Shown: positions 1 through 64,000, counted from the stretch's first letter. The stretch is 64,000 nt of DNA from Eubacteriales bacterium (GCA_045586845.1 JAZNBB010000079.1:1180-65179), one strand, 5' to 3'. The notes: generated by a model from the sequence alone, not told the origin. Numbers and translations: made by a program.

Positions 1-1096
1 TCTGACCGATCCCGGCAAAAAACCCGGCGAGAATATGCAGTTTTTGCTGATTTTAGCAGCCGTTCTGCAGGCTGTGGACGATTATCAGGGACTTTTGCGT
101 CTCTCCATTGCCACCGCAGGCAACGATGCGCGCCTGGGTGCGGACGAAGCACCGCCCGCCATTATCTCCGTATTTGTGGGTGAGGAACTGGAGCATATCA
201 TTCATTCCATCATTCGCGGTAAGACCTATAGCGGCGCGAGCAGGGCAACGCTCAATTTAGGTATTCCGTCCATTCCAACCATCAGAAAGGACACGACCGA
301 CCGCAACCGCACCTCTCCTTTTGCCTTTACGGGCAAGAAATTCGAATTTCGTATGCCGGGTGCGGCACAAAATATTGCCATGCCCAACATCGTGCTCAAT
401 ACCGCTGTAGCAAAATCCTTCTGCGAATACGCGGACAGACTGGAAAAGGCTGCCGACTTCGACACTGAGCTGCACGCGCTGCTGCGCGAGGTGTTTACCA
501 AGCACGAGCGTATTCTGTTCAGCGGCAACGGGTATTCCCGCGAATGGGAGATCGAGGCAGAAAAGCGCGGACTTTGCAACTACAAACGCTCTGTAGACGT
601 GTATCCGCACATGACCGATGCCGAAAACGTCGAGCTTTTCGAGAAATTCGGCGTTATGAACCACGCAGAATTGGAGTCCAGACAGGACATCCTGCTTGAA
701 AATTACGCCAAGATCATCAATATCGAGGCACAGACCATGATCGTCATGGCATCAAGAGAATATATCCCCGCTGTCGAGGAGTATATGTGCCGTCTTGCAA
801 CCACCGCAAATCAAAAGCGCGAGGTGCTTGGGCAGGGCTCGATCGGCGTGGAAAAGGAGCTGCTTGCAAGACTCAGCGCGTATAATGAGCAAGCATATGC
901 TGCACTCGAGGCACTCAAAAAAGCGGATGCAGAGGCTGTCGCGCAAGGTGATCATTTTGCCGTCGCGCGGGCATTTGCGGATCGCGTTGTACCCGCCATG
1001 CAAGCGTTGCGCACCCCCGTAGACGCTATGGAAACGTTGATGCCCTCCGCCCTGTGGCCTGTTCCCACGTACGGCGAGATGACGTACAAACAATAA
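1..1096 (+). CDS. glnN: Glutamine synthetase type III, C-terminal part (5' end outside window)
   Basis: The frame is open from the window edge, so the listed ORF 35..1096 starts at an internal Met. The motif DRNRTSPFAFTGKKFEFRMPG and the long C-terminal extension are typical of GSIII. A hairpin terminator follows. Confidence 0.7.
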   Translation, partial: LTDPGKKPGENMQFLLILAAVLQAVDDYQGLLRLSIATAGNDARLGADEAPPAIISVFVGEELEHIIHSIIRGKTYSGASRATLNLGIPSIPTIRKDTTDRNRTSPFAFTGKKFEFRMPGAAQNIAMPNIVLNTAVAKSFCEYADRLEKAADFDTELHALLREVFTKHERILFSGNGYSREWEIEAEKRGLCNYKRSVDVYPHMTDAENVELFEKFGVMNHAELESRQDILLENYAKIINIEAQTMIVMASREYIPAVEEYMCRLATTANQKREVLGQGSIGVEKELLARLSAYNEQAYAALEALKKADAEAVAQGDHFAVARAFADRVVPAMQALRTPVDAMETLMPSALWPVPTYGEMTYKQ

Positions 1097-1135
1097 AAGA
1101 GTTACATTTAATTGTATATCATGTATAACCGTAAA

Positions 1136-1171
1136 AGACAAGCAAGCCTGTAAAAACTTGCTTGTCTTTTT
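1136..1171 (+). terminator. Rho-independent terminator after glnN
   Basis: An 11-bp stem AGACAAGCAAG / CTTGCTTGTCT with a 10-nt loop, followed by a T-run. Confidence 0.7.
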
Positions 1172-1255
1172 GCACACATTTTGTATATTTATGCCCTTGC
1201 TTTGTGTGTATTGCGCCGAAATTTTCATATAAAATAAAAAAGCTGATTATTTTAC

Positions 1256-1284
1256 TTGCAAATTTTAAGCGTTTGTGATATCAT
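1256..1284 (+). promoter_or_regulatory. Sigma-A type promoter of surface lipoprotein 1
   Basis: TTGCAA, a 17-nt spacer, then TATCAT with TG at -15/-14. The same architecture recurs upstream of the paralogue at 3919..3947. Confidence 0.6.
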
Positions 1285-1335
1285 ATTTGATACCTATCCG
1301 TAGGCGAATTAAAATATCATGAAAGGAAAAATATC

Positions 1336-3573
1336 ATGAAAAAGTTACTCGTTTTGTTGGCACTTTGCATGGTTTTCTCTGTTGTTCTGGTTGCTTGTAA
1401 CAACAACGAAGAGCCCGAAGAAACCCCCGCAGAGTCCACCGAAGCTCCCTCCGAGACCGAGTCCGAGTCCGAGTCTGAGACTGAGACCGAGACCGAGACC
1501 GAAACCGAGACTGAGACCGAGTCTGAGTCCGAGTCTGAGTCCGAAACCGAGACCGATCCCGTTCCCGAGATCGATCCCAGCGAACCCGTATTCCTGTTCA
1601 GCGCTGCTGATATCGTTTCCACCGCTACCGGTGCTTCCGACATTGCAAGCGCAGTTGCAAGCGAAGACGGTTCTTACGCAACACTGACCAACGGCACTGT
1701 AGGTGACCCCTACTTCACCTTCCGTGGCATGAACAAGAATGCTCGTTACATTGCCATCAAGTACCGTTCCACCGTTGAAGGTGCTTCCTTCAACCTGTTT
1801 GCAGGCTCCACCGGTGAGAATGCTGACGGTAATGGCGATATGCTTGCTCCTCAGGCATACGTTACCGACGGTGAGTGGAACCTCGCTATCGTTGACCTGG
1901 ATCCCGCTGAGAAGGTAAACGAAGAATGGCTGCTGACCTTCGTTCGTTACGACTTCTACACCGAAGGCACCGAGCAGTCCATCGACGTTGCTTGGATCGG
2001 TGCATTCAACTCTCCCAAGTACGCTTCTGATTACTTCATGAGCACTGCTTGCGTTGGTCTCAACGATGAAGCTGCAGGCCTCAATCGTTGGTCCTTCGAC
2101 GGCTTCTACTTCAACGAAGAGCTGTACTTTGCAGAGGATGGCGGCGCTGCTGACAAGCTGGCTGCACAGAACAACATCGTTCCCGTAAACTACGGCACCA
2201 ATTGCTACAACGTTGGTTTCCGCGGTTGGGTATCCTTCAAGCAGACTGTTGATGCATTCGGCTACTACATCGCAGGCGTGAATGCAAACGTCGTTTACGA
2301 TGAATTCAAGCAGGACAGACCTGACCTTGTAGCTGCAGGTATTGAAAACGGCACCGGCTATAACATCGTCGTTCCCGTTGCTGACCTTGGCTACGGCGAG
2401 CACTACGTAAGCATCTACGCTAAGCTGGCTGACGGCACTGTTGTTAAGGTATATGAGATCTGCCTCAACAAGCTCAACCTGACTGTTGACACCGATACCA
2501 ACTTCATGGTATCCATCGACCACGTAAACGGCAAGGGCCCCTACAACGCTGAGACCGGCGACTGGGCTGCTAACTATGAGGGCATCGGCGGCACCTCTAT
2601 GGGCAAGATCGATGCATCTGTTGACCTCAAGACCAACGACAAGAACGGCATTCTGACCTTTGGCGGTTGGTGCGGCGTTGGCGGCGGTGTAAACCGTTAC
2701 GTTTGGTCCATTGACGGCGTCAACTGGATGGAAATCGTTTCCGGCGGTGTTGACGGTGAGCCTCTTGACGGCTACTACAACGGTCTGAACACCGAAGAAG
2801 GCATGACCTCCACCAAGAACGGTATGTTCGGTGGTGAGAACATGATCCAGATCGACCTCTCCATCTTCCCCGCAGGCGCACAGGGCACCATTCTGCTGGG
2901 CGCGATCCCCGAGAAGAACATCAATTCCGTTATCGTGATCTGCGAGCTGGCTAACGTTACCGTTGCTCCTGTTGTTGAGACCATCTGGTACGACGGCGAA
3001 AACGGCACCTTTACCGTTCCCGCAAGCTTTGAGACCAAGTTCGTTGCAAGAAACGTAGCAGGTCAGATCCTCAAGATCGAAAATGCTTTCAACTTTGTTG
3101 TAACCGCAACCAACGTATACACCGGTCAGTCTGTTGTTCTGCAGCCCAATATGCTGGGCACCATCGAGCAGGAGATTCCCGAAGATTGGGCTATGATCGA
3201 ACTGACTGTTGAAAACGTTACCGAGGAAGCTGTTGAAGTGACCGTTGCTTTTGAAGTACCCGCTTCTCCCTGCCTGACCTTGGGTGACAACGTTGTTACC
3301 GTTACCGTATCCGGCTACTATGCATACGGCGCTGACATGGAGTTCACCGCTGAAGAAGCAGGCACTTATGCTTTCTCTCTGACCGATGATTCCGACGAAG
3401 GTGAGCTGTACTACTGGGAAGCTCCCCACTACGGTTGGATCGAAGAGCTGCCTTTCGTCATCGAGCTTGAGGCAGGTCAGACCATCATCGTCAGCGTTTC
3501 CACCACCAACTACTTCATGGCTGAGGGTGGCGAAGGCTCCGTTGACGTTGACGTTTTCGTTGCAAAGATCTGA
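1336..3573 (+). CDS. Surface lipoprotein, paralogue 1: lipobox, Thr/Ser-Glu linker, one DPY-KYR module and two GW modules (function unknown)
   Basis: N-terminus MKKLLVLLALCMVFSVVLVAC carries the lipobox LVAC. A GGA-rich RBS precedes the ATG. The linker is (ET/ES)n. The module runs GDPYFTF..YIAIKYRS..DGEWNLAIVDL..VRYDF..IDVAWIGAF. A strong terminator lies downstream. Confidence 0.85.
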   Translation: MKKLLVLLALCMVFSVVLVACNNNEEPEETPAESTEAPSETESESESETETETETETETETESESESESETETDPVPEIDPSEPVFLFSAADIVSTATGASDIASAVASEDGSYATLTNGTVGDPYFTFRGMNKNARYIAIKYRSTVEGASFNLFAGSTGENADGNGDMLAPQAYVTDGEWNLAIVDLDPAEKVNEEWLLTFVRYDFYTEGTEQSIDVAWIGAFNSPKYASDYFMSTACVGLNDEAAGLNRWSFDGFYFNEELYFAEDGGAADKLAAQNNIVPVNYGTNCYNVGFRGWVSFKQTVDAFGYYIAGVNANVVYDEFKQDRPDLVAAGIENGTGYNIVVPVADLGYGEHYVSIYAKLADGTVVKVYEICLNKLNLTVDTDTNFMVSIDHVNGKGPYNAETGDWAANYEGIGGTSMGKIDASVDLKTNDKNGILTFGGWCGVGGGVNRYVWSIDGVNWMEIVSGGVDGEPLDGYYNGLNTEEGMTSTKNGMFGGENMIQIDLSIFPAGAQGTILLGAIPEKNINSVIVICELANVTVAPVVETIWYDGENGTFTVPASFETKFVARNVAGQILKIENAFNFVVTATNVYTGQSVVLQPNMLGTIEQEIPEDWAMIELTVENVTEEAVEVTVAFEVPASPCLTLGDNVVTVTVSGYYAYGADMEFTAEEAGTYAFSLTDDSDEGELYYWEAPHYGWIEELPFVIELEAGQTIIVSVSTTNYFMAEGGEGSVDVDVFVAKI
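1453..1554 (+). repeat. In-frame hexanucleotide GAG-WCN repeat encoding (ET/ES)17
   Basis: Read directly as GAG ACC / GAG TCC units: ET x1, ES x3, ET x7, ES x4, ET x2. Confidence 0.9.
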
Positions 3574-3610
3574 TTTGCTGAAAACTGACACACAATAAGG
3601 CTACATATTG

Positions 3611-3640
3611 GCAGCCGCCCACATGGGCGGCTGCTTTTTT
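3611..3640 (+). terminator. Rho-independent terminator
   Basis: GCAGCCGCCC-ACAT-GGGCGGCTGC followed by TTTTTT. Confidence 0.85.
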
Positions 3641-3918
3641 GTAAAACGAAAGCTGCGCGACCGGTTATGAGAGGATACTTATCAGAACGCGTCCGCGGCG
3701 GGAAGGGAAAGATCTACCTACTGCCCTGTCGGTCAAAAAATTTAAAAATATCCTGCTTGCTTAACCGAAAATGCAGCAAAATTTTATTTTTATGCTAATG
3801 ATTGGGCATTTTTTTATTTCGAGTCTGTTTTTATAGTGATATTGAACAATTATTATTTGTAATGATTGTATAAACTGCCTATTTTGTGGTTGTTTATGTA
3901 TAATTTCACAAATTTTTG

Positions 3919-3947
3919 TTGCAAATTTCAAAGCTTTGTGATACAAT
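3919..3947 (+). promoter_or_regulatory. Sigma-A type promoter of surface lipoprotein 2
   Basis: TTGCAA, a 17-nt spacer, then TACAAT with TG at -15/-14. It sits in an AT-rich upstream region and is homologous to 1256..1284. Confidence 0.6.
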
Positions 3948-4008
3948 ATGGTATACCTATCCCTAACGTTAGGTAAAAATTATATTCATGAAAGGAAAAA
4001 ATGACATC

Positions 4009-6612
4009 ATGAAAAAGTTACTCGTTTTGTTGGCTCTTTGCATGGTGTTCTCTGTTGCTCTGGTTGCATGTAATAATGAGCCCGATGAGCCTGTAGAATC
4101 CACGCCTGAGTCCTCCGAAGCCCCCTCTGAGACTGAGTCTGAGGTTCCCACCGAGACTGAGTCTGAAACCGAAACCACAACCGAAACCGAGACTGAGTCC
4201 GAGACTGAGTCCGAGTCCGAGTCCGAGTCCGAAACCGAGCCTCCCGTTCCTGTATTCGAAGGTAACTGGCACGCATCCGTAGACTCTTTCTTGTACTGTG
4301 TAAATGACGACTTCTCTGACGTCGTAGCATTTACAGGTGCAAACACCAACAGCACCATCGGTACCACCATTACCAATGCTGCAAACGAGACTCTTGCTTC
4401 CGTAACTGCTAACTACGTTTACTTTGACAACGGTTGGCTCGCAGTTGACGGTTATGCTATTGAAAACTGGGCTGTTAGCATCTACGCAGAAGACGGCACT
4501 CTGCTCAAGACCGTTGCTCTGACACTCAGAGATGCTGAAGAGGGCGTTGTAAACCACGTTTCTCAGAACATGCACTACGCTGAAGGCACCGTTTCTCACA
4601 GAGTAGGCCAGCTTGATGCTGAGATCATTTCTCTGAAGGAATTCCATAACCAGAACGTTACCGTTGTTTACTCCGTTGACGTTGTCGGCACTGAGTTCAC
4701 CATTGATCTCGTTAAGCTCGACGTAGCTGTTCCTCTTGACCCCAATGCTCCCGTTGCATTTGTTACCGGCGCTTCCATGTACCCCGATATCACCGGCGGT
4801 TCTAATTTCAACAAGGATAATTTTGTTGTCGCTGCTGATGGTTCCTACCTTACCGTTGACACCATCGGTCAGGGTGACCCCTTCTACACTATTGCTGCTC
4901 TCAACGCTAAGGGTTACGTTGCAACTCACATTGCTATTAAGTACAGATCCACATCCACCTACACCGATGCCGAAATGTTCGTAGGCTCCGGTGCAGGCCG
5001 CTCCGGCAATGGCGACAACGTCAGATATACGCTGGTTTGTGACGGCAAATGGCAGCTCGCTGTCGTTGACGTATCTGCACTTTCTGCTATTACTGACAAC
5101 GTAATTAACTACGTAAGCTGGGATCCCTTTGCAGGTGCTGCTGACGCTACCATGGACGTTGCTTACATCGCTCTGTTCACTTCCGCTGAAGCAGCTGTTG
5201 CTTACGACGCTAAGTTCGCTGACGTTTACGTTGACACTCTCAACGTTCCCACCTCTGATTGGGGAGTAACCGGTCACCGTCAGGGCGTTCAGGACGCTAC
5301 CGATGGCATGGTCGCTGCAGGCGGCGTTGAAGCCGGCGCTCTGCTGCACCAGGGTTACATTTCCCTTGGCAACATCAACCTTGCTGAAATGTCCAAGGTT
5401 GTTATCTTCTACGGTGTTGACGGCTCTCAGGTTACCATTGACCTGCACGCTGCTGCTGTTAACAACCGCATCATGCTGACCAGCGCTGACCAGGCTATGA
5501 CCAACTCTCCCACTGAGGACGTTATCCTTGCCGGTGCTACCTACACCGAGCTCGGTTGGGCAGTTCATGCCATCGAGATCGATCTGACCGGTGTTGATTA
5601 CAACGGTCCCGTTTACGTAACCTACGACACTCTGCCCGGCACCTTCATGCTGATTAGCTCTGTTGAGTTTATCTACGATCCTAACTACGTTGCTCCCGAA
5701 GAGCCCGAAGCTCCCGCAGAAGATCCCTTCTACGCAGTAAGCTTCTACCAGGCTAATAAGGAAGCTACCTACTACTTCACCGGCGCTATGGACGGTTACT
5801 ACCTCGCAACCTCCACCAACCCCGCTGATGCTGCAAAGGTTTACATCGAGACTCACGAAGAGGGTCTGAGAATGTACGTTCTGGTTGACGGCGTTAAGAC
5901 CTACGTAGAGATCTACGAGTATGAGAATAACGGCACTATGAAGGGCGGCGTTCACATGACCACCGAGCCCACCACCTTCTTCGTATTGAATGAAGAGGCT
6001 GGCACTTACGTTACTGATTTGGGTGCAACCGGTATCTTCTACCTGGGTACCTACAATAACTACACCACCGTTAGCGCTTCCAACATTTCCTTCATCACCG
6101 GCGACAACGCTTCCAAGGTTGGCGTATCTCAGTTCCCCATTGAGTGGACCGCATATCCCGAAGCAGTTGAGCCCGAAGAGCCCGCGGCTCCTTCTTACGT
6201 TGACAAGGCTACTGCAGGCATGATCGGCGAATCTTGCGATACCGTTACTCTGAATGCAGGTATGTACTTTGCGGAAGATGGCAATGCTTACGCTAAGCTC
6301 GAAGCAGTTGAAAACCACCTGACCATCAAGGTTGGTGACGTGATCGGCTTCAGAGGCTGGATTGGCTTCCCTCAGGCATTTGATCAGTTCGGCGTTATTA
6401 TCAATGACGGTGAGTTCCTTGGCGGCGAGTACAAGCAGGCTACTGAGGAGATCATTTACACCCTCGCAGGTGAAAATGCATCCAGATACCACGTCACCGT
6501 TGATACTGCCGGTGTTGCCGCAGGTGATTACAAAGTAGCTTGGGGCGCAAAGCTGGCTGACGGTACTGTTGTAGTATTCTACACCGTTACCATTACCGTT
6601 GAGGCTGCTTAA
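4009..6612 (+). CDS. Surface lipoprotein, paralogue 2: lipobox, Thr/Ser-Glu linker, DPY-KYR module, GW modules (function unknown)
   Basis: The ORF opens at 3988, but the ATG at 4009 reproduces the RBS and start context of paralogue 1. It gives MKKLLVLLALCMVFSVALVAC. The module runs GDPFYTI..HIAIKYRS..DGKWQLAVVDV..VSWDPF..MDVAYIALF. Confidence 0.85.
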   Translation: MKKLLVLLALCMVFSVALVACNNEPDEPVESTPESSEAPSETESEVPTETESETETTTETETESETESESESESETEPPVPVFEGNWHASVDSFLYCVNDDFSDVVAFTGANTNSTIGTTITNAANETLASVTANYVYFDNGWLAVDGYAIENWAVSIYAEDGTLLKTVALTLRDAEEGVVNHVSQNMHYAEGTVSHRVGQLDAEIISLKEFHNQNVTVVYSVDVVGTEFTIDLVKLDVAVPLDPNAPVAFVTGASMYPDITGGSNFNKDNFVVAADGSYLTVDTIGQGDPFYTIAALNAKGYVATHIAIKYRSTSTYTDAEMFVGSGAGRSGNGDNVRYTLVCDGKWQLAVVDVSALSAITDNVINYVSWDPFAGAADATMDVAYIALFTSAEAAVAYDAKFADVYVDTLNVPTSDWGVTGHRQGVQDATDGMVAAGGVEAGALLHQGYISLGNINLAEMSKVVIFYGVDGSQVTIDLHAAAVNNRIMLTSADQAMTNSPTEDVILAGATYTELGWAVHAIEIDLTGVDYNGPVYVTYDTLPGTFMLISSVEFIYDPNYVAPEEPEAPAEDPFYAVSFYQANKEATYYFTGAMDGYYLATSTNPADAAKVYIETHEEGLRMYVLVDGVKTYVEIYEYENNGTMKGGVHMTTEPTTFFVLNEEAGTYVTDLGATGIFYLGTYNNYTTVSASNISFITGDNASKVGVSQFPIEWTAYPEAVEPEEPAAPSYVDKATAGMIGESCDTVTLNAGMYFAEDGNAYAKLEAVENHLTIKVGDVIGFRGWIGFPQAFDQFGVIINDGEFLGGEYKQATEEIIYTLAGENASRYHVTVDTAGVAAGDYKVAWGAKLADGTVVVFYTVTITVEAA
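4129..4239 (+). repeat. In-frame GAG-WCN repeat encoding a Thr/Ser-Glu linker
   Basis: GAGACTGAGTCT...GAGTCCGAGTCCGAGTCCGAAACCGAG. Same repeat type as 1453..1554, but with different length and order. Confidence 0.85.
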
Positions 6613-6647
6613 TTTATCATTAAGTAACTTTATATCAAAACAAATTT

Positions 6648-6675
6648 GGGCTCTCCTTCGGGAGAGCCCTTTTTT
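6648..6675 (+). terminator. Rho-independent terminator
   Basis: GGGCTCTCC-TTCG-GGAGAGCCC followed by TTTTTT. Confidence 0.85.
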
Positions 6676-6868
6676 GAGATGATAGGTAAGAGTAAGATGT
6701 GAATAAGTAAAAAGAAAACCCTTTTACAAGGGCGTGCAAAATTAGCGGAGAGTTTATAGTCAGTTGGTTCATATGGGGCAGTTTTGCTCCGCAGTAAACA
6801 AATAATTAACGACGACAGATTTTCCCAAAAATCTGTCATCGTTCGTTATTCGATAAATTGGAATTTGT

Positions 6869-7381
6869 TTATTTACTTATACTTTGAATATAAGTGTTCA
6901 ATTGTTTCTGATTTTTAATAACAATTGCTTTATCTCCGTATTTTGAAATCAGCCATTTATAGCGTTCTTTTGCACTTTTTCTTCTTCCGTCCCATAATAT
7001 CCATTTAGCAAATGCTAAATCGAACTTTTCTTTACAACCTTCGGCCATATCGGGACGAGTTGTGTTTTTGTATTTGATGTATCTACGATATGCACGATGT
7101 AAGCACACAAATCTATTAAATAGAAGAAGTATTATGATATCCGCTTCCGCCATACGACGTTCGTAGAATAACTTGGAGTAATTACCGTCAATGACCCAAG
7201 AATCGTGTGTGTTTAAAAAATGCTCCGTTAGTTTTTTCTTCTCCTCATCGCTACGCACACCCCAATCGGGCAGAAATTGCACGGTATCAAAATGCAGGAC
7301 ATCAGTTTGAAATTTTTTTGCAAGTTTTCGTGCCAAAGTAGATTTACCAGAGCCGCTATATCCAACAATTGCAATTTTCAT
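6869..7381 (-). CDS. P-loop kinase of the topology-modulation (FlaR-like) / adenylate-kinase-like family
   Basis: The Walker A motif GYSGSGKST lies at the N-terminus. The protein is 170 aa. The overall pattern IVGYSGSGKSTLARKLA...IDGNY is typical of this family. Confidence 0.6.
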   Translation of the reverse strand: MKIAIVGYSGSGKSTLARKLAKKFQTDVLHFDTVQFLPDWGVRSDEEKKKLTEHFLNTHDSWVIDGNYSKLFYERRMAEADIIILLLFNRFVCLHRAYRRYIKYKNTTRPDMAEGCKEKFDLAFAKWILWDGRRKSAKERYKWLISKYGDKAIVIKNQKQLNTYIQSISK

Positions 7382-7418
7382 TTTTCACTCCATTAAACTC
7401 TTATTTATCGCCAGTTTC

Positions 7419-7615
7419 GCCTTTGTATTACAAAGGCACAGGGCAAAGCCCATACCCCTAAAGATGCACGAGTGCGTCCCAAGGCTCCCTCCGGGAGGGA
7501 GCTGGCGCCGTAGGCGACTGAGGGAGAGCGCGTTACAAGAAAGTTAGTACAAATCTAAAGTTACGCAGGCTCCTTCCACCGCTAGCGCGGTCCCCCTCCC
7601 TCTCGGAGGGAGGCT
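7419..7615. repeat. Hairpin-rich intergenic element with a diverged copy of the palindromic repeat seen at 42729..42998
   Basis: Successive hairpins: GCCTTTG-TATTA-CAAAGGC, GGGC-AAA-GCCC, GCTCCCT-CCGGG-AGGGAGC and CCTCCCTC-TCG-GAGGGAGG. The segment CTCCTTCCACCGCTAGCGCGGTCCCCCTCCCTCTCGGAGGGAGGCTT aligns with 42801..42840. GGCGACTGAG matches the reverse complement of 42784..42793. Confidence 0.6.
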
Positions 7616-7739
7616 TTTCGCTATCACCATTATACCGCAAATCGGCAGAGAAAACAAGTTCTCTGCCGAAGTTTTCGTGCCGCCTATTTCTCCGATAAGA
7701 ATGCAGAGAGAAGGGTTTTCTTTTGTTTTATGATATTTT

Positions 7740-10403
7740 TTATTCTTCGATAGATTCTTCGATTTCTTCGGTTTGTGCCTCTGCGTCGATATTTTCCGGT
7801 TTTTCGGGCAGATTTTTATCAAGCATCTGTTCAGGCTCGCTTTCACTCACAACCTCTTCCAGCTCGTCCTGTCTTGCAAGCTTTGTGAAGTTGACGATCT
7901 TCTGTCCGTCGGCAAGACGCATGACGCGCACACCGCCCGCGCTTCTGGAGTAGGTGGGAATGTTTGCAGCGCCCGTACGGATCATGGTACCCGCATCGGT
8001 GATAATCATGACGTCATCGTTGTCGTCCACGATATTGATACCGGACAAAAGACCGGTCTTATCGGATAGGGCATGGCAGGTCACACCGTGACCGCCGCGG
8101 TGCTTCATCTGACGGAAATCGTCAAAGTCGGTACGCTTACCGTAACCGTTCTCGGTAATGGTGATCAGCGATTTACCTTCTGTCACGGTTGCAACGCCGA
8201 CAACGTAATCTTCATTGCGCAGCTTGATACCGCGCACACCTGCAGCCGTTCTGCCCATGGGGCGCACGCTATCGTCGTCGACCGTAAATCTGACTGCACT
8301 GCCTTGTCTGGTCGCAATCATCAAATCGGTGGGGTAGCCGTAGGTGTGGGTCACGAATACCAGCTCGTCACCCTCCTTGAGTGCAAGCGCGATCTTACCG
8401 CCCTTGCGGTGATATGCGTATTCTGTCAAGAGGGTTCTCTTGATGATACCCTGCTTGGTTACCATGGTCAGATATTCACCCTCTGCAAACTCGTGAACCG
8501 AGATCATAGCCGTGATCTTTTCACCCTGGGCAAGCTCCAGGACGTTATTGACGTGTGTACCTTTGGCAGTTCTGGATGCCTCGGGGATCATAAAAGCGCG
8601 CAGCATCTGTACTCTGCCAAGATTAGTAAACAGCATCAGATTGGAGTGCGAGTGTACCACAACTACCTTTTCAATAAAGTCCTCTTCCTTTGTGGTCAAC
8701 GCAGCCTTACCCATACCGCCGCGGTTCTGTGCACTGTATTCGGATGCGGGCTGACGCTTGATATAGCCGCCGTGTGTCAGCGTAATGACGCAATCATGCT
8801 TTTCGATCAGATCCTCAAGCACGATATCGTCCTCGGATTCTTCGATTCTTGTGCGGCGTTCGTCACCGAATCTGCGCTTGATCTCGGTCATTTCATTGCA
8901 AACGATCTCGCGGATGCGGTTGATGTCACCGAGAATTGCTCTGTATTCAATGATAGCGGCGTTGAGTGCTGCCAGCTTTTCCTCGATCTTTTTTCTCTCC
9001 AAGCCGCAAAGACGCCCCAGCGTCATGGAAACGATGGCTTGCGCCTGCTCCTCAGAAAGGTGTGCATCTTCAGCCATGGCAAAGGCTTCGAGATTGAGCG
9101 CGGCAGCCGAGCCATCGTCAGTCTGTTCACCGTTAAAGCGTTCCATCAGATTTTTCTTAGCGGTGGGCTGGTCCTCGGAGGCACGGATAATGTTGATCAC
9201 CTCGTCGAGGTTGTCAATCGCCAGCTTATAACCCTCGTAGATGTGTGCCTCGCGGAGTGCTGCATCTAACTCGTGCTGGGTGCGGCGGGTGATGACGGAC
9301 TCCTGATGACGGATATAGTGATCCAACATCTGAGAGAGGTTCAGGGTCTTTGGCTCGTTACCAACGATTGCAAGCATATTGATCGAGCAGGTATCCTGCA
9401 GCTGAGAGTACTTGTACAGCTGATTGAGAATGATCTGTCCGTTGGCATCACGTTTATATTCAATAACGATTCTCATACCGTTTCTGCCCGACTCGTCGCG
9501 CATATCGGTAATACCCTCTACGCGCTTTTCCTTGACAAGGTTGGCAATCGCTTCGCAAAGCTGACTCTTGTTGACCATATAAGGAATTTCGGTGATAATA
9601 ATACGACGGTTCTCCTCGTCGATCTCCGCCTTTGCACGCACCTGGATCTTACCCTTACCGGTCAGGTATGCTTCCTTGATGCCGTTGGTACCGTAAATCG
9701 TACCGTAGGTGGGGAAGTCGGGACCCTTGATAAACTGCATCAGCTCCTCGATCGAACACTCGGGATTATGAATACGGTAGATAGTGGCATCGATCGTCTC
9801 ACTCAAATTATGGGGTGGAATATTTGTCGCCATACCGACAGCAATACCCACCGAGCCGTTGACCAAGAGGTTAGGGAAGCGGGCAGGGAGCACGCTGGGT
9901 TCACGCAAACGGTTATCGTAGTTGGGCACCATCTGTACCACGTTTTTATCCAGATCCTTGAGCATTTCATCCGAGATCTTGTCAAGACGCGCTTCGGTAT
10001 AACGGTATGCTGCAGGGGGGTCGCCGTCCACACTACCGAAGTTACCGCTGCCCTCTACCAAAGGATAGCGAAGTGAGAAGGGCTGTGCCATACGTACTAA
10101 AGTTCCGTAGACCGAGGAGTCGCCGTGCGGGTGATAACGGCCCAGCACGTTACCGACCGTCTTCGCAGATTTCTGTGTAGGTCTGTCGTGCGTGGCGTGA
10201 TCCTCATACATAGCATAAAGCACGCGGCGCTGACCCGGCTTCAGACCGTCGCGCACGTCGGGCAGAGCGCGCGAAATGATAACCGACATAGAGTATTCGA
10301 TAAAGGATTTTTTGACTTCCTTATCCATACCCACGTCCACGATCTTTTGTTGGTCAAACAAAATATTTTCGTATTCCTGATCTCGTTTGTCTTTTCTGAT
10401 CAT
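7740..10403 (-). CDS. gyrA: DNA gyrase subunit A
   Basis: 887 aa. The motifs [22 protein letters not shown] and HPHGDSSVY are present, followed by C-terminal beta-pinwheel repeats and an acidic tail. Confidence 0.97.
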
Positions 10404-10415
10404 TTTGATACCTTC

Positions 10416-10970
10416 TTACATAATTTTATCTATGGTTTGATGCTTGATTTTTCGAATTGGAAGTGTTAATAAAAACACCGCGGGATATGCTATGGGCAGC
10501 GCAATACAAGTACCCAACAAAAGGGGAATACATACGTAGCGCACCACGTCCAAAACAGGCACACTGCCCTCCGACAACAGTACGTATATCACCGCAACCA
10601 CAGCACGCAAGAGAGCAGAAAGCACGCCTACGGCGAGGTATACGGAAAATTTTTTCTTTGGAATCAGCTCAGCGCACACGTACGCACCGTAGCCGCAAAG
10701 CATATATAAAAGCGGTAAAAAGTAAATACCAAACCCGCCTGTACAGTCTGCCAGCACACCTGCAAAAATGCCGAATAATGCGCCGTAAAAGGAGCTGACA
10801 GATCCTGCTAAAACTCCCAAGCCCACCGTCATGCATAAAAGCAGGTCGGGTACAAAAAATGCGTCGTTGAGATAATGCGGCAAAAATGAGGTCTGTGCTG
10901 CACAAAGCAACACACCGCATATGATACAACCTATTATAGTAATTGCGTGCAGTAAAGCGTTTTTTTTCAT
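10416..10970 (-). CDS. mreD: Rod shape-determining protein MreD-like polytopic membrane protein
   Basis: A 184-aa multi-TM protein. Its ATG overlaps the mreC stop codon (ATGA), which is the classical mreC-mreD arrangement. Confidence 0.6.
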   Translation of the reverse strand: MKKNALLHAITIIGCIICGVLLCAAQTSFLPHYLNDAFFVPDLLLCMTVGLGVLAGSVSSFYGALFGIFAGVLADCTGGFGIYFLPLLYMLCGYGAYVCAELIPKKKFSVYLAVGVLSALLRAVVAVIYVLLSEGSVPVLDVVRYVCIPLLLGTCIALPIAYPAVFLLTLPIRKIKHQTIDKIM

Positions 10971-11832
10971 GGCTGCGCGTCCTCAGTCCCGGATTCTCCT
11001 TCCGGTAATTTATCCACGTAGCCCGTGATTACGAATACCTGTTCAAGTGAATCAAAGTCCACGGCAGGCTTGACAGTTGCAGTCAAAGTGCGGCTGTAGG
11101 TATCCGGCATGATCTCCAGCACGTGACCCACGGTCAATCCGGATGGGTAAATGTCACCAAGATCACCCGTGACCACGCGATCGCCGATCTGCAAGGACGC
11201 ATCCTCGGGCAGATAGATCACACGTAACAGCCCATGCTGTCCCATTGTGTAGGGACAGTCGGTCAAACCAACGTCACCCGTGCGCTGCACGTAGACGCCC
11301 ACACCGGTATCATACTGCAAAAGAGTACGTACGCGGCAGGAGTTGACACTGACCTCGCACACATAGCCCACAACACCGTTTTTGGTGATGACCGCCATAT
11401 TTTCACGAATACCAGATGACGTACCCTTATCCAGTGTCAGATATTGCAGATAAGTGCCGTCGCTGCGTCCGAGTACCTGCGCACCCACTGCAGAAAAGGA
11501 CTCGTATCTGTCACGTATGCCGAGATAATCACGCAATGCGGCATTCTCACCCACAGCAAGCTCGGCATCATGCAGCTGATTTTCCAATAACTCTACGCGG
11601 TCTTTAAGCGCTTTGTTTTCTTCATAGAGCGCGCGCATATTGGCAAAGTAGACCGCATAACCGTCAAATGCCTCGGAAAAGCTTGTAAATGCACGCTGAA
11701 AGGGTGCCATGGCGTCCTGTATCATGGCAGCGGGAATATTTTGTACTCCCAAAAAGTAAAACATCGAAAACACGGTCACAACACAAAGCGCCAAGGTCAG
11801 GGATACGATGAATATTTTGTTTTTAATATATT

Positions 11833-11836
<4 letters not shown>
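10967..11836 (-). CDS. mreC: Rod shape-determining protein MreC
   Basis: N-terminal TM, a coiled coil (LKDRVELLENQLHDAEL) and a beta-barrel motif GDIYPSGLTVGHV. I prefer the ATG at 11836: it has the RBS AGGAAAGG and an ATGA overlap with the upstream stop. The alternative is the ORF start at 11869. Confidence 0.8.
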
Positions 11837-14824
<2,988 letters not shown>

Positions 14825-14836
14825 TCAGGTGTGATA

Positions 14837-15097
14837 TCAAAAGACGGAAGGATCCTTGACTCTGCCCCAAAGAGAGCTTGCAGACAGCTGTGAAAAACAG
14901 ATCTTGCAGCCTTGTGCCGTACGGTAGAGTACAAAAGATTTCGGAATCTCCTGCCGTGCCGCATCAAGTAAGCCGTTTTTTTCGGCACGGATCAAATATT
15001 GTCTTGTAATTGAGGAAAGCGTGGCATTATCGGTATCAAAAATGCCCACAATGTCACAAATACGGATATTTTTATTGTTTCCAACGTGTAAAAACAT
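14837..15097 (-). CDS. remB: DUF370 / RemB (YaaB)-like small protein
   Basis: 86 aa. The N-terminus MFLHVGNNKNIRICDIVGIFD is typical of the family. It sits in the conserved position between recF and gyrB, as in Bacillus. Confidence 0.65.
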   Translation of the reverse strand: MFLHVGNNKNIRICDIVGIFDTDNATLSSITRQYLIRAEKNGLLDAARQEIPKSFVLYRTAQGCKICFSQLSASSLWGRVKDPSVF

Positions 15098-15101
15098 AAT
15101 T

Positions 15102-16220
15102 TTACTCTCTTCTTTGATACGTGCCGTTCTTTACCAGCACAATATTTGAGCCGCCTGCAAGCCCACTTTCACACGAGGTCATGATGACTTGGCGGTCTCG
15201 TATCTCATCCAACAAAAAGGTACGGCGGGAAGCATCCAATTCGGAGAGCACGTCGTCAAACAGAAAGACGGGATATTCACAATCACCCAGCTCACGTGAA
15301 ATTTCGCCCTCTGCCATTTTCATGGCAAGTGCTATAGATCTCTGTTGCCCCTGAGAGGCAAAAATTCGCGCGTATTTACCGTTTAATTCAATTTCAAGGT
15401 CATCACGGTGCGTACCCCATAAAGTGCTTCCTGCAGCAATTTCGCGGTCGTGGTGCGACATATACAGTCGCATATAGGCGCGCTCACAATATTCTCTGTC
15501 AGCGTACATATCCGGCTCAATGTGTGCCTTACCCATATACGACACACTCACCTGCTCGCGCTCACCGGACATACCTGCGAAAAATTCGCTCACATAGCGG
15601 TTTAAGCGTTTGACGTACTCATATCGTACAGACGCGATATAAGCCGCTTCATGCGCAAGCTGTGCGCTCCACAGCTCTACTGTATCGTCAAAGTTTTTTC
15701 GGTTTGTTTCCGCTTCCTTTAAAAGGCTGTTTCTCTGTTTGAGCAGCTGATTATATCTCTGTAGCGCGCGTACGTATGCAGGATGCAGCTGTGAGATGGC
15801 TACGTCCAAAAAATTGCGGCGTTCCCCCGGTCCTTCCTTAACCAAAGAAAGATGCTCGGGACAAAACAATACTACACGGAAGTTACCCAACAGCTGACTG
15901 GTGCGCGCCAGACTGACACCATTGTGATACACACGGCGGCGCGCTTTGGCACTTGCATACAGCTGCATTTCCACGGTCTGCTCACGCTTATTGTCCGCAA
16001 AATGCTGCTTGATACTGCATTCCTCCTGACCAAAACGTACAAGCTCGGCGTCTTTTGCCTGCCGGAAAGTCTTGCCAAGGGCACACAGATAAATGGCTTC
16101 AAGCAGATTGGTCTTTCCTTGCGCGTTATCACCCGCCAAAACGTTAACGCCGGGGGTAAAATCCACACATGCGTGCTCAATATTGCGAAAATTGCAGACC
16201 TCTATGCGATTGCATTGCAT
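15102..16220 (-). CDS. recF: DNA replication and repair protein RecF
   Basis: The Walker A motif GDNAQGKTNLLEA, the SMC-like signature SQGQQRS and the Walker B motif VFLFDDV are present. It is syntenic with dnaN. Confidence 0.95.
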   Translation of the reverse strand: MQCNRIEVCNFRNIEHACVDFTPGVNVLAGDNAQGKTNLLEAIYLCALGKTFRQAKDAELVRFGQEECSIKQHFADNKREQTVEMQLYASAKARRRVYHNGVSLARTSQLLGNFRVVLFCPEHLSLVKEGPGERRNFLDVAISQLHPAYVRALQRYNQLLKQRNSLLKEAETNRKNFDDTVELWSAQLAHEAAYIASVRYEYVKRLNRYVSEFFAGMSGEREQVSVSYMGKAHIEPDMYADREYCERAYMRLYMSHHDREIAAGSTLWGTHRDDLEIELNGKYARIFASQGQQRSIALAMKMAEGEISRELGDCEYPVFLFDDVLSELDASRRTFLLDEIRDRQVIMTSCESGLAGGSNIVLVKNGTYQRRE

Positions 16221-16227
16221 AAAATGA

Positions 16228-17373
16228 TCAGTCCTTCATACGAACGGGCAGCAATAAGAACAGCTCCTTGTCCTCACCCTGCTCCGAGGGCTCAATGTTG
16301 ATGCTGGAGAGTGCCGAGGTCATGCTCAGCTTGACTCTGTCAGCCGTGCAGGAGCGCAGTGAATCGATCAGATAGCGGTTGTTAAAGGCAATGACCAGAT
16401 CGCTGCCCTCATGTTCAACGGTAAGCTCCTCGTAAGTAGAGCCGGCAGTCGAGGTTGCCGAGATCTTGAGCACATCCCCCTCTACGGTCAGCTTAACGTG
16501 CGAACGTACGCTGCCTGCAATTCTCTCTTCTGTGACAAGTGCAGCACGCTCCAGAGCACCGATCAGCACGGCTCTGTCAAGCTCTACGCTGATTCTGTGA
16601 TTGGTCATAATGATGCGGTTATAATCAATATAGTCACCATCGATCAGACGAGAGAAAAATATCATATGATCAAGGTCAAATACAATATTCTTTCGGCTGG
16701 TATAAACGGTAACGGTCGCATCCTCGTCGTTCTCCATCATTCTGTAAAGCTCGTTTACGGTCTTGCAGGGAATGATGAATGAAAAATCAGAGTTACCCTG
16801 TGCGGTAAAAGCATCGATCTCTGTAGTCACGTTGCATTTTGCTAACTTGAACGAATCGCAGGATACAAGGTAAAGGGTATTGCCCGCGATCTTAAAATGA
16901 CAGCCGTTAAGCACGGGACGCTGGTCGTTGACACCCATGGCGTACATGACCTTGGAGAGCATCTCCTTGAGTACTGCCTGTCCCATCTTAAAACCGTTTT
17001 GCGAGGTCAGACGGGGAATCTCGGGAAAATCCGCACCTGCAAGCGCATTCATTTTATGGGAAGAGTTAGCCGAAACGATCTCGGCTCCCAGCTTTTCATT
17101 CACGGTCAAGGTGACGGTATCACCTTCCATGACGCGAATGGTCTGCACGAACTTCTGTGCATTGATGATGTAACAACCGGGCTCCTCTACCTCTGCGTTA
17201 ATGACCAAACGCACACCCTTTTCCAGGTCAAAGGTGGTCAGCACGCAGGTGTTGTCCTCTTTTGCTTCAAACAGAATTCCCTCAACGGCGGTCAGCGTGG
17301 ATTTGCCGGATACTGCGCACATCAGGGGCGCGACGGCATTGCAAATTTCCTGTCGGTTAAAAACGATCTTCAT
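16228..17373 (-). CDS. dnaN: DNA polymerase III beta sliding clamp
   Basis: 381 aa with three-domain clamp length and pattern. It lies immediately downstream of dnaA. Confidence 0.95.
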   Translation of the reverse strand: MKIVFNRQEICNAVAPLMCAVSGKSTLTAVEGILFEAKEDNTCVLTTFDLEKGVRLVINAEVEEPGCYIINAQKFVQTIRVMEGDTVTLTVNEKLGAEIVSANSSHKMNALAGADFPEIPRLTSQNGFKMGQAVLKEMLSKVMYAMGVNDQRPVLNGCHFKIAGNTLYLVSCDSFKLAKCNVTTEIDAFTAQGNSDFSFIIPCKTVNELYRMMENDEDATVTVYTSRKNIVFDLDHMIFFSRLIDGDYIDYNRIIMTNHRISVELDRAVLIGALERAALVTEERIAGSVRSHVKLTVEGDVLKISATSTAGSTYEELTVEHEGSDLVIAFNNRYLIDSLRSCTADRVKLSMTSALSSINIEPSEQGEDKELFLLLPVRMKD

Positions 17374-17698
17374 AAATATGCTCCTTTTTGAATTTTTTAC
17401 GCATTTTGCGCAAGCATCGCGCGCGTGCGAGAGATAGAGAGATAATATATTCTCAGTAGTTTTAACAGTAGTTGCTGTGCAAAATGTGGAAAAGTCTCAT
17501 TTTGCTTATTTTACAAGAAAATGTAAAGACAAAAAGCTGTGTTTTGATTATGAGAAACAAGCGGAAAAGATGATGGTAAGCTGTGTAAAAATTTCGGCGT
17601 AACATCTGTCCTTGCATATCTTTGTCATACCTCTGTACGACATATATGTCGCTGTGGAAAATTTTACCTCGGTTTTACACAGGTTATGAAATCTCTTT
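17374..17698. other. Candidate oriC segment (dnaA-dnaN spacer with DnaA-box-like 9-mers)
   Basis: TGTGGAAAA occurs at 17485..17493 and 17653..17661, an 8/9 match to TGTGGATAA. TGTGTAAAA occurs at 17582..17590 and TTTTACACA at 17673..17681 (7/9 each). The spacer is non-coding and AT-rich. Confidence 0.55.
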
Positions 17699-19108
17699 TC
17701 AGTTTTCCTTGACCGATTTGATCAACTCGTCGATCTCCAGTGAAAAAGACTGAGAGGAAATGATTTTCTTTTCCACGGTCTCGATCGAGGAGATGACGGT
17801 GGTGTGGTTGCGATTGAGTATCTTACCGATGCCGGGGAAGGACATATCTGTGATCTGCCTGATCAGGTAGATGGCAATGTGTCTTGCTTGTGCTATGTCC
17901 TTGGTGCGTCGTTCACCGATAATGTCCTCTTTCTTGATGCCGTATTTTTTATAGACCGCGGTAAAGATCTTATCTACGGTCACGTTCACAGGTTCGGCTC
18001 CGCCCAGCAGCTCGTCTATGCAGGAGCGTGCTACCTCCATGTTGATCACTTTTCCGTATACAAAGCCGATCGCGCTGAGCTTGCGTACTGCTCCTTCGAT
18101 CTGTCGGATGTTGGAGCGCAGATTTTCCGCTAAAAATTCTAACACCTCGTCCGAAATCTCAATGCCGATCTGATCTGCCTTCTTTTTGATGATGGCAACA
18201 CGCAGTTCGGGATCCGGCGGCTGAATGTCTGCAATGAGTCCCCATTCAAATCTGGTCTTGAGTCTGTCCTCAAGTGTCTGAATATCTCTTGGCGGCTTAT
18301 CCGAAGTCAGAATGATCTGCTTACCATCCTCATGTAAAGCGTTGAAGGTATGGAAAAATTCTTCTTGTGTGGAAACTTTGCCTGCAATGAATTGAATATC
18401 ATCGATCATGAGAATATCGCAACTGCGGTATTTTTCACGAAATTCATTCATGCTGCGGCGTGCCATGCATTCAATCATCTGGTTGGTAAAGTCCTCACCC
18501 TTGATATAAATGACCTTGATATCGGGACGCTTACGCTTGAACTCGTTGGTAATGGCGTAAAGCAGGTGTGTTTTTCCAAGACCGGACGGACCGTAGATAA
18601 ACAGAGGATTATAATCGGTCGCGGGATGGTTTGCCACGGCAACGCAGGCCGCATGCGCAAACTTATTGGAATTACCTACGATAAAGTTGTCAAAGGTGTA
18701 TTCAAATTTAAAGGGTGGGAGTGTCGAGCCGACTGTGGGCTTTGGTAAGGGCTCCACCTCGGGTGCGGTTGCCATTGCTTTTGCATTTGCGGCGGCTTCC
18801 TCTTTTGCCGCGCGTGCAAAGCGTTCGCGCAGATTTTCAATGCCCTTGGTGTCTCCAGAAAAAATCAGATCCACCTTAACGTCCATGCCAAGATTTTCCG
18901 AAAATTTTTGCTCTATCTCGGCAAGGTATTTGCTTTTGATAATGTTGATCTTGATTTCAGAGGGCGTCACCATGGTAATGATGCCATTTTCAAAGCTTTT
19001 AATCTCCAGCCCGCCGAACCAGACGTCGCAGATCAGATCTCCCATCGTGCCGCGATAGTATTCTTTGATCCCGTCCCAAAGCGCCCCCAGCAGATCTAAA
19101 ATTTCCAT
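17699..19108 (-). CDS. dnaA: Chromosomal replication initiator DnaA
   Basis: The AAA+ motifs GPSGLGKTHLL and ILMIDDIQF are present, as is the domain IV motif RTKDIAQARHIAIYL. Confidence 0.97.
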   Translation of the reverse strand: MEILDLLGALWDGIKEYYRGTMGDLICDVWFGGLEIKSFENGIITMVTPSEIKINIIKSKYLAEIEQKFSENLGMDVKVDLIFSGDTKGIENLRERFARAAKEEAAANAKAMATAPEVEPLPKPTVGSTLPPFKFEYTFDNFIVGNSNKFAHAACVAVANHPATDYNPLFIYGPSGLGKTHLLYAITNEFKRKRPDIKVIYIKGEDFTNQMIECMARRSMNEFREKYRSCDILMIDDIQFIAGKVSTQEEFFHTFNALHEDGKQIILTSDKPPRDIQTLEDRLKTRFEWGLIADIQPPDPELRVAIIKKKADQIGIEISDEVLEFLAENLRSNIRQIEGAVRKLSAIGFVYGKVINMEVARSCIDELLGGAEPVNVTVDKIFTAVYKKYGIKKEDIIGERRTKDIAQARHIAIYLIRQITDMSFPGIGKILNRNHTTVISSIETVEKKIISSQSFSLEIDELIKSVKEN

Positions 19109-19249
19109 ATAAATTCCTTTCCCTTATGGGTAACTATAATCTTATAAATAATATAAGTTATTATATATTATAACATATAATAGCCGTAAAAGCAACCCTA
19201 AATACAGTTTTTTTGAGATTTTTTGTGTAAAAAAGTTTACATTTGTTCA

Positions 19250-19278
19250 TTGCAATCGAGTACTGAATATGGTATAAT
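19250..19278 (+). promoter_or_regulatory. Sigma-A type promoter of copA
   Basis: TTGCAA, a 17-nt spacer, then TATAAT, with TG at -15/-14. Confidence 0.55.
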
Positions 19279-19311
19279 TTAAATGTAAATTTTTTATGAA
19301 AAGAGATTTTT

Positions 19312-21846
19312 ATGGCAAAAATCAGATACAGTGTCAAAGGAATGACCTGTGCTGCCTGCGTTGGGCACGTAGAGCGCGCCGTCAAAGGCGTTCTTACAGA
19401 TCAGAAGATCAATTTTTCGGTCAGTCTTCTGACAAATTCCCTGTCTGTTATCTATCCGGATGGATATACGTCGGCAGAGATCAAAAAAACAGAAAAAAAG
19501 CTATCTGCCGCCGTTACGTCGGCAGGTTATGCTTTGGAAGCGGAAAGAAATAAAGATGCAGAGCTTGCCGAAGAAAAGGTACAAAGCAAGCGTACGTTGA
19601 TCAGATTTATCATCAGTGCTGTACTCACCGCAACCGTCATGTTCATTGCTATGGGCAATATGATGGGCGTGCCGTTTTTGGCGTTTTTCTCTCAGCCCCG
19701 GTGGGCTCTTTGGTTCGTGCTTTTGCAGGTCGCACTTACCTTGCCCGTGCTGATATTGAATTACGGCTTCTTTTTTCGCGGTTTTCGCGCACTTATACAT
19801 TTTTCCCCGAACATGGATACCCTGATCGGTATCGGCTCGTCTGCTGCGTTTATTTACGGCGTATGGGCGGCAATCGAGATAGGCATTGCAACCGCTACAG
19901 GAAATCACACACTGCTGCACGAATGGCTGCATTCACTTTATCTTGAGTCGGCTGCCATGATCGTAACGTTGGTTTCTCTTGGAAAGCTGCTTGAAAACAG
20001 AGCAAAAAACCGTGCAGGACAAGCTGTGCGGGCATTATCATCGCTTTTACCGGAAGATGCGAATGTATTACGCGACGATGTATGGCAACGTATTCCTCTG
20101 TCCAAGGTCGTAATCGGTGATCTGGTACTGATCAGACAAGGAGAGAGGATCCCCGTGGATGGTACAGTAACGGAAGGACAGGGAAGCGTGGATGAATCTC
20201 TTTTAAGCGGAGAGAGTATACCTGTGGAAAAGCACGTGGGAGATATCGTCAGCGGTGCCTGTACATTAACAAGCGGATATTTGCAGGTACGTGTGGATCG
20301 TGTCGGACAGGATACCGCACTGCAAAAGATCATTGATCTGCTTGAACAGGCTGCAGCATCAAAAGCACCCATTGCGCGTGTAGCGGACAAGGTAAGCGGC
20401 ATTTTCGTGCCTTGCGTCATGGGTATTTCGCTTATTACGGCTGTGGTGTGGTTGATCGTGACAGGCGGAGACGTCAATCAGGCACTTCGCTGTGCAATAT
20501 CCGTATTGGTCATATCTTGTCCTTGTGCGCTCGGACTCGCCACACCAACAGCAATCATGGTAGGTACGGGTCGCGGTGCAGGTGAAGGTGTATTGATCAA
20601 AAGCGGCGAAGCCTTGGAAGCCTTGCAAAGTGTGGAATACGTACTTATGGACAAGACCGGCACGCTGACCGAGGGTAAGCCTGCAGTGTCAAACGTACAA
20701 GTGTTTGAAGGCTTTGATTTACATGATCTGATATCCTATGCATATGCTGCAGAGAGCCTTTCGGCACATCCTTTGTCGGCAGCAATTTGCAGCTATGCCG
20801 AGCAAAATAGCGTCTTATTACTGTCTGCGACCGATTATGAATCTGCGGTTGGTTACGGTATTGGTGCTTGTATAGAAGGCAAGCGTGTGCTCGTGGGTAA
20901 GCCGCAATATCTGGCAGATCACGGCGTGATGCTGCAGCAAGAGCAAAAAAGTATATTTGAGTTTTATCAAAAAAGCGGTTTTACGGTTGTTTTGGTGTCT
21001 GTAGACGGAAAGGCTGCCGGGATGATCAGTATTTCTGACCCTATTCGCACAGAGAGTGCTCAAACGGTCGCTGCGCTTGCGGATATGGGCATTACTTGTG
21101 TTATGTTGACAGGGGATAATCCGGTAACGGCGCAGGCAATTTCTACGCAAGCGGGAATTAAGGATGTGCATGCGTCACTGTTGCCCGAGGATAAGGAGCG
21201 TATCATTTGTGAATATTTAGCAAAGGGTACGACAGCTATGGTGGGTGACGGTATTAACGATGCCCCCGCATTGGCGCGTGCCGACGTAGGTATTGCAATC
21301 GGTACGGGTACCGAGGTTGCCATTGATTCTGCCGACGTCGTACTGTCAAAAAGCTCGCTTTGGGGCGTGGTACAGGCAATCAGACTCAGCCGTGAAACTG
21401 TGCGTGTGATCAGACAAAACTTGTTTTGGGCTTTGATCTATAACAGTATTTGTATTCCGCTTGCGGCGGGTGTGCTCGCTCCTGTAGGTATTGTATTAAA
21501 TCCCATGATTGCCTCTGTAGCAATGAGCTTTTCCTCAGTCAGCGTGGTGCTCAATTCCTTAAGACTTAAAAAGCCTGCCAAATATCGGGCAGGTGTTAAA
21601 TATAAGCTTCATAAAAAAAGGAGAAAGAATATGGCAGAGCAGATAATTATTCTTGACGTACAGGGTATGATGTGTCATAAATGCGTCGCTCACGTGAAAA
21701 AGGCACTTGAGAGTGTCAAGGGTGTCAAATCGGCAGAGGTCAGCTTGGATGAAAATACAGCTACAGTTATTTATACGGGTAAAAAGCCCGAAGCTCTTGC
21801 AAAGGCAGTGACCGACGAAGGTTATCCTGCAAAGATCAAAGAATAA
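19312..21846 (+). CDS. copA: Copper-translocating P1B-type ATPase with N-terminal HMA domain and an extra C-terminal CopZ-like HMA domain
   Basis: The N-terminal motif is [11 protein letters not shown]. The TM6 motif is CPC, and DKTGTLT and GDGINDAP are also present. The final 71 aa (from Met774, nt 21631) form a second [11 protein letters not shown] ferredoxin-like domain. Confidence 0.9.
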
Positions 21847-21862
21847 TGAAGTAAAAAATAAG

Positions 21863-21889
21863 AAAAACCCTTGCATTGCAAGGGTTTTT
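21863..21889. terminator. Bidirectional terminator between copA and the convergent hydrolase gene
   Basis: AAAAA-CCCTTGC-ATT-GCAAGGG-TTTTT. Confidence 0.75.
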
Positions 21890-21893
21890 CTTA

Positions 21894-22811
21894 TTAATGA
21901 TAAAAATCATGGTTACCTACGCGAAAGGCGTATTTGCGGTTTTGTTGGATCCAGGATGAGGTAGCAATACGGGGATTGACAAAATACAGCACCGAGCCGG
22001 ACAACGTATATCCGTCCAGGCACATCTTGGCAGCCACTATGGCAGACTCTGTGGGTGTGGTATAAATACTGCCGTTTGCCACGGGTGTGAATTGCGTACC
22101 GTATTTTTTATCAAATATCACACCCTTGACCGTATTTGGAAATTGCTTTGATTTTACACGGTTAAGTACTACCGTTCCAACGCCAATCTGTCCGGTAAAG
22201 CTCTCGCCCTTTGCCTCTGCCGAAATGATGCGGGAGAGCCAGTATAAATTCTCATAATTGTAAGCGGAATCGGGCTTGACCATACTTTTAGCCTGTTTGA
22301 GCGTTACGTTCCATGCACTTGGTGGTTGTGTCTGCGGCTTGACGGTCTGTGCCGGCTTTTGTGTAGTTTGAGGTGGTTTTGCGGTCACTGACTCTGCCGG
22401 CTTCTGCGTTTCCGGGCGTGTGCTCTGCTGCGGTTTTTGCGTGCTTACAGGCGGTTTTGTGTTGTGCTCCGGGTTTATGACCGTCTCCTGCTCGGAAGGG
22501 CTTGATTCAGGTCTTGGCTGTGGTTCTGCCTCCGGCAATACGATTTCTTGATTTGCCGTAAACGTTTCAATCTCCTGCCCGTCAGGTAATTCGTCCGGCA
22601 ATTCGATTACTTGCTGATCATCGGGTATTTCAGGTATGTAATACTCGTCTGTCGTTTGCATCTGCGACAGTATTGACATACGCCGGGTGAAGGGTGTATC
22701 TGTTACAATTTTTCGTACAGCAAATCCTATGTATACCATTGCCAACAATGCAAGTACACCGCACACGGGCATAGCATAGCGCGAATGAGCAATTTTTCGT
22801 ATGAATTTCAT
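21894..22811 (-). CDS. Membrane-anchored cell-wall hydrolase (SleB/CwlJ Hydrolase_2 domain)
   Basis: The C-terminal motif is LYWLSRIISAEAKGESFTGQIGVGTVVLNRV...TQFTPVANG. An N-terminal TM and a Pro/Gln-rich linker are present. The ATG at 22811 has the RBS AAAGGAAAGGAAG and lies downstream of a TTGCAC-17-TACAAT promoter, so the longer ORF from 22931 is rejected. Confidence 0.75.
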   Translation of the reverse strand: MKFIRKIAHSRYAMPVCGVLALLAMVYIGFAVRKIVTDTPFTRRMSILSQMQTTDEYYIPEIPDDQQVIELPDELPDGQEIETFTANQEIVLPEAEPQPRPESSPSEQETVINPEHNTKPPVSTQKPQQSTRPETQKPAESVTAKPPQTTQKPAQTVKPQTQPPSAWNVTLKQAKSMVKPDSAYNYENLYWLSRIISAEAKGESFTGQIGVGTVVLNRVKSKQFPNTVKGVIFDKKYGTQFTPVANGSIYTTPTESAIVAAKMCLDGYTLSGSVLYFVNPRIATSSWIQQNRKYAFRVGNHDFYH

Positions 22812-22870
22812 ATCACACTTCCTTTCCTTTTTATTCCGTTGATGAGATTGCCAAGGAAGTCGATATAAAT

Positions 22871-22899
22871 ATTGTAACAGAAAACACAGCGTGGTGCAA
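22871..22899 (-). promoter_or_regulatory. Promoter of the cell-wall hydrolase gene
   Basis: On the minus strand: TTGCAC, a 17-nt spacer, then TACAAT. Confidence 0.5.
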
Positions 22900-22935
22900 G
22901 CAACAATATATGGTAATGAAATGTTTGCCAAACCC

Positions 22936-22964
22936 TTGCAAAATGCTATATTTTGTGTTATAAT
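22936..22964 (+). promoter_or_regulatory. Promoter of maf(-mreB-PBP2)
   Basis: TTGCAA, a 17-nt spacer, then TATAAT with TG at -15/-14. Confidence 0.55.
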
Positions 22965-23014
22965 TAATATTGGATTATTGTGGATAGGTATACCTATTTA
23001 TAGGAGAGATATAT

Positions 23015-23623
23015 ATGAAAATCATTTTAGCATCCAAATCGCCTCGCCGCAAGGAAATTCTTGAGATGTTGGATATTTCCTTTACCATCGTCACAGCTGA
23101 TACCGATGAACATAGCGAACAAACAGACCCCGCACTGCTGGTTGAGCAGCTTGCCATGCAAAAGGCGCAAGACGTACAGGACCTCTTAGATGCACAGGAT
23201 AAGTTAGAGCCTGACACGCTGATCATTGCATCCGATACAGTGGTTGCCTTGAAGAGCAAAATTTTGGGCAAGCCGAAGGATAGAGAGGATGCTCGCAGCA
23301 TGATCAAAGGGCTGCAAAATACAACGCATCACGTGCTCTCGGGTATCGCATTTTGTTATTATGATGCACAAAAAAAGAGGAGGGGTGCAGTCTCACACGC
23401 ATCCACTGCAGTGCATTTCGGACCTATGAGTGATACGGATATTGAGCTGTATCTTGATTCCGGTGAGCCATATGATAAGGCAGGTGCTTACGCCATTCAA
23501 GGCTTGGCGGGCAGATGGATCACGGGTATTGAGGGAGATTATTTCAACGTTGTCGGATTGCCTGTTAATACCATGTGTGAGCTTGCAAAGCAGGCGTTTG
23601 GAATTGATCTTTTGAGAATATAA
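23015..23623 (+). CDS. maf: Maf-like nucleoside triphosphate pyrophosphatase / septum formation protein
   Basis: The N-terminus is ILASKSPRRKEIL. The motifs IIASDTVV and KAGAYAIQG are present. It is syntenic with mreB. Confidence 0.9.
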   Translation: MKIILASKSPRRKEILEMLDISFTIVTADTDEHSEQTDPALLVEQLAMQKAQDVQDLLDAQDKLEPDTLIIASDTVVALKSKILGKPKDREDARSMIKGLQNTTHHVLSGIAFCYYDAQKKRRGAVSHASTAVHFGPMSDTDIELYLDSGEPYDKAGAYAIQGLAGRWITGIEGDYFNVVGLPVNTMCELAKQAFGIDLLRI

Positions 23624-23669
23624 ATTTTTTATAGAGACCGGACTTACGGACAGTCCGTTCACAAACAAA

Positions 23670-23770
23670 ATGAAATCTGCCTTGCGGCAGATGAAATCCG
23701 CTATCGCGGATGAAATCGCTGCGCGATGAAATCCACCAATGGCGATGCCATTAGTGGGTAAAATGAAAAA
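23670..23770 (+). repeat. Array of ATGAAATC octamers alternating with unrelated GC-rich mini-hairpins (maf-mreB spacer)
   Basis: ATGAAATC occurs at 23670, 23691, 23710 and 23726, and the variant ATGAAAAA at 23763. The octamers are separated by CTGCC-TTGC-GGCAG, CCGC-TATC-GCGG, TCGC-TGC-GCGA and an 11-bp stem CCACCAATGGC-GAT-GCCATTAGTGG. Confidence 0.8.
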
Positions 23771-23798
23771 ATTTTACGGAAAGGAGGGAGAGTTTTTC

Positions 23799-24806
23799 GT
23801 GGCAAGACATCTCGGCATCGATCTCGGTACGTCCAATACGCGTTTTTGGCTTAAGGAAAAAGGCATACTTTTGCGCTCTCCCTCTGCCGTTGCCATAGAT
23901 AACAAAACTCGTGAAGTAGTTGCAGTCGGCAGTGATGCACGCCGCATGGTTGGCAAAACTCCCGTGCATCTCTCTGCTTACAGACCCATACAAGACAGCG
24001 TTGTCACAAATCTGGAGGTTACCTCTACCATGCTGCACGAATTTTTCGTGCGCACCAACTGCACGGGATTTTTCAACAAGCCCACAGTGCTTGCCGCCAG
24101 CCCTTACAGGCTGACAGACGTGGAGCGTCTTGCCATCGAGACCGCGATTTTGGATGCGGGCGCAAAGTCGGTTGCCATGATCGACGCTCCTTTGGCAGCT
24201 GCGCTTGGTGCGGGACTTCGCATTGCAGACCCTCGCGGCTGTATGGTGTGCGATATCGGCGGCGGTACGACTGAGATCGCAGTCATCAGTTCAGGAGGCA
24301 TCGTGCGTGCGCGTTCCTTGCGTGTGGGTGGCGATAAGTTTGATCAAGCGATCATCAATTACTGCAAATACCGCAAGGATCTGATCGTTGGTGACACGGC
24401 TGCCGAGATGGCAAAGCGTCAGTTAGCGGTCGCCACGCCCGATATCGATCGCGGCAGTATGCAGATCTTCGGCAGAAACGTACGTACGGGACTTGCCACT
24501 ACTCAGACCATTGCGTCAGGAGAGGTCTGCCAGGCATTGCGCGCACCCTTGGAAGCAATCATTCGTGCCATCATTACCACCATTGAAGAAACGCCTCCCG
24601 AAATTGCGGGTGACATTTTCGATTTTGGTATTATGCTCACGGGCGGCGGTGCCAATATTCCCGGTCTTGCCGCGCATATATCCAAGCAGGTAGGCGTACG
24701 CGTCACGGTTGCAAAGCATCCCACAGACGCGGTTTGCCAGGGTCTTGGTAAGTTTATCGATCATCCTAAGCTGACTTCCAAGCAGCTGATCTACAGATCG
24801 AGGTAA
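23799..24806 (+). CDS. mreB: Rod shape-determining actin homologue MreB
   Basis: The motifs LGIDLGTSNT and DIGGGTTEIAVIS are present. The ORF opens at 23739 inside the hairpin array. I prefer the GTG at 23799 because of the RBS AAGGAGGG; the ATG at 23763 is an alternative. Confidence 0.9.
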   Translation: MARHLGIDLGTSNTRFWLKEKGILLRSPSAVAIDNKTREVVAVGSDARRMVGKTPVHLSAYRPIQDSVVTNLEVTSTMLHEFFVRTNCTGFFNKPTVLAASPYRLTDVERLAIETAILDAGAKSVAMIDAPLAAALGAGLRIADPRGCMVCDIGGGTTEIAVISSGGIVRARSLRVGGDKFDQAIINYCKYRKDLIVGDTAAEMAKRQLAVATPDIDRGSMQIFGRNVRTGLATTQTIASGEVCQALRAPLEAIIRAIITTIEETPPEIAGDIFDFGIMLTGGGANIPGLAAHISKQVGVRVTVAKHPTDAVCQGLGKFIDHPKLTSKQLIYRSR

Positions 24807-26918
24807 GTGATGGGACCTATGAAACAAAATAAGATCTCATACAGAATTTTCGTACTGACAGGTGTGTTCGTACTGATCTGTCTGCTGTACGTCTTTCGTC
24901 TTGCCGGCATCGTGCTGACAAGAGAAGTCACCGAGGTCAAGGATCACACTTATACGTACATGACGGTCAAAGCCGCGCGCGGACAGATATACGATCGCAA
25001 CGGTGTACCGTTGGTCACCAATAAGTACGTTTATAATCTGGTGATCAACGACCAAAGTCTTGCTGACAAAAATGTTGAGAGAAACAAGGCATTGCTGACG
25101 CTTTTGTTTGTATTCAATAACTCGGACGAGACACATAAGCGTGTGCAGGATACATATCCTTTTACGGGTACTTATCCTGATCTCAAATACGTTCCCGAGG
25201 TATTTGAGGATACTACTCTGCGCTACAGATTTTTACGCCGTATTGCGGAAAATGAGATAGAGGACGGTGTCAAGACCCATACGGTAACTGAGCTTGAGGC
25301 GCATTATACCGAAAATCCGGATGCATTTCCCACCGAGCAGGAAATCATAGATTTTTATCTCAAAAAATACGGTATGCATGAGGAAAACCGCGATAAGATA
25401 GCGTATACCTATGCGCAGATCGATGCACTTTTGCGATTGTATTACGATATGGAGTGTAACAATTTCGGCGGTTTGAATCAGTATACCTTTGCAACAGACC
25501 TTTCGCTTGCCATGATCACCAAGATTGAAGAGCGCGGCATTTCGGGCGTGGAGTTTTCTTATTCGATACAAAGGCAGTATGAATATCCGGGTTATGCTTC
25601 ACACATTCTGGGTACTATAGGACAGATATATGCCGAGGATTGGGAATATTATAAAGACCTTGGCTATAACATGAACGATTATGTGGGCATTTCGGGTTGT
25701 GAATATGCGTTCGAGCAGTATTTACGCGGTATTGACGGTGTCAAGGTGCTGGAATTTGACGCAGACGGCAATTTGGTGAACGAATACTATAAAAAAACGC
25801 CTGTCTCGGGCAATGACGTGTACTTGACCATTGATATCAATTTGCAAATAGCAGCTGAGGACGGGCTTGCCGAAAACATCAAGTACATTCGGGACCAAGG
25901 ATATAATAAGGATTGTGAGTCGGGCTCACTTGTTGCCATGCATCCAAATACGGGGGAAGTATTGGCAATTGCATCCTATCCCACGTTTGATCTGACTACG
26001 TATAATCTGGAATACAACGATTTGTACGCAGATCCCGCACAGCCGCTTTACAACCGCGCCTTGCAGGGTTTGTATGCGCCCGGCTCTACTTTCAAGCTGG
26101 GTATGGTGGTGGCAGGTATGGAGGAAGGGTTGATCGATGCGTCCACCAACATTCGATGTGACGGTGTCTATAAATTTTACAGCGGATATCAGCCGCATTG
26201 CTGGATCTATGATACGCCGCAGCCACCCTACAGTCACGGAGATATCAATGCCGCAAACGCCATCAGCGTGTCGTGTAACTGTTATTTTTACGATCTTGGC
26301 AGACAGCTTGGGATTACTAAAATGAATGAATACTGTAATTTTTACGGGCTTGGACAAAAAACAGGCATTGAATTGTACGAAGAAACCGGTATACTGGCAG
26401 GGGAAAGCTACCGAGAGCAAAACGGGCTTGCTACCTGGATGCCGGGTGATACCATTGCCGCTGCAATCGGACAGTCTGATAATACCTTTACACCCATTCA
26501 GATCGCCTCGTACGTCAGCACACTGCTCAACGGCGGCACAAGGTATTCGGCACGTCTGTTACATTCGGTCAACACGTATTTTATCAATGAGACCGTTTAT
26601 AAAGCAGAACCGCAGGTGCTGTCCACGCTGGAGATTTCTCAAAATGCATTGGATACCGTTATGCACGGTATGAAGCTCATGGTGGAAGACAGTAATTTTG
26701 TCAGACAAAATATGGCAAGCTTGCCTGTCACGGTTGGCGGTAAGACAGGTACGGCGCAGCTTGGCGGAGGTTTGACAGATAATGCCGTGTTTGTATGTGC
26801 TGCTCCTTATAATAACCCCGAGATCGTCATTTCGGTCGTTATCGAAAAGGGTGCCGGAGGCTCGTATTCATCACTTTCGGCAGCCAGAGTGCTGCAGGCG
26901 TATTACGGACAAGAATAA
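24807..26918 (+). CDS. mrdA: Penicillin-binding protein 2 (elongasome transpeptidase)
   Basis: N-terminal TM, a PBP dimerisation domain, and the transpeptidase motifs STFK, SVSCN (SxN) and KTGT. The start is within 24807..24819; GTG and ATG are alternatives. Confidence 0.85.
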   Translation: MMGPMKQNKISYRIFVLTGVFVLICLLYVFRLAGIVLTREVTEVKDHTYTYMTVKAARGQIYDRNGVPLVTNKYVYNLVINDQSLADKNVERNKALLTLLFVFNNSDETHKRVQDTYPFTGTYPDLKYVPEVFEDTTLRYRFLRRIAENEIEDGVKTHTVTELEAHYTENPDAFPTEQEIIDFYLKKYGMHEENRDKIAYTYAQIDALLRLYYDMECNNFGGLNQYTFATDLSLAMITKIEERGISGVEFSYSIQRQYEYPGYASHILGTIGQIYAEDWEYYKDLGYNMNDYVGISGCEYAFEQYLRGIDGVKVLEFDADGNLVNEYYKKTPVSGNDVYLTIDINLQIAAEDGLAENIKYIRDQGYNKDCESGSLVAMHPNTGEVLAIASYPTFDLTTYNLEYNDLYADPAQPLYNRALQGLYAPGSTFKLGMVVAGMEEGLIDASTNIRCDGVYKFYSGYQPHCWIYDTPQPPYSHGDINAANAISVSCNCYFYDLGRQLGITKMNEYCNFYGLGQKTGIELYEETGILAGESYREQNGLATWMPGDTIAAAIGQSDNTFTPIQIASYVSTLLNGGTRYSARLLHSVNTYFINETVYKAEPQVLSTLEISQNALDTVMHGMKLMVEDSNFVRQNMASLPVTVGGKTGTAQLGGGLTDNAVFVCAAPYNNPEIVISVVIEKGAGGSYSSLSAARVLQAYYGQE

Positions 26919-26928
26919 AGCTACAATG

Positions 26929-26964
26929 AAAAAGAACGAAAATCATGTGATTTTCGTTCTTTTT
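26929..26964. terminator. Bidirectional terminator between PBP2 and the convergent surface-protein operon
   Basis: AAAAA-GAACGAAAATCA..TGATTTTCGTTC-TTTTT. Confidence 0.75.
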
Positions 26965-26969
26965 CATAT

Positions 26970-27233
26970 TTAATTTTCACTCTCTTCCGGAAAGTGCAGC
27001 TCACCAAAGGTGGTTTGCTCTTCGGCAGTATCAGTGGGTATGTCCGTACCGGGTGCGGCGGTATGTTCTGCTGAATCCGTCGTCTCGATTACGGCATTGG
27101 TTGAGGATTGTGTGGACTGCGACAATGCGTCTGTTTGCGTGGAGGAATTCTCCCCTAAGGGGGGCATAGGCACGCAGCACGCAAGGCAGAGAGACAAAAA
27201 CAAGGTTGAAAGTGCCAATAAAACGTTACGCAC
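26970..27233 (-). CDS. Possible small secreted acidic protein (GTG start 1 nt after the upstream stop)
   Basis: The GTG at 27233 follows the TGA of the 818-aa gene by one base. The product (M)RNVLLALSTLFLSLCLACC... looks like a signal peptide followed by a Thr/Ser/Glu-rich tail. There is no clear RBS. Confidence 0.3.
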   Translation of the reverse strand: MRNVLLALSTLFLSLCLACCVPMPPLGENSSTQTDALSQSTQSSTNAVIETTDSAEHTAAPGTDIPTDTAEEQTTFGELHFPEESEN

Positions 27234-27234
27234 G

Positions 27235-29691
27235 TCAGTCACGCTTTCTTGTGGTGAATGCGCAGCCAAGCAACAGCAGTACAGCGACAACACTTGCACC
27301 CACCATGCTCTTACAGCCGCTCGGTTCAGCGGGCTCGGGCTGTGCAACGGGCTGCTCGGTAGTAGGTTCTTCGGTTGTGGGAGGTTCGGTCTCGGCAGCT
27401 GCCTGTGCCAGCTCCTCAAGCTTTGCGGTCAATGCTGCCGCATCTGTTTCAATTGCAGCAAGAGCTTCTTGCGCCTGTGTTTGTAATGCTTGCGCGTCTT
27501 CTACCTGATTGGTCAACGCTTGTGCCGATGTATTAGCAGCTTCGATCGAAGCAACACCTGCTTTGATTTTATCAAGCAATGCAACTGCTTCTGCATACAG
27601 TGCAGGAGTTTTTTTGTTGGCATTTTCAAGCTCCTTGGCAGCGTCCAATGCGCCTGTAGCATTTTCTGCCTGTACGGTAGCACTGCTTGCGATACCGTCA
27701 AGTGCTTTCTTGACGTTAAGCACGTCTACCAGCTTTTGCTTGAATGTGCCGAAATCGGCGATACAGCCCTCGGGAATATAGCCCTCAGTCAGCTTTTGCG
27801 CATCTTCTTGTGTCTTGGCGAACGCCAGCATGGAGAAGGTCATGCTCAGACCCTTTTCTACAGTCGGACCGTCAAAAATGTCAAAGCGCAGGTTGTTGAT
27901 TTTGCCTGCCCAACCGGGCTTTCCTGTCATATCAATGATGTGATAGGTAAATTCGTCACCCTTGGGCACTTCAAACCGTACAGTCTGACCGCCAACAGCA
28001 CCCATTGTCGAGCCGCAAGCATAGTAAATAGCCGAGGTGCTGGAGTTCACCTCTCTATCGGTCTTGACACGAAGAACGATATATTTATATTCATCCGCGC
28101 TGATCTGAGAAAGAGAGGTCATATCAAATGCAGCATAGGGGTCATTGCTTTGGGTGTTGAGCTTGATCACCATGCCGCCCTCCTCTGCATCGTAATACGT
28201 ATCGACAGCATTGTGTCCGCCCATAAACTCACTCATCAGCTCACCGCATACGTATTCGGTCGAAATATCCTTGTAGTCAAACAAAGGGTATTCGATGTGA
28301 TCCAGAGGACCCTGTGCTTCGCAAACAGGCTGCTCGTTCCACACAAAGCCAATGCCGTTGATCACGCCGCGCACTGAGCTGCCTATGATATTGCCCGCAT
28401 CATCCTTAAGGGGATCGGAGCCTTTGTTTCTTGCAACGTAGGTAGCACCACTGTCTGCCTCGTTCATGGAAACAAATGTGGCAGAACCGCCGCCGTCCAT
28501 ATAAAATACGCTGTTATAGCCCAGCTCCTGGCAGAACTGTACGCCCTTGGTAAAGTTCAAGCCCGCATACTTGCCGTGCTGCTGAGAGTTGATTGTCAGC
28601 ATCATGACTTTACCGTCGTTTTTATATCCGATCAACGTGGTGGGATATTCCGAATTATTGCCGTTGGAGGAAAAGATCTTGCCGTCATTGAGCACGATCA
28701 TATGGCCGCCGATAGCATCCTCCACGTTTTGCCAAAGCTCTGTGTTGCCCAGCTTGTCGGTTAAAGCAAGAGAGAAGGATACTGTATCACCCACGGCAAA
28801 ATGATTTTTGAGTGTATCGATCTTGTTGCCGCGCGCGGTCAGCACGATATTTTTCTCATTGAAGGTGGGTCTTGTCGAGGAGTTTGCAGGATAGATCGCC
28901 TTGACCGTTCCGCTGACCTTGCCGTCAAGCGTAAATGCGGAAGACTCCACTTCGATCTCGATCTCGTAAGCGTCCGAGAGAGCATAGTTGGTGTCGTTGC
29001 AGCGGTAGTTATATACGATCAGGGAGTTCCATGCGGGCAGGCGGTTGATACCGTCAACCGCAGCGGTATAGTTTTTTGTCTCATTTTGGATCGAAATATC
29101 CACTACGGGAATACCCACAAGTGGCTGATTGGTCGCGGTGATACCAAACGATGCTTTGTCAGGGCTGGTCGTGCCCTTTTCAGCGTTGGTGGCAACGTAG
29201 TTTTCCATACCGATCTGTTGGGTTGCCCAGATCTCCCCGTCGATCATGGTAAAGCCGCGCGGAACTTTCAGTACCTTGGTGGTTACCTGTTCGTTGCTGT
29301 GCACGTTTGTCATCCAAAGGTCGCCGTTGACGGCTGCCAGCACGGTTTGACCCGTATGTGCTGCGTTATACGCCTCGGATGCACGCATCATAGTTGCACC
29401 GGATACCATGTAGTCACCGCAGTTGATGACCTCAACAGACAGATTCGTATTTGCAAGATCACCCACGGCAACCAAAACTTCTTTGTCACCGTATGTGCCT
29501 GAAAGCGTGATCTTTTGTATGGTCACACCTGTTTTCGTGCCATCCGACAGCGTAACCTCCTCGGTCTCTCGTCCGGTCTCGCCGTCAAGTGTGCCAACGG
29601 GATCGGAAGGCTCTTCGGCATAAGCGATCAAAGGGAGAAGAACTCCCAGGCAAAGTGTCAGACTCAAAAGAATTATAAAAAACTTTTTCAT
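27235..29691 (-). CDS. Secreted phosphodiester glycosidase-like protein: DPY-KYR module, coiled-coil stalk, Gly-Cys C-terminal tail
   Basis: The signal peptide is MKKFFIILLSLTLCLGVLLPLIAYA. The NAGPA/DUF2233-like pattern is LAAVNGDLW ... TTLIGYKNDGKVMMLTI ... YNSVFYMDGGGSATFV. The module runs NDPYAAF..YKYIVLRVKT..NNLRFDIF. The protein ends SGCKSMVGASVVAVLLLLGCAFTTRKRD. Confidence 0.8.
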   Translation of the reverse strand: MKKFFIILLSLTLCLGVLLPLIAYAEEPSDPVGTLDGETGRETEEVTLSDGTKTGVTIQKITLSGTYGDKEVLVAVGDLANTNLSVEVINCGDYMVSGATMMRASEAYNAAHTGQTVLAAVNGDLWMTNVHSNEQVTTKVLKVPRGFTMIDGEIWATQQIGMENYVATNAEKGTTSPDKASFGITATNQPLVGIPVVDISIQNETKNYTAAVDGINRLPAWNSLIVYNYRCNDTNYALSDAYEIEIEVESSAFTLDGKVSGTVKAIYPANSSTRPTFNEKNIVLTARGNKIDTLKNHFAVGDTVSFSLALTDKLGNTELWQNVEDAIGGHMIVLNDGKIFSSNGNNSEYPTTLIGYKNDGKVMMLTINSQQHGKYAGLNFTKGVQFCQELGYNSVFYMDGGGSATFVSMNEADSGATYVARNKGSDPLKDDAGNIIGSSVRGVINGIGFVWNEQPVCEAQGPLDHIEYPLFDYKDISTEYVCGELMSEFMGGHNAVDTYYDAEEGGMVIKLNTQSNDPYAAFDMTSLSQISADEYKYIVLRVKTDREVNSSTSAIYYACGSTMGAVGGQTVRFEVPKGDEFTYHIIDMTGKPGWAGKINNLRFDIFDGPTVEKGLSMTFSMLAFAKTQEDAQKLTEGYIPEGCIADFGTFKQKLVDVLNVKKALDGIASSATVQAENATGALDAAKELENANKKTPALYAEAVALLDKIKAGVASIEAANTSAQALTNQVEDAQALQTQAQEALAAIETDAAALTAKLEELAQAAAETEPPTTEEPTTEQPVAQPEPAEPSGCKSMVGASVVAVLLLLGCAFTTRKRD

Positions 29692-31853
29692 GACTGATCT
29701 CCTTTTTTGATTTTATTTTTTATGAATACAACAAAAGTCCAAGGTAAAAGCGCACAAAGAGGTATGGTGAGAATGCTCTTACAGCCTGAAGCATTCTCAT
29801 TTTGTTCAAATTGTTGGGGAGGGATATATTCCAGTCCCGGACCCTGCGTAGGGATCTCAATGGTGGAAATTTCTGTTTCTGACGGAAGGGACTCGGGTTC
29901 AACGGTAACTGGGCCTTTGTCGGAATCAATACCGTTTTCCGCGGCGTACGCTTCCCATGCGCCAACATCCTGGAAAAACAGCATATCGGCAAGGCACACG
30001 CGCTGTCCTGCATTGATCTGACTGGAAAAATCCAGGCGCATACCCAAAATCTCATCAGTCCAAGCCTCTCTGCCTGCCATTTCGTAGACAAGATATTCCC
30101 ATTCTCCGCCTTCATAGTTTGCGCCGACTGCACGCGTGCCTTGGGCAAAATCCAAACCGCCCGAATAGTAATACAGGACAAATCCCTTGCCCTGGATCTT
30201 TTTGTCTGACTGGATGCGAAGTACGATCACACCGTAGTCTTCGGCGCGCAGCATGGGCAGTCCGGTCGTGGCTGCGTATTGTTGCAGGCTGAAGCTGACA
30301 AAGGGATCATTAGTGGTCTCGGTGGCTTGCAGTATCAGATGTCCGTATTCGTCAAAGCTGTAAGAGGATTGATTTTCACCGCCAAAGCAATCTGCCAGCG
30401 ACTGGTCAAACCAGGTAATGGCATCTGCTTTGCCCGAGGGTGCGCGCCCTTCTTCTGCATATGGGTCTTGAGGTGCTATTCCTTGCTCGTGATATATTTC
30501 CAAAGGTTGTGCGGCTGCTTGCTTTGCGCTTTCTTCGTCGGGATAAAAGCCGATCGAAGCAATGTTGGCATAGTCTGAGGTATTGGCATGTCCGTCTATA
30601 AAATCAAAGCGCATACCATATACCGTACCTGTCCAATGCTCTTCTTTACATAAAGGGATCACGTAGGTATGCCACTTTCCATCGTTAGTTGGCTGAAAGG
30701 CAACGTGACTCTCTCCGTGTGGTCCGTGGATATCACCTGCGCACAAAAACAGGCGGAAATGCCCCTCTGAATTGGTGCGAGGTGTTTGCAGCGTCATAAC
30801 TGCATATCGGTAATGATCGGCAGTGATCTGTGCATCCTGGGTATCTTTGAGATATTTGTTCAGGTTGAAATAGATATATGGGTCATTTGTGTCTGCGGTA
30901 GGGTACAGGCGCATATAGGTGCCTACGGTATCGTCGGACATAAGGGAGGCATCCACGGCGTTTGCACCACTCAGATATTCGTAAGGGGTGGCAGTCATGT
31001 GCACGGTCAGCTCGCCGCGGTAGTAGTCGGGCACGGTGGAATAAAAGCGAATGCGGGAGATCGCGGTCTGCTCTGCACAGCTCAACAAAAGCTTACCCAT
31101 GTATTGCGCATCATTCAGATCAACAATTGCGGTATAGGAACCGTCTTGGTTTTGTACGGGTGCGGATGAATTTGCCTGAAAGGGAAGGACGGAGGATCGC
31201 TCGCTATGCAGCGTCAGAACTGTGTTTTTATCGAGTATGAACTCTGCATATTGATAATCGCGCAAGTTATAAGCATCCAGAGAAAGCTCGGTATTTGCTT
31301 GCAGGGTCAGTATACCGTTCTGCGCACCGAATGCAGACAAATTGAGCTCTCGGTATGCCATGGTTTCCGTATCGGTATCTCCGATGGATACGTCCAGCAT
31401 GGCGAGCACCTCGAGTACGTTACCCTGATCGGTATATCCGCGCAAAAATATGTCGTAATTGCCGCGCTTCAGACCGGAGACGTCAATGTTCAGGTGAAAT
31501 CCTGCGGTTTTGTAGGTGTTTGGGCAAATGCTTTTCAAATCGTCTCGCTGTACAATTGCCTTGGTGCTTCGCTGCCAGGTCCTGCCACCGTCTAAAGTGT
31601 ATGCATATGCCTCCATTTTTTGCTCGGTCTTGATCCAACCTGCCAGAGTCAGCACGGGATCTGTACCGTGTTTGATGTTTTTCAGTATGGCGGGCATACC
31701 TGTGGCGGAGGTGCTGCTTGGGTGATCGACCGTGACTGAGTAATCTTGTACCGCTGAAGCAGAGATCCACGGGCAAAGTGCACCGGCAAGCAGCGAAAGA
31801 CATAATGCTGTGCATAATATCCGATAGAATTTTATGTAAAAGGATTCTTTCAT
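29688..31853 (-). CDS. Secreted protein: one GW module, two DPY-KYR modules, Gly-Cys C-terminal tail (function unknown)
   Basis: An RBS AAGGAG precedes the start and a signal peptide ends ISASA. The modules run TNDPYIYFN..YRYAVMTLQT..GKWHTYVI..GMRFDFI..IASIGFY and TNDPFVSFS..YGVIVLRIQS..GEWEYLVY..GMRLDF. The protein ends SGCKSILTIPLCALLPWTFVVFIKNKIKKGDQS. An ATGA overlap links it to the next gene. Confidence 0.8.
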   Translation of the reverse strand: MKESFYIKFYRILCTALCLSLLAGALCPWISASAVQDYSVTVDHPSSTSATGMPAILKNIKHGTDPVLTLAGWIKTEQKMEAYAYTLDGGRTWQRSTKAIVQRDDLKSICPNTYKTAGFHLNIDVSGLKRGNYDIFLRGYTDQGNVLEVLAMLDVSIGDTDTETMAYRELNLSAFGAQNGILTLQANTELSLDAYNLRDYQYAEFILDKNTVLTLHSERSSVLPFQANSSAPVQNQDGSYTAIVDLNDAQYMGKLLLSCAEQTAISRIRFYSTVPDYYRGELTVHMTATPYEYLSGANAVDASLMSDDTVGTYMRLYPTADTNDPYIYFNLNKYLKDTQDAQITADHYRYAVMTLQTPRTNSEGHFRLFLCAGDIHGPHGESHVAFQPTNDGKWHTYVIPLCKEEHWTGTVYGMRFDFIDGHANTSDYANIASIGFYPDEESAKQAAAQPLEIYHEQGIAPQDPYAEEGRAPSGKADAITWFDQSLADCFGGENQSSYSFDEYGHLILQATETTNDPFVSFSLQQYAATTGLPMLRAEDYGVIVLRIQSDKKIQGKGFVLYYYSGGLDFAQGTRAVGANYEGGEWEYLVYEMAGREAWTDEILGMRLDFSSQINAGQRVCLADMLFFQDVGAWEAYAAENGIDSDKGPVTVEPESLPSETEISTIEIPTQGPGLEYIPPQQFEQNENASGCKSILTIPLCALLPWTFVVFIKNKIKKGDQS

Positions 31854-32002
31854 TAAGTCGCTCCTTTTGCTTACAATATCTCATTTTATATTATACAATA
31901 AAAAATACTGTCTGCAAAGGGGGATGGCGTCATTTTGGGGATTTGACCAAAATTTCGGTGCATTGCACAAAAAGACTCTTTTTGGAGTGAAACAAAAGAA
32001 AA

Positions 32003-32053
32003 CCCTTGCTTCATGGCGTTGTGTCCTTAGGAAGGCAACGCCATGAACAAGGG
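32003..32053. terminator. Long hairpin terminator downstream of the 277-aa surface protein gene
   Basis: CCCTTGCTTCATGGCGTTG ... CAACGCCATGAACAAGGG, flanked by A-runs and T-runs on both strands. Confidence 0.7.
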
Positions 32054-32095
32054 TTTTAAAATGTTCAATTCAAATTGTTTCAGTCAGACAAAGGA

Positions 32096-32926
32096 TCAGT
32101 CCTTCTTCTTAATGCAAACTGCGCCCAGAGCAACGATAGCAACAACTGCACCGATGCTGATGATGCTGCCGCAACCCTTTTCTTCCTCTACGGGCTTGGT
32201 AGCAGAGGGCTTCTTGGTGGACTCTTTCTCAGTTTCTTCCGCAGTGGTTTCCTCAGACTCCTCTACAGTGGTCTCCTCGGTCTCTTCCTGATCCAGACCT
32301 GCGTATGCAATTGCTTCGTCCTCGGTAGCAAACAGAGCTACCTCGTACAGATATATCATAGTGTCCTCTTCAGCACCTACGGGGTCAAATCTGAACTGAT
32401 TGTAGACACCTTCGCAGTCGCCGGTCAGATCATAGATGATGTACTCGATCTCGCCGGAGGCATCGCAAGGATAGTCAGTATTGGTGGAGACGCCGGGCGT
32501 TGCAGCAGTCACTTCGCCTGCACAGTAAAACAGCTCGAAATCGTCAACATAGCCATCTATCTTAAGCTTGATGACAACATAGGGATATTCCTGAGAATCA
32601 ACCTTTTCAAGTCCTGCCTTACTGATGTAAGTGGACCAGTTGATGGTAACGAAGGGGTCACCGATATCGGTGAGTCTCAGTCTTGCGCCTTCCCATTCGG
32701 GCTTGTAATACGTCTTGTTAATACCGGTAGGATTGCTGAGGATCTTCCATAACTTAGCATCCTCGTTAAAGGTCAAAAGAGTGTTGGAATAAGCGGTAGC
32801 TTCGCCTTCAGCTGCAGTGGTTTCTTCGCCTTCAGCTGCGGTGGTCTCTTCTGTAGCAACAGCAACCAGAGCAAAGCAGGAAGCAGCCAGCAGCATGGAG
32901 AGAACCAGAGCCAGTAATTTTTTCAT
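32096..32926 (-). CDS. Small secreted protein: signal peptide, single DPY-KYR module, acidic linker, Gly-Cys C-terminal tail
   Basis: The ATG at 32926 gives MKKLLALVLSMLLAASCFALVAVA, with RBS AAAGGAG. The module runs GDPFVTINW..YPYVVIKLKI..NQFRFDPV..IYLYEVALF. The protein ends KGCGSIISIGAVVAIVALGAVCIKKKD. Confidence 0.85.
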   Translation of the reverse strand: MKKLLALVLSMLLAASCFALVAVATEETTAAEGEETTAAEGEATAYSNTLLTFNEDAKLWKILSNPTGINKTYYKPEWEGARLRLTDIGDPFVTINWSTYISKAGLEKVDSQEYPYVVIKLKIDGYVDDFELFYCAGEVTAATPGVSTNTDYPCDASGEIEYIIYDLTGDCEGVYNQFRFDPVGAEEDTMIYLYEVALFATEDEAIAYAGLDQEETEETTVEESEETTAEETEKESTKKPSATKPVEEEKGCGSIISIGAVVAIVALGAVCIKKKD

Positions 32927-32967
32927 GGTAAAAATCTCCTTTACACTATATATTGTTTGCACTTATC

Positions 32968-32996
32968 ATTTTATACCATTTTCAGAAAAATGTCAA
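32968..32996 (-). promoter_or_regulatory. Promoter of the 277-aa surface protein gene
   Basis: On the minus strand: TTGACA, a 17-nt spacer, then TAAAAT. Confidence 0.6.
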
Positions 32997-33037
32997 CAGA
33001 AACCAAGTAATTTTTTGTTTTTTTATATAATACTGTG

Positions 33038-33068
33038 AAAAAAGGGCTGACACTTGAAGCGTCAGCCC
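33038..33068 (-). terminator. Rho-independent terminator of the 304-aa surface protein gene
   Basis: GGGCTGACAC-TTGAA-GCGTCAGCCC with a T-run on the minus strand. It is homologous to the terminator at 34112..34142. Confidence 0.75.
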
Positions 33069-33095
33069 TGAAATACTGCGTATTTTCGGTATCAA

Positions 33096-34010
33096 TCAGT
33101 CTTTCTTTTTGAAGCAAATTGCACCGAGAAGTACCATGGAAAGCATTGCGACCACACTTACGCTTGCGGATGCATTGCAACCAAGCAGCGTGGGGAGAAG
33201 ACCTTGAAATCCTTTAAGAGGAATATCCATGAAATCTGAGAGCAGGTCTTCGGGGTCTTTCATTTCGGGTATGACATCCGGCTGTACATTTACCTCGGGG
33301 GTCGGAACGGGATGCTCTGTCATTTGACCGGAGGTAATGACCTCCGCGGTCTCCCATACAATGTCTTCGGTCTCGGTTTCGGGCGCGACGGTTTCATGAA
33401 CGGTTGTCTCGGTCTCTTTCCGATCAAAACCTGCGTATGCAATTGCTTCTTCCTCTGTAGCAAACAGTGCCAACTCGTACAGGTATATGACGGTGTCCTC
33501 ATCAGCACCCATGGGGTCTATTCTGAACATATTATAGTTGCCTTCGCAATCGTCTGTCAGGTCGTAGATGATGTATTCGATCTCACCCGAACACTCACAA
33601 GGATAGTCGGTTGTAGTACCGTAACCACCTGTAGGAACTGTAATTTCACCTGCGCAGTAGAACATCTCCATATCCTCTATGTAGCCTTCTACCTTGAGCT
33701 TGAATACGACAAAGGGATATTCCTGAGAATCAACCTTTTCAAGTCCTGACTTGTTGATGTAAGCAGACCAGTTGATAGTAACGAAGGGGTCACCGATGTC
33801 GGTGATCTTCAGTCTTGCGCCTTCCCACTCGGAGGAGTAGTAGGTTTTGTTAATACCGTTGGGAGAGGTAATGACCTTCATACTTTTTGCATCATCGTTA
33901 AAGACAAGCAGTGTGTTGGAAAAAGTATTCTCTTCCGTAGCAACAGCAGCCAAGGTAAAGCAGCCGGTAAGCAGCAGCAATGAAAGAACAAACGTTAGAA
34001 ATTTTTTCAT
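33096..34010 (-). CDS. Small secreted protein: signal peptide, single DPY-KYR module, acidic linker, Gly-Cys C-terminal tail (paralogue of 32096..32926)
   Basis: N-terminus MKKFLTFVLSLLLLTGCFTLAAVA. The module runs GDPFVTINW..YPFVVFKLKV..NMFRIDPM..IYLYELALF. The protein ends LGCNASASVSVVAMLSMVLLGAICFKKKD. Confidence 0.85.
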   Translation of the reverse strand: MKKFLTFVLSLLLLTGCFTLAAVATEENTFSNTLLVFNDDAKSMKVITSPNGINKTYYSSEWEGARLKITDIGDPFVTINWSAYINKSGLEKVDSQEYPFVVFKLKVEGYIEDMEMFYCAGEITVPTGGYGTTTDYPCECSGEIEYIIYDLTDDCEGNYNMFRIDPMGADEDTVIYLYELALFATEEEAIAYAGFDRKETETTVHETVAPETETEDIVWETAEVITSGQMTEHPVPTPEVNVQPDVIPEMKDPEDLLSDFMDIPLKGFQGLLPTLLGCNASASVSVVAMLSMVLLGAICFKKKD

Positions 34011-34061
34011 AGTAAAAAGCTCCCTTGCGAAATTTTTTTTGCAGCCCGGATCATTGGTATT

Positions 34062-34090
34062 ATTTTAAGCTACTTTGGGAGATTTGTCAA
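34062..34090 (-). promoter_or_regulatory. Promoter of the 304-aa surface protein gene
   Basis: On the minus strand: TTGACA, a 17-nt spacer, then TAAAAT. Confidence 0.6.
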
Positions 34091-34111
34091 CAGCAAACAA
34101 GCTTTTTTATC

Positions 34112-34142
34112 AAAAAAGGGCTGACGCTTTATGCGTCAGCCC
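34112..34142 (-). terminator. Rho-independent terminator of the 1079-aa surface protein gene
   Basis: GGGCTGACGC-TTTAT-GCGTCAGCCC with TTTTTT on the minus strand. Confidence 0.8.
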
Positions 34143-34171
34143 TGACAAGGGAATATTTTATCGGTATTTGA

Positions 34172-37100
34172 TCAGTCCTTTTTCTTGAAGCAAAGCGCAC
34201 CAAGAGCAATGACCGAGGTCAGAGCAACGATTGCGCCTGTAGCCAGAGCGGACTTGCAGCCCTTCTTTTCCTCTGTAGGCTCTGTCTCGTCGCCGTTATT
34301 TGTATCGGGAGTATCAGTGCCGTCGGGAGCGTCGGTGCCATCAGTACCGTCGGGAGCATCGGTGCCGTCGGGAGCATCGGTGCCATCGGTGCCGTCGGGA
34401 GCACCGGTGTCGGTATCGGAGCCGGTATCAACAGGAATCTCGGTGTAAACAGCATTTACAACAACGTCCTTGCCCATTTCAAACTCTTCCCAAACGCCGG
34501 TGAAGCCTTCCTTAGCGGGAACAGAGGGAGCAGCGATGGACTCGGTGCCTTCTCTGTAGCGAACCTCCTTCACTACAACGTCATCAGCCTTAAAGGTGAC
34601 GGTGTAGAACTTGGGAGCAGTCCAGACCTGTGCGTCGAATGCTTCAACGTCGCCGGTGGTATTGAAGAAGCCGATGTAAGCTACGTCAATGGAACCGGGG
34701 TAACGCAGGAAGTCGAAACGGAAGTAGTCAAGAGAAACGGTATTGTCCTCGTTGACCTGCAGTTTACCGGGATAACCTGCAGCGGTTGCAACGTCGATCA
34801 GGTTGACGTATGCCAGGTGCCATTCACCGTCGTTCTGAATGGGATTGACAAACTGCAACCAGTCGTCACCGGACAATTCACCCTTACCGATGAAGCACTC
34901 GTTGTGTATCTCGTGTGCCAGATCGGAGACGGTTCTGTATCTGATAGCCAGGATCGGACCAACGGTCAGGTTTGCACCGTGCAACAGGAAGAAGCTGGGG
35001 TCGCCGCCGTTGCAGGACAGGGTCATGTAGCCCTCGTCGTAGTTGTAAACGCCTGCAGCATCGGTTACGCCCATGGTGGTGAACAAGCCCTCACCGTCAA
35101 AGATGAAGCCTTCAACAGTGGAAGGATCAACAGGAGTTGCGGGAGCTGCTTCATCGGCAGCGGCAGCAGCCTCTGCAGCAGCAGCGTTGGAGTAGAATGC
35201 GATGTAGGAAATGTCAATGGAGCCGGAAGAACCGACGATGGGGTCAAAACGGAAGTTGGTCAGAGTCTGACCGTACAGGTCGCCCCAAATAGCGGAAGCA
35301 TCCACGATGGTGGTGTGCCATTCGCCGTCGTTGACATAAGTGATGTCTGTGTGAGTCTTTTCAAAGGGGTTAGCCCAGCCATAGCCGCCGGAGGTGCCGG
35401 TAAAGAATTCACCCGATGCAGCTGCGGTGGTTCTGTACTTGATTACGATATAGCGCAGCTGGTTTGCAAAACCGGTAGGCTGTACGTTGAACATGAAGTA
35501 GGGGTCATCGCCCGTAATATTGAAGGTTACGTAGCCTTCAGTGGTCTTGGTGTTAGCAATTTCAACATGATTGGGAGCGCCTGCGGGGCTGGTAAAGCCA
35601 TATGCAGCAGCGGCGTCCTCGAGCCACAGAGAGTAGTCATATACGAACGTGGGGCTCATGGAGTGCATATTGCCGATGTCAACCAGAGAATCGGTAGCTG
35701 CGTCGTAAATGGTCTCGTTCTTGCAGATTCTGTTGAGCATACCTGCAACGTTCGCGTTTGCGGAAGCCTCACGCAGAGAGGGGGACTTGTAAACGCCAAC
35801 GTATGCGATATCGATAGAGCCTGCAAAGCCGATTGCGAGATCAGCGATAGCGTCCAGCTCTGCGGTATCCAGATCAATGTATGCAAAGTTCCACAGGCCG
35901 TCGGTGGTCAGAGCTACGGGCTCGCAGCCATTGACGGTCAGGGTAGCATCAGCGGTATTGGTTCTGTAAATAACAGCAACATACTTGAATGCGGGGTTGA
36001 GGTCAGCGCCAACGTTGGTGATGGCTGCGCCCTCTGCGGTTGCGACTGCCTTAATGTATCCGGCAGTTGTCTTAATGATCGAAGCGTCCTGCGTGGGCAG
36101 GAAGTCGATCTCCTCTGCACCGGTGGTCAGATCCCAGATAAGCTGAGCGGGATTTGCTGCTACGTAGTAGCCCATAAAGCCGCCCTCTACCTTTTCGCCG
36201 TTTACAAAGAACTCGACGTCAGGGTTGACTGCGGTGTCAGCAGCCTTACCGGTCAGCTGGCCGTCAATGGGAGTGAACTGCAGGTAGAGCTCGCCGGACA
36301 GTGTGCCTGCGGGAACCTCGATGGTGGCATCAGCATTGTCTGCAATGCCTGTGACCTCGGTAGTCCAAACGGGTCTTACAGAGGTGGTGGTAGCGATGTC
36401 GGTGTTCCAAGCGAAAGCTTCAACCTTCATCTTGTCGGTGGAGTTTGCGTAGTTAGCAAGACTTTGAACAGTGAAGGAGTACAGTCCGTTGTATGCATTG
36501 ATATGTACGCCGAAGGAGCTTGTGCCGGTGCCGCCGTTAAACAGGGCAGCAGTGGTGCCTTCGCCGACTGCCACGGTGGAGATGTCCATGTGGATGGTGC
36601 CGGTCAGGGTCACGCTCTGATAATTATCGTTTCTTGCCTGTACAGCAACGGTGTGAATACCGCCTGCCAGGGTGTTGGTGGGAATGGTCAGGTTTTCAAA
36701 AGCACCGCTCTCGCCTGCTTCGTAAGCAGCCTCGGTCCAGGTGCCGCCATTGATGGAGTAGTACCAGGAGGTCCATGCGCCGTCCGGAATATTCAGCGTA
36801 CCGCCAAGAACTACATTCTCACCGATATTGACGGAGGGAATACCGTTTGCAAAGGGATTGGTGGTCAGATTGAGCTCGTACTGCCCTGCTTCAAGCTCCT
36901 GAGATTTGAAAAACTCAATGGACTTGATGTCAATGGTGCAGCCGGAAGCGTTGCCGCCGGTAAAGGGATCAAGACGGAACAGTTGCAGCGCGGGAGAGTG
37001 CTGCGGGTTTTGCGTCAGATCCAGGATCAAGGTGTTCCAGTTGCCGTCATTTACGTAATCGTATTGCAGGCAAGCGAAATCACCGGAGTTGAGGAAGTAT

Positions 37101-37411
37101 TCGCCCATAGTGCACGCGGAGGTGGTTCTGTAGGTGATCTTCATAAACTGACTTTGACCGATATCTGCAGCCTTTGCGTTATAGTAAACGTAAGGGTCAG
37201 TACCGGAGGTGGTAAAGGTGGCGTATTCGGTGCCGTCTTCGTCCGACCCCTTGGCGATCGTCAACTGGTTTGAGCCGGTTCCGGTCGTAGCCAGGTCATC
37301 GGGGGTCAGTGCAGCAAGCACCGTGCCTTCGGCTGATGCAGTCAGCGCAAGTCCGGTCATGCAGGAAGCCAACAGCAAAGCAGAAAGCAAAAAGGATAAT
37401 GCTTTTTTCAT
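34172..37411 (-). CDS. Large secreted protein: three or four DPY-KYR modules, a GW-like module, a Listeria-Bacteroides-type repeat, (DGT)n linker, Gly-Cys C-terminal tail
   Basis: The signal peptide MKKALSFLLSALLLASCMTGLALTASA follows RBS AAGGAG. The modules begin GTDPYVYYN..MKITYRTT, GDDPYFMFN..YIVIKYRTT..GEWHTTIV..FRFDPI..IDISYIAFY and GGDPSFFLL..ILAIRYRT..GEWHLAYV..FRFDFL..IDVAYIGFF. The repeat pattern is YTVTFKADD...PAKEGFTGVW. The protein ends KGCKSALATGAIVALTSVIALGALCFKKKD. Confidence 0.85.
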   Translation of the reverse strand: MKKALSFLLSALLLASCMTGLALTASAEGTVLAALTPDDLATTGTGSNQLTIAKGSDEDGTEYATFTTSGTDPYVYYNAKAADIGQSQFMKITYRTTSACTMGEYFLNSGDFACLQYDYVNDGNWNTLILDLTQNPQHSPALQLFRLDPFTGGNASGCTIDIKSIEFFKSQELEAGQYELNLTTNPFANGIPSVNIGENVVLGGTLNIPDGAWTSWYYSINGGTWTEAAYEAGESGAFENLTIPTNTLAGGIHTVAVQARNDNYQSVTLTGTIHMDISTVAVGEGTTAALFNGGTGTSSFGVHINAYNGLYSFTVQSLANYANSTDKMKVEAFAWNTDIATTTSVRPVWTTEVTGIADNADATIEVPAGTLSGELYLQFTPIDGQLTGKAADTAVNPDVEFFVNGEKVEGGFMGYYVAANPAQLIWDLTTGAEEIDFLPTQDASIIKTTAGYIKAVATAEGAAITNVGADLNPAFKYVAVIYRTNTADATLTVNGCEPVALTTDGLWNFAYIDLDTAELDAIADLAIGFAGSIDIAYVGVYKSPSLREASANANVAGMLNRICKNETIYDAATDSLVDIGNMHSMSPTFVYDYSLWLEDAAAAYGFTSPAGAPNHVEIANTKTTEGYVTFNITGDDPYFMFNVQPTGFANQLRYIVIKYRTTAAASGEFFTGTSGGYGWANPFEKTHTDITYVNDGEWHTTIVDASAIWGDLYGQTLTNFRFDPIVGSSGSIDISYIAFYSNAAAAEAAAAADEAAPATPVDPSTVEGFIFDGEGLFTTMGVTDAAGVYNYDEGYMTLSCNGGDPSFFLLHGANLTVGPILAIRYRTVSDLAHEIHNECFIGKGELSGDDWLQFVNPIQNDGEWHLAYVNLIDVATAAGYPGKLQVNEDNTVSLDYFRFDFLRYPGSIDVAYIGFFNTTGDVEAFDAQVWTAPKFYTVTFKADDVVVKEVRYREGTESIAAPSVPAKEGFTGVWEEFEMGKDVVVNAVYTEIPVDTGSDTDTGAPDGTDGTDAPDGTDAPDGTDGTDAPDGTDTPDTNNGDETEPTEEKKGCKSALATGAIVALTSVIALGALCFKKKD
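34301..34429 (-). repeat. In-frame short tandem repeats encoding a (A)PDGTD(GTD) linker
   Basis: GGTGCCGTCGGGAGCATC-type units are reiterated on the plus strand. The translation is DTGSDTDTGAPDGTDGTDAPDGTDAPDGTDGTDAPDGTDTPDT. Confidence 0.8.
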
Positions 37412-37448
37412 GGGGGATTCTCCTTTTCCTATTATTTTGGTCCTTTAC

Positions 37449-37477
37449 ATTATAAAACAAATCGTGCAAAAGGTCAA
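37449..37477 (-). promoter_or_regulatory. Near-consensus promoter of the 1079-aa surface protein gene
   Basis: On the minus strand: TTGACC, a 17-nt spacer, then TATAAT. The spacer contains one arm of a 13-bp perfect inverted repeat. Confidence 0.65.
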
Positions 37478-37571
37478 TTGAATTTTTATCAATAATCAAC
37501 AAATCAGCGATTATCACAAAAATGCAAATGAAATTTTGCACGATTTCACAACGACACAATGTCGCATTTTG

Positions 37572-38456
37572 TTAATATGCTGTGCCTACGTACATTCCGT
37601 CCGAATACGTAACGATATATGTGCCGGCATAAAGCGTCTGACCGTCCAGTCGGACGTACGGTGTCAGGGCGATACTGACTTGTCCGGTGGATAGGACGGA
37701 CAGGGTGGATGTAAATACTTGACCGCCAAGCTCATCTGCGGTATAGACCCTGCCACCGCCTTCGATCTGATCTGATATTTCGGAGCCGCCAAGCGTCAAT
37801 TCGCGCGTGCCGTCCGCATCGGTCACGGCGCAAACAAATCCGTAGCTGCCGCGGGAGAGCGCGGCATCGGGATCGACGAGTGCGCACAGACGCACTGTGA
37901 CTTTGCCGCCCGAGGGATTGGTCTCCTGGCAGGCAAGATAACGTGCAGGGCAGGTGGGCGGTGCGGGAGCTGTCAGGGTAATGTATCCTTGGCAACCGCT
38001 GATATGCAAAGGCGACGTGCTACCGTCATCTGCAAGCACATAAAAAGAGGCGGGATCGGGTACAGTACAGCTTACGGCATAATTGCCCGGCTGTGCTTCC
38101 TCGGAGCAGGAAAAGGTCAGCGCGAGAAAAGCACCGCTGATCTGCACGTTTTGTGCGGCGTCCAGCAGCAGATTGACCTTGCCGTTATTATCGTGGTACG
38201 TCAGCGTCAGTTCAGTATTTGTTTGTAACAGTTGTGCGTTTTTGAGTGTAAACAGCGTATTGTCGTACTGTATGCACACAAAACCACCCGCCAGTGTTGT
38301 ATCGGGCAGAGAAAGGGTGAGTGTGATGTCCCGGCCGGGTTCTGCGTCCGTTGTCTGCAAAAGGGTCAGTGCGGACGGGTCCCCTGCATCTGCGGGCAGT
38401 ATCAACACGCCAAGCAAGAAGCAACAGATCAAGGCAAAACACAGGCGTGATCTCAT
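37572..38456 (-). CDS. Secreted cohesin-like domain protein
   Basis: RBS AAGGAG precedes the start, and the signal peptide is MRSRLCFALICCFLLGVLILPADA. The N-terminal half follows the cohesin pattern AEPGRDITLTLSLP..LAGGFVCIQYDNTLFTL ... GAFLALTFSCSEEAQPGNYAV. The C-terminal half is unassigned. Confidence 0.5.
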   Translation of the reverse strand: MRSRLCFALICCFLLGVLILPADAGDPSALTLLQTTDAEPGRDITLTLSLPDTTLAGGFVCIQYDNTLFTLKNAQLLQTNTELTLTYHDNNGKVNLLLDAAQNVQISGAFLALTFSCSEEAQPGNYAVSCTVPDPASFYVLADDGSTSPLHISGCQGYITLTAPAPPTCPARYLACQETNPSGGKVTVRLCALVDPDAALSRGSYGFVCAVTDADGTRELTLGGSEISDQIEGGGRVYTADELGGQVFTSTLSVLSTGQVSIALTPYVRLDGQTLYAGTYIVTYSDGMYVGTAY

Positions 38457-38625
38457 GGCGGTCTCCTTTCCGTTTTTTTAAATGTATGGGATCTTCATTT
38501 TTGTTATGTATATTTATTATACATAATTAACCGGATTTTGTCAAGAAGGGTAGGATTTCCCATGTAAATCGAGACAGTGCGTGCACATAATAATGTTGAC
38601 CTAAAAAATACGGAGGATCATACAG

Positions 38626-38940
38626 ATGAAATATACCGGTAAAGCTTTGGCTCTTGCCTTGATCTTGGCTGCCGTGACCGCTTGTGCAGTCGGCTGCGTA
38701 GGTCCCGAGAGTGACGACAGCGGTGTAAATGAAAACACCGATACGCAGGGGACCACCCAAGCACCTTCCACGCAGGGAACCACACAGGCACCCACCACCG
38801 AGTCTGACACCTCTGAGGGTGCGCTTGGCAGCGTTGCAGGTGACATCAGCGATGCCATTTCCGGCGATACAGCCGAGCCTGAAAGTACGCAAGCACCGAG
38901 CAGAATGAACGGCAGAATGCGTGGCAGAGAAGGGAAATAA
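38626..38940 (+). CDS. Small lipoprotein with low-complexity Thr/Gln-rich body
   Basis: RBS GGAGGA precedes the start. The N-terminus MKYTGKALALALILAAVTAC carries a lipobox. A tandem TQGTTQAPS(T) duplication is present. Confidence 0.55.
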   Translation: MKYTGKALALALILAAVTACAVGCVGPESDDSGVNENTDTQGTTQAPSTQGTTQAPTTESDTSEGALGSVAGDISDAISGDTAEPESTQAPSRMNGRMRGREGK

Positions 38941-39041
38941 GAAAAATACCGTAGTGCGGGGGCAATTTGCTTTGCAAATCACTCCCGCCGCTGACACAAC
39001 AAAGGGCTGAGATCCTATGACCTCAGCCCTTTGCGGTTGTT

Positions 39042-41105
39042 TTAATGAATTTGTGTGCCGGTGGGAACACTGTCGTCCACAAAGATGACCTTGCAGCCGC
39101 AAGCGTTGTTGGTAGCTGCCAGCAGCATACCCTGCGAATTGATATTGCAAATTCTGTTCGGCTTGAGGTTTGCGATCACAATGATCTTCTTTCCGATCAG
39201 GGACTCGGGGGTGTACTCCGCCTTGATCGAGGACATGATGACTCTCTCTCCAATACCGTCGTCCAGCGTCAGCTTGAGGCAAGCATTGGATTTGCGCAGA
39301 GTTTCTGCCTTGAGGATCTTACAAACGCGTAAATCAAGCTTATCAAAGTCTTCTATGGTGATCTGCTCCTTGACCGGCTGTACGGGGTCAGCCTCGCCTC
39401 TGGGTGCTTCGGGAGCTGCAAGAGCCTCCTGTGCGGGAGTTTCACATACCTCGCAAGCCTGCTCAGCTGCGATCTCCGCCTCTGTCTTGGGATAGGAGAA
39501 GTCAAGCAGGTGTACGTACTTATCCGCGTCGATGGCGTACAGGAACAAGTACAATCTGGGACCCTGCTCCTTATCGATCAGCAACTTGTAGACCGTCTTG
39601 AAGAAGCTGCCCTGAATACCACGCAGCTCCTTGGAGTCTGCCAGCTCGGGGTAGACCTGCTTGGGAATATCGTAAATGGCGGTGTTAAGCTCGTCCAGCG
39701 TATATCCTCCCTTGGCGATCACGTCGTGCAAAAGTGCGATCTGCTTCTTTTCTTGCTCTGAAAGCTGCTCATATACCTCAAAGTTACGGGTCGCGCGCAG
39801 GCGGTTGACCTGCTCGGGAGCGCACTGCTCCAGCCAGAACTTTGCTCTTTCCAGTCTGTCTGCAAACTGCTCGTGCTTGTAGGGCATACCGATCTTTTCA
39901 AACACGGTTTCAAGCAAAGGCACGTTAAAGTCCACGATAGAGCCGAGCTGTACCAGAAGTCCCATGGGGACGGTCTCCACGTGTCTGCCCTCGATCAGAC
40001 ATTTTTCCATAATGGATGCGGCAGCTTCGTTTGCCTTGCCCTCTCTGTAGTCGCCCAACATCTTGTCAAACTCAAAATACTGGCGCAGGATACCGTCGTC
40101 AAAGCAGATATCGAATGCTTTGACGGGGTCGGTCTTGGCATACAGCCACAAGAGCACCTCGGGCTGATACAGCTTGAGCATGGTCTCGGGGGTCAGGTTG
40201 ATACCCGAGGAAGAGGACATCTTGCCCGCCAAGCCCTTAATGCCGATAAATTCATAGCCCTGATACAGGGGCGCCTGATGGTTAAATACCTTCTTGGCGA
40301 TCTGCTTGGAGTTGTTGTAGGAGCCCGTGGGTGCGGAGTGATCCTTTCCGCCCGGCTCAAAGTCCACGCCCTCGTGACGCCATCTCATTGCCCAGTCAAC
40401 CTTCCATCCCAGCTTGCAGTTGTGGTTTTGGAGGAAGTTGAAATGACCCGAATGACCGCAACGACAGGTGTAATCTGCCTCGGTACCGTCAGAGGAGAAG
40501 GAGGTGATGGTGGTAAAGTCGGTATGGCACGCCTCGCAGAAGATGCTGACGGGGCTGTACGCAGCCTTTTCCGCATCGTGTTCAGCCTTCAGCTCATCCT
40601 CGCTCTTGCTCTTGTCCTTGGTCTTGAACGAGTCAAGGATTTCAAAGATCTCGCCACGCTTTTGGATCGACTCCAAGATCGCTTCGGTATAAGCACCCGA
40701 GCGGTACAGGTCTGCCTGATAGCGGCAATCCAGCTTGATGCCAAAAGGCTCAATACCCTTGAGAAACTCGTCCTCAAAGTGCTTCGCGTAATTTTCATGG
40801 CAACCCCAGGGGTCCGGAATATCCACGTAAGGACAGCCGATATATTTGTCGTAGCTGTTGCCTACAACTGCCTGCACATTTGCGGGGATCTTGCGGCAAC
40901 GGTCGTATTCATCCCAGGAAATCAAGAGCTTTGCGCGCTTGCCCTGCTTTTCCAGTGCCTTGACAACGAACAGAGGGGTTGCCAGATCGCGGAAGTTACC
41001 GATGTGTACCGAGCCGGAGGGAGAGACACCGGCAGCGCAAACGTATTCCTCTTTATCGGGGTTTTGCGCGATGATCTTTTTTGCAATTTCTTCTGACCAA
41101 TGCAT
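39042..41105 (-). CDS. lysK: Class I lysyl-tRNA synthetase fused to a C-terminal tRNA-binding (Trbp111/EMAP-like) domain
   Basis: The N-terminus is HWSEEIAKKI...GVSPSGSVHIGNFRD (HIGN in place of HIGH), and the KMSSS loop is LAGKMSSSSG. The last ~110 aa follow the tRNA_bind pattern DFDKLDLRVCKILKAE...IVIANLKP...SQGMLLAA. Confidence 0.85.
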   Translation of the reverse strand: MHWSEEIAKKIIAQNPDKEEYVCAAGVSPSGSVHIGNFRDLATPLFVVKALEKQGKRAKLLISWDEYDRCRKIPANVQAVVGNSYDKYIGCPYVDIPDPWGCHENYAKHFEDEFLKGIEPFGIKLDCRYQADLYRSGAYTEAILESIQKRGEIFEILDSFKTKDKSKSEDELKAEHDAEKAAYSPVSIFCEACHTDFTTITSFSSDGTEADYTCRCGHSGHFNFLQNHNCKLGWKVDWAMRWRHEGVDFEPGGKDHSAPTGSYNNSKQIAKKVFNHQAPLYQGYEFIGIKGLAGKMSSSSGINLTPETMLKLYQPEVLLWLYAKTDPVKAFDICFDDGILRQYFEFDKMLGDYREGKANEAAASIMEKCLIEGRHVETVPMGLLVQLGSIVDFNVPLLETVFEKIGMPYKHEQFADRLERAKFWLEQCAPEQVNRLRATRNFEVYEQLSEQEKKQIALLHDVIAKGGYTLDELNTAIYDIPKQVYPELADSKELRGIQGSFFKTVYKLLIDKEQGPRLYLFLYAIDADKYVHLLDFSYPKTEAEIAAEQACEVCETPAQEALAAPEAPRGEADPVQPVKEQITIEDFDKLDLRVCKILKAETLRKSNACLKLTLDDGIGERVIMSSIKAEYTPESLIGKKIIVIANLKPNRICNINSQGMLLAATNNACGCKVIFVDDSVPTGTQIH

Positions 41106-41309
41106 AATAAGTCTCCTTTAATTTATCGTGATTTGATGATGTACATACTAACTCCATTATAGTATATCACAGTTTATCAGGTCTGTCAATCGGTATGTTT
41201 TCTAATATTTTTCCTGTGATTGCAGAAATTTCGGGCATAAAAGAGCAAAAGCAGTGCAAACTATGAATGGATATCATCCAATCAACAAATACAATAGGAG
41301 ATTATAATT

Positions 41310-41537
41310 ATGATGCCTATCGTTGACAGAATTGCTCTGATCGTGGCTGCCATCGGCGGTCTGAACTGGGGCAGCGTCGGTCTGTTTGGCTTTGATGCGG
41401 TCGCATGGCTGTTTGGCGGACAGGGCGCGGTTCTTTCCAGAATCGTATACGTGGCAGTCGCCTTGGCGGCGCTTTGGTGTATTTCTCTGGTATTTCGCGT
41501 CAGAGATACCTTTGAGCAGCCCGAAGAAGAAATGTAA
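41310..41537 (+). CDS. DUF378 small membrane protein
   Basis: 75 aa with the motif IALIVAAIGGLNWGSVGLFGFD, typical of DUF378. RBS AGGAG precedes the start. Confidence 0.75.
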   Translation: MMPIVDRIALIVAAIGGLNWGSVGLFGFDAVAWLFGGQGAVLSRIVYVAVALAALWCISLVFRVRDTFEQPEEEM

Positions 41538-41550
41538 GCAAATCAAAATT

Positions 41551-41578
41551 GCACCTGCACAGCCGTGCAGGTGCTTTT
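41551..41578 (+). terminator. Rho-independent terminator
   Basis: GCACCTGCAC-AGCC-GTGCAGGTGC followed by TTTT. Confidence 0.8.
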
Positions 41579-41708
41579 GTTGGAAAATCAGTTTGTGCCA
41601 AGCGAGGAGCGAGCCTCTCACCTACCGTCCGATATGCTTGAAATCTTATTTCGTCGGTGCGAGAGCTTAATATGTCAACAGGTAGGGGAGGGACTTGCTC
41701 CTCCTTGC

Positions 41709-42146
41709 TTAGCCTTTGTTGCAATTTTGATTCTTGTTCTCATCCGCAAGCCTTTGGTTGATGATTTCCAAATTACGTTGCTCAATCTTGTCTGAAATAT
41801 AATATATAAAAACGGTCAAAAGGATATATACAACCAACAAGACGCCTATAGCAATAAGAAACTTGGTGTCTGTACGCAGGTCATTGAATAAGAGATTCAT
41901 AACGATCATGATTAACACAGCAAACCCGATTGCAATAAATCTTCTGACCCACAGATGTCTTGAAAAAAGCCTTAATTCAAATGTGAAGAAGGAAAACAAA
42001 TGGATAGGTATTGCGACCGCTAACATCAAATAGAGATCTTGGACTTGTATGATCGTGGGAAAAATCAATGAAAAAGCAGTGAAACACAATGCGATCTCTC
42101 CCATAGCTTTCAAAAAAGAATCCCAATATTTTCTTCCGATACTCAT
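41709..42146 (-). CDS. DUF3021-like 4-TM membrane protein, partner of the LytTR regulator
   Basis: A 145-aa polytopic protein starting 3 nt after the LytTR gene stop. The LytTR plus small-membrane-protein pairing is a common Firmicute module. Confidence 0.6.
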   Translation of the reverse strand: MSIGRKYWDSFLKAMGEIALCFTAFSLIFPTIIQVQDLYLMLAVAIPIHLFSFFTFELRLFSRHLWVRRFIAIGFAVLIMIVMNLLFNDLRTDTKFLIAIGVLLVVYILLTVFIYYISDKIEQRNLEIINQRLADENKNQNCNKG

Positions 42147-42148
42147 AC

Positions 42149-42586
42149 TTACACCCCCAATTTCTTTTTGATCTCAGATACGTATTGCCTGGACACAAGC
42201 AATTTTTCGTTGTTTATAAGCGTTGCGATCAGACGGCTGTGCTCGGATTTTTTGATGCTCTGCATTTTTCCGAGATTTGCAATCACTGTTTTGGAAATGC
42301 GCGCGAATTTGAGATCTTGCAGGCTCTGTTCGATTCGATAAAGCTTTAAGGTGGTTTCATAAGTTTGATTTTCCGTATAGAAAAAGATAACACCGTCTAC
42401 CGATTCAAAATAAAAAATGTCCTTTATCGGGATAAAAAAAGTTTCTCCTTGCCTTTGGCCCGCAAAGGTATGTCCGGCTAAACCGATGCTTGCGATCATA
42501 TCCCGAAGCTCATCTGTCAAGTGAGAACAAGTGATCAGAATCTCGGTTTCCGTAACGCTTGGATTTTCTTGGATTGTGATTTTCAA
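42149..42586 (-). CDS. Stand-alone LytTR-domain DNA-binding protein
   Basis: The LytTR pattern is IPIKDIFYFESVDGVIFFYTENQTYETTLKLYRIEQSL..FARISKTVIANL. I prefer the TTG at 42586 because it has RBS GGAGGG and a TTGACT-17-TATAAT promoter upstream. The longer ORF from 42727 runs through that promoter. Confidence 0.75.
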   Translation of the reverse strand: MKITIQENPSVTETEILITCSHLTDELRDMIASIGLAGHTFAGQRQGETFFIPIKDIFYFESVDGVIFFYTENQTYETTLKLYRIEQSLQDLKFARISKTVIANLGKMQSIKKSEHSRLIATLINNEKLLVSRQYVSEIKKKLGV

Positions 42587-42620
42587 CGCATTCCCTCCGT
42601 TCCTGCTTTTGTGATTTTTT

Positions 42621-42649
42621 ATTATACATGGACAAAAAAGCAAAGTCAA
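42621..42649 (-). promoter_or_regulatory. Promoter of the LytTR-DUF3021 operon
   Basis: On the minus strand: TTGACT, a 17-nt spacer, then TATAAT. Confidence 0.6.
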
Positions 42650-42728
42650 GCAGTTTTGCCTATCCTGCAAATTGGGGGCGTTAAGATGCAAAAATGTTAG
42701 TTCGGGCTCAATTTTCATATGAGACACG

Positions 42729-42998
42729 AAGGAGCGTCCGCAGGATGCATCTCACCCACCGCAACCGCGTCGTATATTCTCGGCTCAGTCGCCTCGAATC
42801 TCCTCCGCTGCGGTCCCCCCTCTCCCGCGGAGAGGGCTTATTATAGCTACCCTTTGCGGATAATTGTATAAGCCAGTGCGCTGAAAAAGCCCTCTCCGCG
42901 GGAGAGGGGGGACCGCAGCGGAGCGAATTTCACCGAGGCACGAGGGGAAATGAGAGAAGCGATTGCGGTGGGTGAGATGCATCCTACGGACGCTCTTT
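42729..42998. repeat. Nested 270-bp palindromic element
   Basis: The outer 36-bp arms 42729..42764 and 42963..42998 are complementary at 34/36 positions. The inner 36-bp arms 42803..42838 and 42888..42923 are perfectly complementary. Each inner arm contains its own hairpin CCCTCTC-CCGCG-GAGAGGG. The central loop is 49 nt. Confidence 0.9.
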
Positions 42999-43031
42999 TA
43001 CGTCTTGTTGTCCATAATACAGCTTCGCCAA

Positions 43032-43120
43032 AGTGATATTGTCGCTTACGCGACAGTGATATTACAGCCTGCGGCCATAGCGATATTGCGCTTGGCGCAG
43101 TGATATTTGCCCTTCGGGCA
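43032..43120. repeat. Array of AG(T/C)GATATT 9-mers alternating with unrelated GC-rich mini-hairpins
   Basis: GTGATATT occurs at 43033, 43056 and 43100, and GCGATATT at 43080. The units are separated by GTCGC-TTAC-GCGAC, GCC-TGC-GGC, GCGC-TTG-GCGC and TGCCC-TTC-GGGCA. Confidence 0.8.
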
Positions 43121-43123
43121 AGT

Positions 43124-43152
43124 TAAAAAAACGCCCCGAAGGGCGTTTTTTT
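43124..43152. terminator. Bidirectional terminator downstream of yitT-like gene
   Basis: AAAAAAA-CGCCC-CGAA-GGGCG-TTTTTTT. Confidence 0.8.
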
Positions 43153-44065
43153 ATAACTCCTCAGCATACGGATTTTTATACCCCTCGCCAAAGATCTCGG
43201 TTGCTTTTGTCACGATCAAGAATGCATGCTTGTCCTCCTGTTTGACAATGTCACGCAGCCGGGGATACTGGTGATCATGCAGCACACACATCAGAACCTT
43301 TTTGTCCTTTTTGGTGTATGCTCCTTCCCCGTGCAGGACAGTCAAGCCGGTCTCAACCTCTTTCATCAAACGATTGGAGACTGCTTCGGGAGCGTCGGTG
43401 ATAATATAGACCAATTTGGCGTTATCCTTACCGTACAGCACCATGTCAAGCACTGTGGAGTTGGTAAAGACTGTCACGGCTGCGTACATAGCAACCAGCA
43501 CATCGTGGAACACGACAGCAGAGAGTACCAGCACGGTTGCGTCCAGGGCAAGGTAAAGCACGCCTGTTTTCATATGGCGGAACTTTCGGCGCAAAAGCTT
43601 TACGATGATATCAAAGCCGCCCGTTGAGCCGCCGCCGCGGAATACAAGACCGATCCCCAATGCCACAAGTGCGCCGCCTGCTGCGGCAGCAATCAGCAAA
43701 TGGTCGTGCATATCGGGGATCAGATGTGAAAAGCCGCGAGCAATGACTTCGATAATGGCGGAGGAGAGCGCGGTCACGTACAGCGTACCCACCAAAAACT
43801 TGAATTTGAATACGATCAGTCCCAGGATCATGATCGGAATATTGATAATGAAGATCCAGACACCGGTACCGAGCTGAAAATCTCCGAACTTGACAACACT
43901 GTTGATAATGATGGAAAGACCCGAAACGCCGCCGGGGGCTAAGTGGTTGGGGTCAAGAAATACGGCAATGGCAAAGGCGTAGATCAGTGCGCCCACGGTC
44001 ATCAAGATAAAATTTTTGAGTAGAGGGAGAAATATCTCTTTTTTGCTCGGCTTGATGTCATTCAA
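43151..44065 (-). CDS. YitT-family membrane protein (DUF2179 C-terminal domain)
   Basis: A polytopic N-terminus carries the motif APGGVSGLSII, and a soluble C-terminal domain follows. The start is a TTG preceded by RBS GGAGGTG. Confidence 0.75.
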   Translation of the reverse strand: MNDIKPSKKEIFLPLLKNFILMTVGALIYAFAIAVFLDPNHLAPGGVSGLSIIINSVVKFGDFQLGTGVWIFIINIPIMILGLIVFKFKFLVGTLYVTALSSAIIEVIARGFSHLIPDMHDHLLIAAAAGGALVALGIGLVFRGGGSTGGFDIIVKLLRRKFRHMKTGVLYLALDATVLVLSAVVFHDVLVAMYAAVTVFTNSTVLDMVLYGKDNAKLVYIITDAPEAVSNRLMKEVETGLTVLHGEGAYTKKDKKVLMCVLHDHQYPRLRDIVKQEDKHAFLIVTKATEIFGEGYKNPYAEEL

Positions 44066-44906
44066 CGTCAGTCACCTCCGATTCTGCCCGCTCGGACTCG
44101 CTGTTGCTGTGTGCGGTCTTGCGGTATTCGCTTGGGGACATCCCTACCTGTTTGAAAAAGGCGCGGTTAAAGGTACGCAGCGTGCCAAAGCCAACCAGGG
44201 CGGAAATCTCGGTAATGCTTTTGTTAGTCCTGCGCAGATATCTGCACGCCTCGGAAACGCGCAGAGCGTTGATATAGTCGTTAAAGCCCGTACCGATCTT
44301 ACTGCCAAAGAGGTGTGAAATATAATATTTGCTTAAGTGAAGCTCGCCCTCCAGGGTGGCAAGCGTCAGCTCACGCGAGTAGTTTTGCGCGCAATAGGAG
44401 ACGATCGAGCGTAGTGTAACAGAGTCACTCTGGTTGCGTTCCTTAAAGCTCATGCGGCTGAGCAGCTCACCGAAAAAGGCAAGCAGATATCCCTTCGTAA
44501 TGGCATCGCGGTAGTCGGCAGGCATTGCATCGGTGCGCGAGAGCGTCAGCAGCAGCTCGTGCATATAGGGGTCGTTTCCCACACCGTGTACGATGGGACA
44601 GGTGGGGGCGGCACCGGAAAAGGAGCGTGAAAGCTCGGGCATGATATCGGGGTTGATGATGAAGAGCAGGTATTTTTCTTTTTCTGCGGGGTCGTAGCGG
44701 TGCACCTGATTGGGAAATACCAGCAGCACGTCACCGCTTTGCAGTGTATATTCCCCCGTATCCACCGCGCAGGTGGTACAGCCCTCTACCATGTAGACCA
44801 GCTCCAGGTGGTAGTGCAGATGCGCGCCAAACGCCAAAGGGTATTGCCCCGAGAGCGCGTTGCGACAGGAAAAATCATCCTTTTTATTTTCGTACATTGC
44901 GCCCAT
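44058..44906 (-). CDS. AraC-family transcriptional regulator (cupin sensor + HTH_18)
   Basis: An N-terminal cupin (HLHYHLELVYMVEG) and a C-terminal AraC HTH (SHLFGSKIGTGFNDYINALRVSEACRYL ... GFGTLRTFNRAFFKQVGMSP) are present. The ATG at 44906 is preceded by RBS GAGGTG. Confidence 0.85.
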   Translation of the reverse strand: MGAMYENKKDDFSCRNALSGQYPLAFGAHLHYHLELVYMVEGCTTCAVDTGEYTLQSGDVLLVFPNQVHRYDPAEKEKYLLFIINPDIMPELSRSFSGAAPTCPIVHGVGNDPYMHELLLTLSRTDAMPADYRDAITKGYLLAFFGELLSRMSFKERNQSDSVTLRSIVSYCAQNYSRELTLATLEGELHLSKYYISHLFGSKIGTGFNDYINALRVSEACRYLRRTNKSITEISALVGFGTLRTFNRAFFKQVGMSPSEYRKTAHSNSESERAESEVTDVE

Positions 44907-44911
44907 GCGTA

Positions 44912-47299
44912 TCACCTCGCAGCTTTCTTATAGCGGCGCAGCTTGATTTTTCCCTTGGATACGTTCCAGAAGATGTTGGCAATAACGGGGGGCGCGCCAT
45001 ATTTGCGGTAAAGCAGATAGATAAGCCCTGCTACCAGTCCGAGTACAGCGATGATGGATACGGCAATGATGATCCATTCATAGAACTGCACACCGGATTT
45101 ACCGTACGTTTCCACGCGATCAAGCAGCAAGGTACAGCTACCGTTTTCATCGAGCTCGGGAACCTTGATCTGTACCGACACGGTGATGGGATCGTCACCG
45201 TCCACCAATGCGGTAAATTCGGAAACGTCAAAGTAGACGGTCTGCCAAGTATTTGCGGCAAGCTCGGTCACATCCTCGTAAACCACGGCGCCGTCACCCG
45301 CGGAAAGTGTCTTGCTGCCCTGCTTGGAAAGGCGCAGCTTGATGCTTACCGGAGCTTGGGTATCCACGTCAGCGCACATGGTCAGCGCAAGTGACTTGAC
45401 CCCCTTGATCTCAGAGCCCTGCAGCGCGGTATTGGAAATACCCATATATGCAGCGGGCTGTGTGCGGTCAAGGCGAACACCCAAAACGGGATATGCCTGT
45501 TCTCCCATTGCAACGGGCTGTTTGACCAGCTCCAGATATGCGACGCTGTCATCCGGAGTAAATCCGTTGGTCGAGCCGTCGGTAAAGCTGAACAGCAAGT
45601 GGCTCTTGCCGGAAGGCTTTTCCATAGTGTCCGCACCCATGATGAACTGTCTGGTGGCAGCCTTATTCTTTTGTGCGTCGTAAAGCGTGCTCCAACCGGG
45701 GATCATAGAAGGGATGCCCACGGCGTTCAGTTGAGATACGTCCTTTGTATCAATGGTCATGAATATGTTGTAAAGTGCGCGACGCTCGGTTATAAGCCCC
45801 TTGTCGGTTGCCCACAGACCGGAACCGGGGATCAAGCTTTGGTCATCGGTATGGGCAGAGTAGATCAGCGCGTCCACGTTGCCGTTTTCCAGCACCTTGT
45901 AATACGCGTAGGCATAAGATGCTGCCTGTACGTTTGGGTCCTCAAAGGGAGCAATTTCAAAATCGCTGATAACGATATGGCGACGCTGACCGTCAAAGTA
46001 GTGATCGGATTGTGAGATCCACATGAAATCGGAGAAGTGTGCGGGGGAAAGGGTCTGGGGACTTGCGTGCTCGTCCGACCAGAGTGGATCCTTGCTGTTG
46101 TAATGATATGCCGAAATTGCCACATTCCAGTCAAAATCACCGCACATTTGGGCATCCACATCAAACTGGTCAAGAAAATGGTGGGTGGTCCAATCTGCCT
46201 TGGTGGCAAGTTTGCTGGTATCGGATAAGTTGTTGCTGACAGAGATATAGACTCTGCCGTTTGCGTAGTGGGATTTGAGCGTGGAGTGAGCAAGACGCAC
46301 GAGTGCGTGATAGCGGGAAACGTAGGTGCCGAACTCGGGAGATCCTGCGTTGTTGTTGGAGCTGGACTCGTTGACGCTGCGGCCGATGATCAGCGCACCG
46401 CAAAAGCCGTGCTCGCCTGCGGGATCGGTATAGCGTGCTGTGATAAAGTCAAGAAATCCTGCCATCAGGGAAGCACTCTTGTCGTCGTCCATCCAGATCG
46501 CCCAGGTGCGGTCTCCCTTGGTCGCTGCGCCCTCTGCATACAGGCAGGAGACCAACGCGTTTGCCTTTTCGGGAGAGGTGTGCATACGCAGTCTGAAATA
46601 CACAATGCTGCCCTGTGCGGTGGCTTCGGTCACCTGCTTGTCCAGTTCATTCAGCATACCGCGGTCCAGATAATAGGTCTGACCGTCATACACATAGGAG
46701 TGTGCGCTGTCGGAATATCCGTCCAGGATAAGCACCGAGGGGTCCAGCTCAATGACCGTATGCGCCACGCCCAGGTATGCTGCGTCCGAGGAGATGGCGG
46801 TATGCAGACCCTTGATCGAGGCTGAGGTGGGGAATTCCGATTTATTTTCTGCCAGATCGGATACGTTGGAAACGTAAACGGGCGCTGTCTGCAGAACGTA
46901 GGATTTAAGTGTTTTATTATAGACCGCGACAGCAAAAGCGCAGTGCAAACGGGAGTGCGCCTGCAGGTTGCCGTCTGCGTACAGATCCACCGTAAACTTG
47001 GGAGAGGTGGACATACCGGTCTCTGCTATAGGCTGCTTGCCTGCAGCGGTAACTGTAGTGTCGCCCGGTTCAAGCGCCATCAGATAAAGCTTTTGATTGT
47101 AAATATCCGAGCTCTTGATGCTTTCAAGGTCCGCCTCGGTCAGCACAGCCTTGACAGAGATCTCAGTACCCTTTTTGTTGACCTTGACCTCGGTCACGGC
47201 GCTTTCTGTCACCTCGGCTTTATCGCCGCAGGCAACAAGCACACCAAGGCAAAGCAAAACTGTCAGAAGGGCGCATACGATTGACAACAATCTTTTCAT
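44912..47299 (-). CDS. Large lipoprotein with additional C-terminal TM anchor; central TIM-barrel glycosidase-like (DUF5722-like?) region
   Basis: The ATG at 47299 (RBS GGAGGA) gives MKRLLSIVCALLTVLLCLGVLVAC, with lipobox LVAC. The C-terminus has a TM helix WIIIAVSIIAVLGLVAGLIYLLY followed by a basic tail. The catalytic-domain assignment rests on recollection only. Confidence 0.6.
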   Translation of the reverse strand: MKRLLSIVCALLTVLLCLGVLVACGDKAEVTESAVTEVKVNKKGTEISVKAVLTEADLESIKSSDIYNQKLYLMALEPGDTTVTAAGKQPIAETGMSTSPKFTVDLYADGNLQAHSRLHCAFAVAVYNKTLKSYVLQTAPVYVSNVSDLAENKSEFPTSASIKGLHTAISSDAAYLGVAHTVIELDPSVLILDGYSDSAHSYVYDGQTYYLDRGMLNELDKQVTEATAQGSIVYFRLRMHTSPEKANALVSCLYAEGAATKGDRTWAIWMDDDKSASLMAGFLDFITARYTDPAGEHGFCGALIIGRSVNESSSNNNAGSPEFGTYVSRYHALVRLAHSTLKSHYANGRVYISVSNNLSDTSKLATKADWTTHHFLDQFDVDAQMCGDFDWNVAISAYHYNSKDPLWSDEHASPQTLSPAHFSDFMWISQSDHYFDGQRRHIVISDFEIAPFEDPNVQAASYAYAYYKVLENGNVDALIYSAHTDDQSLIPGSGLWATDKGLITERRALYNIFMTIDTKDVSQLNAVGIPSMIPGWSTLYDAQKNKAATRQFIMGADTMEKPSGKSHLLFSFTDGSTNGFTPDDSVAYLELVKQPVAMGEQAYPVLGVRLDRTQPAAYMGISNTALQGSEIKGVKSLALTMCADVDTQAPVSIKLRLSKQGSKTLSAGDGAVVYEDVTELAANTWQTVYFDVSEFTALVDGDDPITVSVQIKVPELDENGSCTLLLDRVETYGKSGVQFYEWIIIAVSIIAVLGLVAGLIYLLYRKYGAPPVIANIFWNVSKGKIKLRRYKKAAR

Positions 47300-47321
47300 A
47301 ACATCCTCCGTTACGGAAATT

Positions 47322-48539
47322 TTATTCATGATAAATTCTGGGGACGCGTGCGGTCACCAAGCAGGGAATTTCATAAGCGATAGAGCCTGCGTGACGGGCA
47401 AGCGAGGCAAGCGATTGCACGTCGTTGCCGAACAGCGTCACGGTGTCACCGGGGCGGCAGGGAATACCCGTTACGTCGACCATGCAAAGGTCCATGCAGA
47501 TCCTGCCAACCAAGGGAACGGCAAAGTTACCGTCCGCAGTATGCACGGTCACGTTGGTGTCGGCGTAAGCACGCAGCCAGCCGTCGGCATATCCCGCAGA
47601 GAGCGTGGCGATGGTGCGATCGCGGTCACTTCGGTAGAGTGCGCCGTAGCCTACGGGCTCCCCTGCGGCGACAGTGTGCGTTTCAATCACGCGGGTCTGC
47701 AGACGCATGACGGGGCGCAGCTCTTGGGCAGGAAAAAGATTGCAATCGGGATTTTTGTCGAGTTCCGGGGGAATAACGGGAGCAACGCCGAACAAAAGCG
47801 CACCCAGTCGCACGCCGCCGAGATAGGTTTCGGGATATCTCATGCAGCCGGGACTGTTGCAAGCATGGCAGACCTCGGGGCATTTGCCTCTTTGCGCAAG
47901 CCCCTCCTTGACCCAAAGAAATCGTTGCCATTGCTCATAGCAGAAATTACCGCAGTCTGCATCGGAAAGGTGGGTGAACAACCCTTTTACTCGAAAGGCG
48001 TCATATGTATCCTGCAGGGTGCAGATCGCTTCCACGGTTTCTGCTGCCTGCTTGGATGTAAAGGCGGGATAGCCGATGCGGTGCATACCGGTATCCACCT
48101 TGACGTGTACGTTGATTTTTATGCCCGCATTTTTGGCTGCGGTGTGCAATTCGCTTGCATATTCGGGGGAATAGAGCGTTTGCGTCATGTCGAATTTTCG
48201 TAAAAGCTCCACGTGTGCAGGGGCGGTGTAGCCAAGGATAAGAATTTCCGCTCTTTCTTTGGCTATATCGGCAAGCGCATAGCGAATGGCAATGCCTTCC
48301 TCGGCGCAAGCCACCGCAAAATGGCGGCAGCCCGCTGCGTACAGCGCACGCGCACAAGGACCGATACCGTGTCCGTATGCGTCTGCTTTGATGACTGCAA
48401 CGGCAGGCGTGTCGGGATTTTGTTTTTGTATGTAATCGCGTGAAACGATGTAATTATGGACAAGGGCGTCCAAGTCGATATGTGCCCACACGCGGCGATT
48501 TTCGACGGTTGCGGGCAGAATTTCATCTATATGCTTCAC
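47322..48539 (-). CDS. alr: Alanine racemase
   Basis: The PLP-lysine motif is VAVIKADAYGHG. The protein is 405 aa. The start is a GTG with RBS AGGAGG. Confidence 0.9.
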   Translation of the reverse strand: MKHIDEILPATVENRRVWAHIDLDALVHNYIVSRDYIQKQNPDTPAVAVIKADAYGHGIGPCARALYAAGCRHFAVACAEEGIAIRYALADIAKERAEILILGYTAPAHVELLRKFDMTQTLYSPEYASELHTAAKNAGIKINVHVKVDTGMHRIGYPAFTSKQAAETVEAICTLQDTYDAFRVKGLFTHLSDADCGNFCYEQWQRFLWVKEGLAQRGKCPEVCHACNSPGCMRYPETYLGGVRLGALLFGVAPVIPPELDKNPDCNLFPAQELRPVMRLQTRVIETHTVAAGEPVGYGALYRSDRDRTIATLSAGYADGWLRAYADTNVTVHTADGNFAVPLVGRICMDLCMVDVTGIPCRPGDTVTLFGNDVQSLASLARHAGSIAYEIPCLVTARVPRIYHE

Positions 48540-48710
48540 AGAGCGTGTGCCTCCTGTAATGAACTATTTTTAGTATATCACAACAAGACAAATATTGCAA
48601 CATGTCCGCGTTAAGTTTTTTTGATTTTTTACGTAGAGGGCTGACCCTCCCCTACAACAAACCCGTAAAATGATCATGTAAGGGAGAAGCTGCCCACTAT
48701 ATGCTTGGTC

Positions 48711-48739
48711 TTGACACTCGCCGCTCCGTGTGCTATAAT
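48711..48739 (+). promoter_or_regulatory. Consensus sigma-A promoter
   Basis: TTGACA, a 17-nt spacer, then TATAAT. This is an exact consensus. Confidence 0.7.
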
Positions 48740-48773
48740 AAAGCAACAAATTCCCTTAAAAAGGAGAAAAGTT

Positions 48774-49376
48774 ATGTTAGAAGAAAATCAATTAAGCATC
48801 GTTGTATTGCTGATCTACGCTATATTTTTTGCGATCATGTGGCTGATCGCCATGATCCCCGCCGTCATCAATGCCATCGGTCTTGCGCGTATCTGCAATA
48901 AGCTGGGTGCATTCAAGCCGGTTTGGTGCTGGGTGTGGGCACTCGTCTTTCCTGCGGTTGCCGTACTGCGCGCGGGGGATATCGCTGCCGAAAGGGAAAA
49001 TCCGTTTGGCAGCCGCAGACATTTCGAAACCGGTGTTACGTCAGTGATTGTATTTGCCGTACTGATAGTACTTGCGTTTGGCTTCGGACTCATGACTGCC
49101 TTTTCATCCGAGACGCCCGAGCACAGTGTGATCACCATGCTGTTCGCGCTCGTAATGATCGTGCTGCTCATAGCGGCTATCGCAGTTTCCGTCTGGATGA
49201 CGGTACTGCTGTACATCTCGTATTTCCGCATTTTCAAGTTATACGTGCCCGCGTGGGGCGCGTGGCTGATGCTGGCGGGCATGATCATACTGTCCGAATT
49301 TTCATTCCTCGTTTTGCCCGTGCTCAGCTTTTTGCCTATGAAAGAGCATACCGCCGAGCAAGCGGAGCCGGTTTGA
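48774..49376 (+). CDS. Polytopic membrane protein of unknown function
   Basis: The ATG at 48774 is preceded by RBS AAGGAG. The product is about 200 aa with about 5 predicted TM helices. I recognised no motif. Confidence 0.6.
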   Translation: MLEENQLSIVVLLIYAIFFAIMWLIAMIPAVINAIGLARICNKLGAFKPVWCWVWALVFPAVAVLRAGDIAAERENPFGSRRHFETGVTSVIVFAVLIVLAFGFGLMTAFSSETPEHSVITMLFALVMIVLLIAAIAVSVWMTVLLYISYFRIFKLYVPAWGAWLMLAGMIILSEFSFLVLPVLSFLPMKEHTAEQAEPV

Positions 49377-49401
49377 TCTGTATCTTGAATAATTACAAAC
49401 C

Positions 49402-49435
49402 AAAAGCCCAAGGACACGTGTCCTTGGGCTTTTTT
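49402..49435. terminator. Bidirectional terminator
   Basis: AAAA-GCCCAAGGACAC/GTGTCCTTGGGC-TTTTTT, a perfect 12-bp palindrome. Confidence 0.85.
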
Positions 49436-49452
49436 CTACCTTATTACAAAGT

Positions 49453-51536
49453 TTATAGCGAGAACGGATTGTCGTTGTCTTTGTGATGGTCCTCGTCCTC
49501 GTCCTTTTTTTCATCCTCGATGGGCTGTGCGTAGGGGAAGGGACTTTCATTCGCCTTTTCCTCTGCCACGCGGCGTGCGCGCTCCTGCTCATCTTGCTCT
49601 TTTTGCTCGTTTGCTTCGCGGCTCTTGCGCTGACGCTCCTCTGCAATCTGCAAAAGTTCCTGTTCGCCTGCACCTCTGTCCATCAAAGCGGTAAACTGTT
49701 CACCGTCCATGACCTCGTGCTTGACAAGGAAATCTGCCACTGCGTGCAGCTTATCAAGGTTGTCGGTCAGAATGGTCTGCGCCACGGCATACGACTCGTT
49801 GATGATCTTGCTGATCTCCTCGTCGATCACGGCGGCTGTCTTGCCGGAGTAGTTAGGCGCGCCCGAGATGCTTCTGCCAAGGAAGACCTCGCCGTCGCCC
49901 GATCCGTAGTGAATGGGACCCAGGACGTCACTCATACCAAGTTCGGTAACCATGCGGCGTGCAATGCTTGTCGCTCTTTGAATATCGTTGGAAGCGCCGC
50001 CCGAAAAGTCACCGTTAATGATCTGCTCGGCAACTCTGCCGCCCAGCATCATGGCGATCTTTTGCTTGAGCTCCTCACGGTAAACGCTGAATCTGTCCTC
50101 TGTGGGAGGGTTGAGCGTATATCCCAGGGCATCGCCGCTGGGAATGACCGAGATCAGCTGGACAGGGTCAACGCGATCCAGCTTATGTGCTACGATGGCG
50201 TGACCTGCTTCGTGGTAAGCGGTTTTGCGCAGATCTTCGGGCTTGATCTTTCTGCTCTTTTTCTGAGGTCCGGTGATGATGCGCAGGTATGCGTCATCGA
50301 TCTCGTCCATGCCAACAAGCGCTTTGTTGCGGCGTGCTGCCAAAAGGGCGGCTTCGTTGAGCAGGTTAGCGAGATCCGCGCCTGTAAAGCCGACTGTGCT
50401 TCTTGCCACACGGGCAAGATCCACGCTCTCCTCTAAGGGCTTGTTCTTGGCGTGCACCTTGAGAATATCCTCTCTGCCTTGCAGGTCGGGATAGTTGACC
50501 GTGATCTGACGGTCAAAACGACCGGGACGCAGCAGCGCGGGGTCAAGAATATCGGGGCGGTTGGTGGCTGCGATGACGATAATGCCCTCGTGCGATCCGA
50601 AGCCGTCCATTTCAACCTCAGCTGGTTGAGCGTTTGCTCACGCTCGTCGTGACCGCCGCCCAAGCCTGCGCCTCTGTGGCGACCCACTGCGTCGATCTCA
50701 TCGATAAAGATGATGGATGCGGGGGCTTTGCGCGCGTTTTCAAACAGATCGCGCACACGCGATGCACCTACGCCGACGTACATTTCCACAAAATCCGAAC
50801 CCGAGATCGAGAAGAAGGGAACGCCTGCCTCACCGGCAACCGCCTTTGCAAGCAGGGTCTTACCCGTACCGGGAGGGCCCATGAGCAGAACGCCGTGGGG
50901 GATCTTTGCGCCAAGGCGGGAGAACTTGCCGGGAGCCTTGAGGAACTCCACGATCTCCTGCAGCTCCTGCTTTTCCTCATCTGCACCCGCTACGTCCTTG
51001 AAGCGGACCTTGTTTTTATCATCCGGCACGGGCGTTTTGACGCGCGCCTTGCCGAAGTTGTTGATCTTGTTGCCCTCGCTGCTGGCGCGCTTCATGGCTA
51101 CAAAGTAGAACACAATAAAGACCACGATAATGAGCGCAAAGGGGATAAAGGAGACCCATGCAGGCATTACCACTACGGGCTGGTTGATCACCTCTTCGAT
51201 CAAGCCAAGCTCGGAGAGCTCAACGATCTTGGGGCCAAGATCGCGCTGGAAGTACTCCATATCTGCGATCTCGTAGCGATAGGTTTTTTCATCGTATGTG
51301 GTGTAAGTCAAGGTATTGCGCTTAAAGCTGATGACACAGCTCTTGATGCCGGTATCGGCAATGCCGTCGCCGTCGGTATCTGCGGTGTCGGCAAACGCCT
51401 CGATGACTTCCTGATAGTTCTCAACATCGATGATCTGCTGCTTGTTGCCGTTGCCGCCGAACAGCATGACCACAACGACTGCGATCAGGGCGATAAAGAC
51501 GACATAAAACAGGATCACCTTCAAATTATTCTTCAT
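49453..51536 (-). pseudogene. ftsH: ATP-dependent zinc metalloprotease FtsH, reading frame broken by a 1-nt deletion (or sequence error) at 50617..50618
   Basis: The N-terminal ORF carries a TM, Walker [14 protein letters not shown] and ...[14 protein letters not shown]. The C-terminal ORF starts (VE)[34 protein letters not shown] and carries HEAGHA. Only 2 nt (AG) lie between the codons for L and V, where one whole codon is expected. Confidence 0.9.
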
Positions 51537-51582
51537 GCATAACCTCCGTTGTGGCGCGCGTATCGCGCCGCAGTACAATGTA

Positions 51583-52131
51583 TTAGGAGTAGATCTCCGG
51601 TTTCAGAACGCCCACAAAGGGCAGATTTCTGTATTTTTCGTTATAATCCAGACCAAAACCAACCACGAACTCGTTGGGAATGGTCGTGCCGCAGTAATCG
51701 GGAACAAAGTCCACCTCACGGCGTTCGGGCTTATCGAGCAAGGTGCAGGTTTTGACACTGCCAACCAATCTGTGCTCGAAAAGCTGGGTCAAGCGTGCAA
51801 GCGTTCTGCCGCTGTCCACGATGTCCTCGATAATCAAGAGGTCGCAGTCGGGCAGATCGTCGCGCAAAAGGTCTGTGTGAATACGGATCTCTCCCGAGCT
51901 CTTGGTGCCTGCGCCGTATGAGGAGACCTTCATGACCTCAATCTCCAGCGGCAACGTGATGCGTTTCATCAGCTCGGTGGCAAAGGGGATAGATCCCTTG
52001 AGAATAACCACGAAAACCAGCTTGCGCTGCGAGTCGCGGTAATCGCGCGTGATCTGCTCGGCAAGGTCGTCGATGATATCGGCAAGCCGCTGCTCGTCGA
52101 TCAGGATCTTTTCAATATCATTCTTTATCAT
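51583..52131 (-). CDS. hpt: Hypoxanthine-guanine phosphoribosyltransferase
   Basis: The PRPP-binding motif is [15 protein letters not shown] prefer the ATG at 52131 (RBS AAAGGGG) over the TTG that opens the ORF at 52152. Confidence 0.9.
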
Positions 52132-52148
52132 GGTATGCCCCTTTTCAT

Positions 52149-53549
52149 TCAAGTATCAAATTGTTTTCTCAAATAGATGCGAACACAAAGCGAATCTTGG
52201 TCGTCGTGCGCATTGCAGCCGTCGCGCAGGCAGATGCCGGGCACGGCGAGCACGCCGTCCTCATCACAAAGCAGCGGGAGCTGCGGGCGCAGGTAAAGCG
52301 GTACGCCGCTCTGTCCGTACAGCTTGCGGACTCTCTTGTGCATCCCGCCGTGCAGGATGCGGTCACCCTTGTGCATGGGGCGCAAAAAAATCCGTCCTTT
52401 TATTGTATCAAATCTTACTTGCAGTTCTGTATATAAATTGTAAACATTTGTGACTTGTTTGGTGACGGTTTCTTGATTTTCTTCAAATGAAGCCCAAATT
52501 GCCACGTCCGTTTCCGCAATTTCCATAAAACCGTGCTCTAAAGGCAGGCAATATTCGGGCGGCTCGATTGTATGCTCGGGCGCGATGCGCAGCGCATCCC
52601 GGTCAATTTCCGCACAGATACTGCCGGGCAGACTGATGCTGCCGGGCGCGCCCGTACACACGCGTGTATAGATCGCGTCCAAGTGCACCGCTTCCGCCAT
52701 AGCATCTTTGCAAGCGTCTGCGTAAAGGCGGCAGATCAACCGCTTGGCGATAGCTGCCGGCTGCTGTTGCAGGATCGGGAGTGGGAGTGCACTTCCTTGT
52801 GCGTGCGTGCGGAACAGCGTATCCGCAAGACTGTCAAGTGCGTCGCAATCCTCGGCGGCACAACGGCAAAGCCTTGCCGCTGCACGTTGCGGATGTGCAA
52901 AAAGCTTTTCCAGCTCGGGTACCACGCGGCATCTGATGCGGTTGCGCGTATAGTCAAGACAGGTGTTGGTCGCATCGGTCACGTAGTCAATGCCAAGCGA
53001 GGCGCAAGCGTCCAATATTTCTTGCTTTGTCAAGTGCAACAGCGGTCTGTATACGCAAAGATGCTCGTCCTCTGCCGTACAGGGCAGCTTTGCAAGGGAG
53101 GGAATACCGCGTATCCCCTGCGTGCCCGTACCGCGGCACAGACGAAAGAGCAGCGTTTCAAGATTATCGTCGGCATGGTGTGCGGTAGCAAGCAGCGGGA
53201 TATCGTGCTTGCGCATCAGACGCGCAAAGTGACGGTATCGCGCCTCTCTTGCGGCTGTTTCAAGGCTTTTCCCACTCTTTTTTGCAAGTAAGGGTGCGTT
53301 GATCTTTACCGCAAACAAAGGGATCCGCAGGTCTTTGCAGGTCTGCCTGCAAAATGTCAGATCTGCGTCTGCTTCTTGTCCGCGAATACCATGATGCACG
53401 TGCACAGCGTAAAGCTTTACGCCCGCGCGATGCAACAGGTGCAAAAGCAGCGTGGAGTCCGCACCGCCCGAAAAGGCAACAAGTACGGGGGTGTTCTGCG
53501 CATAGTTTTCGGGGAGGCGCAAGGTCAGCTTATCCATGACCCTGGTCAT
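52149..53549 (-). CDS. tilS: tRNA(Ile)-lysidine synthase
   Basis: The PP-loop motif VAFSGGADS is present. The protein is 466 aa. The conserved tilS-hpt-ftsH order is kept. The start could be 53549 or 53537. Confidence 0.9.
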   Translation of the reverse strand: MTRVMDKLTLRLPENYAQNTPVLVAFSGGADSTLLLHLLHRAGVKLYAVHVHHGIRGQEADADLTFCRQTCKDLRIPLFAVKINAPLLAKKSGKSLETAAREARYRHFARLMRKHDIPLLATAHHADDNLETLLFRLCRGTGTQGIRGIPSLAKLPCTAEDEHLCVYRPLLHLTKQEILDACASLGIDYVTDATNTCLDYTRNRIRCRVVPELEKLFAHPQRAAARLCRCAAEDCDALDSLADTLFRTHAQGSALPLPILQQQPAAIAKRLICRLYADACKDAMAEAVHLDAIYTRVCTGAPGSISLPGSICAEIDRDALRIAPEHTIEPPEYCLPLEHGFMEIAETDVAIWASFEENQETVTKQVTNVYNLYTELQVRFDTIKGRIFLRPMHKGDRILHGGMHKRVRKLYGQSGVPLYLRPQLPLLCDEDGVLAVPGICLRDGCNAHDDQDSLCVRIYLRKQFDT

Positions 53550-54867
53550 CCGTAATGGTGCGGAATTTGGTGTATCTGCCCACCCAACCCATTTTGACCG
53601 TGTTGGTGGAGCCGTGACGGTTCTTTGCTACGATGACTTCGGCAGTGGAGTCCTCGGGGGCTTCCTCTCCTGTTTTGTAGTATTCGTCGCGGTACAGGAA
53701 AATAACGACGTCGGCATCCTGCTCGATCGCACCCGAGTCACGCAGGTCGGAAAGCATGGGCTTTTTATCTGTTCTGCCCTCCGGACCACGGGAGAGCTGC
53801 GCACAGCAAATGACCGGAACCATCAGTTCCTTTGCCATGATTTTGAGCGCACGGGAAATGTCCGCGACCTCTTGGGTACGGTTTTCGATCTTGCGGTCGG
53901 ATTGCATGAGCTGCAGGTAGTCGATAACCACCAAGCCAAGATTATCCACGCGGCGCAGCTTTGCCTTCATGGCGGTGACAGACAGACCCGATGTGTCGTC
54001 GATCAGTACGTCGCATTTGGCAAGGTGAGAGGTCGCCTCGGCGATCTTGCGCCAGTCGTCGGTGGAGAGTTCGCCCGTACGCAGCGTGTAGCTGTCCACC
54101 AGCGCCTCACTGGAGATCACGCGGTTGACAAGCTGGTCAGCCGACATTTCCAAGGAGAAGATGGCAACCTTTTTGCCCGTCTGCGACGCTACGTTGGTGG
54201 CAATGTTCAGACAGAAGGATGTCTTACCCATACCGGGACGCGCGCCGACCAGGATCAGGTCGGATTTACCCATGCCCGCCAGTACGCGGTCAAGTCCCGA
54301 GAAGCCCGTCGCCGTGCCCTGTGCGGCGTTTTTGTTGTCCTTGAGCTCGTGCAGGTGGGCGTAAACGTCGCCGATGACCTCACGGATATGCTTGAAATTT
54401 TTGGTGTCACGCCCTTGAGCAATCGCGTAAATGCTGTTTTGCGCGCTCTCGAGAATGCCCGCCACCGAGTCCTGCTCGGAATACGCAGCCTCAGAAATGT
54501 CGTTTGCCACCTCGATCAAGCGGCGCAGAGTGCTCTTTTCCTTGACGATGCGGGCGTAGTCCTTGACGTTGAGTGCATTGGGCACCACCTCTGCCAAAGT
54601 ACGGATGTATTCCTGACCGCCGGATTTATCGTAAATGCCTTTACGCACCAAAGTATCGATCAAGGTGACTAAGTCGATCTCGCTGTTCTGCGAGAAAAGC
54701 TCCTGAAACGCCAGATAGATCTGGCGGTGCTCCTCCAAGTAGAAATCGTCGGACGTCATCATATCGGCGATTTCGTCCAGTGCCTTGGGGTCGATCAGGA
54801 CAGAGCCGAGCAGGGATTGCTCGGCAATCAGGGAGAAGGGTAGCTTGCGTACAAGTTCCTCGCTCAT
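53530..54867 (-). CDS. dnaB: Replicative DNA helicase (DnaB family; DnaC in Bacillus nomenclature)
   Basis: The motifs LPFSLIAEQSLLGSVL, Walker A GARPGMGKTSF and IVIDYLQLM are present. RBS AAGGAGG precedes the start. Confidence 0.95.
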   Translation of the reverse strand: MSEELVRKLPFSLIAEQSLLGSVLIDPKALDEIADMMTSDDFYLEEHRQIYLAFQELFSQNSEIDLVTLIDTLVRKGIYDKSGGQEYIRTLAEVVPNALNVKDYARIVKEKSTLRRLIEVANDISEAAYSEQDSVAGILESAQNSIYAIAQGRDTKNFKHIREVIGDVYAHLHELKDNKNAAQGTATGFSGLDRVLAGMGKSDLILVGARPGMGKTSFCLNIATNVASQTGKKVAIFSLEMSADQLVNRVISSEALVDSYTLRTGELSTDDWRKIAEATSHLAKCDVLIDDTSGLSVTAMKAKLRRVDNLGLVVIDYLQLMQSDRKIENRTQEVADISRALKIMAKELMVPVICCAQLSRGPEGRTDKKPMLSDLRDSGAIEQDADVVIFLYRDEYYKTGEEAPEDSTAEVIVAKNRHGSTNTVKMGWVGRYTKFRTITDDQGHG

Positions 54868-54900
54868 AAAGACCTCCTTGAAAAATTCTGCCGCGTACGT

Positions 54901-55344
54901 TTACGCGCCGACCGTGACCTTGACGCTGCCTACGATCTCGGGGTACAGGCGCACGTCGAAATTATAAGTGCCGTAAGCCTTGATGGGATCGGGCATGACG
55001 ATCTTGCGCTTATCCACAATCACGCCGTGCTGCTTTGCCAGTGCCTCGGCAATGTCCTTGGATGTGATCGAGCCGTAGAGTCTGCCGTCCGCGCCGGCAT
55101 TGACAGAGATCCTGACTACCACCTCGGAGAGCTTGGCTGCAGTAGCGCGTGCGGCAGCCTTTTCTGTTTCGATCTTGTATTGTTTGGAGGCTTCCCTGTT
55201 CTTGACCTCGTTGATCGCCTTGTTATCGGCAACCACGGCAAGCTTTTTGGGGAAGAGAAAATTGCGTGCGTAACCGTCGGAAACGTCTACGATCTGGTCC
55301 TTTTTACCTTGACCCTTGACGTCCTGTAAAAGAAGAACTTTCAT
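54901..55344 (-). CDS. rplI: 50S ribosomal protein L9
   Basis: The N-terminus is [36 protein letters not shown]. The protein is 147 aa. Confidence 0.95.
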
Positions 55345-55376
55345 GTTATATACTCCTTTGCTGTGGAAAAATCCGA

Positions 55377-57542
55377 TTATTTATCGTCTTCGGTTTTGTA
55401 ATCGTATTCAAAATATTCGTTGATGGCGGCTTTGAGCAGCTCATAAGCACTTTGCAGTGTGGCGTTCTTGACCTGTGCACCCGCTACGTCAAAGTGACCG
55501 CCGCCCTGCAGCTTTTCCAAGATAAGCTGCACGTTGATGTCACCTTTGGAGCGGCCCGAAATAGCCACGGTATCATTCATGAGCACCATGGCAAAGGACG
55601 CCTCAATACCCTTGAGCGAGAGCAGGTTGTCTGCTGCCTTTGCGGCTGCCACGCGATCCTCGGGGGAAGGATCGCGGTCGGTGTTCAGCCATGTGATGGC
55701 GATCACGTCACGGTAGATGCGTGCGGTCGAATCGAAGGCACTTGCAATGCGCATATCCTCCAGGTCTTGGTTGAAGAACTCGCGCGTCACGCTGGTGTGC
55801 GCGCCTCTGGAATAGAGGTAGTGGGTGATCTCAAAGGTCTGTGCGCCTGCGTTTCTGGTAAAGTTGTTGGTATCCAACATAATACCGGAAAGCAGCAGGT
55901 TTGCCTCCTCCTTTTGCAAGCAGTCGGCGTATTCACTTTGCTGCATCATCTCTGCAATGATCTCGCTGGCAGAAGATTTGGTAGGCTCGATATAGTTGAG
56001 GAAGGGTGAAAAATCGGGTTCCTTGACCAGTCTGTGGTGGTCGATGAGTGCAATATGCTGTACGCTGCCGGGGAGATCGGGTGCTTCAAAGATAAAGCGG
56101 TTGTTTGCGTCCACAATAATCAGAAGCGTATCCGAGGTCACGGCGTTCATGCCTGCCTCGCGGTCGATAAACATTTCGGTGTATTCCGTAAGTCCTGCAA
56201 GGTGGGCATAGCAGGTGCGGAAAGTATCGCAGCTGCGGTTGATGACTACGTGTACGGGCGGGATCGAGGTGGGCAAACGCCCCTCTTCCTTTGCCTTGGC
56301 TTGCAGTACGCTGAGCGTAAAGCGCGCCGCGCCCACGCAGGCACCCACCGAGTCAAAGTCAGGATTGGAGTGACCCATGATCAGCACGTTGCCGCACTCA
56401 CGGATCTTGGTGGCAAGCACGCTCGCACTGACACGCGAGTTGATCGAGGAGTTGCTCTCCAAGATCTTGTGTGTGCCGCCGAAGTATTCAAGATTGCCGC
56501 CCACATCGCGGCGGAGTGCTACCTGGTTGCCTCCACGGGAAAGTGCGACCTCAAGTGCTGCGTAAGCCGCGCGCTCCTTGTCGCCCATCGAGCCGCCGAT
56601 ACTGGCAATGCCCATGGAAACCGATACGGGGAATGTGTTGTCGCCTATCTTGACGTCCATGACCTTGCCAAGGATACCAAAGCGATCGGCAATGCACCTC
56701 TCCAGCATTTCCTCGGAGAAGACCGCCAGATATTTGTCTCTGTCGTATTCGCGGATCATGCCGTCAAGTCCCTTGACCCAATCCTGCAGGATCTGTTCTA
56801 TGCGCGACGCGGTCTCGCGGTAGCTGGCACGCACGAACTGGGTCAGCTCCTGCAAGTTGTCCAGCGCAATATATGCCACAACGGGATTTTCGCGGTCTGC
56901 CTTTTCTTTGAGTTCCAAAAGGCCGCTGACGTCACGGAACACGGTAAAGAAGTATTCCTCACCGTCAATTCTCATGGGGTAGCTTTGCAGCTCGTATCTT
57001 TTGCCGTTGCCAAGGCGGGTCACGGGGCCGTCCGGCAACAGATCCGATGCATGCGCCGAGGTTTTGGCTCCGTGTGCCGAAACGGCGATGATGTCAATGG
57101 GAACGGGACAGAATTCGGACAGGCGGATGTTGCAGACGGGGGAGTGGTATCCCAGCACGTCCTGCAGGGCACTGTTGATGATCTTGACTACGCCGTCTCG
57201 ACCAATGACTGCATAAGGAACGTCGATGACGTAGCGGAACATATCGTAAATGTCCGTGTTGATGCGGTCGGCAGCGGTTACAGCCTCGCGCAGACGCAGA
57301 TAACGGAGCAGGTAGACCAAGAATACGATCGTGACGGTCACGGCAAAGATAGATACCGCGCCCAGTCCGAACCAGCCGAGCGGCAGGGAGGAGATTTCCA
57401 GATATCCGATCACGGTACAGGCACAAAGCAACACCATTCCAACGGCGGCACAAACCGCAAAGGGAATGCGCAGATCCATGTAAAGGACGTCCTTTTTCCC
57501 GGTGTAATGACCGTTTTTATGATGATCCGAACGGTGTTTCAT
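55377..57542 (-). CDS. gdpP: GdpP-type c-di-AMP phosphodiesterase (2 TM, PAS-like, degenerate GGDEF, DHH/DHHA1)
   Basis: The DHH motifs are [14 protein letters not shown] and LIDHHR, and the DHHA1 motif is GGGH. It sits in the conserved yybS-gdpP-rplI-dnaB order. The ATG at 57542 follows RBS GGAGG and the upstream TGA. Confidence 0.85.
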
Positions 57543-57543
57543 G

Positions 57544-58788
57544 TCACTGCCCTCCTTTGAAATCCTTGAATTTCTTTTCCAGCGCACGGGTGATGGCGCC
57601 GGTGATCACGGCAAACGAGCCCAAAAATGCGATCATGGGAACAACGGCTACGCCCAGGAATATGACAGCCAAGGCGTAAGTCAGCAGCATCGGCCACTTG
57701 ACGGGTGAATGTTTGAGGTTAGAAATGATGCTGAGCACACCGCACACCGTCATCATGGGGGAAAGTGCCAGCAACAGGTTGAGCGCAATGAATACTACGA
57801 TCTCTCCCTGCGGAACAAATGATGCGACCATAAGGACGATATAGCAAAGGATCAAAAAGATCGCAGTGGGTACCGAAGGCGCGTAGGCTGTCAGAAATGC
57901 GGGGTAGTCCTTTTTATCCACGCCGCGCATCAAAAGTGCAGTCAAGCCGCGGTTTGCGATAAACGAAAAGATCCACGCAAGCATGATGGCAGTGCCGGGC
58001 AGTATACCGAGTATGGTGGCGGCAATCGAGTCTGCAAATTCTGTAATGATTTCGGGGGTTATCTCGCCGCCGAGTATGGGGGCAAGCTGCGCGGCAAACT
58101 CAGGAGTGTCTGCCATCAGCTGCAGCATCTCGGCAAAGATGCCGGAAACGGCAACTCGGTAGGTGTTGATATAATCGGTCACGCCCTGTATGCTGAAGGG
58201 CGTACCCGCAACCAACGCGTCTGCGCCGATCAGTAAAGCATATGCGGTCAGAAACGTTCCTGCGGCGACACCGACAGAGAGAATGACCGAGTACTTTTTC
58301 TTAAGGCAAAAGCCAAGTGCGAACGCCGCAAAAGCAGGGAGAAGTGCGTTCAGAGAGAGAACTGCGTCGCGCGTCAGCGCAAAAGCGATCCCAAAGGACG
58401 CAAGCGCCGCCAAGCCAAATGGCAGATACGTCACGATGCGGGCAGCGGACGCGATCAGTGCAGCTCCCGCAACGGTTGCGGCGAGTAATGCGGCAAACAG
58501 GGCTGAAAACCAAGGGCTGATCAACGCCGGCAGCAGCACGCCTGCCAAAGCGCACCCCAGAAAGATCGGCTTTCGGCAAAGAGTGAGTGCAAAAACAGCG
58601 GAGAGAATTACGGATGCCGCGGCGATAGCGGCGGGAACTGCGGGGTTGATCCCCTCGATTCCGATATAGAAGGTCAGCGCGGGCAGCGCGACCGAGCAAG
58701 CGAGAAAAATGAAGCAGCAAAAGATCCGCACGGGGATAGAAATACGCTTTGGCTGCACTTGTTTGTCTTGGTTGTTTGAGATATCCAT
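57544..58788 (-). CDS. yybS: YybS-like (DUF2232) polytopic membrane protein
   Basis: A multi-TM protein directly upstream of gdpP, as in Bacillus. The ATG at 58788 is preceded by RBS AAGGAG. Confidence 0.6.
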   Translation of the reverse strand: MDISNNQDKQVQPKRISIPVRIFCCFIFLACSVALPALTFYIGIEGINPAVPAAIAAASVILSAVFALTLCRKPIFLGCALAGVLLPALISPWFSALFAALLAATVAGAALIASAARIVTYLPFGLAALASFGIAFALTRDAVLSLNALLPAFAAFALGFCLKKKYSVILSVGVAAGTFLTAYALLIGADALVAGTPFSIQGVTDYINTYRVAVSGIFAEMLQLMADTPEFAAQLAPILGGEITPEIITEFADSIAATILGILPGTAIMLAWIFSFIANRGLTALLMRGVDKKDYPAFLTAYAPSVPTAIFLILCYIVLMVASFVPQGEIVVFIALNLLLALSPMMTVCGVLSIISNLKHSPVKWPMLLTYALAVIFLGVAVVPMIAFLGSFAVITGAITRALEKKFKDFKGGQ

Positions 58789-59033
58789 TGCATCTCCTTT
58801 CCGTGCTCGCACAGGAGCACCATCATACCATTATATCAGTATAACATATAATTTTCATTTTGTAAACAATAATCCAAACAAATTCGGAAAAAACAGGAAA
58901 AATTTTCAAATAATCACCGGATGATCTCCGATTTTTACCGTATCGAGGGGGCTCGTTCCTCCCTCCTTGATTTAAATTTGCTCAATTACAGAAAAATTTT
59001 CGCAAAAAATTCAAAAAATATTTGCATAAGGTA

Positions 59034-59062
59034 TTGCAAATCGTGAAAACTTGTGATATAAT
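59034..59062 (+). promoter_or_regulatory. Promoter of the rimP-nusA-infB operon
   Basis: TTGCAA, a 17-nt spacer, then TATAAT with TG at -15/-14. Confidence 0.6.
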
Positions 59063-59139
59063 GCATATGGTAAGATATTATGTTGGAGTGGGTTGAGCAA
59101 ATCCACTCCAAAAATTTTGTTTGGGAAAGGAAGAAATGC

Positions 59140-59634
59140 ATGAGCACAACGCAAGGCGCAAAGCGTCAGGGCAGTATTGCGCAAAAGGTCTGGGACATCG
59201 TGCTCCCGACTGCCGACGAGCTGGAATACGTCCTGTGGGATGTGGAGTTTGTCAAGGAAGGTGCGGACCATTACCTGCGCATCACCATCGACCACCCCGA
59301 GGGAATTACCATTGAGGACTGCGAGCGTTTCCACCGTGCCATTGACCCGGTGCTGGACGAGGCAGATCCGATCTCGCAGGCATATATTCTGGAGGTCTCC
59401 TCTCCCGGCATTGAGCGTGAGCTCAAGAACCGCGACCATGTGATGATGTGTCTGGGCGATACGGTGGAGATCAGACTCTACGCCGTACAGCACGGCGCAA
59501 AGGTGCATCGCGGAACTCTGGTCGGCATGACCGACGAGGGCAACGTGCAGATCGAGCAAAACGAAACATTATTGGAGTTTGATGCCGACAAGGTCGCAAA
59601 GCTGCAGACAGTCTTTGATTTCGGAGCAAACTAA
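59140..59634 (+). CDS. rimP: Ribosome maturation factor RimP
   Basis: The motifs LWDVEFVKEGADHYLRITID and LEVSSPGIEREL are present. It lies upstream of nusA. Confidence 0.9.
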   Translation: MSTTQGAKRQGSIAQKVWDIVLPTADELEYVLWDVEFVKEGADHYLRITIDHPEGITIEDCERFHRAIDPVLDEADPISQAYILEVSSPGIERELKNRDHVMMCLGDTVEIRLYAVQHGAKVHRGTLVGMTDEGNVQIEQNETLLEFDADKVAKLQTVFDFGAN

Positions 59635-59650
59635 CAGAAAGGATATAAAA

Positions 59651-60676
59651 ATGAACAACGAATTTTTCGCTGCCCTTGAGCTTCTTGAGAAGGAAAAGGG
59701 AATCCCCAAGGCGTACATGATCGAAAAAATTGAGGCGGCGCTTTTGTCCGCGTTCAAGAAGGAATACGGCAACGGCACCAACGTCAGAATTCATATTGAC
59801 GAGGTCAAGAAGGACGTGCGCGTGTATCAGCAGCACGAGGTGGTCGAGGAGGTCGAGGATCCCCTGACCCAGATCTCTCTGGCGGACGCTAAGGCGATCA
59901 GCAAGAGATACACCGTGGGCAAGATCATGGAAACCGAGGTCAAGCCCAAGAACTTCCGCAGACTCAGCGCGGCGGCTGCAAAGTCGGTCATCATTCAGGG
60001 AATCCGTGAGGGTGAGCGCAGAGCCATGCAGGAGGCTTATGAAAACAAGAGAGAAGAGATCATCACCGCAACCGTTGACAAGGTCGATTACGAGACCGGT
60101 AACGTGCTGCTGGCAACAGACGACGGCAGAGCCGTGCTTCGCTATGAGGAGCAGATTCCCGGCGAGAGCTTCTATCCCGGCGACAAGATCAAGGTGTTCG
60201 TACAGGAAGTTAACAAGGAGTCCAAGGGACCCATCGTGACGCTTTCCCGTTCGCATGCGGGTCTGGTTCGCAGAATGTTTGAGCTTGAGGTGCCCGAGAT
60301 CGCGGACGGCGTGGTCATGGTCAAGGGTGTTTGCCGTGAGGCGGGCAGCAGAACCAAGATCGCCGTATTCTCCAGAGATCCCGACGTTGATCCCGTGGGT
60401 GCCTGCATCGGTAACCGCAGTATGCGTATCGACAGCATCGTTGATGAGCTGCGCGGCGAGAAGGTGGACGTGATCAAGTACAGCGAGCAGCCCGAGGAAT
60501 TCGTGGCGGCAGCCCTCTCTCCCGCACACGTGCTGGATGTAGTCATGACCGGTGAGCGTGCTTGCCGTGTCCTTGTCGATCCCGATCAGCTGTCTCTTGC
60601 CATCGGCAAGGAGGGTCAGAACGTGCGTCTGGCTGCAAGACTGACCGGTATGAAGATCGATATCAAGGCTGAATAA
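59651..60676 (+). CDS. nusA: Transcription termination/antitermination factor NusA
   Basis: The N-terminus is MNNEFFAALELLEKEKGIP. S1 and two KH domains are present (ACIGNRSMRI, AIGKEGQNVRLAARLTG). Confidence 0.95.
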   Translation: MNNEFFAALELLEKEKGIPKAYMIEKIEAALLSAFKKEYGNGTNVRIHIDEVKKDVRVYQQHEVVEEVEDPLTQISLADAKAISKRYTVGKIMETEVKPKNFRRLSAAAAKSVIIQGIREGERRAMQEAYENKREEIITATVDKVDYETGNVLLATDDGRAVLRYEEQIPGESFYPGDKIKVFVQEVNKESKGPIVTLSRSHAGLVRRMFELEVPEIADGVVMVKGVCREAGSRTKIAVFSRDPDVDPVGACIGNRSMRIDSIVDELRGEKVDVIKYSEQPEEFVAAALSPAHVLDVVMTGERACRVLVDPDQLSLAIGKEGQNVRLAARLTGMKIDIKAE

Positions 60677-60693
60677 GCCGAAACGGCACGTCT

Positions 60694-60972
60694 ATGGAAA
60701 AGGTGAAAAAGATTCCCATGCGTCAATGCCTGGGCTGCAATGAGCACAAACCCAAGCGCGAGCTGATCCGCTTGGTGCGCACCCCCGAGGATGAGGTGGT
60801 TGCCGATATGACCGGCAAGAAAAACGGCAGAGGCGCGTACCTTTGTCCCGCCGAAAGCTGCCTGCAACGTGTACGGAAAAGCAAGCGTGCGGAAAAAGTG
60901 CTGGAATGTTCCATTCCCGAAGAGGTGTATGAGAGCATCGCACAATCGCTTGCAAAGGGGGAAAAGGCGTGA
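60694..60972 (+). CDS. ylxR: YlxR (DUF448) RNA-binding protein
   Basis: The motif is PMRQCLGCNEHKPKRELIRLV....GRGAYLC. It sits in the conserved position after nusA. Confidence 0.85.
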   Translation: MEKVKKIPMRQCLGCNEHKPKRELIRLVRTPEDEVVADMTGKKNGRGAYLCPAESCLQRVRKSKRAEKVLECSIPEEVYESIAQSLAKGEKA

Positions 60973-61292
60973 GCGCCCCGGACCGTCTGTTAGGTGTCAT
61001 AGGGCTTTGCCGCAGAGCCGGCAAGCTGATCTGCGGTGTGCCGCTGATCTGCACCGAGCTGCGCAAAAGCTCACAGATACAAGCAGTTCTGGCAGCATCC
61101 GATGCATCGGACAATACCAAAAAGAAACTCAACGATAAATGCAAATACTACGGCACGACACTGATTTATCTGCCTTATACGGCAGATGAGCTGGCGACAG
61201 CCGTGGGCAAGGACGCACCCATTGGCGCGGTGGCGATTACCGATGCAAAGCTTATGCAGGCGGTAAAGGAGCATCTGCCGGCGCAAGAGTAG
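60969..61292 (+). CDS. ylxQ: L7Ae-family RNA-binding protein YlxQ
   Basis: The GTG start overlaps the ylxR stop (GTGA). The pattern is LGLCRRAGKLICG. It sits between ylxR and infB. Confidence 0.75.
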   Translation: MSAPDRLLGVIGLCRRAGKLICGVPLICTELRKSSQIQAVLAASDASDNTKKKLNDKCKYYGTTLIYLPYTADELATAVGKDAPIGAVAITDAKLMQAVKEHLPAQE

Positions 61293-61353
61293 GGCGCGCC
61301 GAGGTATTGCGCAATGCGCGATACTACCAAATGGGTGATTGTAAGGAGGATTT

Positions 61354-64000
61354 ATGGCAACAAACCCGCAATTCAAAGTTATGCAACTCGCCAAGGATCT
61401 TGGACTCAAGAGCAAGGAAGTGGTAGATCTGTGTGCCGAAAAGGGCATGGATGTCAAAACGCAGAAAACGCTTGAGCCCTATGAATTTGACCTTCTTTTT
61501 GATGCGCTTACCAAATCCCGTCAGGTGGATAATATTGATGATTACTTAGATGGGGTAACCTACATTCCTTCCCGTCTTCCCAAGAAGGAAAAAACTGAGG
61601 AGGCAGCTGTCGCAGCAGCCAAGAAAGCAGCGGCAGAGAAAGCAGCGGCAGAAAAGGCAGCAGCGGAAAAAGCGGCAGCCCGTGCGGCAGCCATTGAGAG
61701 AGCGGCAGCCATCGAGGCAGCTGCAAGAGCGGCTGCAGATAAGCGCGCGCAGACAAGCGACAAGCGTCCCGCACAGGGGCAGGATCGCAGAAATACACCC
61801 GCGCAAGGACAGGATCGCAGAAATGCGCCCGCGCAAGGTCAGGATCGCTTTAACAGAGATGCGCAAAGACCTGCTGTACCCGGCCAGGATCGCAGACAGG
61901 GACCTGCGGCGCAACAGGGACAGAACGATCGCTTTAACCGCGACGCACAGCGTCCTGCACAGGGACAGAATGATCGCTTTAACCGCGACGCACAGCGTTC
62001 CGCGCCTGCACAGAGCCAGGATCGCGGCTTTGGTGATCGCGGCAGAGACAACGCCCGCCCGGGTAACGCTCGTCCGAACAACCAAAGACCGAACAATAGC
62101 TATAACCAGAGAAGCGGCATGGACAAGGACGATTACGTGCCTTCCGCGCCCAGAGAGAAATTCCAGGTGCAGGCAATCGTACGCGGTCAGACCCCCAAGG
62201 GCGGCGACGGTCAGCCCAAGAAGAAGGGCGCTGTACGTGTCGTTGATACCAGAACCACCGAGGTCGACCTTTCCAAATACGACGAAAAGCTGGACACCTT
62301 TGTTACCGAGACCGACAGAGATCTGCGCGAGGGTAATCAGCGCGGTAAAAAGCAGCAGGTCGGTAAGCAGATGGGCAAGAACCAGAAAGGCGGCAAGAAG
62401 CAGCAGCCTGTGGTCAAGCAGGTCGTGCGCGTAGAGATCCCCGAGGAGATCTCGGTAGGTGAGCTTGCAAGCAGACTCAAGGCAACTGCAGGCGAGGTGA
62501 TCAAGAAGCTTGTGGGACTTGGAGTCATGGCAACCGTCAATCAGCTGATCGACTTTGATACCGCGGCAATGGTTTGCGAGGAAATGGGCGCAGAGTATAC
62601 CCGTGAGGTGGTCGTGACCATTGAAGAAAAGCTGTTTGATCAGACCGAGGATACCGAAGATAAGCTGCAGGGCAGAGCACCCGTCGTTTGCGTCATGGGT
62701 CACGTTGACCACGGTAAAACCTCACTCCTGGATGCAATTCGCCATGCAAACGTTACTGCAGGCGAAGCGGGCGGTATTACCCAGCACATCGGTGCATACA
62801 GAGTCAAGATCAATGATCAGGATATAACCTTCTTGGACACCCCCGGTCACGAGGCGTTTACTGCCATGAGAGCGCGCGGTGCACAGGCAACCGATATTGC
62901 CATTCTGGTGGTGGCTGCCAATGACGGCATTATGCCCCAGACGGTTGAGGCGATCAACCACGCAAAGGCAGCGGGCATTGACATCATTGTTGCGATCAAT
63001 AAAATGGATAAGCCTACGGCAAATCCCGATGCGGTCAAGCAGGAACTTACCAAGTACGATCTGGTTCCCGAGGAGTGGGGAGGCGACATCATTTGCGTTC
63101 CCGTATCCGCACTGACCAAGATGGGTATCGACGATCTGCTTGAAAGCGTACTTCTGGTAGCAGAGGTCAAGGAGCTCAAGGCAAATCCCGACCGTCGCGC
63201 AAAGGGTATCATTATCGAGTCCAGACTGGACAAGGGTCGCGGACCGGTGGCTACCGTGCTGGTACAGAACGGTACGCTGCACGCAGGTGACGTAGTCATT
63301 GCGGGCACGGCAGTGGGCAGAGTCAGAGCAATGACCGACTACACCGGCAGAACCATTAAGGTTGCAGGACCTTCGGTGCCTGTTGAGATCACGGGTCTTG
63401 CGGAAGTTCCCCAGGCGGGTGACCAATTCGCCGCTGTTGAGGATGAAAAGATGGCAAGAGAGCTGGCAGAGCAGAGAAAGGCAGAGGCGAAGGAGGAGGT
63501 CTTCAAGGCAAACTCCAGGGCAAACCTCAATGATCTGTTTGCACAGATCTCCGAAGGCGTTAAGGATCTTAATATCATCATCAAGGCAGATGTGGACGGT
63601 TCGGCAGAGGCAGTAAAGCAGTCGTTGCAGAAGCTGACCAATGAAGAAGTCAAGGTCAACATCATTCACGCCGCAGTCGGCGGTATCACGGAGGGTGACG
63701 TTATGCTGGCAGCAGCGTCCAACGCTATTATCGTTGGCTTTAACGTCCGTCCCGACAAGTCCGCATTGGACAGCGCAGAGAGACAGAGCGTGGATATCCG
63801 CACCTATCGTATCATTTACGACTGTATCGAGGAGATCTCGGCTGCCATGAAGGGTATGCTTGCGCCTCAGTTTGTCGAGGTGCTGTTGGGTCACGCACAG
63901 GTCAGACAGACTATTCACGTGCCCAACGTTGGCTTTATTGCCGGCTCTTACGTGCAGGACGGTAAGATCACCCGTCAGTCGCAGATCCGTGTGGTTCGTG
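61354..64000 (+). CDS. infB: Translation initiation factor IF-2 (3' end outside window)
   Basis: This gene is absent from the ORF track because no stop is reached. My translation from ATG 61354 (RBS AAGGAGG) gives [17 protein letters not shown]..., a repetitive Ala/Lys and Gln/Arg-rich N-domain, then the G domain [39 protein letters not shown]. Confidence 0.95.

Follow-up and report, generated by a model that had tools for sequence, protein, structure and literature searches.

Among the closest described systems is CBM11 (CAZy family 11; Pfam CBM_11), represented by CtCBM11 of Clostridium thermocellum Lic26A-Cel5E (PDB 1V0A, 2LRO, 6R31), a beta-jelly-roll of similar size to the module described here. 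CBM11 is appended to enzymes and also occurs in cellulosomal proteins of Clostridia, and the same holds for our module. A second system is a domain of the megatron protein of roseophage vB_DshS-R4C (PDB 8GTC chain M), a baseplate protein of an alphaproteobacterial phage into which the domain is inserted. The R4C authors named its residues 482-629 'carbohydrate-binding' from a CtCBM11-like topology (PMC10276861), a label resting on likeness of topology and fold only. The type-B/C jelly-rolls CBM4, CBM6, CBM29, CBM30, CBM35 and CBM86 represent the fold class to which the module belongs.

The window, i.e. the whole 64-kb stretch of DNA analysed here, comes from an uncultured Clostridia bacterium of the gut and contains seven ORFs, found as an earlier note on this DNA had given them, whose products (proteins A-G) hold 11 module copies, 10 clear and 1 degenerate. 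The copy numbers of proteins A-G (1, 1, 1, 2, 1, 1 and 3+1, the last being the degenerate G2) are exactly those read in that note. In the following list, E values refer to an independent profile (96 relatives from outside the window plus copy E) and to a profile with the respective protein left out; lipoboxes and tails are sequence readings.

1387..1398, + strand: lipobox L-V-A-C of lipoprotein 1 (protein A, gene 1336-3573), followed by an acidic T/E/S-rich linker
1621..2049, + strand: module A, aa 96-238 of lipoprotein 1; E 7e-30 independent, 4e-20 left out
4060..4071, + strand: lipobox L-V-A-C of lipoprotein 2 (protein B, gene 3988-6612)
4786..5220, + strand: module B, aa 267-411 of lipoprotein 2; E 3e-29 independent, 6e-23 left out
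27238..27318, - strand: Gly-Cys tail of protein C (818 aa, gene 27235-29691); GCKS, hydrophobic stretch, RKRD
27775..28230, - strand: module C, aa 488-639, directly after the NAGPA-like catalytic region; E 6e-35 independent, 2e-17 left out
28444..28749, - strand: best-matched stretch of the NAGPA (phosphodiester glycosidase) domain, aa 315-416 of protein C; Pfam PF09992, E 1.2e-16, 61.8 bits, cutoff 25
29691..29786, - strand: Gly-Cys tail of protein D (721 aa, gene 29688-31853); GCKS, hydrophobic stretch, KNKIKKGDQS
29931..30392, - strand: module D2, aa 488-641; E 1e-22 independent, 6e-11 left out
30504..30980, - strand: module D1, aa 292-450; E 4e-39 independent, 9e-20 left out
32099..32176, - strand: Gly-Cys tail of protein E; GCGS, hydrophobic stretch, KKKD
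32288..32743, - strand: module E, aa 74-225 of ORF 32096-32962; E 1e-30 independent, 1e-17 left out
33099..33182, - strand: Gly-Cys tail of protein F (304 aa, gene 33096-34010); GCNAS, hydrophobic stretch, KKKD
33420..33875, - strand: module F, aa 46-197; E 8e-30 independent, 2e-16 left out
34175..34261, - strand: Gly-Cys tail of protein G (1079 aa, gene 34172-37411); GCKS, hydrophobic stretch, KKKD
34625..35080, - strand: module G4, aa 778-929, with a long insertion ahead of the RFD strand; E 4e-24 independent, 3e-4 left out
35150..35587, - strand: module G3, aa 609-754, the copy nearest the consensus; E 6e-36 independent, 8e-14 left out
35747..36097, - strand: module G2, degenerate and shortened, aa 439-555, lacking the DP[YF] strand region and the RFD strand; E 7e-4 independent, blastp to A 2e-6
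36872..37288, - strand: module G1, aa 42-180; E 4e-31 independent, 3e-13 left out

The repeated unit is one homologous family. Where the proteins align locally with one another, the match lies on the module (A versus B with 34% identity over 160 aa, E 7e-19; C versus D1, E 5e-13; C versus D2, E 7e-13), and blastp matched four separate sites in G to A at E 2e-8 to 2e-6. In a MAFFT alignment of the 11 segments all anchors previously read by eye, comprising DP[YF], Y..I.YR, the G-rich loop, DGEW, RFD, IDVAYIAFF and the acidic helix, keep a single register. A six-frame scan of 425 stop-to-stop ORFs (60 aa or longer) with an HMM built from the window copies revealed 11 domains in 7 ORFs (E 1e-11 to 5e-49) and no module outside the seven proteins within the 64-kb window, the next ORF having E 0.83. 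Since a scan with a profile of its own copies is circular, it was repeated with each protein left out. Of the 11 copies these profiles recovered 10, all but one of them at E 6e-11 to 6e-23 and the remaining one, G4, at 3e-4; G2 was missed by the profile lacking the G copies (E 19). With the independent profile ten copies were found at E 1e-22 to 4e-39 and G2 at 7e-4, which bears out the earlier claim of a recurring module in seven surface proteins. Pairwise identity among copies is 13-40% (median 21%), with the exception of the paralogues E and F (73% within the module).

A chance or compositional likeness read into the translations has a negligible probability as the source of the recurrence; it was rejected by the leave-one-out profiles and the independent-profile E values down to 4e-39, and also by 1,307 library proteins at E<=1e-10 and two confident, concordant models. 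The size of 110-125 aa given in the earlier note was too short, and the domain measures ~140-150 aa (about 145). Conserved G/Y/L columns sit 10-25 residues upstream of the DP motif, and the models add two or three strands upstream of this motif. The ORF of protein E exists as described there, but its length is 276 instead of 277 aa from the likely start MKKLL at 32926 (ORF 32096-32926), encompassing signal peptide, module, acidic linker and Gly-Cys tail.

For profile and conservation analyses we used 97 diverse instances that are <40% identical to each other. No Pfam-A (2025) model recurred (none in more than 2 of the 97 at E<=1), and the module was unmatched in the 7 window proteins; NCBIfam (2026, r20) gave 16 unrelated single matches among the 97 instances and left the module unmatched, and PHROGs v4 matched 1 of the 97, with no recurring model. 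Public sources gave no name for any relative checked. Within the scope of Pfam-A, NCBIfam and PHROGs these searches support a domain that belongs to no curated family, in agreement with the earlier note, which knew of none. Metagenomic proteins with the module run into the thousands; the family comprises 3,531 cluster representatives, 1,307 of them at E<=1e-10, and stems for the most part from uncultured Clostridia of herbivore guts. Nearly all loci stem from MAGs of uncultured Clostridia, Oscillospiraceae and Ruminococcus, obtained from rumen, caecum, colon or faeces.

AlphaFold2 predicted a beta-jelly-roll for copy E (pLDDT 91, pTM 0.87) and for G3 (pLDDT 78.7, pTM 0.77), and the two agree in the order of their strands and in the helix at the end. 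These two models of divergent copies, with 9-11 strands, show the two-sheet antiparallel jelly-roll of the galactose-binding-domain-like/CBM fold class (~130-170 aa). They support a predicted fold in which a two-sheet beta-sandwich of ~10 strands is capped by a C-terminal amphipathic helix ('xxEEA..Y'), as expected from the beta-sandwich suggested before. Foldseek against PDB at E<=1e-3 returned 29 matches for E and 21 for G3, nearly all of them CBMs or lectin-like domains. The neighbours of E, all at TM ~0.5, were CBM6, CBM29, CBM35, CBM86, CBM4, CBM30 and GH43-appended CBMs, and further included Fbs1 and the Eph ligand-binding domain. Those of G3 were CBM4, CBM6, CBM11, CBM30, CBM86, the GnT-IV lectin domain and CIA30. 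For both models every structural match is remote (TM 0.45-0.63, 5-18% identity). The fold class is also used for protein binding, as in the Eph ligand-binding domain, and for assembly, as in CIA30.

CBM11 gives the consensus-type copy G3 its best TM-scores (TMq 0.59-0.63 and rmsd ~5 A to 2LRO, 6R31, 1V0A and 6R3M, 14-17% identity), i.e. the two are superposable but remote, below the level of a family. A search of 177,635 PDB sequences with the 97-sequence profile placed CtCBM11 second (E 0.12), the weak match spanning nearly the whole domain, and residues 508-625 of the R4C megatron protein first (E 0.005). In hhalign the megatron segment reached 95% probability over 108 of ~145 columns and CBM11 64%, values that are optimistic because both segments had been picked as top database matches; the unbiased measures are E 0.005 and 0.12. 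However, CBM11 shows no significant sequence match, Pfam CBM_11 is absent from the 7 proteins and the 97 instances, and the signature of the module (DP, Y..I.YR, DGEW, RxD, IDIAYIAFF, terminal helix) differs from that of CBM11, whose I-H-F-M aligns with the RxD strand (HMMER alignment). Among solved structures, the megatron domain alone reaches borderline significance in sequence. It has the DP motif, the DG..hhhD strand and the LRFDF strand in common with the module and is likewise accessory and outward-facing, but it is only ~16% identical and resides in a phage baseplate protein instead of a bacterial surface protein. PDB 8GTC was outside the top 50 Foldseek matches of the E and G3 models; the deposited megatron model is backbone-only. 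CBM4, CBM6, CBM29, CBM30, CBM35 and CBM86 dominate both Foldseek lists, and the best target-normalised TM (0.60-0.66) belongs to CBM86 of Roseburia, a Firmicute of the gut, yet these families reach TM of only 0.45-0.6 at 5-16% identity and gave no profile match in PDB sequences or Pfam.

Over the 97 instances the most conserved positions (E numbering) are R130 (95%), R/K73 (94%), D132 (90%), W111 (77%), Y67 (74%), D41 (71%) and D117 (71%). Most signature residues, including the D-P turn, the glycines, W111 and the hydrophobic I-D-I-A-Y-I-A-F-F strand, are probably structural; the E and F copies lack the conserved Trp. Along adjacent strands, polar residues that hardly vary take turns with core residues, and for this reason Y67/K71/R73, D117 and R130/D132 may form a candidate ligand-contacting face, comparable to the clefts of type-B CBMs. 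This face is read from strand alternation only, and the C-terminal helix could cover it. The Gly/Ser-rich loop, variable in length and modelled with low confidence, is a candidate specificity loop.

The two anchors recognised earlier were found again, A and B each having a lipobox and C-G each a Gly-Cys tail. Both A and B read ...VLVAC/NN(N)E..., which fits the lipobox pattern [LVI][ASTVI][GAS]C with a polar mature N-terminus, and are predicted to be lipidated bacterial lipoproteins. The lipoprotein build recurs in 45 of the top 150 relatives and the Gly-Cys tail, present in five window proteins, in 26. The tail is built like a C-terminal sorting signal, with a short motif containing an invariant Cys, a hydrophobic helix and a basic cluster; it differs in its Lys-rich basic cluster and its Clostridia lineage, which the paper on the compared signal does not mention. 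None of the NCBIfam sorting-signal models matched the Gly-Cys tails, and no candidate processing enzyme was found within the 64-kb window.

In the window the module is part of secreted proteins anchored at the surface. It stands alone in E and F, adjoins a phosphodiester-glycosidase domain in C, and forms tandem arrays of divergent copies in D and G. Many relatives contain 2-11 module units, often in tandem within giant proteins whose anchor is a lipobox, a Gly-Cys tail, a dockerin or SLH; other TM tails occur as further anchors, and the module is often the terminal domain. Modules are combined with a dockerin in P0063 and P0163, with an SGNH esterase and a dockerin in P0175 (esterase, module, dockerin, module), with Fn3 and 3 SLH repeats in P0111 (five modules) and with LamG in the lipoprotein P0128; the NAGPA domain of protein C is kept in its orthologues together with the module. 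In 32 large relatives Pfam recognises only 11 families, mostly in one protein each, and since most of the sequence flanking the module is unannotated, the evidence from association comes from few proteins. The surroundings of the window genes are housekeeping genes near oriC, not a CAZyme or transport operon.

We propose that the module is an autonomous extracellular domain of ~145 residues and that it probably represents a new CBM-like glycan-binding family of the jelly-roll class, nearest to the CBM11 type. The glycan-binding module suggested in the earlier note stands as the best-supported reading, given the CBM folds, the only two sequence-level links, both weak, to megatron and CtCBM11 and the architectures of the relatives, whereas its ligand part we infer. 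As a non-catalytic binder the module would attach the cell or an appended enzyme to polysaccharide, most likely to plant or microbial glycans of the herbivore gut, and several divergent copies per protein would provide avidity or a range of specificities. It is unlikely that the ligand is instead a glycopolymer of the cell's own envelope (a secondary cell-wall polysaccharide or a polymer like teichoic acid), in which case the module would organise wall proteins and direct the phosphodiester glycosidase of NAGPA type towards GlcNAc-1-phosphate linkages. Such a role would agree with the coupling of module and glycosidase domain in protein C, with the conserved E-D-C cluster, which in the window and in relatives adjoins a cell-wall hydrolase (Hydrolase_2), maf, mreB and a PBP2-type transpeptidase, and with a CBM-like fold, which suits any glycan ligand. 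However, each window protein is already membrane-anchored and needs no wall anchor, the dockerins and phage fibre proteins among the relatives point to foreign targets, and the mreB/PBP2 neighbourhood may be mere origin-proximal housekeeping context.

A unit for protein-protein interaction or self-association, i.e. an adhesin, a co-aggregation domain or a brick of a surface coat whose minimal proteins would be E and F, is improbable to a similar degree. The top fold matches include the ligand-binding domain of the Eph receptor and CIA30, an assembly factor, E and F are nothing but module on a stalk, a cohesin-like protein is a conserved (weak) neighbour, and the giant proteins with 5-11 copies resemble adhesins, but carbohydrate binders make up most of the structural neighbours and both of the sequence-level links, an order of enzyme, module and dockerin is characteristic of CBMs, and apart from the weak cohesin-like neighbour no conserved partner gene is hinted at. 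Tandem arrays in very long proteins and the many clearly structural residues would also suit an inert spacer that holds functional domains off the cell surface. This is very improbable, as E and F would display nothing, the module is often terminal, low-complexity T/E/S/P linkers already act as spacers, and near-invariant polar residues of exposed type (R130 95%, D132 90%, R/K73 94%) are unusual for a spacer whose copies are <40% identical. A bolder view, possible though doubtful, is a very large unrecognised binding family that has a ligand class or specificity of its own, or that binds no glycans, and whose module would be the main surface-display unit of uncultured herbivore-gut Oscillospirales and in part be exported via a previously undescribed Gly-Cys sorting signal of Clostridia; module and anchor would then form a new surface-display system beyond another CBM.

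Uncultured Oscillospiraceae and Ruminococcaceae are major fibre degraders of the herbivore gut, and their giant surface proteins are mostly unannotated. Curating the module as a family would bring annotation to thousands of 'hypothetical' proteins and, if glycan binding is true, would yield a new CAZy CBM family and a pointer to the substrates these organisms attach to. Protein E (276 aa) offers a natural minimal construct. A single module sequence gave zero matches in 50,697 phage genomes. A possible kinship with the phage baseplate domain hints at an exchange of such modules between phage receptor-binding and bacterial surface proteins. Structural matches in BFVD are phage tail, fibre and tailspike proteins, and the relative P0117 combines phage tail-fibre repeats with four modules.

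The seven surface proteins of the window, lipoproteins A and B and the 818-aa, 721-aa, 276-aa, 304-aa and 1079-aa proteins C to G, are encoded in two groups.

1336-3573 (+), lipoprotein gene A, in a two-gene group with B
3988-6612 (+), lipoprotein gene B, in a two-gene group with A
27235-37411 (-), genes C to G, a five-gene group

In an all-against-all BLASTP comparison of these proteins the local matches coincide with the proposed module (A versus B, E 7e-19; C versus both copies of D, D1 and D2, E ~6e-13; A versus four places in G, E 2e-8 to 2e-6), and a MAFFT alignment of the 11 segments placed all anchors listed in the earlier note in one register. An HMM of the copies found 11 domains in seven ORFs among 425 six-frame ORFs, with no further match (next-best ORF E 0.83). 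Since a scan with a profile built from its own copies is a circular test, the profile was rebuilt six times, each time omitting one protein or the E/F pair. The omitted copies were recovered at 6e-11 to 6e-23, with two exceptions: G4 came back at 3e-4, and the degenerate G2 escaped the profile lacking all G copies. With a profile combining E and 96 instances taken from unrelated proteins of metagenomes, ten of the window copies scored 1e-22 to 4e-39 and G2 scored 7e-4. The repeated module is thus confirmed, with copy number and distribution among the seven proteins exactly as first read, and a chance recurrence of the anchors is excluded. The proposed size of 110-125 aa proved too short; the DP motif is preceded by two or three beta-strands and by conserved G/Y/L columns, which brings the domain to ~140-150 aa. 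Identity between copies has a median of 21%, the only close pair being E/F (73%), and judged by sequence the copies are old duplicates.

The module belongs to a large family that becomes visible only by exhaustive search. A word-indexed homologue search with the 11-copy profile was insufficient, returning only close orthologues of E, all of them unnamed and free of Pfam domains, whereas HMMER, run exhaustively over 1.84 billion cluster representatives, yielded 3,531 proteins at E<=1e-3, of which 1,307 reached E<=1e-10 and 180 reached E<=1e-30. Most of the best 150 relatives carry 2-8 delimitable copies, and HMMER matched up to 11 stretches in one relative of 4,372 aa. From relatives 249 full-length instances were taken and reduced to 96 sharing <40% identity, which together with E were scanned singly. 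No Pfam family matched more than 2 of the 97 instances, even at E<=1; NCBIfam gave 16 unrelated single matches and PHROGs one weak 'tail protein' match. None of ten relatives looked up is named in any public source, and the module is not described in a 2026 ruminococcal cellulosome paper. Run on the full window proteins, Pfam-A and NCBIfam matched the 818-aa protein to NAGPA (phosphodiester glycosidase, 1.2e-16) and otherwise gave low-complexity noise. A search for papers on bacterial NAGPA proteins yielded nothing informative. The earlier remark that the module could not be placed in a known family therefore stands for Pfam-A, NCBIfam, PHROGs and the names of relatives. Identity with CBM112, a small Bacteroidota mannan-binding family, was rejected (PMC13357471), as was a cohesin-like, Ig-like or F5/8 type C assignment, which neither Pfam nor Foldseek supports. 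CAZy numbering had reached CBM112 or beyond by 2026 (PMC13357471); the family is new with respect to Pfam-A, NCBIfam and PHROGs, and may overlap with a recent CBM family lacking a Pfam model or PDB entry.

For copy E, AlphaFold2 was given an alignment of 19 orthologues and the remaining 10 window copies; the resulting model is all-beta apart from a short helix inside the chain and one at the C-terminus (pLDDT 91, pTM 0.87). The model of copy G3, 24% identical to E, has the same strand order and terminal helix, with disorder only in the Gly/Ser-rich loop (pLDDT 78.7, pTM 0.77). In Foldseek searches against the PDB both models fall among jelly-roll CBMs (CBM6, 29, 35, 86, 4 and 30, and those appended to GH43 or mannanase), bearing out the beta-sandwich proposed earlier. 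Further matches were CIA30, the Fbs1 sugar-binding domain, the lectin domain of GnT-IV and the ligand-binding domain of Eph. Every PDB fold match is remote (TM 0.45-0.63, 5-18% identity); the best query-normalised TM for G3 was to CBM11 of Clostridium thermocellum (CtCBM11). Predicted viral structures matched were tail, fibre and tailspike proteins.

The shallow 11-copy profile found only noise among PDB sequences (lipocalin, peroxiredoxin; E>0.1). For the 97-sequence profile the top sequence was the megatron baseplate protein of roseophage vB_DshS-R4C (8GTC, residues 508-625, E 0.005), followed by CtCBM11 (E 0.12). Aligned by hhalign, the megatron segment scored 95% (108 columns) and the CtCBM11 segment 64%; as these segments were picked as top matches, the E-values from the database search are the ones free of selection bias. 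In work independent of the present analysis, the R4C authors named megatron residues 482-629 a 'carbohydrate-binding domain' on account of their CtCBM11-like topology (PMC10276861). Three lines thus point to a CBM11-like jelly-roll, but measured ligands exist for CtCBM11 alone. A tblastn search of 50,697 phage genomes with copy G3 gave no match.

The residues conserved among the 97 instances (E numbering) are exactly the anchors originally read by eye: D41 (71%), P42 (68%) and Y43; Y67 (74%), I70, Y72 (64%) and R/K73 (94%); F/Y84 (84%); D108-G109-x-W111 (77%) and H112; D117 (71%), L118 and G124 (78%); R130 (95%) and D132 (90%); and I142-D-I-x-Y-I-x-F-F150, A156 (70%) and Y159. Alternation along the strands would turn F129/F131, I70/Y72 and V114/I116/L118 towards the core and leave R130/D132, Y67/K71/R73 and D117 pointing outward, where they would form a conserved polar and aromatic surface as in type-B CBM clefts.

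Among 32 large relatives, the few partner domains identified by Pfam were F5/8 type C, LamG, GDSL/SGNH, dockerin, SLH, Fn3, InlB B-repeat and phage fibre repeats. Layouts of relatives include the following.

SGNH esterase, module, dockerin, module
modules and dockerin
five modules, Fn3, three SLH
phage tail-fibre repeats and four modules
lipoprotein with modules and LamG

Such layouts are the usual sites of carbohydrate-binding or receptor-binding modules. We propose that the modules probably form a new, non-catalytic family that binds glycans in the manner of CBMs. On cell surfaces, and also on some phage fibres, they would attach to polysaccharides, and the presence of several divergent copies would confer avidity or varied specificity. 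The original interpretation of a binding module is supported as to fold and probable role. In one variant the module binds a wall polymer of its own cell; the fusion to NAGPA and the neighbouring cell-wall genes suggest it, and we regard it as rather improbable. Equally doubtful is a protein-binding or coat-forming unit, a role in which the fold is also known and which would suit E and F, consisting of nothing beyond the module on a stalk. An inert spacer is very unlikely in view of the near-invariant polar residues. As a CBM-like binding module, the family is a new and large one of a known kind of domain, with solid annotation value and moderate surprise.

Forty-five of the best 150 relatives are classical lipoproteins and 26 carry the C-terminal Gly-Cys tail of proteins C to G; others have different transmembrane tails or the module itself at the extreme C-terminus. 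The tail (G-C-[KGN]-[SA], ~20 hydrophobic residues, KKKD) is conserved on all five window proteins and on these 26 relatives, and is never combined with a classical lipobox in proteins C to G or the top 150.

27238-27318 (-), Gly-Cys tail of C
29691-29786 (-), Gly-Cys tail of D
32099-32176 (-), Gly-Cys tail of E
33099-33182 (-), Gly-Cys tail of F
34175-34261 (-), Gly-Cys tail of G
~32876-32926 (-), signal peptide of E with L-x-[SAG]-C
~33960-34010 (-), signal peptide of F with L-x-[SAG]-C
~37361-37411 (-), signal peptide of G with L-x-[SAG]-C

The tail matched no sorting-signal model of Pfam or NCBIfam. It shares its tripartite build with the Cys-containing MYXO/JDVT/Synerg/CGP-CTERM signals of Haft, whose paper does not describe them for Firmicutes, and possibly represents a sorting signal of Clostridia that has so far gone undescribed. 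In E, F and G, and in 13 of the 26 Gly-Cys-tail relatives, the hydrophobic region of the signal peptide has a lipobox-like L-x-[SAG]-C at its centre; ~10 further hydrophobic residues and then an AxA-like cleavage site come after it.

The N-terminal regions of A and B (1336-1620 and 3988-4270, +) consist of nearly identical signal peptides (80% over 45 aa) and long acidic (T/S-E)n low-complexity linkers, which produced spurious weak Pfam/NCBIfam matches (New_glue, PARP, MSCRAMM). Both proteins share a second domain (A aa 242-377, 2059-2466, +; B aa 738-869, 6199-6594, +; 36% identity, E 7e-16) without a Pfam match; by eye, similar sequences close several relatives, e.g. '...ADGTxVxxYExTLxV'.

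A pattern-based scan of one genome per species, biased to the consensus subtype because its patterns came from the four consensus-type copies, gave 47 loci, almost all from uncultured Clostridia, Eubacteriales, Oscillospiraceae or 'Ruminococcus' MAGs, with single outliers in Margulisiibacteriota and Victivallaceae. The MAGs come from rumen, omasum, caecum, colon and faeces of cattle, sheep, yak, deer, buffalo and rabbit. Close orthologues of the window proteins originate from 'Ruminococcaceae/Oscillospiraceae' metagenome bins, and the nearest species-representative genome is a Eubacteriales MAG with ~79% nucleotide identity over the gene for G (L001, the sole nucleotide match). Matching sequencing runs were all DNA, with gut or host labels, and held no expression evidence for the module genes.

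The window spans the origin region of a Firmicute chromosome: dnaA, dnaN, recF, gyrB and gyrA occupy 7.7-19.1 kb, mreB, PBP2 and maf lie at 23-27 kb, and further downstream follow lysS, alr, ftsH, tilS, dnaB and gdpP. In relatives the cluster runs lysS, a 108-aa gene, a cohesin-like protein (weak PF00963), E-like, D-like and C-like (NAGPA) proteins, an 89-aa gene, Hydrolase_2, maf, mreB and PBP2. F, a recent paralogue of E (33096-34010, -), and the four-module protein G (34172-37411, -) are extra in the window and missing from the otherwise syntenic cluster of three relatives (L048-L050), which points to a lineage-specific, local expansion of the module-bearing genes. A 294-aa secreted protein (37572-38456, -) reads like a cohesin and has no Pfam match at E<=1e-5; at the corresponding position three relatives have a 335-aa gene with a weak PF00963 Cohesin match, a conserved neighbour of the E/D/C cluster, and dockerins are present in some module-bearing relatives. 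An 805-aa DUF5722 protein (44912-47329, -; E 5e-56), containing zero module copies, is found close to the cluster both in the window and in relatives. The ftsH gene is seemingly split into two overlapping ORFs (49453-50610 and 50433-51578, -), one with the N-terminal part of the AAA domain and the other with the remaining AAA, the lid and peptidase M41, which suggests a frameshift that could reflect an assembly error or a pseudogene.

Follow-up and report, generated by a model that had tools for sequence, protein, structure and literature searches.

A Gly-Cys tripartite C-terminal tail as a candidate sorting or anchoring signal on secreted proteins of uncultured gut Clostridia

Five consecutive genes coding for secreted proteins with a common tail

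The window analysed, i.e. a stretch of 64,000 nucleotides of DNA from an Eubacteriales bacterium (GCA_045586845.1 JAZNBB010000079.1:1180-65179), contained five consecutive minus-strand genes (27235-37411) that coded for proteins ending in a Gly-Cys motif, a hydrophobic helix, and a basic cluster (Table 1). The ORF listing matched the initial annotation in the number and strand of these genes and in their exact C-termini, and the N-termini of all five proteins, being basic and then hydrophobic, were signal peptide-like upon inspection. A second Cys near the C-terminus, as proposed for four of the five tails, was confirmed by the ORF translations. When all window ORFs of at least 80 aa were searched by regular expression for a Cys, a transmembrane (TM) helix, and a basic end, no ORF beyond these five was retrieved.

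Table 1. Coordinates of the tailed protein genes, their tails, and related genes in the window
Feature	Position	Strand	Basis and remarks
818-aa secreted protein gene	27235..29691	-	ORF listing; NAGPA domain, PF09992
818-aa protein tail, GCKSMVGASVVAVLLLLGCAFTTRKRD + stop	27235..27318	-	ORF listing, regex, paralogue tail comparison
721-aa secreted protein gene	29688..31853	-	ORF listing; two jelly-roll copies and Gly-Cys tail
721-aa protein tail, GCKSILTIPLCALLPWTFVVFIKNKIKKGDQS + stop	29688..29786	-	ORF listing, regex, paralogue tail comparison
276/277-aa secreted protein gene (MKKLL start)	32096..32929	-	ORF listing; homologue search
277-aa protein tail, GCGSIISIGAVVAIVALGAVCIKKKD + stop	32096..32176	-	ORF listing, paralogue tail comparison
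304-aa protein gene, Gly-Cys tail	33096..34010	-	ORF listing; homologue search (P0061)
304-aa protein tail, GCNASASVSVVAMLSMVLLGAICFKKKD + stop	33096..33182	-	ORF listing, paralogue tail comparison
1079-aa secreted protein gene	34172..37411	-	ORF listing; at least two jelly-roll domains
1079-aa protein tail, GCKSALATGAIVALTSVIALGALCFKKKD + stop	34172..34261	-	ORF listing, paralogue tail comparison
Secreted cohesin-like protein, without tail	37572..38456	-	PF00963; conserved synteny
Lipoprotein, LVAC lipobox, acidic linker, jelly-roll, no C-terminal tail	1336..3573	+	
Second lipoprotein, jelly-roll as in tailed proteins, no C-terminal tail	3988..6612	+	

The 818-aa protein consisted of a NAGPA phosphodiester glycosidase domain, one jelly-roll domain, a coiled-coil, an E/T/P linker, and the tail. 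The gene coding for the 721-aa protein overlapped with its downstream gene by 4 nt. The 277-aa protein was made up of a signal peptide, an acidic linker, one jelly-roll (CBM-like) domain, a further acidic linker, and the tail, and the 304-aa protein was its paralogue (52% identity). In the 1079-aa protein, the tail was preceded by a D/G/T/P linker. According to a synteny comparison, the gene of the cohesin-like protein heads a conserved cluster.

A jelly-roll domain of approximately 140 aa, in repeated form, was common to all five tailed proteins, which are therefore not independent of each other. The AF2 model of the 277-aa protein had a pLDDT >90 over most of residues 45-212, and its best Foldseek matches were CBM86, CBM29, and CBM6. 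Two window paralogues, the lipoproteins of Table 1, display the same fold through a lipobox at their N-terminus. As part of the best explanation, there is an even chance that the five window proteins represent CBM-like glycan-binding or glycosidase surface proteins on a Gly-Cys anchor; the two paralogues use an N-terminal lipoprotein anchor in place of the C-terminal tail. The five window tails were only 50-66% identical at the DNA level, and thus are not recent copies, and 28-59% identical in amino acids. The earlier assertion that the tail nucleotides have diverged while the tail features were maintained agrees with these values, the tail being more conserved than the ectodomain.

Conservation and geometry of the tail

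The orthologues retained the Cys together with the helix. Indeed, in an alignment of the 277-aa protein with 80 full-length homologues, the Cys was invariant throughout, as were the L-G, second Cys, and K-K..D columns of its tail, and among 14 distant homologues of this protein the identity amounted to 36% for the ectodomain, 40% for the linker, and 71% for the tail. Similarly, at least 114 of the 120 best homologues of the 818-aa (NAGPA) protein, down to 48% identity, kept the Gly-Cys motif, the TM helix, and the basic end, the helix and the basic cluster varying while the Gly-Cys motif stayed. The 721-aa orthologues in L001, L002, L050, and L057 retained G-C ... KKGD[RQL]S, and a match of the tail profile (P0092; 1066 aa) aligned over its full length with the 1079-aa protein and had the same tail type. 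On the evidence of these alignments, purifying selection acts more strongly on the tail than on the ectodomain. The helix was unusually well kept within orthologue groups, with a small-xxx-small pattern (GAVVAIIALG); counting against a processed signal, such a conserved helix could likewise be explained by a permanent anchor whose helices contact each other.

Tail statistics were derived from 271 collected tails. Of the Gly-Cys motif, the Cys was the sole invariant residue; the position before it was occupied by Gly in 92% of these tails and by Ser, Asp, or Asn in the others. The Cys was followed by G/K/A at position +1 and by S/G/A at position +2, and adjoined the helix without a spacer. In this collection, biased to KKKD-type ends by the choice of the DNA patterns, the spacing between the Cys and the basic cluster was 20-21 residues in 83% of the tails and the terminal residue was Asp in 86%. 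A Cys within the last 10 residues was found in 115 of the 271 tails, so that the second Cys is not a general feature. The linkers before the tail were rich in E, T, A, and P, and the helices were Gly- and Ala-rich, some of them containing Pro. The basic cluster was Lys-rich and usually Asp-terminated (KKKD, RKRD, KKRD) rather than Arg-rich, a difference that counts against a processed signal.

Distribution over genomes and protein families

The pattern scan of related genomes that had been suggested initially was carried out at the DNA level, in two rounds, on the species genomes of GTDB. It yielded 112 distinct tails, distributed over 42 MAGs of herbivore-gut Clostridia at species level, and two narrow sub-patterns were sufficient to detect up to six tails in one MAG. 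The tail hence occurs clade-wide, on hundreds of surface proteins unrelated to each other, and is not local to the window. Among long real ORFs ending in G..C[IF]KKKD, the Cys motif was located exactly at the helix start in 29 of 29, and among ORFs ending in G-x-A-x-V-x-KKKD, the Cys motif (mostly Gly-Cys) was found at exactly this place in 86 of 103, so that a chance origin of the tail signature is excluded. Pattern matches outside the Clostridia clade in these genome-wide DNA scans were nearly all short ORFs, and none had the motif.

Furthermore, a tail profile compared with 1.84 billion representatives gave 58 matches at E<=1e-3, of which approximately 42 were true C-terminal tails on proteins differing in length and domains, adding about 40 carriers from metagenomes. 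The carriers formed at least 14 BLAST-unrelated ectodomain clusters and included NAGPA, GDSL esterase, amidase_3, CBM9, FIVAR, and Listeria-Bacteroides repeat families. Those parts of the initial interpretation that a sequence analysis can address all held up, among them the tripartite layout of dedicated C-terminal sorting signals. One carrier cluster alone comprised 1586 member sequences in public metagenomes. The hosts, labelled at NCBI as Eubacteriales, Clostridia, or Oscillospiraceae MAGs, form a clade of uncultured, monoderm, probably spore-forming gut Clostridia.

Comparison with known Cys-type signals

The CTERM models were run on 15 tails and on six whole window proteins, and none of the models for C-terminal sorting in NCBIfam or Pfam reached its cutoff. 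The best MYXO-CTERM score was that of the 304-aa protein tail (TIGR03382; 12.6 bits versus a cutoff of 15.85), followed by TIGR03901 (12.2 bits versus 20), and the Synerg-, CGP-, JDVT-, and Firmicu-CTERM models gave no match at E<=10 with the same tails and proteins. GlyGly-CTERM (rhombosortase), PEP-CTERM (exosortase), and PGF-CTERM (archaeosortase) were rejected, as neither their signatures (GG, PEP, PGF) nor their HMM cutoffs were attained; only trace PGF_CTERM and cyano_PEP matches of 7-12 bits, far under cutoff, were seen. Homology of the tail to known signals is thus unproven, which counts against the proposed signal.

As stated in the initial annotation, MYXO-CTERM-type signals use a Cys signature (10.1101/2023.06.07.544157; PMC11980579). 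Cys-signature tripartite signals are characterized by the lack of a spacer, T/S-rich preceding linkers, and conserved mid-helix residues, and are processed by unlinked CPBP proteases (10.1101/2023.06.07.544157); the role of the myxosortase MrtX, a CPBP protease, in MYXO-CTERM processing has been proved experimentally (PMC11980579). Like MYXO-CTERM (TIGR03382 'GC_trans_RRR' and TIGR03901), the tail forms the very C-terminus of proteins that start with a signal peptide (by inspection), has an invariant Cys, mostly preceded by Gly, directly adjoining a single helix that is followed by a basic cluster, is shared by numerous unrelated secreted proteins within a genome, and shows a weak, sub-threshold HMM similarity in the Gly-Cys region. 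Unlike MYXO-CTERM, it scores below the curated cutoffs, has a Lys-rich cluster with a terminal Asp instead of an Arg-rich one, and occurs in monoderm Clostridia rather than Myxococcota, presumably without an outer membrane/T2SS step. To our knowledge, the known bacterial Cys-type signals occur in diderms with a T2SS, and a T2SS is presumably absent from the lineage carrying the tail, a further point against a processed signal.

The tail also resembles CGP-CTERM/MrtA (archaeomyxosortase, Thermococcales) and Synerg-CTERM/MrtS (Synergistales), which are lineage-restricted Cys-signature tripartite tails without a spacer, CGP-CTERM having Thr/Ser-rich linkers upstream and occurring in cells without an outer membrane (10.1101/2023.06.07.544157). 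However, their signatures, C-G-P and an S/G-rich run ending in C, respectively, differ from G-C-[GK]-[SG], they belong to other phyla, and their HMMs did not match. An N-terminal lipobox signal ([LVI][ASTVI][GAS]C; Lgt/Lsp) was considered as well. As in a lipobox, the Cys lies at the outer helix end beside an acidic linker, and a true lipobox is present on paralogues with the same ectodomain; yet the tail is found at the opposite protein end with reversed helix polarity, a charged linker and not an h-region precedes the Cys, and the small residue at position -1, mostly Gly, was the sole feature of the lipobox motif found.

Search for a processing enzyme

The window contained no sortase, CPBP protease (PF02517), or rhomboid gene, as had been noted before, and none was found within 10 kb on either side of tail genes on about 10 independent contigs (L050-L061) or by a motif regex in 1.3 Mb of tail-gene loci. 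This absence of CPBP, rhomboid, and sortase genes near tail genes in the searched loci counts against a processed signal. For MYXO-CTERM too, enzyme and substrate genes are unlinked as a rule (10.1101/2023.06.07.544157).

Proposed mechanism and significance

The tail stands an even chance of being a dedicated, modular C-terminal sorting or anchoring signal, as an uncatalogued member of the Cys-containing tripartite signals. Firstly, the carrier protein would be exported by Sec through its N-terminal signal peptide. Secondly, the helix and the Lys-rich KKKD end would stop the transfer and hold the protein N-out/C-in, with the sequence statistics placing the invariant Cys 20-21 residues away from the first Lys, exactly level with the outer face of the membrane, and the E/T/A/P-rich linker presumably crossing the wall and displaying the ectodomain. 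Thirdly, the G-C-[G/K]-[S/G] signature next to the helix would be read by unlinked housekeeping machinery; on the model of MYXO-CTERM and CAAX processing, the Cys thiol may be lipidated, and the helix and the KKKD end would be removed by an intramembrane protease, for which the CPBP/Rce1 type is the likeliest candidate and a rhomboid the alternative. The outcome would be a surface protein with a C-terminal lipid anchor. It is tentatively suggested, with considerable doubt, that this may be the first sorting system of the Cys type for C-terminal lipid anchoring in any monoderm bacterium (Bacillota), parallel to sortase, with G-C-[GK]-[SG] being thiol-lipidated and the helix and KKKD end being clipped by a housekeeping intramembrane enzyme.

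C-terminal sorting signals define the building of the bacterial surface, and a new enzyme family has been discovered through each new class of signal (sortase, exosortase, archaeosortase, rhombosortase, myxosortase). The present tail is recognised by no current database model and is not flagged by annotation pipelines. In the abundant but uncultured herbivore-gut Clostridia of fibre-degrading communities, each genome codes for several surface proteins with this signature, among which are esterases, glycosidase-like enzymes, CBM-like binders, and a cell-wall amidase. A tail HMM would improve the prediction of the surface proteome of these communities and would provide a clean phylogenetic profile for hunting the processing enzyme. 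If the Cys is lipidated, the logic of CAAX and MYXO-CTERM would extend to Gram-positive bacteria, and gut Clostridia would have, next to lipobox lipoproteins and sortase, a third tether for surface proteins with glycan-binding or hydrolytic functions.

Alternative explanations

A permanent type I membrane anchor, in which the tail stays uncleaved and the helix is the mature anchor, is rather unlikely but deserves consideration; with the same rather low probability, the Gly-Cys motif and the inner Cys would then serve helix packing or oligomerisation, S-acylation, or metal/thiol chemistry at the membrane surface. This would be consistent with the high conservation of the helix in orthologue groups, including its small-xxx-small pattern and the invariant L-G near its inner end, with the second Cys beside KKKD in part of the tails, with the neighbourhoods devoid of a processing enzyme, and with the PGAP-named homologues, the sole name of which is 'phosphodiester glycosidase family protein'. 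However, an anchor does not need a fixed outer-face Cys, yet this residue is invariant across at least 14 unrelated ectodomain families with very different helices. In addition, Gly/Ala-rich helices, some of them with Pro, as seen in the tails are typical of intramembrane-protease substrates. A signature adjoining the helix is a hallmark of processed signals, and proven sorting signals have conserved mid-helix residues too (10.1101/2023.06.07.544157).

It is improbable that the tail is a shedding signal, cut at the small-residue site G-C-G-S by an intramembrane or juxtamembrane protease such as a rhomboid, so that the ectodomain would be freed into the wall or the medium with no lipid attached. 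The small residues that flank the Cys where the helix begins on the outer side, and the helix-destabilising Gly and Pro residues, would suit such a cleavage. Indeed, rhomboids are common in Bacillota and prefer small-residue, helix-destabilised sites. Shedding gives no reason for an invariant Cys over Ala, Ser, or Gly, though, and the carriers, with their long wall-spanning linkers, are typical of cell-bound surface proteins; nor was a rhomboid present in the tail-gene neighbourhoods inspected.

A divergent sortase substrate, with G-C-G-S in place of LPXTG and linkage to peptidoglycan, is highly improbable. The tail shares with the LPXTG/NPXTG/SPXTG signals of Bacillota a helix and a short charged end (KKKD, KRREN) that come after a wall-spanning linker of low complexity, and both types are found on surface proteins of the same kinds; related Ruminococcus/Oscillospiraceae MAGs combine SPxTG and a spacer with the same KKKD end; and weak scores were obtained for Rumino_NPXTG (NF033846; 11-14 bits versus a cutoff of 23.5) and LPXTG_anchor (TIGR01167; 12.2 bits versus 15.9). 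These matches were limited to the helix and the charged end, however, and an LPXTG-type signal was rejected, as the models stayed below cutoff, no PxTG-like pentapeptide was present, and motif and helix were not separated by a spacer. Moreover, the Gly-Cys tail is a signal separate from sortase signals, since true sortase-type xP(x)TGD...KRREN tails adjoin Gly-Cys tail genes in the same MAG loci. Because of the lack of PxTG and of a spacer and the presence of a Cys signature, the preferred sorting signal probably is handled by a membrane-embedded enzyme, its carriers being membrane- or lipid-anchored rather than wall-linked.

Lastly, a paralogy artefact, by which tails without a signal function would be alike through a common ancestor of the five adjacent, jelly-roll-containing genes, is already refuted by the tail conservation, which exceeds that of the ectodomain (Gly-Cys motif, spacing, and basic-Asp end persisting in diverged DNA), by the occurrence of this signature in a minimum of 13 further protein families unrelated by BLAST, and by the NAGPA homologues.

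Tail-bearing proteins of the window

Five consecutive genes on the minus strand of the window code for proteins that combine a signal peptide-like N-terminus, recognized by inspection, with a C-terminal tail composed of a Gly-Cys signature, a membrane helix, and a Lys-rich end, mostly KKKD (G-C tail). This arrangement, put forward in the initial annotation, was confirmed from the ORF translations, and a regex search of all window ORFs of at least 80 aa retrieved the combination of Cys, hydrophobic stretch, and basic C-terminus in these five proteins only. Their sole Pfam match was the phosphodiester-glycosidase (NAGPA) domain of the 818-aa protein. An iterated HMM, for which the homologues of the 277-aa protein served as input, revealed a domain of about 140 aa common to all five, with one copy each in the 818-, 277-, and 304-aa proteins, two in the 721-aa protein, and at least two in the 1079-aa protein. 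The AlphaFold2 model of the 277-aa protein (pLDDT >90 over most of residues 45 - 212) is a beta-jelly-roll, the best PDB matches of which are carbohydrate-binding modules (CBM86, CBM29, CBM6, and CBM11). The common domain and this CBM-like model indicate that the five are paralogous and probably glycan-binding surface proteins. The model is uninformative on packing of the tail helix, since the tail has a pLDDT below 50 and no confident structure. The window itself is chromosomal and lies near the replication origin; it contains recF (Pfam), and dnaA, dnaN, gyrB, and gyrA were found at 7.7 - 19 kb by inspection of ORF translations. Database searches for exact sequence matches to window proteins gave no entry. 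The host, a Clostridia bacterium, encodes a SleB-type cell wall hydrolase, spore-associated genes (YtfJ, Peptidase_M50) occur in related loci, and the host is presumably monoderm.

Table. Tail-bearing proteins, anchor-related features, and neighbouring genes, with positions along the window
Feature	Position	Strand	Basis or remark
818-aa protein	27235-29691	-	ORF listing
721-aa protein	29688-31853	-	ORF listing; 4-nt overlap with the 818-aa gene
276/277-aa protein	32096-32929	-	ORF listing
304-aa protein	33096-34010	-	ORF listing
1079-aa protein	34172-37411	-	ORF listing
Lipobox-like signal peptide, 277-aa protein	32851-32929	-	N-terminus
Lipobox-like signal peptide, 304-aa protein	33933-34010	-	N-terminus
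Lipobox-like signal peptide, 1079-aa protein	37334-37411	-	N-terminus
Lipoprotein	1336-3573	+	Jelly-roll domain of the five tail proteins, without C-terminal tail
Lipoprotein	3988-6612	+	Jelly-roll domain of the five tail proteins, without C-terminal tail
Secreted cohesin-like protein	37572-38456	-	PF00963
DUF5722 protein, 805 aa	44912-47329	-	Long basic C-terminal stretch (...KLRRYKKAAR)
ftsH as two overlapping ORFs	49453-50610 and 50433-51578	-	Split domains

Conservation of the tail

Among the five paralogues, the tails are 50 - 66% identical in coding DNA and 28 - 59% identical in protein, indicating that their common features are maintained and are not recent copies, as had been proposed before. 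In two syntenic loci of GTDB species MAGs (L001 and L002), three of the genes are retained, tails included. Of 85 homologues of the 277-aa protein, 80 are full-length, and every one of these terminates in x-C-[GNK]-[GSN]-...-L-G-x-x-C-[IF]-K-K-[KR]-D, in which Cys, L-G, the second Cys, and K-K..D are invariant and the residue before Cys is Gly (80%) or else S, D, or N. Purifying selection has constrained the tail more than the ectodomain: for the 14 homologues most distant from the window protein, identity to it amounts to 71% over the tail, compared with 36% over the ectodomain and 40% over the linker. Similarly, the tail regex was matched by 114 of the 120 best homologues of the 818-aa NAGPA protein (48 - 83% identity), and in most of the other six, G-C likewise precedes a helix; the sequence of the helix varies, as does the basic cluster, which reads RKRD, KKRD, RKKD, RKKK, or RRKEE. 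Hence, in neither family was the helix found to be kept with general loss of the Gly-Cys signature.

Distribution over carriers

A tail profile of 33 positions, searched against 1.84 billion representative proteins at E<=1e-3, gave 58 matches, of which about 42 were single and located at the very C-terminus of proteins of 31 to 1079 aa. About 16 multi-stretch matches were dropped, as they concerned unrelated tandem 'NGCDS[IV]VT' repeats. A search with the tail profile alone in a word-indexed database of 5.8 billion proteins returned no match at E<=10, the query being too short for this database.

Furthermore, 185,579 GTDB species genomes were scanned at the DNA level for two narrow patterns. 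The first, G..C[IF]KKKD-stop, gave 49 matches, including 29 long ORFs, each of which has the Cys motif where the helix begins and stems from a herbivore-gut MAG of Clostridia, Eubacteriales, or Oscillospiraceae; in other lineages, the pattern was restricted to ORFs of at most 40 aa, except for a single motif-less ORF of 237 aa (L041). The second, G-[VTAI]-A-x-V-x-KKKD-stop, gave 103 ORFs, with the Cys motif immediately ahead of the helix in 86. In total, the scans yielded 112 distinct tails from 42 MAGs; a single MAG contributed as many as six, although only these two patterns were used. The carriers form 14 clusters without mutual BLAST similarity, encompassing GDSL esterases, N-acetylmuramoyl-L-alanine amidase, FIVAR, CBM9, NAGPA, and Listeria-Bacteroides-repeat proteins, among others. 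The G-C tail is present on many unrelated secreted proteins in at least 42 species.

In a collection of 271 distinct tails, biased to KKKD-type ends by the choice of DNA patterns, position -1 is occupied by G (92%), position +1 by G (57%), K (24%), or A (7%), and position +2 by S (64%), G (23%), or A (11%). The distance from Cys to the first basic residue is 20 - 21 residues in 83% of the tails (range 19 - 25), the charged end counts four residues in 86%, and the last residue is Asp in 86%. The preceding 30 residues are rich in E (22%), T (21%), A (14%), and P (12%). The NAGPA homologues, a set free of the KKKD-pattern bias, display an identical signature. The G-C signature is conserved and positionally fixed at the outer end of the C-terminal helix, which is followed by a Lys-rich, Asp-terminated end.

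Two groups of database proteins deserve mention. Long proteins with tandem repeats of about 45 aa containing 'NGCDS[IV]VT' (P0086, P0096, P0097, P0099, P0103, and others) were cross-matched by the tail profile and would be a systematic source of false positives in searches with a tail HMM; the terminal domain of several of them presumably resembles a type IX secretion sorting domain. In addition, five metagenome ORFs of 66 - 141 aa (P0088, P0091, P0095, P0113, and P0123) have no parts other than a lipoprotein signal peptide, a G-C tail, and an acidic E/T/P linker between them; such ORFs either are real mini-proteins or arose because the linkers at the N- and C-terminal sides, which are similar, recombined or were collapsed in assembly.

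Relation to known C-terminal signals

The initial annotation allowed for the tails belonging to an already described CTERM class. This was not borne out, as no CTERM model of NCBIfam release 20 scored above cutoff for six window proteins taken whole, the five window tails taken alone, or ten further tails; the G-C tail is not covered by current models. The nearest models were those of MYXO-CTERM (12.6 bits versus a cutoff of 15.85, and 12.2 versus 20), the G-C region being the part aligned. Rumino_NPXTG and LPXTG_anchor reached 11 - 14 bits, under their cutoffs of 23.5 and 15.9, respectively, with only the helix and charged end aligned, and no Gram-positive anchor domain was found in the window proteins (Pfam). 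Four tripartite signals with a Cys signature have been described, namely MYXO-, JDVT-, Synerg-, and CGP-CTERM, which are substrates of CPBP/Rce1-type 'myxosortases' (10.1101/2023.06.07.544157); experiments have confirmed this role for MrtX (PMC11980579). In these signals as in the G-C tail, the signature abuts the helix without a spacer, unlike LPXTG, the linkers ahead of the signature are Thr-rich, residues within the helix are conserved, and the enzyme gene is not adjacent to the substrate genes (10.1101/2023.06.07.544157). The latter study does not mention Firmicutes, Bacillota, or Clostridia, and no description of this Bacillota tail was found in literature searches. Cys-signature tripartite C-terminal sorting signals are a known kind; not catalogued among them are this tail family, the phylum and the monoderm context in which it occurs, and its Lys/Asp end.

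As to sortase signals, the 12 ORFs that share the ...KKKD end but lack a Cys contain [ST]PxTG or QTG with a spacer after it. They stem from MAGs of Ruminococcus or other Oscillospiraceae, none of which is among the 42 G-C MAGs. Within the G-C MAGs, tandem genes of about 360 aa that end in xP(x)TGD, a helix, and KRREN (sortase-type) adjoin G-C tail genes (L067, L100, L101, L113, L116, L124, L126, L132, L140, L145, and L148). The coexistence and clean separability of the G-C and xPxTG tails argue for two pathways over a degenerate sortase motif.

Search for a candidate processing enzyme

Pfam annotation of the window ORFs revealed no gene for a sortase, CPBP, rhomboid, or exosortase-like protein, in line with the earlier claim. 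Such genes were likewise not found within 10 kb of carriers on about ten independent contigs, including the Pfam-annotated neighbourhoods of 8 carriers, and a regex search of 1.3 Mb of loci retrieved no CPBP or sortase motif. Clustering of the polytopic membrane ORFs near tail genes gave recurrent neighbours that are not proteases, namely Rnf subunits (sequence inspection) and a Gx-transporter (PF07456). G-C-tailed GDSL-family genes (about 620 aa) share a conserved neighbourhood with RnfA/E-like subunits (sequence inspection) and this Gx-transporter at L074, L093, L100, L124, L132, L145, L148, and L154. Myxosortases were identified by whole-genome co-occurrence profiling.

Possible function of the tail

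Judged from sequence comparison, the G-C tail may well be a dedicated, processed signal. Its G-C signature would then be read by dedicated machinery, most economically through a mechanism of the MYXO-CTERM/CAAX type, in which the thiol would be lipidated and an unlinked intramembrane protease would then cut off the helix, yielding a C-terminally lipid-anchored protein on the monoderm surface. The chief alternative is a permanent type I anchor, with some other role for Cys. This is possible but somewhat doubtful, as it fits the strong conservation of the helix but not the finding that Cys is invariant even where neither the families nor the helices are related. The probability left by these two readings falls to shedding or sortase variants, both unlikely; a sortase variant was rejected in view of the genuine xPxTG tails, which form a class of their own alongside the G-C tails. 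Pure paralogy was rejected too, as the tail is more conserved than the ectodomain and the 14 carrier clusters are unrelated by BLAST.

N-terminal anchors and other neighbours

The two lipoproteins of the window are encoded by adjacent genes and possess near-identical signal peptides (MKKLLVLLALCMVFSV[VA]LVAC) with a classical LVAC lipobox, followed by an acidic linker of ETE/SE repeats. These tail-less paralogues indicate that this organism tethers one ectodomain, the jelly-roll, in two ways, through an N-terminal lipid anchor in the lipoproteins and through the C-terminal tail in the other five proteins. In three of the tail proteins (277, 304, and 1079 aa), the signal peptide also contains a lipobox-like motif (L-[VL]-A-S-C or L-T-G-C); 74 of 80 homologues have retained this N-terminal Cys, which is followed by further hydrophobic residues and an invariant Ala24. 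If used as lipoprotein signals, both ends of these proteins would be tethered by Cys-proximal anchors.

The cohesin-like gene is the first of a conserved gene cluster in every syntenic locus. No dockerin was detected among the window proteins; a NAGPA homologue from elsewhere (P0181) contains a dockerin in place of the G-C tail. The L001 orthologue of the DUF5722 protein has a C-terminal helix ahead of the basic stretch and no Cys signature, and the end of the DUF5722 protein is a putative second, different type of C-terminal membrane anchor at this locus. Lastly, one of the ftsH ORFs encodes the N-terminal AAA part and the other the AAA end, lid, and peptidase M41, a frameshift that reflects either an assembly error or a pseudogene.
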